This document shows positions 1 through 47,215 of a stretch of DNA of 47,215 nucleotides, one piece after another. The translations under genes and the position numbers were made by a program. The notes below the pieces were generated by a model. The model saw only the letters and a list, made by a program, of their open reading frames with translations. It had not been told where the DNA came from and did no database searches. Origin of the DNA: Candidatus Scalinduaceae bacterium (lineage in GTDB: Bacteria > Planctomycetota > Brocadiia > Brocadiales > Scalinduaceae); contig JBHICG010000022.1 of NCBI GenBank assembly GCA_046759445.1, positions 1 to 47,215 on the forward strand. The letters are read 5' to 3'. The stretch's first letter is position 1. Each line of letters begins with the position of its first letter.

Positions 1-723
1 GTGGTTATGCAAGTTGTGAATATCTTGAGAAAAGAGGGATAGATGGATATGTGCCTGATATGTATTTTCACCAATATAAATCAGGAGAGTACAAGAAGGA
101 AGAGAATCGTTATCACTATAGCAATTTTGAATATGATGCATCGAGTGATAGTTATATTTGTCCGGAAGGAAAGCGATTGAAGCTTTATAAAGTTCGCAAG
201 AAAAAGACCAGGGCACGCCAATGGAATCATAAGGTATATAAATGTATAAATTGTGTAAAACGTTCGTTATGTACAAAGTCAAAGGTACGAGAATTACTAA
301 TAGATATTCGCGAGCCTCTTTTAAGGCGAATGAGGGAGAAATTGCTCAGTGCAGAAGGAGCGTTAAAATATTTTAAGCGTCAATACACCATCGAACCTAT
401 CTTTGGGCATATGAAGTATAATTTGGGATACAGAAGTTTCTTATTAAGGGGAATAGAAAAGGTAAGAGCAGAGTTTATGTTAATGTGTATTGGATGGAAC
501 TTGAAAAAGATGTTAAAGATGGGGATAAAAGCTGAGATGATTTAAAAGCAAGGCCTAGCAGGAGATAAGAGTACATGCATTACTGATGCAGTGAGTAATT
601 GGCTGTTGTACGATTGCTGTTTTTTCCATATGGGAAAATAATCTCTGATTATTACGAACTCACCAAATGTAAGTAGATACTTAATGTTACTTGTTGCTTC
701 TTGCTATTCTCGGACAGCCTGCC
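1..723 (+). mobile_element. Right part of an IS1182-like insertion sequence; putative right terminal repeat at 706-723
   Basis: Transposase followed by ATTCTCGGACAGCCTGCC. The same motif recurs as an inverted pair at 11529-11592. Confidence 0.7.
3..545 (+). CDS. IS1182-family transposase, C-terminal part (5' truncated by window edge)
   Basis: Frame is open from position 3 (GYAS..EYLEKRGIDGYVPD). Motifs F.YD...D.YICPEGK.L, a Cys cluster, and YFKRQYTIEPIFGHMKYNLGYRSFLLRGIEKVRAEF are typical of IS1182 DDE enzymes. Confidence 0.88.
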   Translation, partial: GYASCEYLEKRGIDGYVPDMYFHQYKSGEYKKEENRYHYSNFEYDASSDSYICPEGKRLKLYKVRKKKTRARQWNHKVYKCINCVKRSLCTKSKVRELLIDIREPLLRRMREKLLSAEGALKYFKRQYTIEPIFGHMKYNLGYRSFLLRGIEKVRAEFMLMCIGWNLKKMLKMGIKAEMI

Positions 724-792
724 ATGTTCTGACCCCATGTTCTCTTTTCTCTTTCCTTTAACAATTATTTTATGTAAGATTTTTGTGATGTT

Positions 793-2679
793 ATGATTGA
801 TGAAGAAAAAATAATAAACTCAATCAAAAATAAAAAGAGACACTTTTTTAAGAGTATTAGATTTAAGTTCATTTGCTGGTTCTTAATTACATCGTTAGTA
901 CCTCTTTTTATTGTGGGTATGATAGCTTATTTTTACAGCAAAGATTTAGCAACGAAAAGGGTATTGGAGCATCTCACTTCTGTAACCGATTCTAGGAAAG
1001 AGCATCTTAAGACATTTCTAAAGGCAAAGGAGGGGAGAACAATTGATTTCAGTTCAGATGGCTTCATAAGGGATATTACAAAGAAGGTGGTAAAAGGTAT
1101 TGAGCCACACCACGATATAGAAAGCAGTATAAAAATGCTTAATACGCATCTGGCAAATAACAAGGTGCCACTTTGTGAAGATATATTTGAGACATTTATA
1201 ATCAATCTTGATGGCATTATTATCTCTTCATCCAATGAATTATCCATAGGTATAGATGTGTCCCGCAGCGATTATTTTCAAGAGGGCAAAAAAGGAGTTT
1301 ATACATCGCAGATATATCACGTGCCCGTTGTAGGAACTAAACGCCCGCAGGTTTCGGGATTGCCATTAAGCTACAGCAGGAATTTTATAGCAGTAGCTGC
1401 CCCATTGAAGGATAAAACCACTTTTGAACTAATAGGTGTACTTATAAACAAAATAAATCCAGATACACTTAATAATATTACAACTAAGAGGAATGGTTTG
1501 GGAGAGAGTGGAGAGGTTTATCTCGTCAATATGGATAAATTAATGATTACTGAATCAAGATTTAGAAAAGATTGCATCCTTAAACAAAAGGTAGATACCA
1601 TTGGTGTGCGAAACTGTATCTCAGGAAATGATGGGATAGGTATATATGATGATTACCGTGGTGTCCCTGTTATTGGATCTTATGCATGGATAGAGGAGCC
1701 AGGGTGGGCCTTGATGACGGAGGTGGATGTTACAGAAGCCTTTGCATCATTAAGGAAGATTCGAAATTTAATAATCATTGTCACAATACCGATGCTTTTA
1801 ACCGTTATAGGTGTCTCATTTTTTATCTCTACGAAGATATCCAAACCCATAATCACTATTACTGATGCCATAAAAAGGATTACTTCAGGAGAACTTGAGC
1901 ATGAAATCTCTGTTTCAACTAATGATGAATTGGGTCAAATCTCAAATGAGCTTGGTAAGATAGAATTTCAGATTAAAGAATCCTATAAAAAACTGCTACA
2001 TTCTGAAAGATTAGTATCGGTTGGGCGCATAGCCGCAGGTGTAGCCCATGAGGTTAATAATCCCCTATCAGTATTATCAGGGAGATTGCAATTGTTAATT
2101 GAAAGATGTACAGATAATACCCTCTCCGAAGAATATGAGAAATTACTATACCTGGCAAATAGGATAGAAAAGACCGTCGATGGTTTGTTATACTTTTCAC
2201 GACAAAAGGATATGGACTTAGCCTATGTAGATCTCAATACCGTTATAGAAGATAGTATATCATTGATCGAGAGACAGATGTATGCTAATGGGATAAAGAT
2301 AATCAAAAGATACGAATCAAACCTCCCTCCCGTAAAAATATCCACAAACCAAATACAACAAGTATTTTTCAATATTGTTTTGAACGCATTTGATTCCATG
2401 GTTGATAAAGGCAACTTGACAATTTGTACAAGATCATGTGACGACGGTAAAAAAGTTAGGACTACTTTTGAAGATACTGGAGGTGGAATTCCTGCTAAAG
2501 ACATCGACAAAATATTTGAACCTTTTTTTACTACTAAGCCCCCTCGCAAGGGCACAGGTCTGGGATTATCTATAAGTTATGGAATTATAAGAAACCATAA
2601 TGGCACTATAAACGTGGAAAGCGAAGAAGGAAAAGGGACTAAGTTTATGATTGATTTACCTGTGAAAGAAATAAATTAG
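793..2679 (+). CDS. Membrane sensor histidine kinase (dCache-HAMP-HisKA-HATPase, NtrB-like core)
   Basis: Two TM helices, Cache motif ([10 protein letters not shown]...[11 protein letters not shown]), HAMP, H-box AHEVNNPL, and N/G1/F/G2 boxes ([24 protein letters not shown]). Confidence 0.93.
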
Positions 2680-2700
2680 CCACGAATGCACAAAGGTCTA

Positions 2701-2770
2701 AAATTGAGGGATTGAGGAATTGAGGAATTTCTAAATCCCTGAGTATCTTAATCCCTGAATCCCTAAATTG
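2701..2770. repeat. Inverted 8-mer array (ATTGAGGR)n / (AATCCCTR)n
   Basis: ATTGAGGG ATTGAGGA ATTGAGGA followed by AATCCCTG...AATCCCTG AATCCCTA. Confidence 0.75.
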
Positions 2771-2806
2771 ATTTAATTTGGTTGCAACCTGTGGCGTTTT
2801 TCTTGT

Positions 2807-2829
2807 GTTTCGGGAGGGACTCCCGAAAC
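2807..2829. repeat. Short palindrome GTTTCGGGAG-GGA-CTCCCGAAAC
   Basis: Perfect 10-bp stem; related copy at 4023-4045. Confidence 0.7.
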
Positions 2830-2849
2830 GAATCCTATAATCATATCTC

Positions 2850-3212
2850 ATGAGTATACTTATTGTTGATGACGATGTAGATGTAAGAGAATTCTTGGAA
2901 ATCTTCATAAAAGAAGAAGGTTACAGGGTAGATATTGCAAATGACGGTAAAATTGCATTGAGTCTGTTGAATCAAAACAAGTACAAGGTAGTTTTTTTGG
3001 ATTTAAAGATGCCTGACCTAAATGGGGTGGAGACACTAAGGCATATCAAGGAGCGATATCCTGATGTAGTCGTAGTAATAATAACGGGTGAAAAACACTG
3101 TAAACGTGAGAAAAAGGCAAGAGAAATTGGTGTCTTTGAAGTTGTTCATAAGCCTTTCACGCTTGATCGGATGCGGGAGGTATTAAAAAGGGTTTATGAG
3201 AAAAGGAAGTAG
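2850..3212 (+). CDS. Single-domain response regulator (CheY-like)
   Basis: ILIVDDD, FLDLKMP (phospho-Asp), IITG, KPF. Confidence 0.92.
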   Translation: MSILIVDDDVDVREFLEIFIKEEGYRVDIANDGKIALSLLNQNKYKVVFLDLKMPDLNGVETLRHIKERYPDVVVVIITGEKHCKREKKAREIGVFEVVHKPFTLDRMREVLKRVYEKRK

Positions 3213-3216
3213 ATGC

Positions 3217-3300
3217 TTGAGATTGAGGAATTTAGGGATTTTGAATTTAAGAATTGAAAAATTAATTCCTTAATCCCTAAATTCCCAAATTCCTCAATTG
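3217..3300. repeat. Inverted 8-mer array
   Basis: ATTGAGGA ATTTAGGG ... AATTCCTT AATCCCTA AATTCCCA AATTCCTC fills the intergenic gap. Confidence 0.75.
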
Positions 3301-3302
3301 TT

Positions 3303-3905
3303 ATGCAGCAGCACAAAATAAACATACTCATAATCGATGACGACAAAGATGTCTGTGAATTTCTAAAAAAACTCCTTAAGGAAGATGGGTATAATGTTAA
3401 CGCCCTTACTAGACCCAAACGAACACTTCAGGAATTAAAAAAAAAGACGTACCATCTCATTATCCTTGACCTTAAAATGCCAGATATAAGAGGAGAGGCT
3501 TTATTAAAAGAAATCCGTAAGGTTAACTCAGATATATCTGTGATTATCTTAACTGCCTATCCTTCCGTAGATTCAGCAGTTCAAACATTAAAGAACAATG
3601 CCTTTGATTATGTGAAAAAGCCGTTTAAGATTGAAAAACTCAGACAAACCATGAAGGACGCCTTGAGGTCAAGGATGTTACTTATAGAGCCTGAAGAGGA
3701 ATTAAATATAAAGATAGGAAATAAACTTAGAGAATTAAGAAAGGAAAAGAAGCTCACAATTAAGCAACTGGCAGAAAGGGCAGATGTATCCTTAAGCCTT
3801 GTATCACAAATAGAACGCGCCGAAAGCGCTGCATCTATATCGACATTAAACAAAATTGTAGCTGCCCTAAACATTGGATTAAGAGAATTCTTTGAAAAAA
3901 TCTAA
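3303..3905 (+). CDS. Response regulator with C-terminal XRE/HTH_3 DNA-binding domain
   Basis: REC domain (IIDDD, ILDLKMP, LTA, KPF) plus IGNKLRELRKEKKLTIKQLAERADVSLSLVSQIER. Confidence 0.92.
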   Translation: MQQHKINILIIDDDKDVCEFLKKLLKEDGYNVNALTRPKRTLQELKKKTYHLIILDLKMPDIRGEALLKEIRKVNSDISVIILTAYPSVDSAVQTLKNNAFDYVKKPFKIEKLRQTMKDALRSRMLLIEPEEELNIKIGNKLRELRKEKKLTIKQLAERADVSLSLVSQIERAESAASISTLNKIVAALNIGLREFFEKI

Positions 3906-3927
3906 AAAAATTTTCTTTCAAAATTAC

Positions 3928-3990
3928 AGTATATATATACTTTTATAGTATATATATATTTCTTGATTTTATATAAAAAATAATTAGAAT
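3928..3990 (+). promoter_or_regulatory. Putative sigma70 promoter with two upstream palindromic boxes
   Basis: AGTATATATATACT (3928-3941) and AGTATATATATATT (3947-3960), then TTGATT-16 nt-TAGAAT (3963-3990). Confidence 0.45.
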
Positions 3991-4022
3991 AAGGTACATT
4001 ACTTTGCAAAACATAAGGAGAG

Positions 4023-4200
4023 GCTTCGGGAGAGACTCCCGAAGCACAGAGCCCCGCCTTTGTGTTTGTGGCGGGCGACGAAACAAGATGGCGGGTATAC
4101 CTGCCTGTCGGCAGACAGGGAAACCCGCCCTACCTGTGACATTTTAAAATATGTAGGTCGCCCCCTCAGCTTGCAAGCGCAAGCTAGCAGAGGGGGCGGC
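4023..4200. repeat. Composite REP-like cluster with nested palindromic inserts
   Basis: GCTTCGGGAG-AGA-CTCCCGAAGC; CCCGCC..GGCGGG; GGCGGGTATA[20 bp]GAAACCCGCCCTAC; GTAGGT[40-bp hairpin]. Confidence 0.8.
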
Positions 4201-4233
4201 GAAATATCTATTTGGATGTTAATATAGTTAAAA

Positions 4234-4977
4234 ATGAGTGAATTAGGCCGAATACTGATCGCCGACGACGAAGAGACCTTCTTACACTCGACTGCCGACC
4301 TCTTGCGCAGGGAAGGGTATGCGTGTGATTGCGTCCCCGATGCAGGGGTTGCTATAGAGAAGCTGAGAGAAAACAGTTACGACGTGCTAATTGCCGACAT
4401 TCACATGCCCGGAAATCCAGAACTGGAACTCGTCAGGGAACTGCCAAAGGTGGCGGAAGGGATGCCGGTTATACTGGTTACAGGACAACCCTCGCTCAAC
4501 ACAGCAACCCAATCTATACAACTGCCTGTTGCCGCCTACATGATTAAGCCGATTGAATTCCACGAACTGTTGGCACAGGTTAGGGCTTCGATTGAAGGTT
4601 ACAGAGCCTATCGAGCCGTTAGTAATACCAGACAACGTTTGCGTGAGTGGAGTCAAGACCTCAATAACGTTGAGAGATTAGTGAGTAATGTTTCCGGCAA
4701 TCCATCCGCTGTACCCATTAACACATTCTTTGTGCTTACACTTAAAAACATAGTCGATGCCTTAATGGACTTGAAACACCTGACAGAAGAGCTAACGAGG
4801 AACAATGACGAGCAATATGTGTGCAATCTCCTTGCCTGCCCCCGACTAACTGAAATGAAGAATAGTTTGGTGGAATCAGTCAAAGTTCTAGAGAAAACCA
4901 GGAGTTCATTCAAATCAAAAGACCTTGGTGAATTAAGAAAGAAACTGGACATGCTTACGAAGAGAGTGGCAAAGTGA
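4234..4977 (+). CDS. Response regulator with uncharacterised helical C-terminal domain
   Basis: REC domain (ILIADDE, IADIHMP, VTG, KP) plus ~125 aa coiled region containing CNLLACP. Confidence 0.88.
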   Translation: MSELGRILIADDEETFLHSTADLLRREGYACDCVPDAGVAIEKLRENSYDVLIADIHMPGNPELELVRELPKVAEGMPVILVTGQPSLNTATQSIQLPVAAYMIKPIEFHELLAQVRASIEGYRAYRAVSNTRQRLREWSQDLNNVERLVSNVSGNPSAVPINTFFVLTLKNIVDALMDLKHLTEELTRNNDEQYVCNLLACPRLTEMKNSLVESVKVLEKTRSSFKSKDLGELRKKLDMLTKRVAK

Positions 4978-5031
4978 GGCAATCTCTAGTCAGGCGAGGT
5001 ATAGTAAAGTATCCTGGGGATTATAAGTTGA

Positions 5032-5189
5032 GTAGGTCGCATTTCCATATGCGACAAACATGGTGGCGGGTATGGAAACCCGCCCTACGTGTTATGTTTT
5101 TGTAGGGTGCGTTTCGATACGCACTGAATTAATGGTTTGCATTTCATAATGCGACGAACATATATTGGCGGGTAAGAAACCCGCCTTAC
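5032..5189. repeat. REP/REPIN-like cluster (GTAG...CTAC units)
   Basis: GTAGGTCGCAT..ATGCGAC plus GGCGGGT..AAACCCGCCCTAC doublets (x2) and GTAGGGTGCGT..ACGCAC. Confidence 0.8.
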
Positions 5190-5203
5190 GAAATATTCAA
5201 AAA

Positions 5204-7018
5204 ATGAAACAATTCCAGACAATCAAAGGCAAACTAATCATATTTGCACTCTGTATCTCGCTTATACCCATTCTCGTAATCACGGTTATATCCTACATTA
5301 ATGCCAGGAGCATGGTTAAGAAGCAGATACTACAGGGTCTAACGGCGATTGCAGAGTCAAAAAGGATGCACATCCTGTCTTTTATGCAGGCAAAAAGGGG
5401 TCGAGTTATTGACTTCAGCTCTGATGGGTTTATAAGGGACAACCTTGAGACAATCAGTCACAGAGGATATCAAATCCATGCTGTCAATAATTTAAATAGA
5501 TATCTCAAGGTGAACAAGAAGCCACTAGATCATCATATCGTAGCAATAACCATTGTAGACATGAACGGCAAGGTTGTCGTATCTACTAATGACACAGTAA
5601 TTGGGAAGGATATGTCCAAGCAGGAGTTATTTACGCAAGCCGTAAGTAGAAGTTACGGTGAGACTTGCGTTGTTCAACCGAGATATTCCCCATACATGGA
5701 CGCAAAGTGCCTATGTATTTCTGCGCCACTTATCTCAAGGCAGGGTTCTAAGACAATGGGCGTCATTGTCAATGCCTATGACCTGGCAGCTCTGAGTGAG
5801 ATTACAACAAACCGTGTCGGGATGGGAGAGACTGGAGAGGTCTATCTTGTTAATAGAGACAAGATAATGATCACTGAGTCGAGGTTCAAAGATGATGCCT
5901 CACTGAAGCAGGTGGTGGATACCGTGCCGGTTCGCAAGATTGCCAAGGAGGGGAAAGAGATGACAGGCATATATCCCGACTACAGGGGTGTGCCCATTGT
6001 TGGTGCCTCAGCGTATGTACCCGAATATGGCTGGACGCTCCTGGCAGAAATAGATAAGTCTGAAGCCTTTGCCCCTTTAAAGACGTTGGGTATAGTTGTG
6101 CTGATACTAGGTGGGGTTTGCGCTGCTGCAGCCGTAAGTATTGGGATTATCTTTGCCCTTTCAACGGCCAGACCCATCAATAGACTGAAGTATGCATCAG
6201 AAAGAATTGCAAGCGGTAATCTTAAACATAGAGTTGTAGTAAATCGTAAGGACGAGATCGGCGACCTGGCCGGCAGCTTTAATGATATGGCACATAAGCT
6301 TGAAAATGAGATTATGGAACACAAGCGGACAGAAGAAGAACTCTCTGTGTCTAATAAAGAGCTTGAAGCCTTCTGTTACTCCGTTTCGCACGACCTGCGC
6401 GCACCATTGCGGAGTATTGGAGGTTTTAGCGAAGCCATTATGGAGGACTATGCTGACGGGCTGAACTCTAAGGGAAAAGACTACCTCAAACGTGTACATA
6501 ATGCCTCCCAGCATATGAGTCAACTAATTGACGATTTACTGGATCTGTCCCGAATAACGCGCAGCGATATGCGCCACGAGACAGTCGATATGAGCGTGAT
6601 AGCACAAGAAATAGTAGAAAATCTCCGGAATTTACAACCGAAGCGCCAGTTAGAGTTCGTCATAGAGAAAGGACTCAACGTTAATGGTGATAAGCGGCTC
6701 CTGCGTATAGCCCTGAAAAACCTGCTTGATAACGCATGGAAGTTTACGGGGAGGCATTCATGCGCGAGAATAGAATTTGGTGTTAAACAAAATAATGGTG
6801 ATTCTGTGTATTTCGTGAGTGACGATGGAGCCGGCTTCGATATGGCGTATGTGGACAAACTGTTCATCGCCTTTCAGCGCCTGCACACTTCAGACGATTT
6901 CGACGGCACTGGCATTGGGTTGGTTACCGTACAGCGCATTATCCATCGCCACGGTGGTCGTGTATGGGCAGAAGGGGCAGTGGAGAAAGGCGCAACGTTT
7001 TATTTTACATTAACGTAG
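5204..7018 (+). CDS. Membrane sensor histidine kinase (dCache-HAMP, Cph1-type HisKA-HATPase)
   Basis: H-box YSVSHDLRAPLRSI, NLLDNAWKF, DDGAGF, GTGIGL. ATG 5204 is preferred because TTG 5165 lies in the REP cluster. Confidence 0.93.
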   Translation: MKQFQTIKGKLIIFALCISLIPILVITVISYINARSMVKKQILQGLTAIAESKRMHILSFMQAKRGRVIDFSSDGFIRDNLETISHRGYQIHAVNNLNRYLKVNKKPLDHHIVAITIVDMNGKVVVSTNDTVIGKDMSKQELFTQAVSRSYGETCVVQPRYSPYMDAKCLCISAPLISRQGSKTMGVIVNAYDLAALSEITTNRVGMGETGEVYLVNRDKIMITESRFKDDASLKQVVDTVPVRKIAKEGKEMTGIYPDYRGVPIVGASAYVPEYGWTLLAEIDKSEAFAPLKTLGIVVLILGGVCAAAAVSIGIIFALSTARPINRLKYASERIASGNLKHRVVVNRKDEIGDLAGSFNDMAHKLENEIMEHKRTEEELSVSNKELEAFCYSVSHDLRAPLRSIGGFSEAIMEDYADGLNSKGKDYLKRVHNASQHMSQLIDDLLDLSRITRSDMRHETVDMSVIAQEIVENLRNLQPKRQLEFVIEKGLNVNGDKRLLRIALKNLLDNAWKFTGRHSCARIEFGVKQNNGDSVYFVSDDGAGFDMAYVDKLFIAFQRLHTSDDFDGTGIGLVTVQRIIHRHGGRVWAEGAVEKGATFYFTLT

Positions 7019-7177
7019 GTTGCCGCCCCCTCAGCTTGCAAGCGCAAGCTAGCAGAGGGGGCGACAAACATGTATTGGCGGGTAGGAAACCCGCCCTACG
7101 TGCAGATTTTCAAACCATGTAGGTCGCATTTCATATGCGACGAATATATTGGCGGGTAAGGAAACCCGCCCTACGTG
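7016..7177. repeat. REP/REPIN-like cluster
   Basis: Two doublets ending GAAACCCGCCCTACGTG; the first carries the 40-bp hairpin identical to 4159-4198. Confidence 0.8.
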
Positions 7178-7180
7178 CTT

Positions 7181-7282
7181 TAGGAATGATGGATTAAAGA
7201 ATTGATGGATTTAGGGATTAAAGGATTGAGAAATTAATGAATTAAATTTTCAATTCTTAAATTCAAAATTCCTAAATTCCTT
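7181..7282. repeat. Inverted 8-mer array (degenerate)
   Basis: GAATGATG GATTAAA GAATTGATG GATTTAGG GATTAAAG GATTGAGA ... AATTCTTA AATTC.. AATTCCTA AATTCCTT. Confidence 0.7.
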
Positions 7283-7299
7283 CTTTTAAAAGAAAGGAC

Positions 7300-7752
7300 G
7301 TGTCAATGAAGGATAAGATTATTTTGCTCGTGGAAGATGATCCTGACCACATAGAGTTAACTATGCGCGCAATCGAGAGACATAATGTAGAGAATGGGGT
7401 AGTAGTTGCGAGAGATGGGGTAGAAGCGTTGGATTATCTCTTTGGCACCGGCAAATATGTTGATCGTGATACTAGTATTATGCCGGTGGTAATTTTGCTG
7501 GATTTGAAACTGCCAAAGATTGACGGCCTGGAGGTGTTGCGGCGCATACGAAACGATGAGCGGACAAAACTCATTCCAGTGGTTATTCTCACGTCTTCTG
7601 ACGAGGAGAAAGACATAGTTCAGGGCTACAACCTGGGTGCGAATAGCTATATCCGCAAACCAATGGATTTTGGCCAATTCACCGAGGCAGTGCGACAGTT
7701 GAGACTTTACTGGCTCCTGTTGAACGAACCACTGCCTCATGTTACAAGTTAA
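7300..7752 (+). CDS. Single-domain response regulator (Rcp1-like)
   Basis: ILLVEDDPD, LLDLKLPK, LTSS, GANSYIRKP, YWL. Start is GTG 7300 or ATG 7306. Confidence 0.93.
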   Translation: MSMKDKIILLVEDDPDHIELTMRAIERHNVENGVVVARDGVEALDYLFGTGKYVDRDTSIMPVVILLDLKLPKIDGLEVLRRIRNDERTKLIPVVILTSSDEEKDIVQGYNLGANSYIRKPMDFGQFTEAVRQLRLYWLLLNEPLPHVTS

Positions 7753-7804
7753 TGGGTATATTTTTTTCTTTACCATTTTTGGAGATATATTTCAGGACAA
7801 GATT

Positions 7805-7942
7805 AAATTCGAAATCCGAAGCACGAAATTCGAAATAAATCTAAATGAACAAAATTCAAATTAGTAGTTAATTTAGAGCTTTTGAACATTCCAATTTCAG
7901 ATTTGCCTGTCCCGTTAGATAGCAAGCATCTTACGGGATGAA
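7805..7942. repeat. 7-mer array (AAATTCG/AAATCCG/AAGCACG) with terminal CCCGT...ACGGG mini-palindrome
   Basis: AAATTCG AAATCCG AAGCACG AAATTCG; TCCCGTTAGAT..ATCTTACGGGA at 7910-7938. Confidence 0.7.
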
Positions 7943-7955
7943 AAGGAAGGTCTAG

Positions 7956-9842
7956 ATGAGTATACCGATTCGTGTGTTGATTGTTGAAGATTCAGAGGAT
8001 GATAGTGTCTTAATAGTGCGTGAACTGGAACGAGGTGGCTATGATCCAAAGTTTGAACGAGTAGAAAACCGTCAAGCTATGAGAGACGCCCTTAGTAGGC
8101 TAACATGGGACGTTATCGTCTGCGACTATGCCATGCCGAAGTTCAGCATGGCTGAGGCATTGGAGACATTGCAGAAAAGTGGACTTAACCTGCCGTTCAT
8201 CCTTGTATCCGGCACTGTAGGAGAAGAAGTTGCCGTTGAGGCTATGAAGACTGGCGCAGATGATTATATCATGAAGGATAGATTGGCAAGACTTGTTCCC
8301 TCCATTGAGCGAGAGCTGCGCGAGGCACAGAAAAGGCGTCAGGTCAGTGTAATACAGGAGCAACTCAAACTGTTATCTCACGCCGTAGAACAGAGTCCTG
8401 CTGTGGTAGTGATTACTGATAGCAAAGGTAATATTGAATACGTAAATCCTAAGTTTAAGGACATTACAGGCTATACATATAAAGAAGCCTTAGGAAATAA
8501 CCCCTGCATCATGAAATCTGGCAAACACACTCAAGAATTTTACAAAGGACTATGGGCTACAATTACGTCAGGTAAAGTGTGGCGTGGGGAGATTTGTAAT
8601 AAAAAGAAAGGTGGTGAACTATATTGGGAATCAGCATCCATTTCACCTGTCAAAAACAAAGAGGGGACAATTAGCCATTTCATTGCCGTAAAGGAAGAAA
8701 TAACGGAGCGAAAGCGGATAGATGATACAATTCAGGCTCTTGTCAAGAGCACAGTGGGAACGACAGGCCAAGATTTCTTTGACGGAGTTGTCAGTAGCTT
8801 GTGCGAATGGCTCGGCGTTGACTGTGCCTTTATGGGTCAAATCGTGGATGGGAATACTGTTAAATCGTTATCGATGCAACTTGATGGGAAGATTATTAAC
8901 GATTGCAATTACACTTTGGACGTAATCCCCACGCCATGTGGGAATGTTGCCGAATCTGGGTACTGTGTTTACCCTGAAGGAGTATGTAAATTGTTTCCAA
9001 ATGACACGGTTCTCTTAGAAATGGGGGCTGAAGGATATGTCGGCACACCCTTGCAGGATAAAAACGGCAAGGTTATTGGGTTACTCTGGGCCGTATCACG
9101 CCATAAACTGAATATACCGCTGCGTACTGCTGAAGTGATGGATATTATCGCAGCCAAGGCGAGCACCGAAATCGAAAGAATGCGTGCAGATGAGCAAATA
9201 AAGGCATCGCTCAGAGAAAAAGAGGTACTTCTGAAGGAAATTCACCATCGGGTCAAAAACAATCTGCAAATAGTTTCAAGTATGCTCAACCTTCAATCTG
9301 AATATATTAAGGAAAAAAAAACAATAGACGTATTCAGGGAGAGCCAGGCCCGTATCAAGTTAATAGCGCTCGTGCACGAACAATTGTATCAAGCTGAAGA
9401 TCTTGCGAGGGTTGATTTTGCGGAATACGTTCGTAACCTGATAAATTATTTATTAAGGGCGTATGGAGTCAATTGTAATTGTCTCTCAACTAAGATAAAT
9501 GGGAACAATGTTTTCCTTGATGTTAATACGGCAATCCCTTGTGGTTTGATAGTCAATGAACTTGTTTCAAATTCACTGAAATATGCCTTTCCTGCCTGCA
9601 CCAGTGGTGAGGGAAAGATGTCCAAAGGTAAAATTGAAGGAAAAATCTGCGTTAGCCTTAGTCCTGAAGATGATAAATATACTCTGATTGTCAGTGATAA
9701 TGGTGCGGGCTTTCCTGAAGATTTAGACTTCAGGAACACTACGACGTTAGGTATGCAGTTGGTGAAAACATTAACGGATCAGCTTGAAGGTTCCATCAAG
9801 CTTGATGTCAGTAATGGGACTGAATTTAAGATTACGTTTTAG
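7956..9842 (+). CDS. Cytoplasmic hybrid kinase REC-PAS-GAF-HisKA_2-HATPase
   Basis: REC (VCDYAMP), PAS (IEYVNPKF...WRGEICNKKK), GAF, LLKEIHHRVKNNLQ, NELVSNSLKYAF, DNGAG, LGMQLV. Confidence 0.93.
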   Translation: MSIPIRVLIVEDSEDDSVLIVRELERGGYDPKFERVENRQAMRDALSRLTWDVIVCDYAMPKFSMAEALETLQKSGLNLPFILVSGTVGEEVAVEAMKTGADDYIMKDRLARLVPSIERELREAQKRRQVSVIQEQLKLLSHAVEQSPAVVVITDSKGNIEYVNPKFKDITGYTYKEALGNNPCIMKSGKHTQEFYKGLWATITSGKVWRGEICNKKKGGELYWESASISPVKNKEGTISHFIAVKEEITERKRIDDTIQALVKSTVGTTGQDFFDGVVSSLCEWLGVDCAFMGQIVDGNTVKSLSMQLDGKIINDCNYTLDVIPTPCGNVAESGYCVYPEGVCKLFPNDTVLLEMGAEGYVGTPLQDKNGKVIGLLWAVSRHKLNIPLRTAEVMDIIAAKASTEIERMRADEQIKASLREKEVLLKEIHHRVKNNLQIVSSMLNLQSEYIKEKKTIDVFRESQARIKLIALVHEQLYQAEDLARVDFAEYVRNLINYLLRAYGVNCNCLSTKINGNNVFLDVNTAIPCGLIVNELVSNSLKYAFPACTSGEGKMSKGKIEGKICVSLSPEDDKYTLIVSDNGAGFPEDLDFRNTTTLGMQLVKTLTDQLEGSIKLDVSNGTEFKITF

Positions 9843-9886
9843 TTCCTTAATAAAAATATTTTGGCCATTTTTGGCAAAAAATTTCG

Positions 9887-9960
9887 ATTTGAGATTTAGG
9901 AATTTAGGAATTGGGGAATCCCTTAATCCCTCAATTCTTCAATATTTATAATTCCTAAAT
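9887..9960. repeat. Inverted 8-mer array
   Basis: ATTTAGGA ATTTAGGA ATTGGGGA then AATCCCTT AATCCCTC AATTCTTC ... AATTCCTA. Confidence 0.75.
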
Positions 9961-9966
9961 AATATT

Positions 9967-11502
9967 ATGAAAAATGCACAAATCCTGATTGTTGAAGATG
10001 AAAATATCGTAGCTTTGGACATACAAAATAGGCTTAAGCGCCTGGGATATGGGGTTCTTGCTGTTGCATCTTCTGGGAAGGAAGCTATTCAGAAGGCATC
10101 AGGAACCCGTCCGGATTTAGTGCTGATGGATATTATGTTAAAGGGGGATATGGATGGAGTGGAAACCGCCAAAAAATTGCAGGAGTTTTTAGATGTTCCT
10201 GTTGTGTATCTTACTGCTTATACGGATGACAGCACACTTCGAAGGGCAAAGGTAACGGAGCCCTATGGATACATTCTCAAACCTTTTGAAGAAAGAGATT
10301 TGCACATTAATATCGAGATAGCCCTCTATAAGCATGAGATGGAAAGGAAATTAAAAGAGAGTGAAAAGCATTATCACACCTTGGTAAAAGTGTCACCGGT
10401 AGGGGTATTCAATACGGATGCCGAGGGGCGCTGTTTATATGTAAACGAGCGATGGTGTGAGATAACAGGACTTACTATGGTAGAAGTGCTTGGAGAAGAC
10501 TGGTCGCGAGCCTTGCATCCCGATGACCGTGAGCGTGCCCTCACGGAGTGGTACCAGGCCACGAAAAAGAAGTTATCGTTTAAATCTGAATATCGCTTTA
10601 TTCGACCCGGTAGTGTAATAACTTGGGTATTAGGTCAAGGGATACCAGAGATAGCGGAAACCGGAGAAGTTATGAGCTATGTCGGCACAATCACCGACAT
10701 AACAGAGCGCAAGCAGATGGAAGAGTGTATCCGTCAGCATAACGAGGAGTTGGAAGAACTGGTAGAGAAGCGCGCCATGCGCATCAAGGAGCTGGAACGT
10801 CAACGAATGGAAAGCGAGAAGCTTGCTGCAGTTGGACGAATGGCGGCAAGGGTTGCCCACGAGATAAACAATCCGCTGGGAGGTATAAAGACATCCTTTC
10901 TCCTAATAAAGGATGCAGTACCAGAGAATCACCAATATTACCAATACGTAGGCATGGTAGAGAAAGAGATTGGACGTATTACGCGTATTGTGCGTCAGAT
11001 GTTCGACCTGTGCCGTCCGAACCAGGAAAGGCCAGGTAAGTTCGATGCCCGTGCAACCATTCGAGACGTAATAACCATGCTTAAGTATCTTGGTGAAGAG
11101 CACAGTGTAGACATAAACCTGGAACCATGTGAAGAGTCTATTGTTGTGACTATGTCTGAGGACATGCTCAGGCAGGTATTGTTTAACATTATTAAAAACG
11201 CCATAGAGGCATCTCCTCGGGTTGGCCTGGTCAATGTTGCCGTAAAGATTAGTGATAAGGCATTGACGATCATTGTCTCTGACCAGGGCAGTGGGATTCC
11301 AGACGAATTGCGCTCACAGATCTTCGAACCGTTCTTTACAACAAAGAGTAAAGGCTCTACGGGTGGATTAGGCCTGGGGCTTTCAACTACACAGAGTATT
11401 GTGGAAGCAAATGGAGGTTCCATTGATTTCATGAGCGGAAAGAACAAGGGTACGGTCTTTACGATAGAGCTGCCGATTATGGTGAATGATAAAAAGAGAT
11501 AA
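9967..11502 (+). CDS. Cytoplasmic hybrid kinase REC-PAS-HisKA-HATPase
   Basis: REC (VLMDIML, LTA, KPF), PAS (YVNERW, LHPDDR), [32 protein letters not shown]. Confidence 0.93.
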   Translation: MKNAQILIVEDENIVALDIQNRLKRLGYGVLAVASSGKEAIQKASGTRPDLVLMDIMLKGDMDGVETAKKLQEFLDVPVVYLTAYTDDSTLRRAKVTEPYGYILKPFEERDLHINIEIALYKHEMERKLKESEKHYHTLVKVSPVGVFNTDAEGRCLYVNERWCEITGLTMVEVLGEDWSRALHPDDRERALTEWYQATKKKLSFKSEYRFIRPGSVITWVLGQGIPEIAETGEVMSYVGTITDITERKQMEECIRQHNEELEELVEKRAMRIKELERQRMESEKLAAVGRMAARVAHEINNPLGGIKTSFLLIKDAVPENHQYYQYVGMVEKEIGRITRIVRQMFDLCRPNQERPGKFDARATIRDVITMLKYLGEEHSVDINLEPCEESIVVTMSEDMLRQVLFNIIKNAIEASPRVGLVNVAVKISDKALTIIVSDQGSGIPDELRSQIFEPFFTTKSKGSTGGLGLGLSTTQSIVEANGGSIDFMSGKNKGTVFTIELPIMVNDKKR

Positions 11503-11528
11503 GAGTAGCCATATAGGGGTTGCCTATT

Positions 11529-11592
11529 GGCAGGTTATCCGAGAATTGCCTATGACAAAAAATAGTGCTTTTGTTTATTCTCGGACAGTCTG
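11529..11592. mobile_element. Miniature derivative of the IS1182-like element (two terminal repeats around a 30-bp core)
   Basis: GGCAGGTTATCCGAGAAT ... ATTCTCGGACAGTCTG match 706-723 in inverted and direct orientation. Confidence 0.65.
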
Positions 11593-11786
11593 TTGACGGC
11601 ATCCTATAAAATGGATATACATAATATAATCTCGGAAGCAACTACTCACTAATCAAACCTAGGGAAGCTATTCTTAAAATAGGATACTTTAGATTCCCTG
11701 GCACTTGTTTTATTACGTCTAAAGGCGAGCTGAGCGCGGCTTAATAAATTAATATCCAAAGCACGTCAAGTTGCATCTTGCCTACC

Positions 11787-11928
11787 GTAGTGAAATACCT
11801 TTGGCAATTCGGAGAATTGCACGGTTTCCACTACAAACGGTTACAATCGTAATACTGTGCAAAATTTGATATTCTCATAGCATAAATATGCGTGCTAAGT
11901 TTGATGGAGGGCTAAAGACCTCCGCTAC
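11787..11928. repeat. Two REP-like hairpins
   Basis: GTAGTGAAATACC..GCAATTC GGA GAATTGC..GGTTTCCACTAC (11787-11834) and GGAGGGCTAAAGACCTCCGCTAC (11906-11928). Confidence 0.55.
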
Positions 11929-12042
11929 AATCTTCGAGCAGATTTTTTAATGCTCGGTACGGCTCATATATTATTGTGAATATAGAGCTTAAAACAGCAA
12001 CTTCCCGCTAACCCGCTTAAAAAAATAAAAATTCCTATAATA

Positions 12043-13479
12043 TCAGGGTGGTGATTGCCTATTGCTGATGGTATGTACTATGACGGCATTGGTGGTACCA
12101 GCGATGCCGATTGGTTGGCCGGCCAACAGGACAACCTTATCTCCGATATGAGCCCAATTGCGACTGATAATGAAATGATCCACTATCTGGGTGAACTGAT
12201 TGATATCCTCTGGTATTGGTTGGCATCGGGGTATTACGCCGTAATACAGGCTCATTTGATTGCATGTGCGCTGGTCAGAACTTAACGCGAGGATAGGAAC
12301 GCTAATGCGTTCTTTGCTGAGCAATCTGATTGTTGAGCCTGTTTGCGACCATACTGCCACAAGTTTAGCGGAAATATCATTTACGATCTGGTTTACACTA
12401 CGGGTCATTGCCGCAGTTAAGATTAATTCATCCCCCGTAATGGTCTTAGGGAGTGCATCTTCGTTCTGGTGGAGATATTCTTCTATCACTCTGGCAATAC
12501 GTTGGATGGTTTGTGCCGCTTTGAGCGGATATTTACCCACAGCGGTTTCACCAGAAAGCATAACCGCATCGGTAAAGTCCATGATAGCGTTAGCCACGTC
12601 TGACACTTCAGCTCTGGTAGCGGTGGGATTATAGATCATACTTTGTAGCATCTGGGTGGCTACTATCACGGGCTTGCCAAGACGCCGACAAATTTGAGTG
12701 ATTCGTTTTTGAATGACCGGTACCTTAGCCAGGTCCATTTCAACACCGAGATCACCTCGTGCTACCAATACGGCATCACTGGCGTGAATTATGTCTTCCA
12801 AATGAGTCAATGCCTGCGGTGTTTCAATCTTAGCAACTACCTTTATGTCTGCACCGGCTTTACTAAGATAAGTTTTCAACTGATTGATTTCTTCTTTCGA
12901 CCGTACGAAGCTTAAGGCTAAAAAATCTGTTTCATGCTGGATAGCCCAATCAACGCATTGCCAATCACGTTCTGTAATTGATGGCACACTTACTTTGGTA
13001 TCTGGTAGATTGATTCCCTTGTGGCTGTATAGCGGTCCCCCAACCATGACCTTGCACAGTGTATGATCATCATTTTTATCGATTACGCTCAGTGCAATTT
13101 GGCCATCATCGATAAAGACGCGGTGGTCAACATCAACATCTTGAGAGAAATATTCATAATTTGTGCCGAAGCGATTCACGTTACCCTGTTCTTCACTGTG
13201 TATAATGCTGACCTCATCTCCTACTTTCAATACCTCTCCCTCCGGATGGATACGTCCGATACGTATCTTCGGACCGCATAGATCACACATTACGGCAGTC
13301 GTGTGACGGTGCTGTTCACGAACGGCATTCAGTATCTCTAATGATTGGGCATGTCCATCGAGTGTGCCGTGAGAGAAGTTCAATCGAAAGATATCTACAC
13401 CATTGTCAATCATGGACTTGATTGTTTCGTGCTGATTGCAAGAAGGACCGAGTGTGGCGATTATTTTAGTCTTTATCAT
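12043..13479 (-). CDS. pyk: Pyruvate kinase
   Basis: KTKIIATLGP, RLNFSHG, AKIE, VARGDLGVE, ATQML, TRAEVSDVANA, MLSGETA. Confidence 0.97.
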   Translation of the reverse strand: MIKTKIIATLGPSCNQHETIKSMIDNGVDIFRLNFSHGTLDGHAQSLEILNAVREQHRHTTAVMCDLCGPKIRIGRIHPEGEVLKVGDEVSIIHSEEQGNVNRFGTNYEYFSQDVDVDHRVFIDDGQIALSVIDKNDDHTLCKVMVGGPLYSHKGINLPDTKVSVPSITERDWQCVDWAIQHETDFLALSFVRSKEEINQLKTYLSKAGADIKVVAKIETPQALTHLEDIIHASDAVLVARGDLGVEMDLAKVPVIQKRITQICRRLGKPVIVATQMLQSMIYNPTATRAEVSDVANAIMDFTDAVMLSGETAVGKYPLKAAQTIQRIARVIEEYLHQNEDALPKTITGDELILTAAMTRSVNQIVNDISAKLVAVWSQTGSTIRLLSKERISVPILALSSDQRTCNQMSLYYGVIPRCQPIPEDINQFTQIVDHFIISRNWAHIGDKVVLLAGQPIGIAGTTNAVIVHTISNRQSPP

Positions 13480-13585
13480 TTTGGGTAATCATTCACAGCA
13501 TAATAAATCGTCTTTGACACGGATTTACAGTAAAATAACAATATTCTTGTAAGTTCTCAATAACTTAAAAACCTATGAGATCCCG

Positions 13586-13684
13586 ACCCCCATAGCCCCG
13601 CTGCCCCAGCATCTTGCTTTCGCTCTTACAGAGCCTACTTTTGGCAAGAAAGCGCAGGGGCAAGATGCGGGGGGAAATGGGGTG
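13586..13684. repeat. GC-rich long hairpin upstream of pyk
   Basis: CCCCAT..CCCC-A-GCATCTTGC ... GCAAGATGC-GGGG..ATGGGG. Confidence 0.5.
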
Positions 13685-13791
13685 GTAAAAAATTTAAAAT
13701 CCTTTTTCTTTGAAATATGCACTAATCCCTTCTTTAAGGTAAACGCCTATATCTCCGAGTTTTTTGTTGCCTGATTGCTTAAGGATATTGG

Positions 13792-15678
13792 TTATTGAGG
13801 TTCCAGCCAGACAACGTCATAGGGTTTTAATGTAAGGTTGATACTCTCATCTTTAAAAGTATACATATCTTGGCCAACTAGATCATACCATTCTTGTTTG
13901 AATATATGAACTGTTTTCATGGGAATTGTTACGTGACACTTATCATCTGTAACATTGATCAAAGAGAGGATATGCTGGTCTTTGTCCGGAGATGTTCTTA
14001 AAACTACAAATATCTCAGGTATGATTTTTAAAATGTTCTGAGCTCCATTTGGGTGAAAGGTGCTCTGTTTTGTCCTGATAGTAATAAGTGCGTTAAGTTT
14101 ATGGATGATTATTGATGTTAATGTATTAGGATTATCTATAGCTTTTGTGAGTGTACTGTAATTAATTACTGTACGATTAATCTCACGCCTTGTCTCTGTC
14201 TCAATCACCGCATTTATATCATTAGTGGTGCCAAAAAAGCTGTGCAAATAGATTCCTGGAACCCCTTGAAGAACTAATGCTATGGCTCTTGAAGCAATAA
14301 ACTTTTTGATCTGACGATCTAAATGTCCTATACCGTCTTCTCTATTAAGAGCACTAAACCAGGTGATATTAATCTCATATGGTATCTCTTTGCCACCCTT
14401 AACGATTTTATAAGATATATGTCCTCCATGCTCTCTTGCTCTTTGGATAATAAAGTTGATTTCCTCATGTGATAGTATGTCCTCAACTGCCATAAGTCCC
14501 ACACCGTCATGTGAGTCAAGAAAATTGAAATAGGTGGTTGTTTCAGAAGCTGGTTTGAGGCTTGCTGCCCATTCGGAGAGTTTGGTTGTGTCTTTAGAGT
14601 AGAATGTGTAAAGCACAAGAGGTGGCAGGGTGAAATTGTAGACCATATGAGCCTCGTCATTACCATTTCCAAAGTATGAAATATTTTCTTTATGAGGAAT
14701 GTTTGTTTCGGTAATTATTGCCACATGCGGTGCAACAAGGTCTAAGACATCGCGAAAAATCTTGATAATCATGTGTGTCTGTTCCAGATTGGCACATGAA
14801 GTTCCTGGATTTGCCCAAAGAAAGGTGATAGCATCAAGCCTGATAATATCAGCCCCTTTGCGCACATAAAATAGTAATATCTCAATAACCCTTATCAATA
14901 CTTCGGGGTTTTTATAATTTAAATCGATTTGGTCTGTGGAGAAAGTTGACCAGACATATCTCTCTCCATTGACAGTTTGGAATTTTGTAAGAATATCAGA
15001 AGTTCTCGGACGAAAAATGATGGTATGCTCCTGAGGTGTAAGATCATCATAAGAGTCATAGCTGATAAAAAAGTCTATGTAGTGTGGGGTTGCTTCCAAG
15101 AACTTCTGAAACCAGCGGCTTTTTGATGAAACATGGTTTATAACCCCGTCAAACATCAGTTTATAACGTGTCTCCATATCTTCAAAATTCACCCATGTTC
15201 CAAGCCTGGGGTCTACAGTCTCAAAATCTACAATTGAAAAACCCTTATCTGATGAATAGGGGAAAAATGGGAGTATATGAAGTGTATTAATTGTCTGTTT
15301 GAGATAGATACCACAAAATTTTGAGAGTGTTGCAAGAGGAGAAACACCATCTTCACGAATAAGATCTCCATAAGTAATTAAGATAACGTCCTCTTCTGTA
15401 AAACGATTTTTTGGATCAAATGTTTTTGTAATCTCTATCATTTCTTCAGTTTTATAGGCATAATAGACTTTACAGATACGTTCAAGTTCGGGCATATATT
15501 TATTTGCTGTCTGTCTGCCGTATAAAAGGGTGAGCTTAGTTAGGATTTTTTCATGAACATCATGTGGTATCTCTAAACGATTTTTTTGATAATCAGGTTC
15601 TAGATTATGAATAAACTTAATGCCTTCATAACGTCTTCTTCTCTTTCTGTTTAGATTATCTGTTTTTCTCTTTTTCAT
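13792..15678 (-). CDS. GH13_18 sugar phosphorylase, glucosylglycerate phosphorylase-like
   Basis: LITYGD, HILPFFPYSSD.GFS, NHVS, WSTFS.DQIDLN, IRLDA, ITETN.PH, FLDSHDG, PYEINIT. Start placed at ATG 15678; the ORF track extends into the fba remnant. Confidence 0.9.
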   Translation of the reverse strand: MKKRKTDNLNRKRRRRYEGIKFIHNLEPDYQKNRLEIPHDVHEKILTKLTLLYGRQTANKYMPELERICKVYYAYKTEEMIEITKTFDPKNRFTEEDVILITYGDLIREDGVSPLATLSKFCGIYLKQTINTLHILPFFPYSSDKGFSIVDFETVDPRLGTWVNFEDMETRYKLMFDGVINHVSSKSRWFQKFLEATPHYIDFFISYDSYDDLTPQEHTIIFRPRTSDILTKFQTVNGERYVWSTFSTDQIDLNYKNPEVLIRVIEILLFYVRKGADIIRLDAITFLWANPGTSCANLEQTHMIIKIFRDVLDLVAPHVAIITETNIPHKENISYFGNGNDEAHMVYNFTLPPLVLYTFYSKDTTKLSEWAASLKPASETTTYFNFLDSHDGVGLMAVEDILSHEEINFIIQRAREHGGHISYKIVKGGKEIPYEINITWFSALNREDGIGHLDRQIKKFIASRAIALVLQGVPGIYLHSFFGTTNDINAVIETETRREINRTVINYSTLTKAIDNPNTLTSIIIHKLNALITIRTKQSTFHPNGAQNILKIIPEIFVVLRTSPDKDQHILSLINVTDDKCHVTIPMKTVHIFKQEWYDLVGQDMYTFKDESINLTLKPYDVVWLEPQ

Positions 15679-16019
15679 CTTTTGTACTATAATCGAGAGA
15701 GCCATCAATCATCACAGACGTAAAGCCTAGAGCAATACACTCTCTTATTGTATCAATATCCGGCCCATGGTCCAAATGAAGAGACATTGGAATATGCGGA
15801 TATTTCTCCTCTGCCATATATTTTACCATGGCCGTCAATAAACCTTTATCGGCGTATTTAAGCGCATTCCTACTTACCTGAATTATTACGGGAGAACTTG
15901 TCTCGGCTGCTGCATCACATATTGCCTAACTGCTCCATGTTGTTAACATTAAAAGCGCCAACGCCGTAACCACCCTTATTGGCTTCATCGAGTATGAGTT
16001 TCATCGGTACAAGAGCCAT
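15656..16019 (-). pseudogene. fba: Class II fructose-bisphosphate aldolase, frameshifted and truncated
   Basis: GGGAG RBS then MALVPMKLILDEANKGGYGVGAFNVNNMEQ, frameshift near 15926, then AICDAAAETSSPVIIQVS...LHLDHG...GFTSVMIDGS, stopping after ~120 codons. Confidence 0.9.
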
Positions 16020-16315
16020 TTGCTACTCCCAAGATTTATAAATGAAAATAAGCGAAATTAAGGTTTCAAGGGTTTTTGGTAGCGTATTTTGTTTCAGGGT
16101 TTAACCATTTATTAGACTTTTGGAATGTAATAATACCTGATGTATGTGAAGTGCATTCTGTAACCAATGCCTGGCAATAATTCCTTAAGTCAATGATATT
16201 AATGGAGTATATTTGCATGTATAGGGTAGATATGCAAGCCATTGGGAAAAAAGAGAAAATCAAGTCTGGGACTGTAATATGTGTGAAACCCGCTAACTCG
16301 ACTGAATCTTAAGGA

Positions 16316-16708
16316 TTAAACTATAACAACTGAGTTATCACAGTCTCCGTAAGGGCTTTTCACATATTTGTCGGCATTCCAGTCATTTTCCCATTTTGAT
16401 TCGTCAATGAGGTAACGAAACTGATATTCCCTTTCTAGCTCAAGGTTAAGAGTGATGGTATAGTCTCCACTTTTCAGCTTTTTCATAGGGGTAGCATGAA
16501 TATTCCAATTATTAAAATCACCAACGATATATACACTCTTTGCGTCAGGAGCAACGACTTTTGGCAATCTGAAACTAACTCTGTATACATTTTTGGTCTT
16601 AAGATATTCTTTTTTTATCCCAAAGTTCTTTGTTATTGCTTCCTTTGGTGCTGTTCCTTTCCTGGCAGTCTTTTTTGCGGTGGTCTTTTCTTTCTTTGCG
16701 TTTGCCAT
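16316..16708 (-). CDS. Stand-alone CBM48 / isoamylase early-set glycogen-binding protein
   Basis: VYIVGDFNNW, PM, YQFRYLIDE..WENDW.AD; GGAGG RBS; Lys/Ala/Thr-rich N-terminus. Confidence 0.88.
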   Translation of the reverse strand: MANAKKEKTTAKKTARKGTAPKEAITKNFGIKKEYLKTKNVYRVSFRLPKVVAPDAKSVYIVGDFNNWNIHATPMKKLKSGDYTITLNLELEREYQFRYLIDESKWENDWNADKYVKSPYGDCDNSVVIV

Positions 16709-17037
16709 TGCTATCCTCCTTTAGTTGAAAAAGCTTTGTTCAAAGCATTATTTAAATATTCAACTTATACTGCAATTGTATAAAAAAATCTATTGAAAAT
16801 TGATATCTTAAGCAATTTTTTATAATGTTCTAGAAATACATAAGGTTAGACTTTGTTATTTTAAATGACGCTTTGAAGTAAAGTCTTCAAGGTAAAAGTT
16901 TTTATGAGACCTCTGTACTAGACAACTGGGAAAAGACATTTGCCCATGACATAAAAAAAGATAAAAAATTCTCTTGACTTAATACAGTAATTTAAGAGGA
17001 TAGGAAAGATTTTAAGAGAAAGGGGGATAGAATAGAA

Positions 17038-18942
17038 ATGCTAAAATCCAAGGTTAGTCTTTTTACGAAGCATGATATATATCTCTTAAAAGAAGGTAGT
17101 CATCATAAACTATACGAAAAACTAGGTTCTCACATTATGACGATTGATGGAAAAGAAGGTGTTTGTTTTGCCGTATGGGCGCCTGGCGCTGAAAAGGTCT
17201 CGGTTGTCGGAGATTTTAATGGATGGAACCGAGAATCTCATCCACTAAAAGTTAGGGCTGATGAATCCGGTGTGTGGGAGGGATTTATTACAGGTATTAA
17301 GAAGGGAGACATTTATAAATATCACATACACTCCAGACACAATGACTACAGGGTTGACAAGGGTGATCCATTTGCATTTTATGAGGAACTACCTCCCAAA
17401 ACTGCTTCTAAAGTATGGGACATGAATTACGAGTGGAAAGATAATAAGTGGATGGAAAACAGACATAAATATAACTCCCTTAATGCTCCTTTTTCTGTTT
17501 ATGAAGTTCATCTTGGTTCGTGGAGAAGATGTCCTGAAGAGGGGGATAGGTATCTTACTTATAGAGAAACAGCCCATTATCTTGCAGATTACGTAAAAGA
17601 GATGGGATTTACACATGTAGAATTGTTGCCGATTATGGAACATCCGTTTTATGGCTCCTGGGGGTATCAGACAGTGGGGTACTTTGCGCCTACTAGCAGG
17701 TATGGAACTCCTCAGGATTTTATGTATTTGGTTGATTATCTCCATCAAAATGGGACAGGCATTATACTTGACTGGGTGCCCTCACACTTCCCGTCTGATG
17801 AACATGGGCTTGCTTTTTTTGATGGCACATACCTTTACGAACATGCGGATCCCAAGAAGGGGTTTCATCCTGAATGGAACAGCTATATCTTTAACTATGG
17901 CAGAAATGAGGTACGGGCCTTTCTTCTCAGCAGCGCCCTTTTCTGGTTTGATAAATACCATATTGATGGTATCAGGGTGGATGCAGTGGCATCTATGCTT
18001 TATCTTGATTACGCAAGAAAAGATGGTGAGTGGATACCCAACAAATATGGGGGAAAAGAGGATATAGATGCAATAGCATTCTTACAAAAACTAAATGAAT
18101 CTGTTTATAGTGCGCATCCTGATGTTCAGACCATAGCTGAAGAGTCGACTGCATGGCCCATGGTATCAAGACCAACACATGTCGGGGGTCTTGGTTTTGG
18201 TATGAAATGGAATATGGGATGGATGCACGACACATTGAAATACTTTTCAAAAGACCCCATTTGCAGGAAGTATCATCATAATCAACTTACCTTCAGCATA
18301 TGGTATGCATTTTCAGAAAATTTTGTTCTCCCTCTCTCTCATGATGAAGTGGTTCATGGAAAAGGCGCTCTTATCGGGAAGATGCCTGGAGACGAGTGGC
18401 AGAGATCGGCAAACCTCAGACTATTATTTGGATATATGTATGGCCATCCTGGCAAGAAATTCTTGTTCATGGGAGGGGAGTTCGGCCAGTGGAAAGAGTG
18501 GAATCATGACGAGAGTCTTGAATGGCATGTTCTTCAATATCCTTCTCATCAGGGAGTTCAGAAATGGGTCAAGGACTTAAACCACTTTTATAAAACTGAA
18601 CCGGCAATGTATGAGCTGGATTTCTCTATTGACGGCTTTGAGTGGATAGACTTTCACGATTGGGAGCAGAGCATCATAAGCTTTATAAGAAAGGGTAAGA
18701 ATACAGACGAAATAGTTCTTATTGTGTGTAACGTAACTCCTGTTTTAAGATACAACTATAGCGTTGGAGTACCACGGGGAGGCTTTTGGAGAGAGGTCTT
18801 AAACAGCGATGCAGAGATATACGGAGGAAGCGGTTGTGGAAATTATGGAGGTGTTGAAGCCACTTCAATACCAGCGCAAGGAAGACACTACTCCCTTTAT
18901 TTGACTTTACCTCCATTGGGTATTTTATTCTTCAAAGGTTAG
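17038..18942 (+). CDS. glgB: 1,4-alpha-glucan branching enzyme (GH13_9)
   Basis: [52 protein letters not shown]. Confidence 0.97.
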
Positions 18943-18945
18943 GAT

Positions 18946-21375
18946 ATGGATAAATATGTTTGTATTCATGGACACTTTTACCAGCCACCAAGAGAAAATC
19001 CCTGGCTTGAAGAAGTTGAATTTCAAGATTCGGCTTACCCATATCATGATTGGAATGAGAGAATAACCGCAGAATGTTATGCTCCAAATGCAGCTTCCCG
19101 TATCCTTGATACAAAGGAAAGGATTATTGAAATAACTAATACCTATACTCAGATTAGCTTTGACTTTGGACCCACTCTTCTATCATGGCTGGAAAGGCAA
19201 AAGCCAGATGTCTATCAGGCAATTCTTGAAGCAGACAGATTAAGTATGGAGAGGTTTTCTGGACATGGTTCTGCCATAGCTCAGGCATATAATCATATGA
19301 TAATGCCCCTTGCAAACAGGAGGGACAAACACACTCAGGCGATATGGGGAATAAAGGACTTTCAGAAGAGGTTCAATAGGTTTCCAGAGGGGATGTGGCT
19401 CCCGGAAACTGCCGTGGATATAGAGACTCTTGAAGTGCTGGCAAATCTTGGAATAAAGTTTACGATCCTTTCGCCGAGGCAGGTAAAAAGAATAAGTAAA
19501 ATAGGAGAAGATGGAAATTGGCATGATTTAAGCGAAGAAAAAATTGATCCCACTATGGCTTATCTTTGTATATTACCATCTGGACGGACCATAAACCTTT
19601 TTTTCTATGATGGACCTATCTCTCATGATGTTTCTTTTGGAGGATTGCTGAATAGTGGAGAAGTCTTTGCTAAAAGATTACTTTCTGCTGCGTTATTTAA
19701 AGAGCATAGAAACTGGTCCCAGATTATTCATATCGTGACTGATGGAGAGACTTTTGGTCATCATCACCGCTATGGCGACATGGCGCTTTCTTACTGTCTG
19801 CTATACATCAAGGCCAACAATCTTGCAAAGATAACCAACTACGGTGAGTATCTTGAGAAACACCCACCAACTTATGTAGTTGAAATCTTCGAAAACTCAT
19901 CCTGGAGTTGTGTCCATGGGGTGGAAAGGTGGAAGGATGATTGTGGATGTGACTCAGGGATGCATCCTGAGTGGAACCAATCCTGGAGAAGACCTTTAAG
20001 GAAGGCTATGGATGCACTGAGAGATAGACTTATCCTTCTCTTCGAGAGTGAAGCATCAAGATATCTTAATGAGCCATGGAATGCGAGAAACGACTATATT
20101 GAAGTTATACTTGACAGGTCACGTGAGAATGTAAAGGACTTTTTGAGTAGACATGCTATCAAAGAACTCTCAAAGGAAGAAAAGATAAGGATTTTGAAAC
20201 TCCTAGAGTTGCAGCGAAATGTCATGTTGATGTATACGAGTTGTGGATGGTTCTTTGATGATGTTTCAGGCATCGAGACCGTTCAAGTAATGCAGTATGC
20301 ATCAAAAGCCATACAACACGTAGAAGAGTTACAGGGTTTGTCTCTTGATTCAGAATATTTGAAGTATTTGGAAAAGGCGCCAAGTAATATATTTGAAAAC
20401 GCTGCGAAAGTTTATGAGATGTTCGTAAGGCCTGCTAGGAGTGATCTCCTGAGAGTAGGGGCTCACTATAGCATATCCTCTATCTTTGAGGAATATCCTG
20501 AAAACATAAAAATATTTTGTTATGCTACCAAGTGTGATGTATATAACAGGATAGAGGCAGGGAATCTAAAACTTGCTATAGGAAAGGCAAAGATTATCTC
20601 TGATATAACATGGGAAGAAAAAACAATTATATTTGCAGTACTTTATCTTGGAGATCATAATATAAATGGAGGCGTTAAAGAGTTTGCTGGAGATGAAGAC
20701 TTTTCTACAATGCAAGATGAAATAAAAGAGGTATTTGAAAAAGGTGATGTTCCTGAAGTGATAAGAATTATGGATGTGCGCTTTGGAAGCAACATCTATT
20801 CTGTTTGGCATCTCTTTAAAGATGAACAAAGAAAGGTTTTAGATCTGATACTTAAATCAAGATATGAAGATATTGAAACCACTTACCGTAAGATATACGA
20901 GGACAACTATACTATAATGAAGTATTTCCATAGTTTGCATATTCCAATACCAAGGCCTTTTTCTGCTTCGGCCGAATATATACTGAATACAGACCTGAAA
21001 CAAATTTTCGAAGAAGAGGATTTAGATATTAAAAAACTTAAGAAATTGATAGATGAAGCTAAAAGATGGTCTATTAAGATTGATACAACTATGATTGGAT
21101 TTGTCGCAAGTTCATGGTTAAACTTACTAATGGAAAGGCTGTATGAACAGCCGGAAGATTTAAAGATCTTTGAAAAGATTGACAACACATTAAAGATTTT
21201 AAGTCCACTATCTCTATCAATGGATTTCTGGAAACCCCAGAATGTACATTTCTTAATTGGAAAAAAGTTTTATACTTTGATGAAGGAAAAGGCGGCAAAA
21301 GGATATGTTTTTGCTGAAAGATGGGTGGAGGTTTTTCATAAATTAGGTTACTACCTGAACATAAAAGTTTCATGA
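18946..21375 (+). CDS. GH57 glycoside hydrolase with DUF3536
   Basis: HGHFYQPPRENPW, WLPETA, TDGETFGHH, SWSC.HGVERW, MYTSCGWFFD. Confidence 0.93.
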   Translation: MDKYVCIHGHFYQPPRENPWLEEVEFQDSAYPYHDWNERITAECYAPNAASRILDTKERIIEITNTYTQISFDFGPTLLSWLERQKPDVYQAILEADRLSMERFSGHGSAIAQAYNHMIMPLANRRDKHTQAIWGIKDFQKRFNRFPEGMWLPETAVDIETLEVLANLGIKFTILSPRQVKRISKIGEDGNWHDLSEEKIDPTMAYLCILPSGRTINLFFYDGPISHDVSFGGLLNSGEVFAKRLLSAALFKEHRNWSQIIHIVTDGETFGHHHRYGDMALSYCLLYIKANNLAKITNYGEYLEKHPPTYVVEIFENSSWSCVHGVERWKDDCGCDSGMHPEWNQSWRRPLRKAMDALRDRLILLFESEASRYLNEPWNARNDYIEVILDRSRENVKDFLSRHAIKELSKEEKIRILKLLELQRNVMLMYTSCGWFFDDVSGIETVQVMQYASKAIQHVEELQGLSLDSEYLKYLEKAPSNIFENAAKVYEMFVRPARSDLLRVGAHYSISSIFEEYPENIKIFCYATKCDVYNRIEAGNLKLAIGKAKIISDITWEEKTIIFAVLYLGDHNINGGVKEFAGDEDFSTMQDEIKEVFEKGDVPEVIRIMDVRFGSNIYSVWHLFKDEQRKVLDLILKSRYEDIETTYRKIYEDNYTIMKYFHSLHIPIPRPFSASAEYILNTDLKQIFEEEDLDIKKLKKLIDEAKRWSIKIDTTMIGFVASSWLNLLMERLYEQPEDLKIFEKIDNTLKILSPLSLSMDFWKPQNVHFLIGKKFYTLMKEKAAKGYVFAERWVEVFHKLGYYLNIKVS

Positions 21376-21394
21376 AAATTGATAAGGAAAAAAT

Positions 21395-22894
21395 GTGGAA
21401 CGAAGAGGAAGCGGAATACTCCTTCATATAACATCACTACCTTCATCATATGGTATAGGTGATTTGGGGCCAGGTGCTTACAGATTTGCCAATTTTCTCA
21501 CGGAAGCAGACCAAATCTACTGGCAGATTCTTCCCTTAAACCGTACATGCACTGCCTATGGTAACTCTCCTTACAGTAGCTTTTCAGCCTTTGCCGGGAA
21601 TCCTCTCCTAATTAGTCCTGAGCTAATGGTGGAAGATGGCTTACTTTTGGAATCAGATATTGAGGAACACCCTAAATTTCCAAAGCAGAGAGTTAATTAT
21701 AAAGCCGTTACTAAATATAAAGAAAAAATACTTGGTGTAGCTTTTGAAAGAAACAGGGAGAAGTTAACCGTAAATTACGAATTTGAGAAATTTTGTAGAG
21801 ATAATTCCTATTGGCTTGATGATTACGGCTTATTTCTTTCCATAAAGAGTCACTTTAATAACGTTGACTGGGGTAAGTGGCCAGAAGATTTAAGGGATAG
21901 AAAGAAAGATGCTATAAAAGAATGGGAAGAAAGATTAAGTGAGATGGTATTAATGGAGAAATTTTTCCAGTATATATTTTTCAAACAATGGTACTCACTT
22001 AAGAATTATTGTAACAGTAAAAATTTGCAAGTGATTGGTGATGTTCCAATTTATGTAAATTATGATAGTTCGGATGTGTGGGTGAATCCTGAAGTGTTTA
22101 AATTAGATGAAGAAAAAAACCCAGAATTTATTACAGGGGTGCCTCCTGATTATTTCAGCGCTACTGGTCAGTTGTGGGGACATCCAGTTTACGATTGGAA
22201 TTTTCTTAAGGAAACTCAATATTTATGGTGGATAATGCGTATAGAACACAATCTTAGACTCTTTGACATGTTTAGGCTTGATCATTTCAGGGGGTTTATT
22301 GGTTACTGGAAGATCCCAACAAATAAAAAGACAGCCATAAATGGAAAGTGGGAAAAGTCACCTGCTAAAGACTTCTTCAACACACTCTTTAAGCACTTTC
22401 CTCATCTTCCCATTATTGCTGAAGACCTGGGAGTTATTACTCCGGATGTAAGAGAAATTATGAATCTATTTGGATTTCCAGGTATGAGGGTGTTACTTTT
22501 TGCATTTGGAGAAGATCTCCCAACTAATCCATATGCACCACATAACCATATAAAAAACTGTGTGGTATACACAGGAACACATGATAATAATACGATTAAG
22601 GGTTGGTTTAAAAAGGAGATAGGCCAGGAAGTTAGAAAGAGGCTTGTTGAATACATAGGTAGAGAAGTGACAGGGAGAAAGATTCACCATGAACTTATAA
22701 GACTTGCTATGATGTCTGTTGCAAATATGGTAATCATACCGATGCAGGATGTTCTTGGTCTTGGAGAAAAGGCTAGAATGAATATACCGGCAAGTTCCAG
22801 GGGAAATTGGGAGTGGAGGGTATCACAAGATCAACTATCATCCACCATAACACAAGGACTTTTTGAGATAACAAGGGTTTACGGAAGGGCATAA
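21395..22894 (+). CDS. malQ: 4-alpha-glucanotransferase (GH77)
   Basis: GILLHITSLP, WQILPL, SPYS, GVPPDYFS.TGQLWG, RLDHFRG, IAEDLG, YTGTHDN. Confidence 0.97.
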   Translation: MERRGSGILLHITSLPSSYGIGDLGPGAYRFANFLTEADQIYWQILPLNRTCTAYGNSPYSSFSAFAGNPLLISPELMVEDGLLLESDIEEHPKFPKQRVNYKAVTKYKEKILGVAFERNREKLTVNYEFEKFCRDNSYWLDDYGLFLSIKSHFNNVDWGKWPEDLRDRKKDAIKEWEERLSEMVLMEKFFQYIFFKQWYSLKNYCNSKNLQVIGDVPIYVNYDSSDVWVNPEVFKLDEEKNPEFITGVPPDYFSATGQLWGHPVYDWNFLKETQYLWWIMRIEHNLRLFDMFRLDHFRGFIGYWKIPTNKKTAINGKWEKSPAKDFFNTLFKHFPHLPIIAEDLGVITPDVREIMNLFGFPGMRVLLFAFGEDLPTNPYAPHNHIKNCVVYTGTHDNNTIKGWFKKEIGQEVRKRLVEYIGREVTGRKIHHELIRLAMMSVANMVIIPMQDVLGLGEKARMNIPASSRGNWEWRVSQDQLSSTITQGLFEITRVYGRA

Positions 22895-23592
22895 GAGTGT
22901 CATACAGATACTAATTAGTACATGTAGTAGATTTCTATTATTCTACGTATTATTTTTCTTCTCACACATAGTTTTGTAAAGGTCGCATCTTATTTTTTCT
23001 TGCCCTTAGGCAAGGTGTCACGGCAAAATTCTACTCCTTTATAAAAGATTGTATAATTTGTTATAAGGATAAAATACTAATACCTTTTCTAAGAATGTTT
23101 TGCTCACTCCTTTTGCTCGTTATTTTTAAACAATCATAGGTATTCTTAAGTACTCTATCAATCCAGGAAATCATCTCTTTTTTTATCTCAAGTGCATATA
23201 AAACAGCTTCTCTTCAGTATAAAAATTCAAGATAATAACTTCTTAAATATGCAGCACATCTGAATTATAAATAGGAAAAAATTTCCAACACATATTGGCA
23301 TAAAAGTAAAAGTATTTCCTAAACACATACTGACAACATACGGTAAAGTAAGAAGTTACAAAATATTACCAAAAACTATATTAAGTGGTTTTATATTCAA
23401 ACAGTTACAACTAAGGTTTTAGGGGCTTAATCCGATAATATCATATGGAATCACACTATTATTTTTCCTTGTGAATGAGGAAATGTAAAACCTATACAGA
23501 TTATAGGATATATTTAAATTAGAATATTAAAAACTAAAATCGAAATAAATTCATTAGTTAGAATTTATTTACTTTAGAAAGGATGAATAAGG

Positions 23593-24906
23593 ATGAAGAG
23601 AGTTCTCTTTGTCGATGATGACAAGAATGCACTCCAGGGGTTTAAGAGAATGTTACGCCCGATGCGTTACGAATGGGAAATGGAATATGCAATGAGTGGT
23701 GAAGATGCCCTGAATTTTATGTCACAAGTTTCTTATGATGCTGTTGTATCCAATATGCGTATGTCTAGAATGAATGGTATAGAATTACTTAGTATCGTTA
23801 TGGAACACTATCCTGAGACCGTCCGTATTATCCTTTCAGAGAATTCAGACAGAGAGATGGTGATGAAGGCTATTAAGTGTACGCATCAGTTTTTAATAAA
23901 ACCATGTGATGCAGAGACAATGAAGTACACAATTGAACGTGCGTGTAAACTGAGAGATTTGTTAAGAAACGAAGCATTGAAAAAGATGGTTACAGGAATT
24001 AGAGATTTGCCAAGTCTCCCGAGATTATATAATAAGATTATTAGAGAAATGCAGTCTTCTGATCCTTCTCTTAAAAAGGCAGCCAGGATTATTGCTCAGG
24101 ATATTTCTATGTCTGCCAAGATCTTACAGCTTGTTAATTCAGCTTATTTTGGCCTACCGCAAAAAATTATAAATCCAGAGCAGGCATCAATTTATCTAGG
24201 CACAGAAACGTTGAAGGCGCTTGTACTTTGTGTTCATGTGTTTTCTTCATTTACAGAAGAGGCGGAATTGTCCGGGTTTTCAATGGCTGATATGTGGAAG
24301 CACAGTCTGCTGGTGGGAAGACTTGCCAAGGATATTGCTAGTTCTGAAATGGTAGATAAAGATGAGGCAGAGGAGGCGTTGATAGCCGGTATATTACATG
24401 ATATAGGAAAGCTGATTTTGCTGAAAGTTCCTGAACAACGCAGAAAAGTAAATGAATTTATTGAATGGACTGGGTGTGATCTTGTAGAAGCTGAATACGC
24501 TTTTATTGAAACATCTCATGCAGAAACGGGGGCATATCTGTTAGGGCTATGGGGGCTTAATGATAACATAGTTGAGGCAGTTGCCTTTCATCACAATCCA
24601 TCAAATTTGCTGGAGAATATATTTATCGACTTAAACAAACCATCAAATCAAGTTGTAGGTAAAACAAATCCAAAATATGGTGATTTGGAGTTGCGATCGG
24701 CTAAAAAATATTTAAAAGGATTTACTACATTGACGGCCGTACATATTGCGAATTCGCTGATGATGCAAAAAGATTGTTCTTCAGATATAACTGATTATTC
24801 ATACGTTGATATGTTGTATTTGAGAACACTTAATATGGAAGATAGACTACCTGAGTGGGCAGAATATTATAAAAGACTAGTGCAAGAAGATGTTCAAGAA
24901 GAATGA
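23593..24906 (+). CDS. Receiver-HDOD domain protein with atypical receiver
   Basis: VLFVDDD..VSNMRM..KP; LPSLP, KILQLVNSAYFG, WKHS, GILHDIGKL, HAETGAYLLGLW, FHHNP. Confidence 0.92.
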   Translation: MKRVLFVDDDKNALQGFKRMLRPMRYEWEMEYAMSGEDALNFMSQVSYDAVVSNMRMSRMNGIELLSIVMEHYPETVRIILSENSDREMVMKAIKCTHQFLIKPCDAETMKYTIERACKLRDLLRNEALKKMVTGIRDLPSLPRLYNKIIREMQSSDPSLKKAARIIAQDISMSAKILQLVNSAYFGLPQKIINPEQASIYLGTETLKALVLCVHVFSSFTEEAELSGFSMADMWKHSLLVGRLAKDIASSEMVDKDEAEEALIAGILHDIGKLILLKVPEQRRKVNEFIEWTGCDLVEAEYAFIETSHAETGAYLLGLWGLNDNIVEAVAFHHNPSNLLENIFIDLNKPSNQVVGKTNPKYGDLELRSAKKYLKGFTTLTAVHIANSLMMQKDCSSDITDYSYVDMLYLRTLNMEDRLPEWAEYYKRLVQEDVQEE

Positions 24907-24972
24907 GAAGAATGAGAAGAATGAGAAGAATGATAAGAATGAGAAGAATGATAAGAAAGAGAAGAAAGATAG
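24901..24972 (+). repeat. 9-bp tandem repeat GAAWGAKAR x8
   Basis: GAATGAGAA x3, GAATGATAA, GAATGAGAA, GAATGATAA, GAAAGAGAA, GAAAGATAG. Confidence 0.9.
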
Positions 24973-25132
24973 CTATTAACATTACATAGAAATACTTGAT
25001 ATTGTGCATTACCATTCTTGCTAGAGTATAGACTTTTGTGAAACCGTCTGCTGCTATGTTTTGCTTATTTCATCTGTGATCATTTAGTGTTAATACTAAA
25101 ACAATCTATTAAAAAGACGTCATAAAGTAATT

Positions 25133-27082
25133 ATGTTTAAAATCCGAGATAAAATATTGGTAACATTTCTTTCAGTAGTAATTATACCATTGATTATTAC
25201 AGGAACCTTCTTCGGTATCTTTACAACAAAATATCTAGGACAAGACAAAATAGTAGATTTTCAGAAATCCACAAAACACAAAGCAGATAAGTCAATTCAT
25301 TTTATGCGTTCTATAGAGAATGATATTATTTCTCTAAGTAATAATGTGTTTCTCTTAAATCTAATTGAGGCCACAAAAAATAAGAATTCAAAACAAATAA
25401 AGCGTTATAAATATGAGGTAGAAATGCTTTTTAAGACGTTTTCTGAAAGTAGAGTGATTTACGACAGTATGAGTTATATCAATGAATCTGGTCATGAAAT
25501 AGTAAGAACGAAATTGGAGAAAGAACATGCTTATATTATACCACCCGAACGACTGCAGGACAAAAACCTCATGTCCTATTTTAAAGGGGCGCTAGGAATG
25601 AAGAAGGGTGATGTGTATGTTTCAAAACTTGATTTGAACAGTGAAGATAGTGAGATAGTAGAGGGCCATAAGCCTATTTTAAGATATGCTACTCCAGTGT
25701 TTGACAAAGAAAAACAAAATAGGGGTATTATTGTCCTAAACATAAAGACTGATTTTATTCTTAAAAATATATTAGCATATGAATATCTTAGAGGAGCTGA
25801 TTCCTATCTATTGGATAAAGAGGGTTATTATTTTCTATACCCTGATACAACAAGACATTGGAGCGGTTGGAGTAGTCTTGATACTGGGAAAAATCTAAAG
25901 GATGATTTCCCCCCCCAAATATCCTCTATTTTTTTATCAGGGCAATCTGGAACGATTTTGGTAGATAAGCATTTTTTTAGTTTCACACCGATTCGGTTTG
26001 ATCCACTAGACAACGAAAGATATTGGATATTATTAGAAAGTCTTCAAAAGTCGGTTGTATATTCCCCAATTTACACCTTTTATCTTGTGCTGGGTGTGTT
26101 GGCTTTATTAATAATTACGGGAATTGTAGTTTCTGCGTTTGTCTTCTCCAGGAAATTAACGAATCCTTTAAATAAATTAGTTAAAGGTGTTACAACCATT
26201 GCGGAAATAGATTCCGATGATTTAGATTATCATATAAACGTTACATCGAATGATGAGATTGCGTTTCTGACATTTTCATTTAATAAGATGATATACAAAT
26301 TAGGAATGGCAAAGAAACGTTTGCGAGATTATGCAAATAATCTGGAGAAGAAGGTTAAAGGCAAGACAAAAGAAGTTCACGAAAAGGCAAAGGAATTAGA
26401 AAAAGTAAATAACGAGTTGAAAGAATTTATTTATATCGTTTCTCATGATTTAAAAGAGCCTTTGTTCGCAATCGAGGGTTTTACGACAAGATTGTCAAAG
26501 ATTTATGGGAATGTGTTTGATGAAAAAGGGAAGCGTTATATAGACAGGCTAAAAGCAAATATAGATAAAATGTCTCTAAAAATTAATGAGATTATGGAAG
26601 TGATGAGAGTTGGAAGGGTTATATATGATTTTAGAAATAATGACAGTGGGGTTATTATTGAGGACGTCGTGAGAACGTTAGAAAGTAAGATAAAGGATAG
26701 AAATATTAATCTCTCTATTCAGAAAAAACTACCTACTGTATATTGCGATGATGAAAGGATGAAGGATGTATTTCTAAATTTGCTTACAAATGCAGTAAAA
26801 TTTATGGATAATGATAATCAAAATTTCATTAAGGTTGGATGTGACAGGAATAATGGATATTATAAGTTTTTTGTTGAGGATACTGGCATTGGTATTCAAG
26901 CAGAATACCAGAAGCAGATTTTTAAGATATTCAGGAGACTTATGGACGTGGAGGCAGAGGGAACTGGTGTTGGTCTTGCGATAGCCAAAAAGATTGTCGA
27001 GTTACACAAAGGAAAGATATGGGTAGAAAGCCCTGTTAAAGAGGGGAGAGGTTCAAGATTTTGTTTTACAATCCCAACTTAA
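25133..27082 (+). CDS. Membrane sensor histidine kinase (dCache-HAMP-HisKA-HATPase)
   Basis: Two TMs, LRYATPVFD, HAMP, VSHDLKEPL, NLLTNAVKF, DTGIGI, GTGVGL. Confidence 0.93.
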   Translation: MFKIRDKILVTFLSVVIIPLIITGTFFGIFTTKYLGQDKIVDFQKSTKHKADKSIHFMRSIENDIISLSNNVFLLNLIEATKNKNSKQIKRYKYEVEMLFKTFSESRVIYDSMSYINESGHEIVRTKLEKEHAYIIPPERLQDKNLMSYFKGALGMKKGDVYVSKLDLNSEDSEIVEGHKPILRYATPVFDKEKQNRGIIVLNIKTDFILKNILAYEYLRGADSYLLDKEGYYFLYPDTTRHWSGWSSLDTGKNLKDDFPPQISSIFLSGQSGTILVDKHFFSFTPIRFDPLDNERYWILLESLQKSVVYSPIYTFYLVLGVLALLIITGIVVSAFVFSRKLTNPLNKLVKGVTTIAEIDSDDLDYHINVTSNDEIAFLTFSFNKMIYKLGMAKKRLRDYANNLEKKVKGKTKEVHEKAKELEKVNNELKEFIYIVSHDLKEPLFAIEGFTTRLSKIYGNVFDEKGKRYIDRLKANIDKMSLKINEIMEVMRVGRVIYDFRNNDSGVIIEDVVRTLESKIKDRNINLSIQKKLPTVYCDDERMKDVFLNLLTNAVKFMDNDNQNFIKVGCDRNNGYYKFFVEDTGIGIQAEYQKQIFKIFRRLMDVEAEGTGVGLAIAKKIVELHKGKIWVESPVKEGRGSRFCFTIPT

Positions 27083-27103
27083 ATAAATGTAAGGAGTGAA
27101 CGT

Positions 27104-27544
27104 TTGAAAGAGGCAAAGATTATACTTGTTGAAGATGATCCGGATCATGCAGAGTTAATTATTGATATACTTGAAACAGAAGACATTGATAGTGAAGTTG
27201 TCTTAATTAAGGATGGTCAACAAGCCCTTAATTACCTGCAGAATACAGACATTGATGAAGAGCATGGATTGAAATCTCAAGTTGGTTTGATTGTATTGGA
27301 TCTTAATCTACCTAAAGTCAATGGGATGGAAGTCCTTAAGTTTATTAAAAAGAATTCTGCGTATTGCTCAACGCCTGTAGTGATTTTGTCAACAAGTTCT
27401 GATGAAACAACGATTGCTGACGCATATAAGAATGGAGCTAACGATTATATTACGAAACCTATTTCTTATGATGAATTTGTAGAGAAGGTAAAATTATTGA
27501 GGGAACAGTGGTTGATTTCAAATGAATTGCTGCGCAAAGATTGA
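27104..27544 (+). CDS. Single-domain response regulator (Rcp1-like)
   Basis: AAGGAG RBS with TTG start; ILVEDDPD, LDLNLPK, LSTS, GANDYITKP. Confidence 0.92.
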   Translation: MKEAKIILVEDDPDHAELIIDILETEDIDSEVVLIKDGQQALNYLQNTDIDEEHGLKSQVGLIVLDLNLPKVNGMEVLKFIKKNSAYCSTPVVILSTSSDETTIADAYKNGANDYITKPISYDEFVEKVKLLREQWLISNELLRKD

Positions 27545-27579
27545 AGCTTCTACGTGATGCGCAATACGGGAGTATTTTG

Positions 27580-28974
27580 TTAGTTGTAAGAGCTACGCTG
27601 TTTATCTTCAGGGGGGTGTACTATTTTTTGCCAGTAATCTTCGAATCGAAAATTTGGACTGTGCTCGTCTTCGTGGCAGGTTATACACCCATCGGCATTT
27701 ACCTTACCGTAATTTTTTGATTGTGTTTCTTTGTGATCGCTTCCTGGTCCATGGCAACTCTCACAACCTACCCCTTTCAGCCCAGGAGTCAACTCTATGG
27801 TTTCGAATCCTGTAAAATAGTGCAAACCTATGGTGTGGCAAGATAAACACTCCGGATCATATTCATGTTCTGCTTTCACCAGGGTTTCATAAGCGGAAGC
27901 GTGAAGAGTTTCTTTCCAGTGTTTAAATATTTTGTTGTGACAGATAGAACAATCATCATTGCCTATAAAAGTTAGATCTGAAGGAGGATAAATCTTAAGC
28001 ACTTTTTGCACTAGTTCTTCATCTCTTAGTCTTTGCTGGTAAACCTTTAAAAGATTATTTATCTCATGTGAATCTTCGTAACTTTCATCCAATGGTATTA
28101 TGTTAATGTCATGTTCTTTTGTCTCGGTTCTTAAACTAAATGTTCCTAGATATTTACCCTTCTCTCCTACAGGGATGATGTATGTGTCGTTTACTTTTTT
28201 TGTATAGAGGTCTGGATTATCGACTCCGTGTCCCGTAATTATTAAATCTAATTCAGGGAAGATTAAGGCCAGCTTAAGTGAATCCTCTATTTCTGCGTGA
28301 GAGAGCAACAACAATATGTCTGTTTCGCTATTCAACTTCTTCAGTAAAGGCCTGAGTGATACAACTGGCTCAATAACCTCAATGAATTGAAAATCGTTAT
28401 CGATAAGTTTTGGTGATAAAATACCCAATATACCGATTTTCAATGTTGTTTCTCCTGTTTTTATTTCTTTTATAACATATGGTTTTACGTTAAGACCGTG
28501 TGTATTGGAGACGACAATGTTGCTTGATATGAAATTCACATTGCTTATTTGTGAGAGATAGCTTAACAGGTCTAAACCCATGTTAATATCCTTTTCGCCA
28601 ATATTGTGCGCTATATACCCCATTTGGTCTAATGCCTTTAGGGTTGTTTCCATCTTGATTTCGTCTTGTCGGCCTACTTGTTTGGGTATATCTCCTAGAC
28701 TTAAGAGGATATAATTTTCATCGTTTTTCTTCATTAGATTGATTAATGTATGCCGTCTAGGCAATCCGCCAAGTTCTCCTTCTGAACAACCGCATGGTTC
28801 TAAGTAACCATTTTCTTCTCCTGTGAAAACTATGTGTATGATGGACTCTGATGATATTATATTGGAGATTTCCTTTCCGTAAAGGTCCTTTTGGATGTGA
28901 CTTAAGGTAATAGAAATTAAAGAGAGAATAATTGGGATTGTATAAACGAAATTCTTATGGTGACCGCTGATCAT
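27580..28974 (-). CDS. Exported UshA/5'-nucleotidase-like domain fused to a tetraheme cytochrome c (c554-like)
   Basis: N-terminal hydrophobic segment; GYLEPCGC..GG..RR, LGD, SH, GH; four CxxCH motifs (CSICH, CLSCH, CESCH, CITCH). Confidence 0.85.
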   Translation of the reverse strand: MISGHHKNFVYTIPIILSLISITLSHIQKDLYGKEISNIISSESIIHIVFTGEENGYLEPCGCSEGELGGLPRRHTLINLMKKNDENYILLSLGDIPKQVGRQDEIKMETTLKALDQMGYIAHNIGEKDINMGLDLLSYLSQISNVNFISSNIVVSNTHGLNVKPYVIKEIKTGETTLKIGILGILSPKLIDNDFQFIEVIEPVVSLRPLLKKLNSETDILLLLSHAEIEDSLKLALIFPELDLIITGHGVDNPDLYTKKVNDTYIIPVGEKGKYLGTFSLRTETKEHDINIIPLDESYEDSHEINNLLKVYQQRLRDEELVQKVLKIYPPSDLTFIGNDDCSICHNKIFKHWKETLHASAYETLVKAEHEYDPECLSCHTIGLHYFTGFETIELTPGLKGVGCESCHGPGSDHKETQSKNYGKVNADGCITCHEDEHSPNFRFEDYWQKIVHPPEDKQRSSYN

Positions 28975-28997
28975 TATAAAATTTATTGTTGTAGTAT

Positions 28998-30053
28998 TTA
29001 AGCTTTTCTAATCTTTCCTATTATTGGAATTTTTATAATAGGTTGTATTTTGCTACTGGTGTGGAGTTCTAGTAGTCCATTTAGTTTTCCGATAGTTGCC
29101 TCTTTGTGGAGTTTCATTTCAATCAAGAAGTGAGGATTATTTTTTTCTTTTCTTTCGATAATTTTTGTGCTCAGAAAATCTGGCGATACTTTAATGTTCA
29201 AAATCTTTATATCATTTTTATTTATCTTAACGAAAACCTTCTGTGTTAGTTCTTTTCCCTTTGTAACGATGCCGTAATAAATTATCTTCGGGTAAGTGGT
29301 AATGTCTCCTATTATTTCTCCAAAAAATGGTATTGTGACCTTTGGTTGCCTTGAGCTATTAGTTTCTACATAAATTCCACCACTGAATCTGCCAATTATA
29401 TGAGTGTCCGTTAATGCTACTTTAATAATATACCCTTCCTCATTCTTTTCTGCTATCGAAGCATATATAAATTTTTTAGACGAAGTAATCTTCTTTATCT
29501 CGAGGTTAGATTCTGTTAGCCATTTAAGTGTAATCTCTTTATCTATTTTCTCACCAATATAGATTGAACCAAAATTAACATTTCTTGGATTGACGCTTAT
29601 CGCTTCTTTAATTTCACCTGTCAGTGTTAATTTATAATTTGGTGAATTTGGATCATTACTTTTAACTGTTATGCTCTTGGTTACTTTTCCTCTATAAGAG
29701 CCTGAATTGAAGGTGGTCTTAATATCTCCTGTTTCGCCTGGTGGTATTATTTTATTTGTTAATATTACAGCGGTGCACCCACAAGAGGTTTTTACCTTGT
29801 TAATTTTTAGGACTTCATTCCCTCTATTTTCAAACTTATATATATATTCTACCTTTTGACCTTTAAAGATCTTGCCAAAATTAAAGTTTGGATTTTCAAA
29901 GAAGATAATTGGATGCTGGTTAGAAGCATTTACATTAATACTTTTATCACCACTAATAGAAGGGGGATCTGCCTTCAGCAATTCTTTACTTGAAAACAAT
30001 TGAATAGTTGGAAGTATGAGAGAAATGAGTATTATTGAATGTATTTTCTTCAT
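28998..30053 (-). CDS. Exported DUF1573 / Ig-like domain protein
   Basis: Signal peptide; FNFGKI, F.N.G...L.I..VKTSCGCT, IPPGE.G.I, SNDP. Confidence 0.85.
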   Translation of the reverse strand: MKKIHSIILISLILPTIQLFSSKELLKADPPSISGDKSINVNASNQHPIIFFENPNFNFGKIFKGQKVEYIYKFENRGNEVLKINKVKTSCGCTAVILTNKIIPPGETGDIKTTFNSGSYRGKVTKSITVKSNDPNSPNYKLTLTGEIKEAISVNPRNVNFGSIYIGEKIDKEITLKWLTESNLEIKKITSSKKFIYASIAEKNEEGYIIKVALTDTHIIGRFSGGIYVETNSSRQPKVTIPFFGEIIGDITTYPKIIYYGIVTKGKELTQKVFVKINKNDIKILNIKVSPDFLSTKIIERKEKNNPHFLIEMKLHKEATIGKLNGLLELHTSSKIQPIIKIPIIGKIRKA

Positions 30054-30244
30054 TTCGTTATAGCTCCATATTTTAATGTCATTATGTTAAATCAATGTGA
30101 TGCACATTACTAAGGCGTTACGCACTTTTTATAATTGTTAAGAATTATTGTAAACAAAAAAAGCATTTTTGAAAGTAGTTTTTTTAATGATGAGATTTAT
30201 ACAGCAGTGGTTTAAAATGTCATAAGATGAGACCAAAACTTGTC

Positions 30245-30754
30245 TTATATAATTCCCTCTAATTTTAAGAGTCTTTTTTTTATTTTGATTCCAGACGTAT
30301 ACCCGCCAAGACTTCCATCAGAACAAACTACACGATGACAGGGTACTATTGGAGCTACAGGATTACGTCCAACCGCATTCCCCACTGCCCTGGCTGCATG
30401 TGTGTTACCAATTGCCCTGGCAACCCATTTGTAAGTGCGTAACTCTCCGTAAGGGATTTCCTTTACTTTTAGCCAGACCTTATTTTGAAATTTTGTCCCT
30501 GTACTCAAATCTAATAATAATTTGATATTTGCCGTGTGACCGTTAAAATAATCAAGCAAGCTTTTATTCACGTTCCCCAATACCTTGTCATCTCTAACTA
30601 TTTCATCCTGGTGACTTTTCCTTAGAATCGATAAGAATTTGACCTCCGTTATCTGTGAGAATTTAATAAGACATACTCCCTTGGTAGTTCTTGCAACAAA
30701 GACGCGACCAAATGGAGAGTCAAAGCTGGAGTAATGGACTATATTAGTCATCAC
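30245..30754 (-). CDS. ogt: Methylated-DNA--protein-cysteine methyltransferase
   Basis: FQ.KVW, IPYGE.RTY, ARAVGNA..NP, PCHRV active site, LGGY. Confidence 0.95.
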   Translation of the reverse strand: MMTNIVHYSSFDSPFGRVFVARTTKGVCLIKFSQITEVKFLSILRKSHQDEIVRDDKVLGNVNKSLLDYFNGHTANIKLLLDLSTGTKFQNKVWLKVKEIPYGELRTYKWVARAIGNTHAARAVGNAVGRNPVAPIVPCHRVVCSDGSLGGYTSGIKIKKRLLKLEGII

Positions 30755-31436
30755 CTCCGCCTTTGTAGCCCAAAGTCAGTTTGATTCCCTTTATGACGCC
30801 AATAATTACAGATGATACAAAAAGAATAGTCAACAATATCGAAATGATGTAACTGATTATCCTCCATGAATTATCCAGGATTTCCTCCCACCATTTATAA
30901 CCCAATAAAGATATTCCAAACCACTCCAAAACGTAGAGAGTAAATCCTAAAATGATAAAGCCAAGCACTGTATATTTTATATCACCCTTATGTGGGGCCA
31001 TCGATACAGTAAAAATAATGGATGCTATTATGAATATGATTGAACTTACTGTGCTAAAACCATGTTTCCAGAATTCGTTAAGGGTTAGCCATATAATATC
31101 TAAAAAGTTTTTTGAATAATCAAACACTGCCTTTATAGATAATGACACTTCATAAGGTAATGATTCATTTACGCGAATAGGATTTCCCAGAATTATAGAA
31201 ATTAATATAAGGATGAATGCACATCCAAAGAGGGGAGCGGTTGCTATGAGAAAGTCAAAGAGGATAGGCACCTTTGGTTTGTCGTATTCAAGACTGCCAT
31301 TTTCAAGTCTAAAGATATTCAGCTCTTTTATGGTAGTTCCAGTAATGAGGCACAATAAGGCGTGACTGAGTTCGTGTACTACAGCACCGGGAAAAAGAAA
31401 CAACTTAAAAGCCCTTAATTTCAAATACTTCGACAA
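30744..31436 (-). CDS. Membrane zinc metallopeptidase-like protein (M50-like); true start may be near 31505
   Basis: PGAVVHELSH (HExxH), LIATAP, several TM helices, AP..GD. Confidence 0.75.
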   Translation of the reverse strand: MSKYLKLRAFKLFLFPGAVVHELSHALLCLITGTTIKELNIFRLENGSLEYDKPKVPILFDFLIATAPLFGCAFILILISIILGNPIRVNESLPYEVSLSIKAVFDYSKNFLDIIWLTLNEFWKHGFSTVSSIIFIIASIIFTVSMAPHKGDIKYTVLGFIILGFTLYVLEWFGISLLGYKWWEEILDNSWRIISYIISILLTILFVSSVIIGVIKGIKLTLGYKGGGDD

Positions 31437-31777
31437 TAGCTTTTCAATGCCAAAGCTTAAAAATACAATCAGAACAAAACCAAAAGCAAAAGCCAGATAT
31501 ATCGTTTCCGAGATCCCCGTATTTTTATGATAAAGTGTGTATAATAATATGAAAAAAAAATGTAATCATTTGTTTGTAAATGCTTTAATGTAAACCATCC
31601 TTATCCAGTATAAATTTAGTTTAAATTAACAAACCTTTTTCAGGATGTCAAACATATATTGTTTCATAACTAACTGAAAATAACTTGTTTGCAGAAAGAG
31701 TTTCTAAAACCTAGAATATCTTGACTTCATAACTGACTTAAACCTTTCTTAGCTGGTACGGCTTGTCTTTTTCTTAG

Positions 31778-31806
31778 TTGACAAATATACAGATAAAAAA
31801 TAGAAT
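31778..31806 (+). promoter_or_regulatory. Sigma70-type promoter
   Basis: TTGACA-17 nt-TAGAAT. Confidence 0.7.
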
Positions 31807-31856
31807 ATTTCTAATTAGTATCTGATATCTAAATTAAATTAATTTTATTTTGTTAC

Positions 31857-31939
31857 GGGGTGTTTGTGTCGGGGAAAAGCCTTGGTTGTTACTTACCTAG
31901 TTTTGGGCTTATCTGGGTAGCTTCGGCGCTAAGCACCCC
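31857..31939 (+). ncRNA. Candidate structured RNA, family not recognised
   Basis: 18-bp G:U-rich closing helix enclosing two crossing helices, located downstream of a consensus promoter. Confidence 0.45.
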
Positions 31940-32068
31940 ATCTTTAAGTAAATAATTTCCACTATAACTTCTTAAACAATCATAAACATTCACTTCATTC
32001 ATCATACATAACCTGGTACTGCTTCGACATTACTGAAACAACGCCAACGCCGCTCTAAAAAACATGTC

Positions 32069-32800
32069 ATGAAAAACATAAAACTTACTATTGAGTACGA
32101 TGGTACGAATTATGCTGGTTGGCAGCAACAAAAGAAAGAAAAGACAATTCAGGAAACACTTAAAATAGCGATTGAAAAGGTTGTTAATGAAAAAATTATG
32201 CTTCATGGCGCTGGCAGGACGGATGCTGGAGTTCATGCTCTTGGTCAGGTTGCAAACTTTGAAACAAAATCTAATATTCCAATCCCTAAATTAGTTCAGG
32301 CGATAAATTTCTATCTTCCGAAAGATATCGTGGTTAAATCCGCAAGAAAAGTGTCCGGGACATTTCATTCACAATACAGTGCAAAATCAAAAATTTACCG
32401 CTATACTATTTTGAACAACAACACCAGAAGTGCCATCAATAGGAAATTTTGTTATCATTATAATGCAGGACTGGATATTGAAAAGATGAAAAGTGTATCA
32501 AAGGTCCTTATAGGCAAACACAATTTCAATACATTTAAGTCAAAGTCGGATAATATTAGTAATATAAGAACAATAAAAAAGCTAGAAATCAGAAAGAAAG
32601 GGGAATACTTATTATTGACAATAGAAGCAGATGGTTTTTTGTATAAGATGGTGAGGGCAATAGTTGGAACGTTACTTGAAGTGGGAATGGGGAAAATGAG
32701 CATAAAAGAATTTAAAAAAGTATTAAAGTCAGGAGAAAGGTCACTGGCTGGCGCAACCGTTCATGCACAAGGTTTATGCCTTTTGCAAGTTAAATATTAA
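32069..32800 (+). CDS. truA: tRNA pseudouridine(38-40) synthase
   Basis: YDGTNYAGWQ, GAGRTDAGVHA.GQV, FLYKMVR.IVG. Confidence 0.97.
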   Translation: MKNIKLTIEYDGTNYAGWQQQKKEKTIQETLKIAIEKVVNEKIMLHGAGRTDAGVHALGQVANFETKSNIPIPKLVQAINFYLPKDIVVKSARKVSGTFHSQYSAKSKIYRYTILNNNTRSAINRKFCYHYNAGLDIEKMKSVSKVLIGKHNFNTFKSKSDNISNIRTIKKLEIRKKGEYLLLTIEADGFLYKMVRAIVGTLLEVGMGKMSIKEFKKVLKSGERSLAGATVHAQGLCLLQVKY

Positions 32801-32911
32801 CAATACCAGATTCGGTGTTGTCTGTTTGAAAACTTTTTGACTTGCTTATCAAGATTGACGTTTGCTAAAATCAGAAAACGAATGTGATTTAGTAATAATG
32901 GAGAGGATATA

Positions 32912-33241
32912 ATGTCGATTAGTATTCAAGATTTTATGGAAATAGACTTGCAAGTGGCTGAGATAAAAGCAGTCGAGGAACATCCCGATGCAGACAAACT
33001 ACTGATATTAAAAATTGATATTGGAAACGAGGGTGGAGAAAAACAATTAGTAGCAGGAATAAAAGAATGTTATACCCCAGAAGAACTTATCGGGAGGAAA
33101 ATCATTGTTGTCAATAACCTTGCACCAGCCGTAATAAGGGGTGTAGAAAGCCAGGGTATGCTCCTTGCTGCGAGAGACGGCGAACACGTTGTTTTGCTTA
33201 CAACAGAAAAAGACATAAGAGCGGGTTCTAAAGTTCAATAG
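32912..33241 (+). CDS. Stand-alone tRNA-binding OB-fold protein (MetRS C-terminal/Trbp111/CsaA family)
   Basis: F..IDL.VA.I, HPDADKL, QLVAGI, NL.PA.IRGVESQGMLLA. Confidence 0.9.
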   Translation: MSISIQDFMEIDLQVAEIKAVEEHPDADKLLILKIDIGNEGGEKQLVAGIKECYTPEELIGRKIIVVNNLAPAVIRGVESQGMLLAARDGEHVVLLTTEKDIRAGSKVQ

Positions 33242-33286
33242 ATATTATGTGTTTCGTTTTATCTACAACTATTTTAAACTTTTACG

Positions 33287-33445
33287 ACCTAAATTGAGCG
33301 ATTTTGTAGCCGCAACCTTGAGGTTGCGTGACTTACGAGGATCCATCAAATGATGAGAAACGCAGGCTTATCCCGTTGCTAATATCTACGGGACTTAAGC
33401 ACTGCGGCTACAATGGCATATAATATAAAATCGCTCAATTTAGGT
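33287..33445 (+). mobile_element. MITE-like element, copy 1
   Basis: Perfect 19-bp terminal inverted repeat ACCTAAATTGAGCGATTTT; inverted second copy at 44215-44385. Confidence 0.8.
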
Positions 33446-33541
33446 ACGAGCAAGTTAAAAATTTAAATATTAAAGATAATTTATAATAATGCTTTGCTGT
33501 CGCTGAATAAATGACAAATGACTAAATGACGGAGAAGCTAA

Positions 33542-34279
33542 ATGACAGAAAGGCAAAAGGAAAGACTTCATAAAATTCTCGCACAGGCGGGGTTGGGTTC
33601 CAGACGTGCATGTGAAAACTTAATAACATCTGGACGCATATCGATTGATGGTAAGCGTGTAACAAAGATAGGCCAGAGCATAGATCCAATTAAAGTCAAT
33701 ATTTGTTGTGATGGTGAGCCTATTGTAAGGCAGAAGAAGATATACTACCTTCTTAATAAACCCAAGGGATATGTCTGTACAAATGCAAATATTACTCGGG
33801 CTCCAAGGGCCATAGATTTATTAAGACATGTAGATCAAAGAATATTCACAGTTGGCCGACTGGATAAAGACAGTGAAGGACTCATAATACTAACTAATGA
33901 CGGTGAATTGGCGAACTTGCTTTCTCACCCTAGATATGGAATTAAAAAAACGTATAGAGTGGAAATTAGGGGAAGAATAACAAACGATGAAATACGTTCA
34001 CTCAAACGAGGCATATGGATTTCCGATGGTAAGACCTTACCAACCGGTATTAAGGTTATACACAGAAGATACAGGTCCAGTATATTAGATATAACACTAA
34101 AGGAAGGTAAAAATAGGGAGATCAGGCGTATACTTGCAAAAATGGAGCATCCCGTAATCTCACTGAGAAGGATTAGAATAGGGCCTCTGAAAGATGATCA
34201 CACCTTAAAGGTTGGAAGATACAGGCTGTTAAACAAAGCTGAGATTAAGATGTTGTATTCACTGGCAATTCCATATTGA
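33542..34279 (+). CDS. rluB: rRNA pseudouridine synthase, RsuA/RluB family with S4 domain
   Basis: RLHKILAQAG.GSRR, LNKPKG, VGRLD.DSEGL..LTNDG, EGKNREIRR. Confidence 0.88.
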   Translation: MTERQKERLHKILAQAGLGSRRACENLITSGRISIDGKRVTKIGQSIDPIKVNICCDGEPIVRQKKIYYLLNKPKGYVCTNANITRAPRAIDLLRHVDQRIFTVGRLDKDSEGLIILTNDGELANLLSHPRYGIKKTYRVEIRGRITNDEIRSLKRGIWISDGKTLPTGIKVIHRRYRSSILDITLKEGKNREIRRILAKMEHPVISLRRIRIGPLKDDHTLKVGRYRLLNKAEIKMLYSLAIPY

Positions 34280-34324
34280 CATTTTTTGCGTACATTAAGA
34301 ATAAGAAAGGCGGATAAAATACAA

Positions 34325-35608
34325 ATGACGCAGTTAAAACAAGCAAGGTTGAACAAAATAACCCCAGAGATGGAGCTGGTTGCACATCTTGAAGACTGCG
34401 ATGTTGAAAGTTTATGTTCACTCATTGCTGGTGGAAAGGTTGTGATTCCACACAATCGTAAACGTTTGGCGAAGAAAGTATGCGGCATAGGTAGTGGGCT
34501 CAGAACCAAGGTAAATGCAAACATCGGCACTTCAACTGACTATCAAAGCGTGGAAGATGAATTAAAAAAGCTTCGCGCATCAGAAGAAGCGCAAGCGGAT
34601 GCTGTTATGGATCTTAGTACAGGTGGAGATCTTCGTATAATTAGACAAAAGATAATGGAAAATTGTTCAATTACTATAGGCAGTGTTCCAATCTATGAAG
34701 CTGCAGTTGATGCTGTTAGAAGCAAACACTCAGTTAGAGATATGTCTGCGAATAGCATGATTAATGTGGTAAAACGCCATTGCGAAGATGGGATAGATTT
34801 TATCACAATTCATTGCGGTGCAACACGAGGAGTACTGAAACATCTAGTAGATGATAAAAGAATATGTGGTGTCGTAAGCAGGGGTGGTTCTTTTCTTGTA
34901 GACTGGATGTCTTTTCATAAGAAGGAAAACCCTCTTTACGAACAGTTTGATGAAATATTATCAATTGCATACGAATTTGATGTAACCATAAGCCTGGGCG
35001 ATGCAATGAGACCTGGAGCTCTTGCAGATGCATGTGACAGAGCACAGATTTATGAATTAAATGTATTGGCCGAACTCACTCAGAGGGCATGGGAAGCAAA
35101 CGTACAGGTAATAGTAGAAGGTCCCGGTCACGTACCCCTGAACCAGGTTCAAGCACAAATACAATTACAAAAAGAACTTTGTAAAGGTGCTCCATTCTAT
35201 GTACTTGGACCTATTGTGACAGATATTGCCCCGGGATACGATCATATTACATCAGCTATCGGTGGTGCTATCGCAGCAGCAGCAGGAGCTGATTTTTTGT
35301 GTTATGTCACACCCACAGAACATCTGGGTTTACCCAGACCAGATGATGTTCATGATGGCGTTATTGCCGCTAGGATTGCCGCTCATGCTGCCGACATCGC
35401 CAAGGGTATAAAATCAGCCTGGGAATGGGACAAGACAATGTCTCAACTTAGGAGAAAACGTGATTGGGAAGGACAGTTTTCTACATGCATTGATCCAGCA
35501 CGTGCAAAAAAGATTAGAGAAAAAGGTGTTCCACAAGATACTGATGTATGTTCAATGTGCGCTGAATTTTGTGTCTTTAAGGTAGCAGATGAAAGTAATC
35601 ATAATTAA
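34325..35608 (+). CDS. thiC: Phosphomethylpyrimidine synthase (short ThiC/Bza family)
   Basis: KVNANIGTS, MDLSTGG, VSRGGS, EGPGHVP, PGYDHI, CSMC..FC. ATG 34325 (MTQL) is preferred over TTG 34286. Confidence 0.9.
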   Translation: MTQLKQARLNKITPEMELVAHLEDCDVESLCSLIAGGKVVIPHNRKRLAKKVCGIGSGLRTKVNANIGTSTDYQSVEDELKKLRASEEAQADAVMDLSTGGDLRIIRQKIMENCSITIGSVPIYEAAVDAVRSKHSVRDMSANSMINVVKRHCEDGIDFITIHCGATRGVLKHLVDDKRICGVVSRGGSFLVDWMSFHKKENPLYEQFDEILSIAYEFDVTISLGDAMRPGALADACDRAQIYELNVLAELTQRAWEANVQVIVEGPGHVPLNQVQAQIQLQKELCKGAPFYVLGPIVTDIAPGYDHITSAIGGAIAAAAGADFLCYVTPTEHLGLPRPDDVHDGVIAARIAAHAADIAKGIKSAWEWDKTMSQLRRKRDWEGQFSTCIDPARAKKIREKGVPQDTDVCSMCAEFCVFKVADESNHN

Positions 35609-36311
35609 ACATATAGATATTGAGGGGCCTGGTACAATCGCAGAATTCTTGGATGATAATAACATACCTTATAGCGTTATTGATATCTTCAATGGAGAAG
35701 GATTACCAGATTCCCTTTCTGATACCTCCGCTATTATCACGCTTGGAGGACCAATGAACGTATACGAAGAAGATAAATATCCTTTCCTTAAACAGGAAGA
35801 TGAATTTCTAAAAGAAGCCATAGAAAAAGATATACCAACTTTAGGCTTTTGTCTCGGCTCTCAATTAATTGCCAAAGCAGGGGGGGCAGAGGTAAAAAAA
35901 GCACCTGAGAAGGAAATAGGTTGGTTTCAAATTTCTTTGAGCAGTGACTGCACGAATGACTCTTTATTTCGGGATTTTCCTAAAGAGATAGTCGTATTCC
36001 AGTGGCATGGTGATACTTTTGAGATACCTGATGGTGCGCTTAGGCTTGCCAAATCAGCGATTTGTCCAAACCAGGCATTCAGAATTGGCAATAATGTTTA
36101 CGGGCTTCAGTTCCATGTTGAAGTTACCGAAGAAATGATTAAACAATGGATTGATTCTTACAAGGACGAAATTGATTCACTTAAAGGCCTGGTAAATCCT
36201 GATCAGATAATTTCTGATACAAAAATAAAGTTTGAAAGTTACAGAGCACAATCAAGGTTGCTCTACTCAAACTTTTTTAAGCTTGTACTAAAAGGTTTTG
36301 TTAATAAATAG
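35589..36311 (+). CDS. Class I glutamine amidotransferase (GMP synthase-like, stand-alone)
   Basis: LGGPM, GFCLGSQ (Cys), QWHGD, QFHVE (His/Glu). Confidence 0.92.
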   Translation: MKVIIIKHIDIEGPGTIAEFLDDNNIPYSVIDIFNGEGLPDSLSDTSAIITLGGPMNVYEEDKYPFLKQEDEFLKEAIEKDIPTLGFCLGSQLIAKAGGAEVKKAPEKEIGWFQISLSSDCTNDSLFRDFPKEIVVFQWHGDTFEIPDGALRLAKSAICPNQAFRIGNNVYGLQFHVEVTEEMIKQWIDSYKDEIDSLKGLVNPDQIISDTKIKFESYRAQSRLLYSNFFKLVLKGFVNK

Positions 36312-36350
36312 GTATAGTTGTCTCTCTTCATAAATATGTCTTTAAAAAAA

Positions 36351-36749
36351 CTAGATGTGTTTTTTTATTGACTCATAAATGTTATGGCTGAGTTTTTGGT
36401 CTCCTTGAAGTTTGCCAATACGAATAGATACTTTGCTTAAATTTTCACTTTCTTTTTTAATTGTTATTGTTATTCGTTTGTCTCTTGCCGTTCTTCCGAT
36501 AACCTTACCGTCTATTCCAGTTGCTCGGGCTGATATCAGCAGGATATTTAAATCCTTGAAGGCTATCTCTGATGCATTTTTGATTTGTTCCGGGTTTTTT
36601 TCCATTATGACTTCCATATCTCCCATTACGTAAGCAACCCCGGCAGATCCGGCAGCAGCACCCACTATAAGTACTGGAATGCATCCAGATAGGAATATCT
36701 GTGAACACAGGACAAATAAACATGAAATTATTTTTATATACTTTATCAA
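36351..36749 (-). CDS. Lipoprotein, DUF3568-like
   Basis: Lipobox LSGC, GAAAG..GVAY..G, SIRIG...GD...S. Confidence 0.75.
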   Translation of the reverse strand: MIKYIKIISCLFVLCSQIFLSGCIPVLIVGAAAGSAGVAYVMGDMEVIMEKNPEQIKNASEIAFKDLNILLISARATGIDGKVIGRTARDKRITITIKKESENLSKVSIRIGKLQGDQKLSHNIYESIKKHI

Positions 36750-36779
36750 TTTTTGTTCTCCTTTAAATCATAGTGCCGT

Positions 36780-37913
36780 TTACATTCTAACAGGAACTAA
36801 AGATGAAATGGTCTCAATTACCTTCCTGAAATTTGTGTTTCTGACATATTTCCAGTCAGGCTCTTTGATCTCCTTTTCAGGCATTGTAATATTATTTATA
36901 ATTGGCAAGCCCTTAAGACCCTTTGCCAACTTAAAGGAACGTGTCCTTCCAGATGCCTCACCTCCAGGCATTACGTCTGTTGCAAAATCCAGAGCTACCT
37001 GCACATTATCGAAAATCTTAGTTGTTGCCTTTCTGCCTGCTTTAAAGTTCCCGATTGTTGCATCCGGTATAATCTCAATAGAATTTAAACCCGCAAACAT
37101 TACGTCTTCCCCAACATGAATTATGCTCTTCGGAACCCCCTTTACAATATCTTCAACCACTGCATCCTTAAGGATTTTCTTAAATAAATGCTTAACTCTG
37201 CCAATCCCCCCATTAGGCTTTGCTTCACCTTCGCGTGTATAGACGCCAAACGTTAATCCACTTGCAACGTTCTTAAAGAAACTGGAAAATGTCTTTACCA
37301 GACCAACTTTCCTGCCCTCTTTTATCTTACCATGATTATCCACATATTTGATCTTAGCGCCCATACCAATATCCTGCACTACATTCAAGAGGTTACTGCC
37401 TGTGTCCTTCAAATCTTTTCCAATTCGTTTCGAAAACCTGCTATGGTCATAATTATTATCAATTACGTCAGATGACTTATTTACAAAGAAATTGTCACCG
37501 CCTGGATTTGATAATAATTGATCCTCCCTGTAAACTGTATATTGCCGTAAAACAGAAGACTTTGGTGGCTTTATATAATTTGCGTTTTGTATACGCATAT
37601 CAGGGAGATGCCTTGTCACATTCATGTCTTTAGGTTCTATAAAATTATGAGTACTAAATATATTTATGTGAAATAATTCTTCATTGGTACTGTTACCGAA
37701 GGGGCATGACCATAATTTGTTGGCAGATCCAAGTAAAAATATTATGGTTAAAGCTACAAGAGATATGAAACGTAAATGAGGGAAAAAAGAAAAGCAGTGA
37801 CTTCTTAATTGTGATAAAACGTAATGTAATAACATTTTAAAACCTCTTTTATTGGCCGTTATAAAACACAGCACATAGGAGGTGCTGGCTTTGCCTGGTA
37901 TAGTTGCAACCAC
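36780..37913 (-). CDS. Hypothetical, probably exported protein (start uncertain, likely downstream of 37913)
   Basis: 377-codon ORF; hydrophobic signal-like stretch ISLVALTIIFLLG; no recognised motif. Confidence 0.7.
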   Translation of the reverse strand: MVATIPGKASTSYVLCFITANKRGFKMLLHYVLSQLRSHCFSFFPHLRFISLVALTIIFLLGSANKLWSCPFGNSTNEELFHINIFSTHNFIEPKDMNVTRHLPDMRIQNANYIKPPKSSVLRQYTVYREDQLLSNPGGDNFFVNKSSDVIDNNYDHSRFSKRIGKDLKDTGSNLLNVVQDIGMGAKIKYVDNHGKIKEGRKVGLVKTFSSFFKNVASGLTFGVYTREGEAKPNGGIGRVKHLFKKILKDAVVEDIVKGVPKSIIHVGEDVMFAGLNSIEIIPDATIGNFKAGRKATTKIFDNVQVALDFATDVMPGGEASGRTRSFKLAKGLKGLPIINNITMPEKEIKEPDWKYVRNTNFRKVIETISSLVPVRM

Positions 37914-38372
37914 ATCCTCATAAACAGGATTTAAGTCAATATGTTTGCTTCCGTGCTTTTTTTGGCTAGATTGCCTTCCCAGGCTTAAGTAAATGCTTTT
38001 TTATAATCGCAAACAGAATGCCAATTTATTATGTTTGAAGTACTCATAGCATAGACCCATAAGTGGAGAGAGGTGGGGAGGTTTGACGTTATTCTTGTTA
38101 TACAGTACGATATATATTAATGTCTTATAAAGAAACAATCGAAGTCAAAATGAATTAGTTCGAAATGAACCTAAGGAAGCAGGGAGAATAGACAATATGG
38201 TTTTTTGCTTGCTTACAGTTGAGAGGCAAGACGTAATTATGGTTTAAATAATTGAAACTTACAGTGACTATAGATCCTGTGTTTATGTAATTTGCGCTAT
38301 AACTTTTAAGCATCGAATAGTAAGGATTCACAAAATTATGAAAATGAAAGTTCCTTAGTTCATAGAAGCTCG

Positions 38373-38400
38373 TTGACATTTAAGTTTGTTTTACTAGAAT
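38373..38400 (+). promoter_or_regulatory. Sigma70-type promoter, possibly giving a leaderless mRNA
   Basis: TTGACA-16 nt-TAGAAT with 7 nt before ATG 38408. Confidence 0.55.
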
Positions 38401-38407
38401 CCGTAAT

Positions 38408-39538
38408 ATGCCTGTTAACAAAGCAACCCTTATTATTGCAGATAGTGAAAGTGATTCTGATATGTTCTATACCACGGGTTTTCTGGCGTCAGATCCTTTT
38501 GTTTATATCCAGAAGGGTGAAGAAAAGATTATGGTTGCAAGTGACCTGGAGATAGACCGTGCAAGGTCTCAGTCCAGGGTGGATAAAGTGCTTCCACTCT
38601 CTAAATACGAAGGAATTGTCAGGCAAAGGGGAGTCAAATATCCTGGGCTTATCGATGTTGTTGTAGCCGTGCTCAGAGAAATGAAAATAAAGAGTATTTT
38701 GGTTCCTTCAAATTTCAGTATTGTGTATGCTGATTACCTAAGAAAAAAAGGTTTTAAACTCAGGGTTAAGGAAGAACCATTCTTTGAATCAAGAGAGATA
38801 AAGAATAAAAGGGAGATAGGTTACATTGTCAAAACCCTGCGTGAAACTGAAAGGGTCCTTAGTATGGCAATTGATTACGTTAGGAAATCGAATATTAGAG
38901 GAGGTTTTTTATATACTAAGGGTGGACGTCGGATTACGTCTGAGTCAATAAGGAAGTTAATAGATGTGACATTGATGAAGAAGGGGTGTATTGCCAAGCA
39001 CACAATAGTATCCTGTGGAGAGGAGTCTTGCGAGCCACATAATGTAGGAAGTGGTCCATTGAGGGCTAATGAATCAATCATTTTTGATGTCTTTCCGAAA
39101 GATGAGCAGACAGGTTATTATGCAGACATAAGCAGGACTATCGTAAGAGGTAGAGCCCCGGGTGCATTAAAGAAAATGTATAAAGCCGTTGCTTCTGCTC
39201 AAAAGCAGGTTTTCAAGCTTGCCAAGAATGGCGCCAAGGGAGAAGCTATACATAACAAAGTTATGAAATACTTAAAGACTTCAGGTTTCAAGACTGGAAA
39301 GATCAAAGGGAAAATGAGTGGTTTCTTTCACGGAACCGGTCATGGTGTTGGCCTGGAAGTTCACGAAACCCCACGAATTTCCAAGGCGAGCTTTACGTTG
39401 AAGACCGGGAATATAGTCACTGTTGAGCCAGGACTTTATTATCCTGGTATAGGTGGTGTAAGGCTTGAAGATATGATACTTATTACGGATGATGGATGTA
39501 TAAATCTGACCGAATTTCCTAAGGTACTTGAAGTATAG
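38408..39538 (+). CDS. Xaa-Pro peptidase (M24B)
   Basis: PH, FDVFP, YYADISRT, HGTGHGVGLEVHE, TVEPGLY, GVRLED. Confidence 0.95.
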   Translation: MPVNKATLIIADSESDSDMFYTTGFLASDPFVYIQKGEEKIMVASDLEIDRARSQSRVDKVLPLSKYEGIVRQRGVKYPGLIDVVVAVLREMKIKSILVPSNFSIVYADYLRKKGFKLRVKEEPFFESREIKNKREIGYIVKTLRETERVLSMAIDYVRKSNIRGGFLYTKGGRRITSESIRKLIDVTLMKKGCIAKHTIVSCGEESCEPHNVGSGPLRANESIIFDVFPKDEQTGYYADISRTIVRGRAPGALKKMYKAVASAQKQVFKLAKNGAKGEAIHNKVMKYLKTSGFKTGKIKGKMSGFFHGTGHGVGLEVHETPRISKASFTLKTGNIVTVEPGLYYPGIGGVRLEDMILITDDGCINLTEFPKVLEV

Positions 39539-39670
39539 ATATAAAAAACGTCAAAGATGAAAAAGTTGTGTACTCGTCTTGTATAATTTGTTTTTGAGAA
39601 CCAATTTAGTGGGTTTGTTAATTAGCAACTGAAAAAAGGTTAATTTAATGTATAGTCTTTCAATGTTTAC

Positions 39671-39807
39671 AGATTCCCGATCAAGTCCGGGTGTGATTCT
39701 GTCTGTCCTTCGGACAGTTTAGCAGAATCACCTAAGCAAATCCGCTTTTGCGGAATTGCCAATGACATTCCTGGTCAAATGTGTCATTCCCGCGAAAGCG
39801 GGAATCT
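39671..39807. repeat. RS3-like ATTCCC-N8-GGGAAT repeat pair, one unit interrupted
   Basis: TGTCATTCCCGCGAAAGCGGGAATCT (39782-39807) and AGATTCCCGATCAAGTCCGGG[insert]AATGACA. Confidence 0.7.
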
Positions 39808-39916
39808 AACTCATTGTATTACGTTGAAAATAAGTTTCGTTAGATATATCATTGAAGGTAATCATTTTTCATCGGAATCATAACTGACCAAACTTCATAA
39901 AGGGTATAATATAGTA

Positions 39917-40405
39917 GTGCTGTATTTCTTGAAATGTAGACTTCGAAGAGTAAAACGGTGGTTGATAATGCTGGCAATTATTTCTGGAATAGCCGCTAAC
40001 TTTATTTCCTGTAAAAAATCTGAGGAAATAGAGGTTGAAGAGATACGTGCATACATGTCAGAAGAGGAGAGTCTTGGAGCCGCCATGAAAAAGACATCCA
40101 GAGATGTCAGGCGATTAGCAAGAGCCGTAGAGTCCAGGGATTGGATTGAAATGGAGATGTGGGCAAATGAACTGAAACAAGGTATCGGTGTTAGTTGTGT
40201 TAATCTGTATATAAAAAATCACCCCGGTGCTTCGGGTGATTTTATTATATTGGGTGACAGATTTTATAATACCGTACACAGGTTGATTTTATCTTGTAAA
40301 GACCATGACTCACAGATTGCAGATGCTGAATTTAAGAAGATGATAAAGTCTTGTGATGATTGTCATGAAGGATATAAAAAGAAAGGAAAAGAGAAGGAAG
40401 GATGA
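39917..40405 (+). CDS. Monoheme class II (four-helix) cytochrome c, probable lipoprotein
   Basis: Signal ending FISC; helical body; C-terminal CDDCH. Start uncertain (39917, 39950 or 39968). Confidence 0.78.
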   Translation: MLYFLKCRLRRVKRWLIMLAIISGIAANFISCKKSEEIEVEEIRAYMSEEESLGAAMKKTSRDVRRLARAVESRDWIEMEMWANELKQGIGVSCVNLYIKNHPGASGDFIILGDRFYNTVHRLILSCKDHDSQIADAEFKKMIKSCDDCHEGYKKKGKEKEG

Positions 40406-40493
40406 CATAACGCAGTAGATGGTTAACAAAATGAATGTTGTTAAATCAAGATGCTAATATTCATTAAAGTATGGAATATCCTAATGGTATAAA

Positions 40494-40602
40494 AATTCGA
40501 AGCACGAAGTCCTAAAGACGAAACAATATCTAATGTCGTTCAATTCTTTGAATTGCCTTAATCCAAAACATCTCGCTTCGAAAATTGAGGATTTGAATTT
40601 AG
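40494..40602. repeat. Degenerate 7-mer array (AAATTCG AAGCACG...)
   Basis: AAATTCGAAGCACGAA matches the 7805-7830 array; complementary-like arm CGCTTCGAA..GGATTTGAATTT. Confidence 0.5.
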
Positions 40603-40648
40603 TGTTTTTCAGTCCAGAGGTTTTAAACAATTATGTAACTCTTTCTGT

Positions 40649-40906
40649 TCATTCCTCAGCCTCTTCTTCAGTGGTTTCAGCAGCTTCTTCCTCAGCCTCT
40701 TCTGCAACCCCTTCCTCTTCATGCGCTTCTTCAGCAGTTGCCTCCACGGGTACTTCTTTTTTATTTATCGAGCTGAGAAGACTTCCCGCACATACAAGAA
40801 AGGCGGCAACTGATAAAATAAATATGAGGACGCAGAATAAACCACCTATCTTTCGTACAAAATCTTTTGTCATTATGTCGTCTAGCTTTTTTAAAAGTTC
40901 ATCCAT
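40649..40906 (-). CDS. Small membrane protein with acidic Glu/Ala tail
   Basis: GGAG RBS, one TM helix, EEAHEEEGVAEEAEEE tail. Confidence 0.75.
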   Translation of the reverse strand: MDELLKKLDDIMTKDFVRKIGGLFCVLIFILSVAAFLVCAGSLLSSINKKEVPVEATAEEAHEEEGVAEEAEEEAAETTEEEAEE

Positions 40907-41276
40907 TTGTATTTCTCCTAATTTACTCTGACAATCCTAAAAGTTGTAAAAATTATACATACTTAACAATAAAATTCAAGGAATAATTAGTTTAACTTTT
41001 AGGAAAGAAAATAGGTGTATGAGCCATACTTAAAGCAGGAAAATGTAGAAAAGACATTACTTGTTTGTTTTTGTTAAGACTAAGATATGTAAAATATGTT
41101 TTATAAAAGACTTATGCTTGATGATTGCATAAAAGTGTAAAGTTGTGTTGTTATGAAACTATTGAAATATGATTGATTATAAAGCAGATAAAGGGAAAAG
41201 TGTTGATTGTGAGAATCGTTTTGTTTATAAGGGTATGGCTACTGGATTACATACAAAATTTGAAAGGAGGGTAAAG

Positions 41277-41630
41277 GTGAAAATAATTAGATTACTTGTT
41301 TTTGGAATCTTAATATCTTGCTGTTCAACAATTTTTGCTCAAAAGAGGGATGTTTTTGTCAGGCTTAAACACGGTCTTCCTAACATTTTAAAAGTAACAA
41401 ACGTAAGGATATATTCGGATAGTCCAACGTCGGCAAAAATAAGCGTCTGGATAAATGTTAAGAAGGGAAAAATAGTAAGCGTAAGCCGTGGCGGTGGCGA
41501 CTGGATAATTACGTTACGTACGCGTGGTGAGGTGTCCACATACGTTGTCTCAGAGAAATCTTTTAGGATAGCTGGAGAAGGGTCCAAGGCCGTAAAAATA
41601 AGGGCTATGCACTTTGCAGAAAGCAGTTGA
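41277..41630 (+). CDS. Hypothetical exported beta-rich protein
   Basis: AAGGAGG RBS before GTG 41277; signal peptide ending IFA. Confidence 0.65.
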   Translation: MKIIRLLVFGILISCCSTIFAQKRDVFVRLKHGLPNILKVTNVRIYSDSPTSAKISVWINVKKGKIVSVSRGGGDWIITLRTRGEVSTYVVSEKSFRIAGEGSKAVKIRAMHFAESS

Positions 41631-41683
41631 GATACCTCTGGAAGATGCAATTATTTCAGACTATCGGTTAAATTAATAATTTT

Positions 41684-41917
41684 ATGAAACTGCATACTGT
41701 TCAAGTAAATGCATACGCAGGATATAAGGCAGAAGAAAGGCCTCTAAGTTTTATCTTTAAAGGGAAAGAGTGCATAGTTGAGGAGATAATTTGCCAAACT
41801 TATGAAGAAAATAATATTGAAGGGCTGAAAAGAAGATATACCGTAAAAACAGATGAAGGACTTGTATTTAAATTACACTATTATGAAGATCAAGACCAAT
41901 GGTTTTTAGAAGAGTAA
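41684..41917 (+). CDS. Small conserved-looking hypothetical protein
   Basis: YAGYKAEERP.SF...V.E....Y.VKT..G..F.L.Y....WFL pattern (DUF6504-like). Confidence 0.7.
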   Translation: MKLHTVQVNAYAGYKAEERPLSFIFKGKECIVEEIICQTYEENNIEGLKRRYTVKTDEGLVFKLHYYEDQDQWFLEE

Positions 41918-42058
41918 AAGTTAGATGATTCTAAAATATCGGGGTTAAATTAGTTCATTGTGATTTCTGTTTTTTTGATGATAAACCTTTATCTAAAATT
42001 GTGCCATATACCGAATAATCATTCCAACTGTGACAGGTATAGAGTTTTGATAATTAGT

Positions 42059-42730
42059 TTAGTCTTTCTTTTTTTCCCTTAATGATTCAATAACTTCATC
42101 AATAATCCCGTATTCTTTGGCTTCCTGTGCAGACATATAGAAGTCTCTGTCAAAGTCTTTTTCAACCTTATCTATTGGTTGGCTACTGTGTTTTACAAGT
42201 ATTTCATTAAGGCTCTTCTTCATGTACATTATTTCTTCTGCCTGGATACTGATGTCTGTCGCTGTTCCGCTGGTTCCTCCCCATGGCTGATGCAACATTA
42301 TTCTTGTGTGAGGTAAGCTATATCTCTTACCCTTAGTGCCTGCGGCCATAAGTACTGCACCCATACTAAATGCCTGACCAACACAAAAGGTAGCAACATC
42401 ACATTGAACGAATTGCATTGTGTCATAGATCGCAAGACCTGCCGTAATTGAACCACCAGGAGAGTTTATATAAATGTTTATATCCTGGTTTTTATTTTCG
42501 TTTTGCAAAAATAGCATTTGAGCTATTACAAGATTTGAGATGGTGTCTTCTATTGGGGTGCCAATGAATATTATTCGGTCTTTGAGTAATCTGGAGAATA
42601 TATCGTAATGTCTTTCCCCATAGCCTGATTTTTCTACTACGTACGGAACAAATTGATTTTTGTAATTTTTATTTAACATATCATAAAATTTCTTGTATGA
42701 ATAATCATTCATGTTAAAATCCTTGACCAT
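42059..42730 (-). CDS. clpP: ATP-dependent Clp protease proteolytic subunit
   Basis: [25 protein letters not shown] (Ser), MLHQP (His), DRD. Confidence 0.97.
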
Positions 42731-42754
42731 CTAAACTCCTCCTAGTTACATTAT

Positions 42755-44053
42755 TTAATCCTTTTCCTGTTTAATTTCTTCTATAGCGGCCTCTTTTATT
42801 AAAAAATCTACCGTCTTACTTTCTTTCATTTGATATCGTAAATTTGACATGCTATCCAGTTTCTCAAGCTGCATACGCATCTTAGAAGGTTCGATACCGT
42901 ACATACTGGCTAACATGTTAATCCTTTTATTAACATCCGTTTCTGTTACAAATATTTTTTCTTTTTCTGCTATACGTTCAAGAACAAGAGATAGTTTGAA
43001 ATCTCTAACAACAGACTCTTCAGAGGCATTTTTGAGATTTTCCAAATCTTTTTGTATTTCTTCCAATGGTGTTCCTTTATTTAAAAGTTCGATTTGGTAC
43101 TTGTGAAGTCTTTTATTTGACTGGCTTTCAATCAAATCTTCTGGTAAATCAAAATTGGCCATTTCCAAGAGGTTCTTATAAATTTGTTCACGCAAGTCGT
43201 TATCTACCTGTGCCTTCTTCTCTGTTTCTAATCTTTTTGACAAGAACTCCTTCAATGCACCGAGTGAATCATAGCCAATTTGTTTTGCCAATTCATCGTT
43301 TATCTCAGGGATATCGGGTCTTTTAATTTCCTTTAGCGATAATTCTAACTCGGCGGGTTTGTGTCTGTACTGCTCTACAGGAAAATTCTCTCCTAACTCT
43401 ACTTTTATGGAGTGCTTTTCTCTTGACCTGGTGCCTAAAAGATTTTTCTTCAGATCTGGTACATTGATACCTGCTACGGTAGTACCTGATACCGTAATTT
43501 CCAGATCTTCATCCTTCCATACTGCTTTGCTTTCAACTCTAACTTCACAATCACATATAATATAGTCGCCATCTTCTACTTTACCATCATCCACAATAAT
43601 TAGTTGAGCTCTTTGTCTGCTCATAGCCTTCAAGGCATTGTCCATGTCTTCGTTCGTAATTGATACGGGCTTTTTCTTCAGTTGCATCCCTTTGTATTCT
43701 CCCAGCTCAAATGTTGGTAAAACTTCCATTTTAACATCAAAGTTCAGGGGTTTTCCCAATTCAAGCTTGATATTGCCCATTTCTGGTTCACCTACGGGCG
43801 ATAGCTTGTTTTTTTCAATTGCTTCCTGATATGTATCGTTGACTATGGTTTGTTTTACCTGGTCCATAATTCGGTCATTGTACTTTCTTTCAATGAGCTT
43901 TTTAGGCGCTTTGCCTTTTCTGAAACCTGGTAAATTTGCCATTTTACATAGCTCATTCAATTGCTTTTGCCACTCAACTTCTATTTTTTCCTTTGGTATC
44001 TCAATCTTAAGCAATTTTTTGCACGGGCCTATTTCTTCAATTTTTACATTCAT
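42755..44053 (-). CDS. tig: Trigger factor
   Basis: LPGFRKGKAP ribosome-binding motif; 432 aa; located upstream of clpP. Confidence 0.96.
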   Translation of the reverse strand: MNVKIEEIGPCKKLLKIEIPKEKIEVEWQKQLNELCKMANLPGFRKGKAPKKLIERKYNDRIMDQVKQTIVNDTYQEAIEKNKLSPVGEPEMGNIKLELGKPLNFDVKMEVLPTFELGEYKGMQLKKKPVSITNEDMDNALKAMSRQRAQLIIVDDGKVEDGDYIICDCEVRVESKAVWKDEDLEITVSGTTVAGINVPDLKKNLLGTRSREKHSIKVELGENFPVEQYRHKPAELELSLKEIKRPDIPEINDELAKQIGYDSLGALKEFLSKRLETEKKAQVDNDLREQIYKNLLEMANFDLPEDLIESQSNKRLHKYQIELLNKGTPLEEIQKDLENLKNASEESVVRDFKLSLVLERIAEKEKIFVTETDVNKRINMLASMYGIEPSKMRMQLEKLDSMSNLRYQMKESKTVDFLIKEAAIEEIKQEKD

Positions 44054-44117
44054 TTTGTTTAAGTTATTTAATACAAAATTTATGGAATACTTACATGGTT
44101 TTCATATATTGTCTTAA

Positions 44118-44189
44118 AGCGGGTGATGGGGTTCGAACCCACGACATTCACGTTGGCAACGTGACGCTCTACCACTGAGCTACACCCGC
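44118..44189 (-). tRNA. tRNA-Gly(GCC)
   Basis: GCGGGTGTAGCTCAGTGGTAGAGC-G-TCACG TT GCC AA CGTGA..GGTTCGAACCC; CCA not encoded. Confidence 0.97.
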
Positions 44190-44214
44190 TTAATATAACT
44201 TAATTATAAATTAT

Positions 44215-44385
44215 ACCTAAATTGAGAGATTTTATATTATATATTACTGTAGCCGCAGTGCTTAAGTCCCGTAGATATTAGCAACGGGATAAGCCTGCGT
44301 TTCTCATCACCTGATGGGTATATGAAGATTTCACGTAAGTTACACAACCTAAAGGTTGCGGCTACACAAATCGCTCAATTTAGAT
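44215..44385 (-). mobile_element. MITE-like element, copy 2, lying between the two tRNAs
   Basis: Terminal repeats ACCTAAATTGAGAGATTT / AAATCGCTCAATTTAGAT; 62-bp core identical (inverted) to 33351-33412. Confidence 0.8.
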
Positions 44386-44424
44386 TATAATTAACAGTTA
44401 AGGATTTACAATATATTTTTATTT

Positions 44425-44509
44425 TGGTGCGAGAGGGGGGAGTCGAACCCCCACACCTTGCGGTACTAGATCCTAAGTCTAGCGCGTCTGCCAGTTCCGC
44501 CACCCTCGC
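44425..44509 (-). tRNA. tRNA-Leu(TAG)
   Basis: GCGAGGGTGGCGGAACTGGCAGACGCG-CTAGA CT TAG GA TCTAG, long variable arm, GGTTCGACTCC, ACCA end. Confidence 0.97.
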
Positions 44510-44768
44510 AAGGAATGTTCTTGAAGTATATCTCTTTCATGTCATGCAAGAGCCAAATCACTGAATTATCGGTTAAAAAAGAATTTAATAGCTTTTACCA
44601 ATTTTTAAGTATGGTTTCAAGTAAGAAATCCTGTTTGATGAAATTGGCGATTTCTTAAAGATTCTTGTTGTCTTTACTGCGTATTGTTACTTTAACTCAA
44701 AATTAATCAATCCTGGTTTCTATTATTACATTTTAATTCAATATTGCCAATCAAGATGTTGGATACAT

Positions 44769-46160
44769 TCAGGACGACCAATGTTTTATTCCTGAGCCAT
44801 CCAATTTGGAATTAAGTTGCTTAACCAGAGACTTCATTTCGTCAAATGTATCATAATCGATACCCATTCCATGAATAGCAAAGGTGCTTTTGTTGTGGCA
44901 AAGGGGCTCATTCTCAATTTGCGGACAGAGCTTGGATGCTCTCTTAAATTCCTCCGTACCAGGGACAGGCGAATATTCAGCCAGTTTTATTCTGGCGCCT
45001 AGTTTATTTACATATTCCATAGCTTCCACCACTTCATCAACTGTCTGCTCTGGAAGCCCCGCAAGGATATATACACCAATGTCCCATGTGGAATACCTAT
45101 CCCTGGCGAAGCTGTTCTGAACATCTTCCACCTCTCGCAGACAATACAAAGCATTTTCAAGTTCCTGGCCGTTAACCTTATACCTGGAAGCCTGTTGTAT
45201 GATTCTGGATGTACCTTCAAAACCCATCCTTATCGTCTTGAAACCAACCTTCCATAGTAAACGAGCTAACGGAAGGTCTATATATCTCGGATGTAGTCCA
45301 TTAGGGGTATGGTATTGTGCTGGCAACCCTTTCTCAATCAACGACTCCAGTATGGGCATTATGTGCCTTTCAGAATTTACGAGCAGGGCATCGTCATAAA
45401 AGGCTATGTCCTTTACGCCCATTGTTGCAACGTATCTTTCTATCTCGGACACTACCTTTTCTGAATTCCTGAGGATAAAACTTGACTCGAAGCGAAACGA
45501 GGCGCAATAGGTACATCGAAAGGGACAACCCCTTGAAGTGAGGATGCTAATTGCATTAAGTTTGGGGTAAAGCTCATAGGCAGGTGACATTTCATCTTCT
45601 AACCATTTCCTGAGTTGGCTATAGTTACGCCTTTTACCGCTGAGATTATCTGCCAGCTTCAGCACCTCGAGTTCGCCAGCCCCCTGGATGACATAATCCG
45701 CACCAGAGTTATCCGCTGCATGTTTGTAGCAAAGGGTGGCGTAGATACCTCCCAGGGCAATAGGTACAGAAGGAAAGACTGTTTTTACCATTCTTATTAC
45801 TTCAAAGACCCCTGGATACCAGTATGTCATGTGAGACGTCACGCACACCAGTAATGGCTTTGGTATCTTCTTTAGTCTGTTCTGAAATTCCTCAGGTGAC
45901 ATCCCATAGCGTTTGTAACGTCTGGGAATGTCTTTAAATATGGATGGTTTTTCTATTTCCTGTGAGTGAAAAAATCCCGTTCCATAAGGTTGCTGCTTCA
46001 GTGGACGTCCATAATTGTGAAGGCAATCTATCATGTTTACGTTGTATCCGAAACGATGCAGGGTTGATGCAACGTAGAGGAGACCAAGAGGTTTTGCCCA
46101 TAGATTGAAGGCAGTGAAATCATGAATCCATGAATTTATGAGTAGTATCCTATTTTTCAT
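44769..46160 (-). CDS. B12-binding radical SAM protein
   Basis: PLGLLY, GGIYATL, GAGE, TSRGCPFRCTYC, FYDDA, TPNG. Confidence 0.92.
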   Translation of the reverse strand: MKNRILLINSWIHDFTAFNLWAKPLGLLYVASTLHRFGYNVNMIDCLHNYGRPLKQQPYGTGFFHSQEIEKPSIFKDIPRRYKRYGMSPEEFQNRLKKIPKPLLVCVTSHMTYWYPGVFEVIRMVKTVFPSVPIALGGIYATLCYKHAADNSGADYVIQGAGELEVLKLADNLSGKRRNYSQLRKWLEDEMSPAYELYPKLNAISILTSRGCPFRCTYCASFRFESSFILRNSEKVVSEIERYVATMGVKDIAFYDDALLVNSERHIMPILESLIEKGLPAQYHTPNGLHPRYIDLPLARLLWKVGFKTIRMGFEGTSRIIQQASRYKVNGQELENALYCLREVEDVQNSFARDRYSTWDIGVYILAGLPEQTVDEVVEAMEYVNKLGARIKLAEYSPVPGTEEFKRASKLCPQIENEPLCHNKSTFAIHGMGIDYDTFDEMKSLVKQLNSKLDGSGIKHWSS

Positions 46161-46236
46161 ATCTTAACCAAGATTGGCTGATATAAAATCAGATGGTAAA
46201 AATTGTTACCAGTATTAAGTATAAGGACTAAAAAAT

Positions 46237-46355
46237 AAATTCAAAATTTAAAAATTCTAAATTTGAATTTGCATGTCCCGTCAGATAGTGAGCATCTTAC
46301 GGGGTGAATATTTCGATATTCAATATTCGGATTTACGTGATTTGAAATTTAAGGT
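46237..46355. repeat. 7-mer array with CCCGT...ACGGG mini-palindrome
   Basis: 46267-46308 matches 7901-7942 at 37/42; flanked by AAATTC-type units and ATTTCGAT/ATTCGGATTT units. Confidence 0.7.
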
Positions 46356-46525
46356 TTAATTCTTGCCCACCTGCTTGTCCAAGCAGTATGGCAGTCGGAA
46401 ATACAATTAGCATGGATGTGGTATAGCGTCTTACAATTGTGAGTAACGTTTTGATCACCGGATTTTTGGAGCAGAGCGGAAAAAATTCCAGTGCATTAAA
46501 TTGTTTAAAATCATATAAAATACCA

Positions 46526-47152
46526 TTAATCAGGTGTTTTTTTAGGAAATATTTTCCCAATAATAATATAATAAAAAATTCGTCTAATTAACTCCATTAA
46601 TAATATGTAACTTAAAGTAATAAAAAAACTATACATTAAAGCATTTTTAAAATTCCAAGTATAATAGGAAGAATATATATATTTCTTATTACTATATTTT
46701 ATGGGATCAAACTGTTTTTTTTTATTTATTTCATCGATTACTTTAATTTTTTCTTTATACGGAAGACCCAGAAAATCGTCTAGCATTTCTTGGTTGTTAA
46801 ATAAAGTCAATTGCTTTTCATATGTAAGATTTAGAAAATCATCAAGATTAACAATTTTAGGAAATTTTGGTAATAATTTTCTTTTTTTTGCTTCTAAAAA
46901 TAATGCTACTTTTTTTTCTCCTCCATATTTATAGAGAATTCTTTCTTGGTCATAGTTGTTTAGTTTATAAAAATCAGTATCATTTAAAAGAATTTCAATA
47001 GTTTCAGGAAGTTCCGCTGGGTGATTATCTCTAGCTAACTCGTGTAACGAGATTAATAATGTAAATATATAAATGGAAATATATAAAAAGATATAAATTA
47101 CTTTTAATAACCTGTACCAAACTTTTTCATTAAGCTCTTTTAAGGTTTTCAT
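46526..47152 (-). CDS. AT-rich hypothetical membrane protein with two TM helices
   Basis: 208-aa ORF; KVWYRLLKVIYI N-terminal TM, C-terminal TM ending RRIFYYII.G; internal DF..L repeats. Confidence 0.7.
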   Translation of the reverse strand: MKTLKELNEKVWYRLLKVIYIFLYISIYIFTLLISLHELARDNHPAELPETIEILLNDTDFYKLNNYDQERILYKYGGEKKVALFLEAKKRKLLPKFPKIVNLDDFLNLTYEKQLTLFNNQEMLDDFLGLPYKEKIKVIDEINKKKQFDPIKYSNKKYIYSSYYTWNFKNALMYSFFITLSYILLMELIRRIFYYIIIGKIFPKKTPD

Positions 47153-47215
47153 TTATTATATTAGGCTTATCCGGTTGACTGCCGTAGATGCAAGATGTAG
47201 TATATTGTGTCTATG

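Follow-up and report, generated by a model that had tools for sequence, protein, structure and literature searches.

Our analysis demonstrates that GC-rich modules of 20–40 nucleotides are placed in the apical loops of GTAG hairpins in the spacers of an anammox Candidatus Scalinduaceae bacterium, where they form real nested hairpins, and that one of them, module a, belongs to a real dispersed family of anammox bacteria, present in REP loops and elsewhere. Two other modules, b and c, are structurally like a, with fewer copies. The window, by which we mean the whole stretch of 47,215 nucleotides analyzed here, was compared with a sample of 119 loci totaling about 1 Mb, which represents a small part of each genome and does not include the window's own. 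The original prediction for this DNA was a hierarchy of very short palindromes inserting into each other's hairpins. All four of the sequences it described are present at the positions given. It agrees in part with our data: inserts of one family occur outside their hosts, empty forms exist and the junctions are linked to loops. Reciprocal insertion was not seen, the modules lying in REP or MITE hairpins and never the reverse.

GTAG-type REPs as hosts of modules a and b

The spacers of the window contain GTAG-headed REP hairpins of two main types, REP-A and REP-B, together with a third arm variant, and these are organized as alternating dimers. Five perfect GTAG hairpins are present besides the filled and variant copies, and the 182 kb of anammox DNA contain 52, for the most part in dimers. 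At 5032–5088, an empty REP-A (5032–5055, plus strand) and an empty REP-B (5065–5088, minus strand) form a dimer with its GTAG ends outside. The segment at 5102–5189 combines a GTAG hairpin variant with GTGCG arms (5102–5124), a REP-A remnant devoid of the GTAG head (5139–5155) and a REP-B with a TTAC tail (5167–5189), and a BIME-like alternating array at 7077–7174 consists of an empty REP-B (7077–7099, minus strand), a REP-A (7119–7141, plus strand) and a second REP-B (7151–7174, minus strand). With a terminal GTAG beside a short GC-rich stem-loop, numerous copies scattered outside genes, and an arrangement in dimers and clusters, these repeats are GTAG-type REPs. The literature we searched yielded no published REPs or MITEs of anammox bacteria, and searches on nested or loop-inserted REPs gave nothing relevant. 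Insertion into REPs had been correctly predicted, but the earlier reading did not recognize the hosts as ordinary GTAG-type REPs, members of a family that Chloroflexota also have. With hosts of this nature, a REP-linked mechanism is what one would naturally think of first. GTAG REPs undergo single-strand cleavage by RAYT (PMC3733652) and REPs are known hot spots for insertion (PMC1525189).

As predicted, a hairpin at 4100–4119 lies within a REP, namely the REP-B at 4090–4133, whose GTAG head is on the minus strand. This 20-nt module a (minus strand) has an 8-bp stem, made of seven Watson-Crick pairs and one G·T on the minus strand, and a 4-nt loop. It fills one of the five REP-B loops of the window, the four siblings (5065–5088, 5167–5189, 7077–7099 and 7151–7174) being empty, with a loop of one or two variable bases. 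A short loop was also found in 128 of the 140 distinct REP-B copies among the matches listed from the window and the 119 loci; five of the 12 long-loop matches in the same list are partial tandem duplications. The REP-B family is common to anammox bacteria and many Chloroflexota, the latter almost never carrying module a, which is absent from all 117 non-anammox REP-B copies among the matches listed. Two further hairpins stand in this part of the window: a 10-bp hairpin at 4023–4045 (plus strand; sibling at 2807–2829), which is part of a mosaic spacer and not itself an insert, and a hairpin at 4052–4075 with the REP-B arms swapped, C-rich arm first. The latter appears to occupy the place expected for the left arm and loop of a REP-A, directly before CGAC, a spacer and REP-B.

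Module b was predicted as a 40-bp hairpin replacing a loop at 4159 and 7024, and this holds, the empty form being available in the window. Copy 1 (4159–4198), a 9-bp outer stem around a 7-bp inner hairpin, takes the place of the loop in a REP-A with a GTAG head and a GTCGC arm (4153–4203, plus strand), and copy 2 (7024–7063), identical at 40 of 40 positions, lies in a REP-A with a GTTGC arm (7015–7065, plus strand). The empty counterparts (5032–5055 and 7119–7141) have a loop of 9–10 nt where b stands, showing that b substitutes for the loop and is not added to it. However, blastn-short found no further copies in the 119 loci, which leaves two known copies, both in REP-A, with junctions 3 nt apart in register. 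Replacement of the loop, the restriction of both copies to REP-A and the register shift do not fit independent mobility of b. They bring forward a reading that we consider rather unlikely for the modules as a group, namely that these are the inner parts of long-loop REP variants which spread only with the REP and cross REP types by gene conversion. The confinement of b to REP-A, in place of the loop, favors it, as does the description of REP families mixing short loops with long self-complementary ones of up to 27 bp (PMC3733652).

Loop inserts in a MITE and elsewhere

The third module resides in a MITE of 157–169 bp with inverted repeats, 5-bp target duplications and no ORF, of which there are two copies in the window and two in Ca. 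Scalindua. Copy 1 (33288–33444, plus strand) has 18-bp TIRs, a TACGA duplication (33283–33287 and 33445–33449) and two internal GTAG-headed hairpins, one of which holds module c in its loop (33371–33393) with CTTA on both sides (33367–33370 and 33394–33397). Copy 2 (44216–44384, minus strand), flanked by a TTATA duplication (44211–44215 and 44385–44389), lies between tRNA-Gly and tRNA-Leu and carries c at 44267–44289. The predicted 23-nt hairpin with flanking CTTA is thus present in both window copies, and its empty form, of which the window has none, was found in both Ca. Scalindua copies (two loci), which lack the 28-nt c stretch. These c-less copies may have arisen by deletion between the CTTA repeats. 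One of these two copies, in locus L043, instead carries an unlike insert of 20 nt, which lies in the second MITE hairpin, again in the loop, and has no target duplication. No further copies of c were detected in the 119 loci by blastn-short. In the window, a hairpin with the c stem (TCCCGT/ACGGGA) and a longer loop is part of a 62-nt repeat (7881–7942), at 7910–7938 on the plus strand, with a second copy at 46276–46304.

The 6-bp inverted ends of c and the 4-bp direct repeat CTTA at its flanks are what would be expected if the modules were minimal TIR pairs, remnants or derivatives of insertion sequences, that a DDE transposase mobilizes. Extreme miniaturization does occur in the window, since it contains a 67-bp derivative (11528–11594) of the end of an IS1182-family element. 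We nevertheless regard this origin as improbable: module a, the L043 insert and a 25-nt loop insert in locus L087 have no target duplication, the module ends match the IS1182 end only by one 8-mer in case d, and DDE elements have no known need of a loop target. That 8-mer, the one match of the inner hairpin of d to an IS1182 end pair, was treated as chance. Module a was likewise considered as a pair of abutted IS1182 ends and rejected, the end matches being only 6 nt long with the arm order reversed.

Case d, at 39693–39731 (plus strand), originally described as two hairpins splitting an RS3-like unit, consists of a 9-bp stem around a 6-bp hairpin. It is a single copy, and neither the window nor the ~1 Mb of loci gave a sibling or an empty form by blastn-short. 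The neighboring RS3-like unit at 39782–39808 (plus strand), with a TGTC tag, an 8-bp stem starting with AT and a 4-nt loop, fits the CGTC-type REP format of a CGTC or TGTC tag, an 8–9-bp stem from AT, a 4–5-nt loop and a short tail (PMC3733652). This unit occurs once in the window and was absent from the loci.

Loop insertion extends beyond these cases. A strict census of the 182 kb of anammox DNA counted 123 perfect GC-rich hairpins, including 10 nested ones, against 31–58 hairpins with 1–4 nested in 20 block shuffles. The filled forms fold as coaxial nested hairpins (z-scores between -3.8 and -7.9), and every junction seen lies within or at the edge of the apical loop, in line with the predicted preference for existing stem-loops. 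An unbiased screen for filled and empty forms, together with an arms-only search, added loop inserts in L087 (25 nt), L042 (18 nt) and L015 (21 nt). The comparison of filled with empty sites that had been proposed as a check returned empty forms for a, for c and, within the window, for b; all of them are paralogues, those outside the window coming from other species, and no orthologous filled/empty pair was seen. A polarity rule placing the C-rich arm first in inserts held by eye in nine of nine cases and was abandoned, the polarities in the strict census being mixed. Rfam at the gathering threshold recognized nothing but the two tRNAs, and the hairpins are thus not accounted for by any known RNA family.

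Self-complementary sequence could also be made on the spot, if replication switched templates at REP loops or hairpins were repaired there. Consistent with such local growth, the first 8 nt past the left REP-B arm in the window are a near reverse complement of that arm, and duplications of arms or loop segments were seen in L058, L015, L076, L094 and L104. Comparison of the inserts with 150 nt of flank on each side, however, revealed no shared k-mer beyond what shuffles give (c has a borderline 9-mer, reached in 10 of 300 shuffles), indicating that the inserts are not locally templated. Taken with the recurrence of the same a stem at seven places in several genomes and the 40/40 identity of b at two sites, this makes local growth a doubtful source of the modules.

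The a-family and possible routes of insertion

The motif CCYGYCTG-N(4-11)-CRGGCAGG defines a family around module a. Its seven matches all fall in the 181,589 nt of anammox DNA; the 815,362 nt of other loci have none, and the shuffle mean is 0.0 (n=200). The seven copies, of 20–27 nt, are spread over 4–5 anammox genomes and at least three kinds of context. Four occupy the loops of REPs, which have either GGCGGG arms (window, L068 and L116) or GTCGGG arms (L088), and three are outside REP loops (L018, L043 and L072). All four REP-hosted copies have one orientation relative to GTAG and stand between TTT(C/T) and (T)TA without duplication, although the scan pattern itself partly imposes the common position in REP-B, only L088 and L015 having been found without that constraint. 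TTT(C/T) precedes a in four of the seven copies and other bases in the remaining three. By loop length (11, 8 or 4 nt) the family divides into sub-families, each with a REP-hosted and a non-hosted member. The 8-bp stem, its pairs counted by script, is kept in all seven copies; changes between sub-types are one-sided, and a C·A mismatch is conserved in five of five Scalindua-type copies. The REP-B half of the L088 dimer is empty and its partner filled, the reverse of L068, and L068 and L116 share only 81 nt and are therefore not orthologous. Judging from these sequences, the REP-hosted copies appear to have arisen independently. The claim that the inserts are discrete units thus stands for a at least, with seven copies in two REP types and also outside REPs. 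The same module is the only one resembling SDR elements in being about 21–27 nt long and dispersed in unrelated contexts; b (40 nt) and c each have two copies in one context.

The 5' arm of Scalindua-type a is identical to the right arm of REP-B, and the non-hosted copies of L043 and L072 adjoin REP-like fragments, so the a-family could derive from REPs. Both observations, and the frequency of partial tandem duplications in REP-B (five of 12 long-loop matches), are also what long-loop REP variants would produce. That reading accounts less easily for one a sub-type in REPs of different arms and in either half of a dimer, for the L018 copy, which has no REP arms around it, for c and the L043 insert in unrelated hairpins of the MITE, or for the lack of a in non-anammox REP-B among the matches listed.

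The original prediction invoked one or more trans-acting enzymes and named the IS1182 transposase as the sole candidate in the window. The second point is correct: the only transposase in the window is an IS1182 DDE fragment, and Pfam detected no nuclease or transposase beyond it in 11 further window ORFs. The first found no support, as neither the window nor the ~1 Mb from relatives yielded a RAYT or Y1 enzyme. No Y1/RAYT match was obtained among 22 REP-adjacent ORFs, no RAYT among 5,981 six-frame ORFs of all loci and the window (phmmer with E. coli RayT, E up to 10), and no transposase in any of the 97 ORFs of ten anammox loci. With no candidate enzyme found, the mechanism that follows is one we infer. 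Spread through RNA, or another route, as proposed for cyanobacterial SDR elements, is a further option, which those elements provide with a precedent; the stem of a in the window, with a G·T on the GTAG strand and a C·A mismatch on the other, would also suit it. Yet the Scalindua-type stem is mismatched once on either strand, and no reverse transcriptase was seen, either in the window or among the loci sampled, which makes this route unlikely in our view.

The explanation we favor, tentatively, is that the modules are non-autonomous single-hairpin elements inserted into loops as single strands. The enzyme that copies or moves them would have its gene in another part of the genome, and an HUH/Y1 transposase of RAYT or IS200/IS605 type is the most plausible candidate. 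In a REP folded on single-stranded DNA or extruded as a cruciform, the loop would be the only unpaired stretch and hence the preferred acceptor, and modules would enter it precisely, always facing the same way and with no duplication of the target. Once filled, the hairpin would spread with its host, as the MITE illustrates, both window copies of which carry c. The CTTA direct repeat around c fits poorly, because a Y1 mechanism would not make it. A more specific and less probable proposal casts the a-family as a parasite living on another parasite, a headless hairpin of 20–27 nt homing into GTAG REP loops of anammox Planctomycetota, in one orientation and without duplication, by means of borrowed REP machinery or another loop-directed enzyme. 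The acceptor is well defined, the GTAG REP loop, and one and the same module is found free as well as in two REP types; the Chloroflexota, which share the REP family and almost never carry the module, are a natural control. These features open the question to tests with oligonucleotides and a candidate REP transposase. Nested palindromes also account for odd spacer structures, and probably for contig breaks, in anammox assemblies.

Comparison with known systems

The host repeats resemble the GTAG REPs, BIMEs and REPINs associated with RAYT in their GTAG head and GC-rich stem of 5–7 bp (Di Nocera et al., 2013, PMC3733652; Bertels and Rainey, 2011, PMC3116915), and in their compensating arm sub-types, their dimers with GTAG ends outside or inside and their alternating clusters (PMC3733652). 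In contrast to those systems, no RAYT was found in the sampled DNA (the window and ~1 Mb from relatives), and whereas some known REP families have long self-complementary loops (PMC3733652), the long loops here are discrete modules that also exist outside REPs and in REPs whose arms differ. REP hairpins are likewise preferred acceptors for REP-targeting insertion sequences (Tobes and Pareja, 2006, PMC1525189), but those are full-length elements with their own transposase, and the modules described here are 20–40 nt long with no coding capacity. Nested pairing is also known from REPs within small palindromes in Thermomicrobium roseum, Anabaena variabilis and Halothiobacillus neapolitanus, and the target palindrome of T. 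roseum has its C-rich arm first, as here; the order of nesting differs, with the REP inside a palindrome there and the palindrome inside a REP loop here (PMC3733652).

The closest known cases are the cyanobacterial SDR elements and long-loop REP variants. SDR1–8 of Nostoc and its relatives are reportedly hairpins of about 21–27 nt in diverse contexts, including mini-transposons, and are said to be nested in other repeats, SDR5 at a precise point of the HIP1 palindrome. We know of no enzyme for them. Our modules belong to another phylum, have other sequences and target GTAG REP loops, not HIP1 or their own copies; self-nesting, an SDR feature, was not seen. Yeast mitochondrial GC clusters, short GC-rich palindromes in AT-rich spacers that may lie within one another, are an analogy only, with unrelated sequences in an organelle genome. 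How elements of 20–30 nt spread has been a puzzle since the cyanobacterial SDRs, and anammox bacteria now offer a second, unrelated lineage. If the a-family does home into REP loops, it would rank with the smallest known mobile DNAs and, outside cyanobacteria, would be the first such element.

Host REPs and the module a family

REP-B, the GGCGGG/CCCGCC hairpin, terminates in CTAC, and its opposite strand reads GTAG followed by a 6–7-bp GC stem and a TTTC..TA loop. REP-A, the GTCGC/GCGAC hairpin, shares this layout, its arms altered in a compensating way, and a third GTAG variant with GTGCG arms lies at 5102–5124. All three have the format of GTAG-type REPs, for which sections 4 and 7 of PMC3733652 describe dimers, clusters and sub-types whose stems differ by complementary changes. 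REP-A(+) and REP-B(–) alternate in arrays at 4050–4203, 5032–5189 and 7015–7174.

Among 140 distinct REP-B copies in the window and the compared loci, 128 have a variable loop position of 1–2 nt; the 12 longer ones comprise five partial tandem duplications, two pairs of neighbouring REPs, one four-nt loop variant and four hairpin inserts. Three of these inserts (window, L068 and L116) form one family, module a, the window copy being the hairpin originally noted within the REP at 4100; the fourth (L042) is a different 18-nt hairpin. On the GTAG strand the family motif, CCYGYCTG, 3–14 nt, CRGGCAGG, has seven matches within 181,589 nt of anammox sequence (mean zero over 200 shuffles) and none in 815,362 nt of other loci; it was built with five of the seven copies, those in L018 and L043 being new finds. 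Four of the seven occupy REP loops, each inserted between TTT(C/T) and (T)TA with the same orientation, within GGCGGG arms or, in L088, GTCGGG arms. The L088 dimer is empty in its REP-B half and the L068 dimer in the other, and L068 and L116 have only 81 nt in common and are therefore separate sites. The three copies not in intact REPs are free (L018), adjoin half a REP (L043) or lie within a weak outer stem (L072, Ca. Kuenenia), and each loop sub-family (11, 8 and 4 nt) includes hosted and non-hosted copies. The common insertion point in REP-B is partly imposed by the scan pattern; two cases obtained free of that constraint, L088 and another in L015, match it.

Hairpins in other loops

The 40-nt module b is identical at 4159–4198 and 7024–7063, and the REP-A arms around it differ. 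As originally noted, it replaces the usual loop, here of 9–10 nt, at both sites, with junctions 3 nt out of step, and is itself a hairpin within a hairpin. No further copies were found in the window and 119 loci. Module b may have been inserted and the original loop then lost, or it may belong to a distinct REP variant with a long stem; its independent mobility is weakly supported. That the modules as a whole are long-loop REP variants, a reading compatible with module b and sitting less easily with the free copy of module a in L018, seems unlikely.

Module c, 23 nt with CTTA on either side, occurs in both window copies of a MITE (33288–33444, 5-bp duplication TACGA; 44216–44384, 5-bp duplication TTATA) whose two internal hairpins carry the GTAG head. 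Precisely these 28 nt are missing from the two Ca. Scalindua copies (L058 and L043), where a 4-nt loop stands instead, and in L043 the loop of the other hairpin holds a different insert of 20 nt; thus two independent differences in a 130-nt MITE both map to its pair of apical loops. Filled and empty forms of the hairpin noted at 33371 and 44267 exist, but the direction of change is not proven, as a deletion between the CTTA repeats may account for it. The module c stem also occurs in hairpins at 7910–7938 and 46276–46304, each at the end of one copy of a 62-nt repeat (7881–7942 and 46247–46308, 81% identity); one copy lies just upstream of a gene starting at 7956, the other between two minus-strand genes. 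In L043 (15203–15252), an RS3-like hairpin with ATTCCCGT/ACGGGAAT arms has the module c stem and a 34-nt loop in which small GC hairpins are nested.

Two hairpins had also been proposed to split an RS3-like unit at 39692. The nested hairpin (39693–39731) is genuine but unique, and the split unit found no support; the RS3-like unit at 39782–39808 agrees with the CGTC-type REP format. An unbiased screen for filled/empty pairs over the window and all loci yielded three more cases: a 25-nt hairpin at the loop edge of a 14-bp hairpin with three empty siblings (L087), a duplicated loop segment (L058) and a 15-nt hairpin that some array units of an Anaerolineae locus have and others lack (L075). By eye, inserted hairpins (window modules, L015, L042, L075 and L087) have the C-rich arm first and the G-rich arm second on either strand in 9/9 cases, whereas a strict hairpin census gave mixed arm polarity; in the GTAG REP hosts it is the G-rich arm that leads.

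A possible route of movement

The modules are discrete and lie in loops, module a has no duplication, and the inserts are not locally templated. Local palindrome growth at REP loops, which the duplicated loop segments might recall, is an improbable source for them. The modules may instead move as single strands into the unpaired REP loop through an HUH/Y1 enzyme, a route we infer because the hosts, GTAG REPs, are known RAYT substrates (PMC3733652) and REPs are known hot spots for insertion (PMC1525189). The predicted trans-acting mobilisation is consistent with the loop positions and the discreteness of the modules, but no HUH/Y1 gene appeared in any search of the window and about 1 Mb of relatives' loci. 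Besides this negative result, two features speak against this route: a duplication-like repeat flanks module c, and module a looks like REP arms whose order has been exchanged; for these three reasons we hold the full explanation only tentatively, at somewhat less than even chances. Nano-MITEs moved by a DDE transposase, which the repeat around module c would suit and module a would not, have a slim chance of being the answer, as does spread by RNA or another route.

Distribution, setting and known systems

A REP-B pattern scan of the genome collection matched at least 120 stretches; among the matches listed, 48 assemblies comprise 39 Chloroflexota, four Ca. Scalindua, one Ca. Kuenenia and four single records with other labels. 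The same 23-nt GTAG REP (REP-B; window 4090–7174, L001–L119) occurs in all these groups of assemblies among the matches listed. The anammox loci have 39–42% GC and so are not mis-binned Chloroflexota DNA. A family common to phyla that co-occur in anammox communities suggests transfer of a REP system. In Ca. Kuenenia hertensis (L072, 9936–12476), several GTAG REPs flank dnaA, dnaN and a DciA-like gene, beside gyrB.

The window is AT-rich (33–46% GC), and among its genes are those for many two-component regulators, glycogen enzymes, ThiC, ClpP, trigger factor and two tRNAs. Its trigger factor is 72–79% identical to those of its closest relatives, the named ones being Ca. Scalindua and Scalinduaceae, and relatives of its MITE are present in Ca. 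Scalindua loci; the window thus derives from a Scalinduaceae anammox planctomycete. Every REP-A and REP-B copy of the window falls within a GC-richer block of two-component genes (4001–12000; 42–46% versus 33–38% in most other 2-kb bins). There, the listed TTG start of a kinase ORF (5165–7018) overlaps a REP-B copy (5167–5189; site 5165–5189), and the true start is probably an ATG near 5205. The ends of a 67-bp element (11528–11594) match sequence (702–724) just downstream of an IS1182-family transposase fragment at 19/22 and 23/25 bases; the element is a minute, MITE-like derivative of the same insertion sequence. A tandem 9-nt repeat (AAGAATGAG-like, at least eight units; 24881–24979) crosses the stop of a response-regulator/HD gene (23593–24906).

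A literature search found nothing on REPs or MITEs in anammox bacteria, and the nested-hairpin case is useful because its target is so well defined. Short arrays of 7–8-nt units (GAGGAATT-like), with arrays of the complementary unit after them (2706–2769, 3217–3291, 7180–7280 and 9889–9944), make long imperfect hairpins behind two-component cluster genes and resemble the tandem heptamers of cyanobacteria. The hairpin modules themselves match cyanobacterial SDR elements, as well as the long self-complementary REP loops that PMC3733652 describes.
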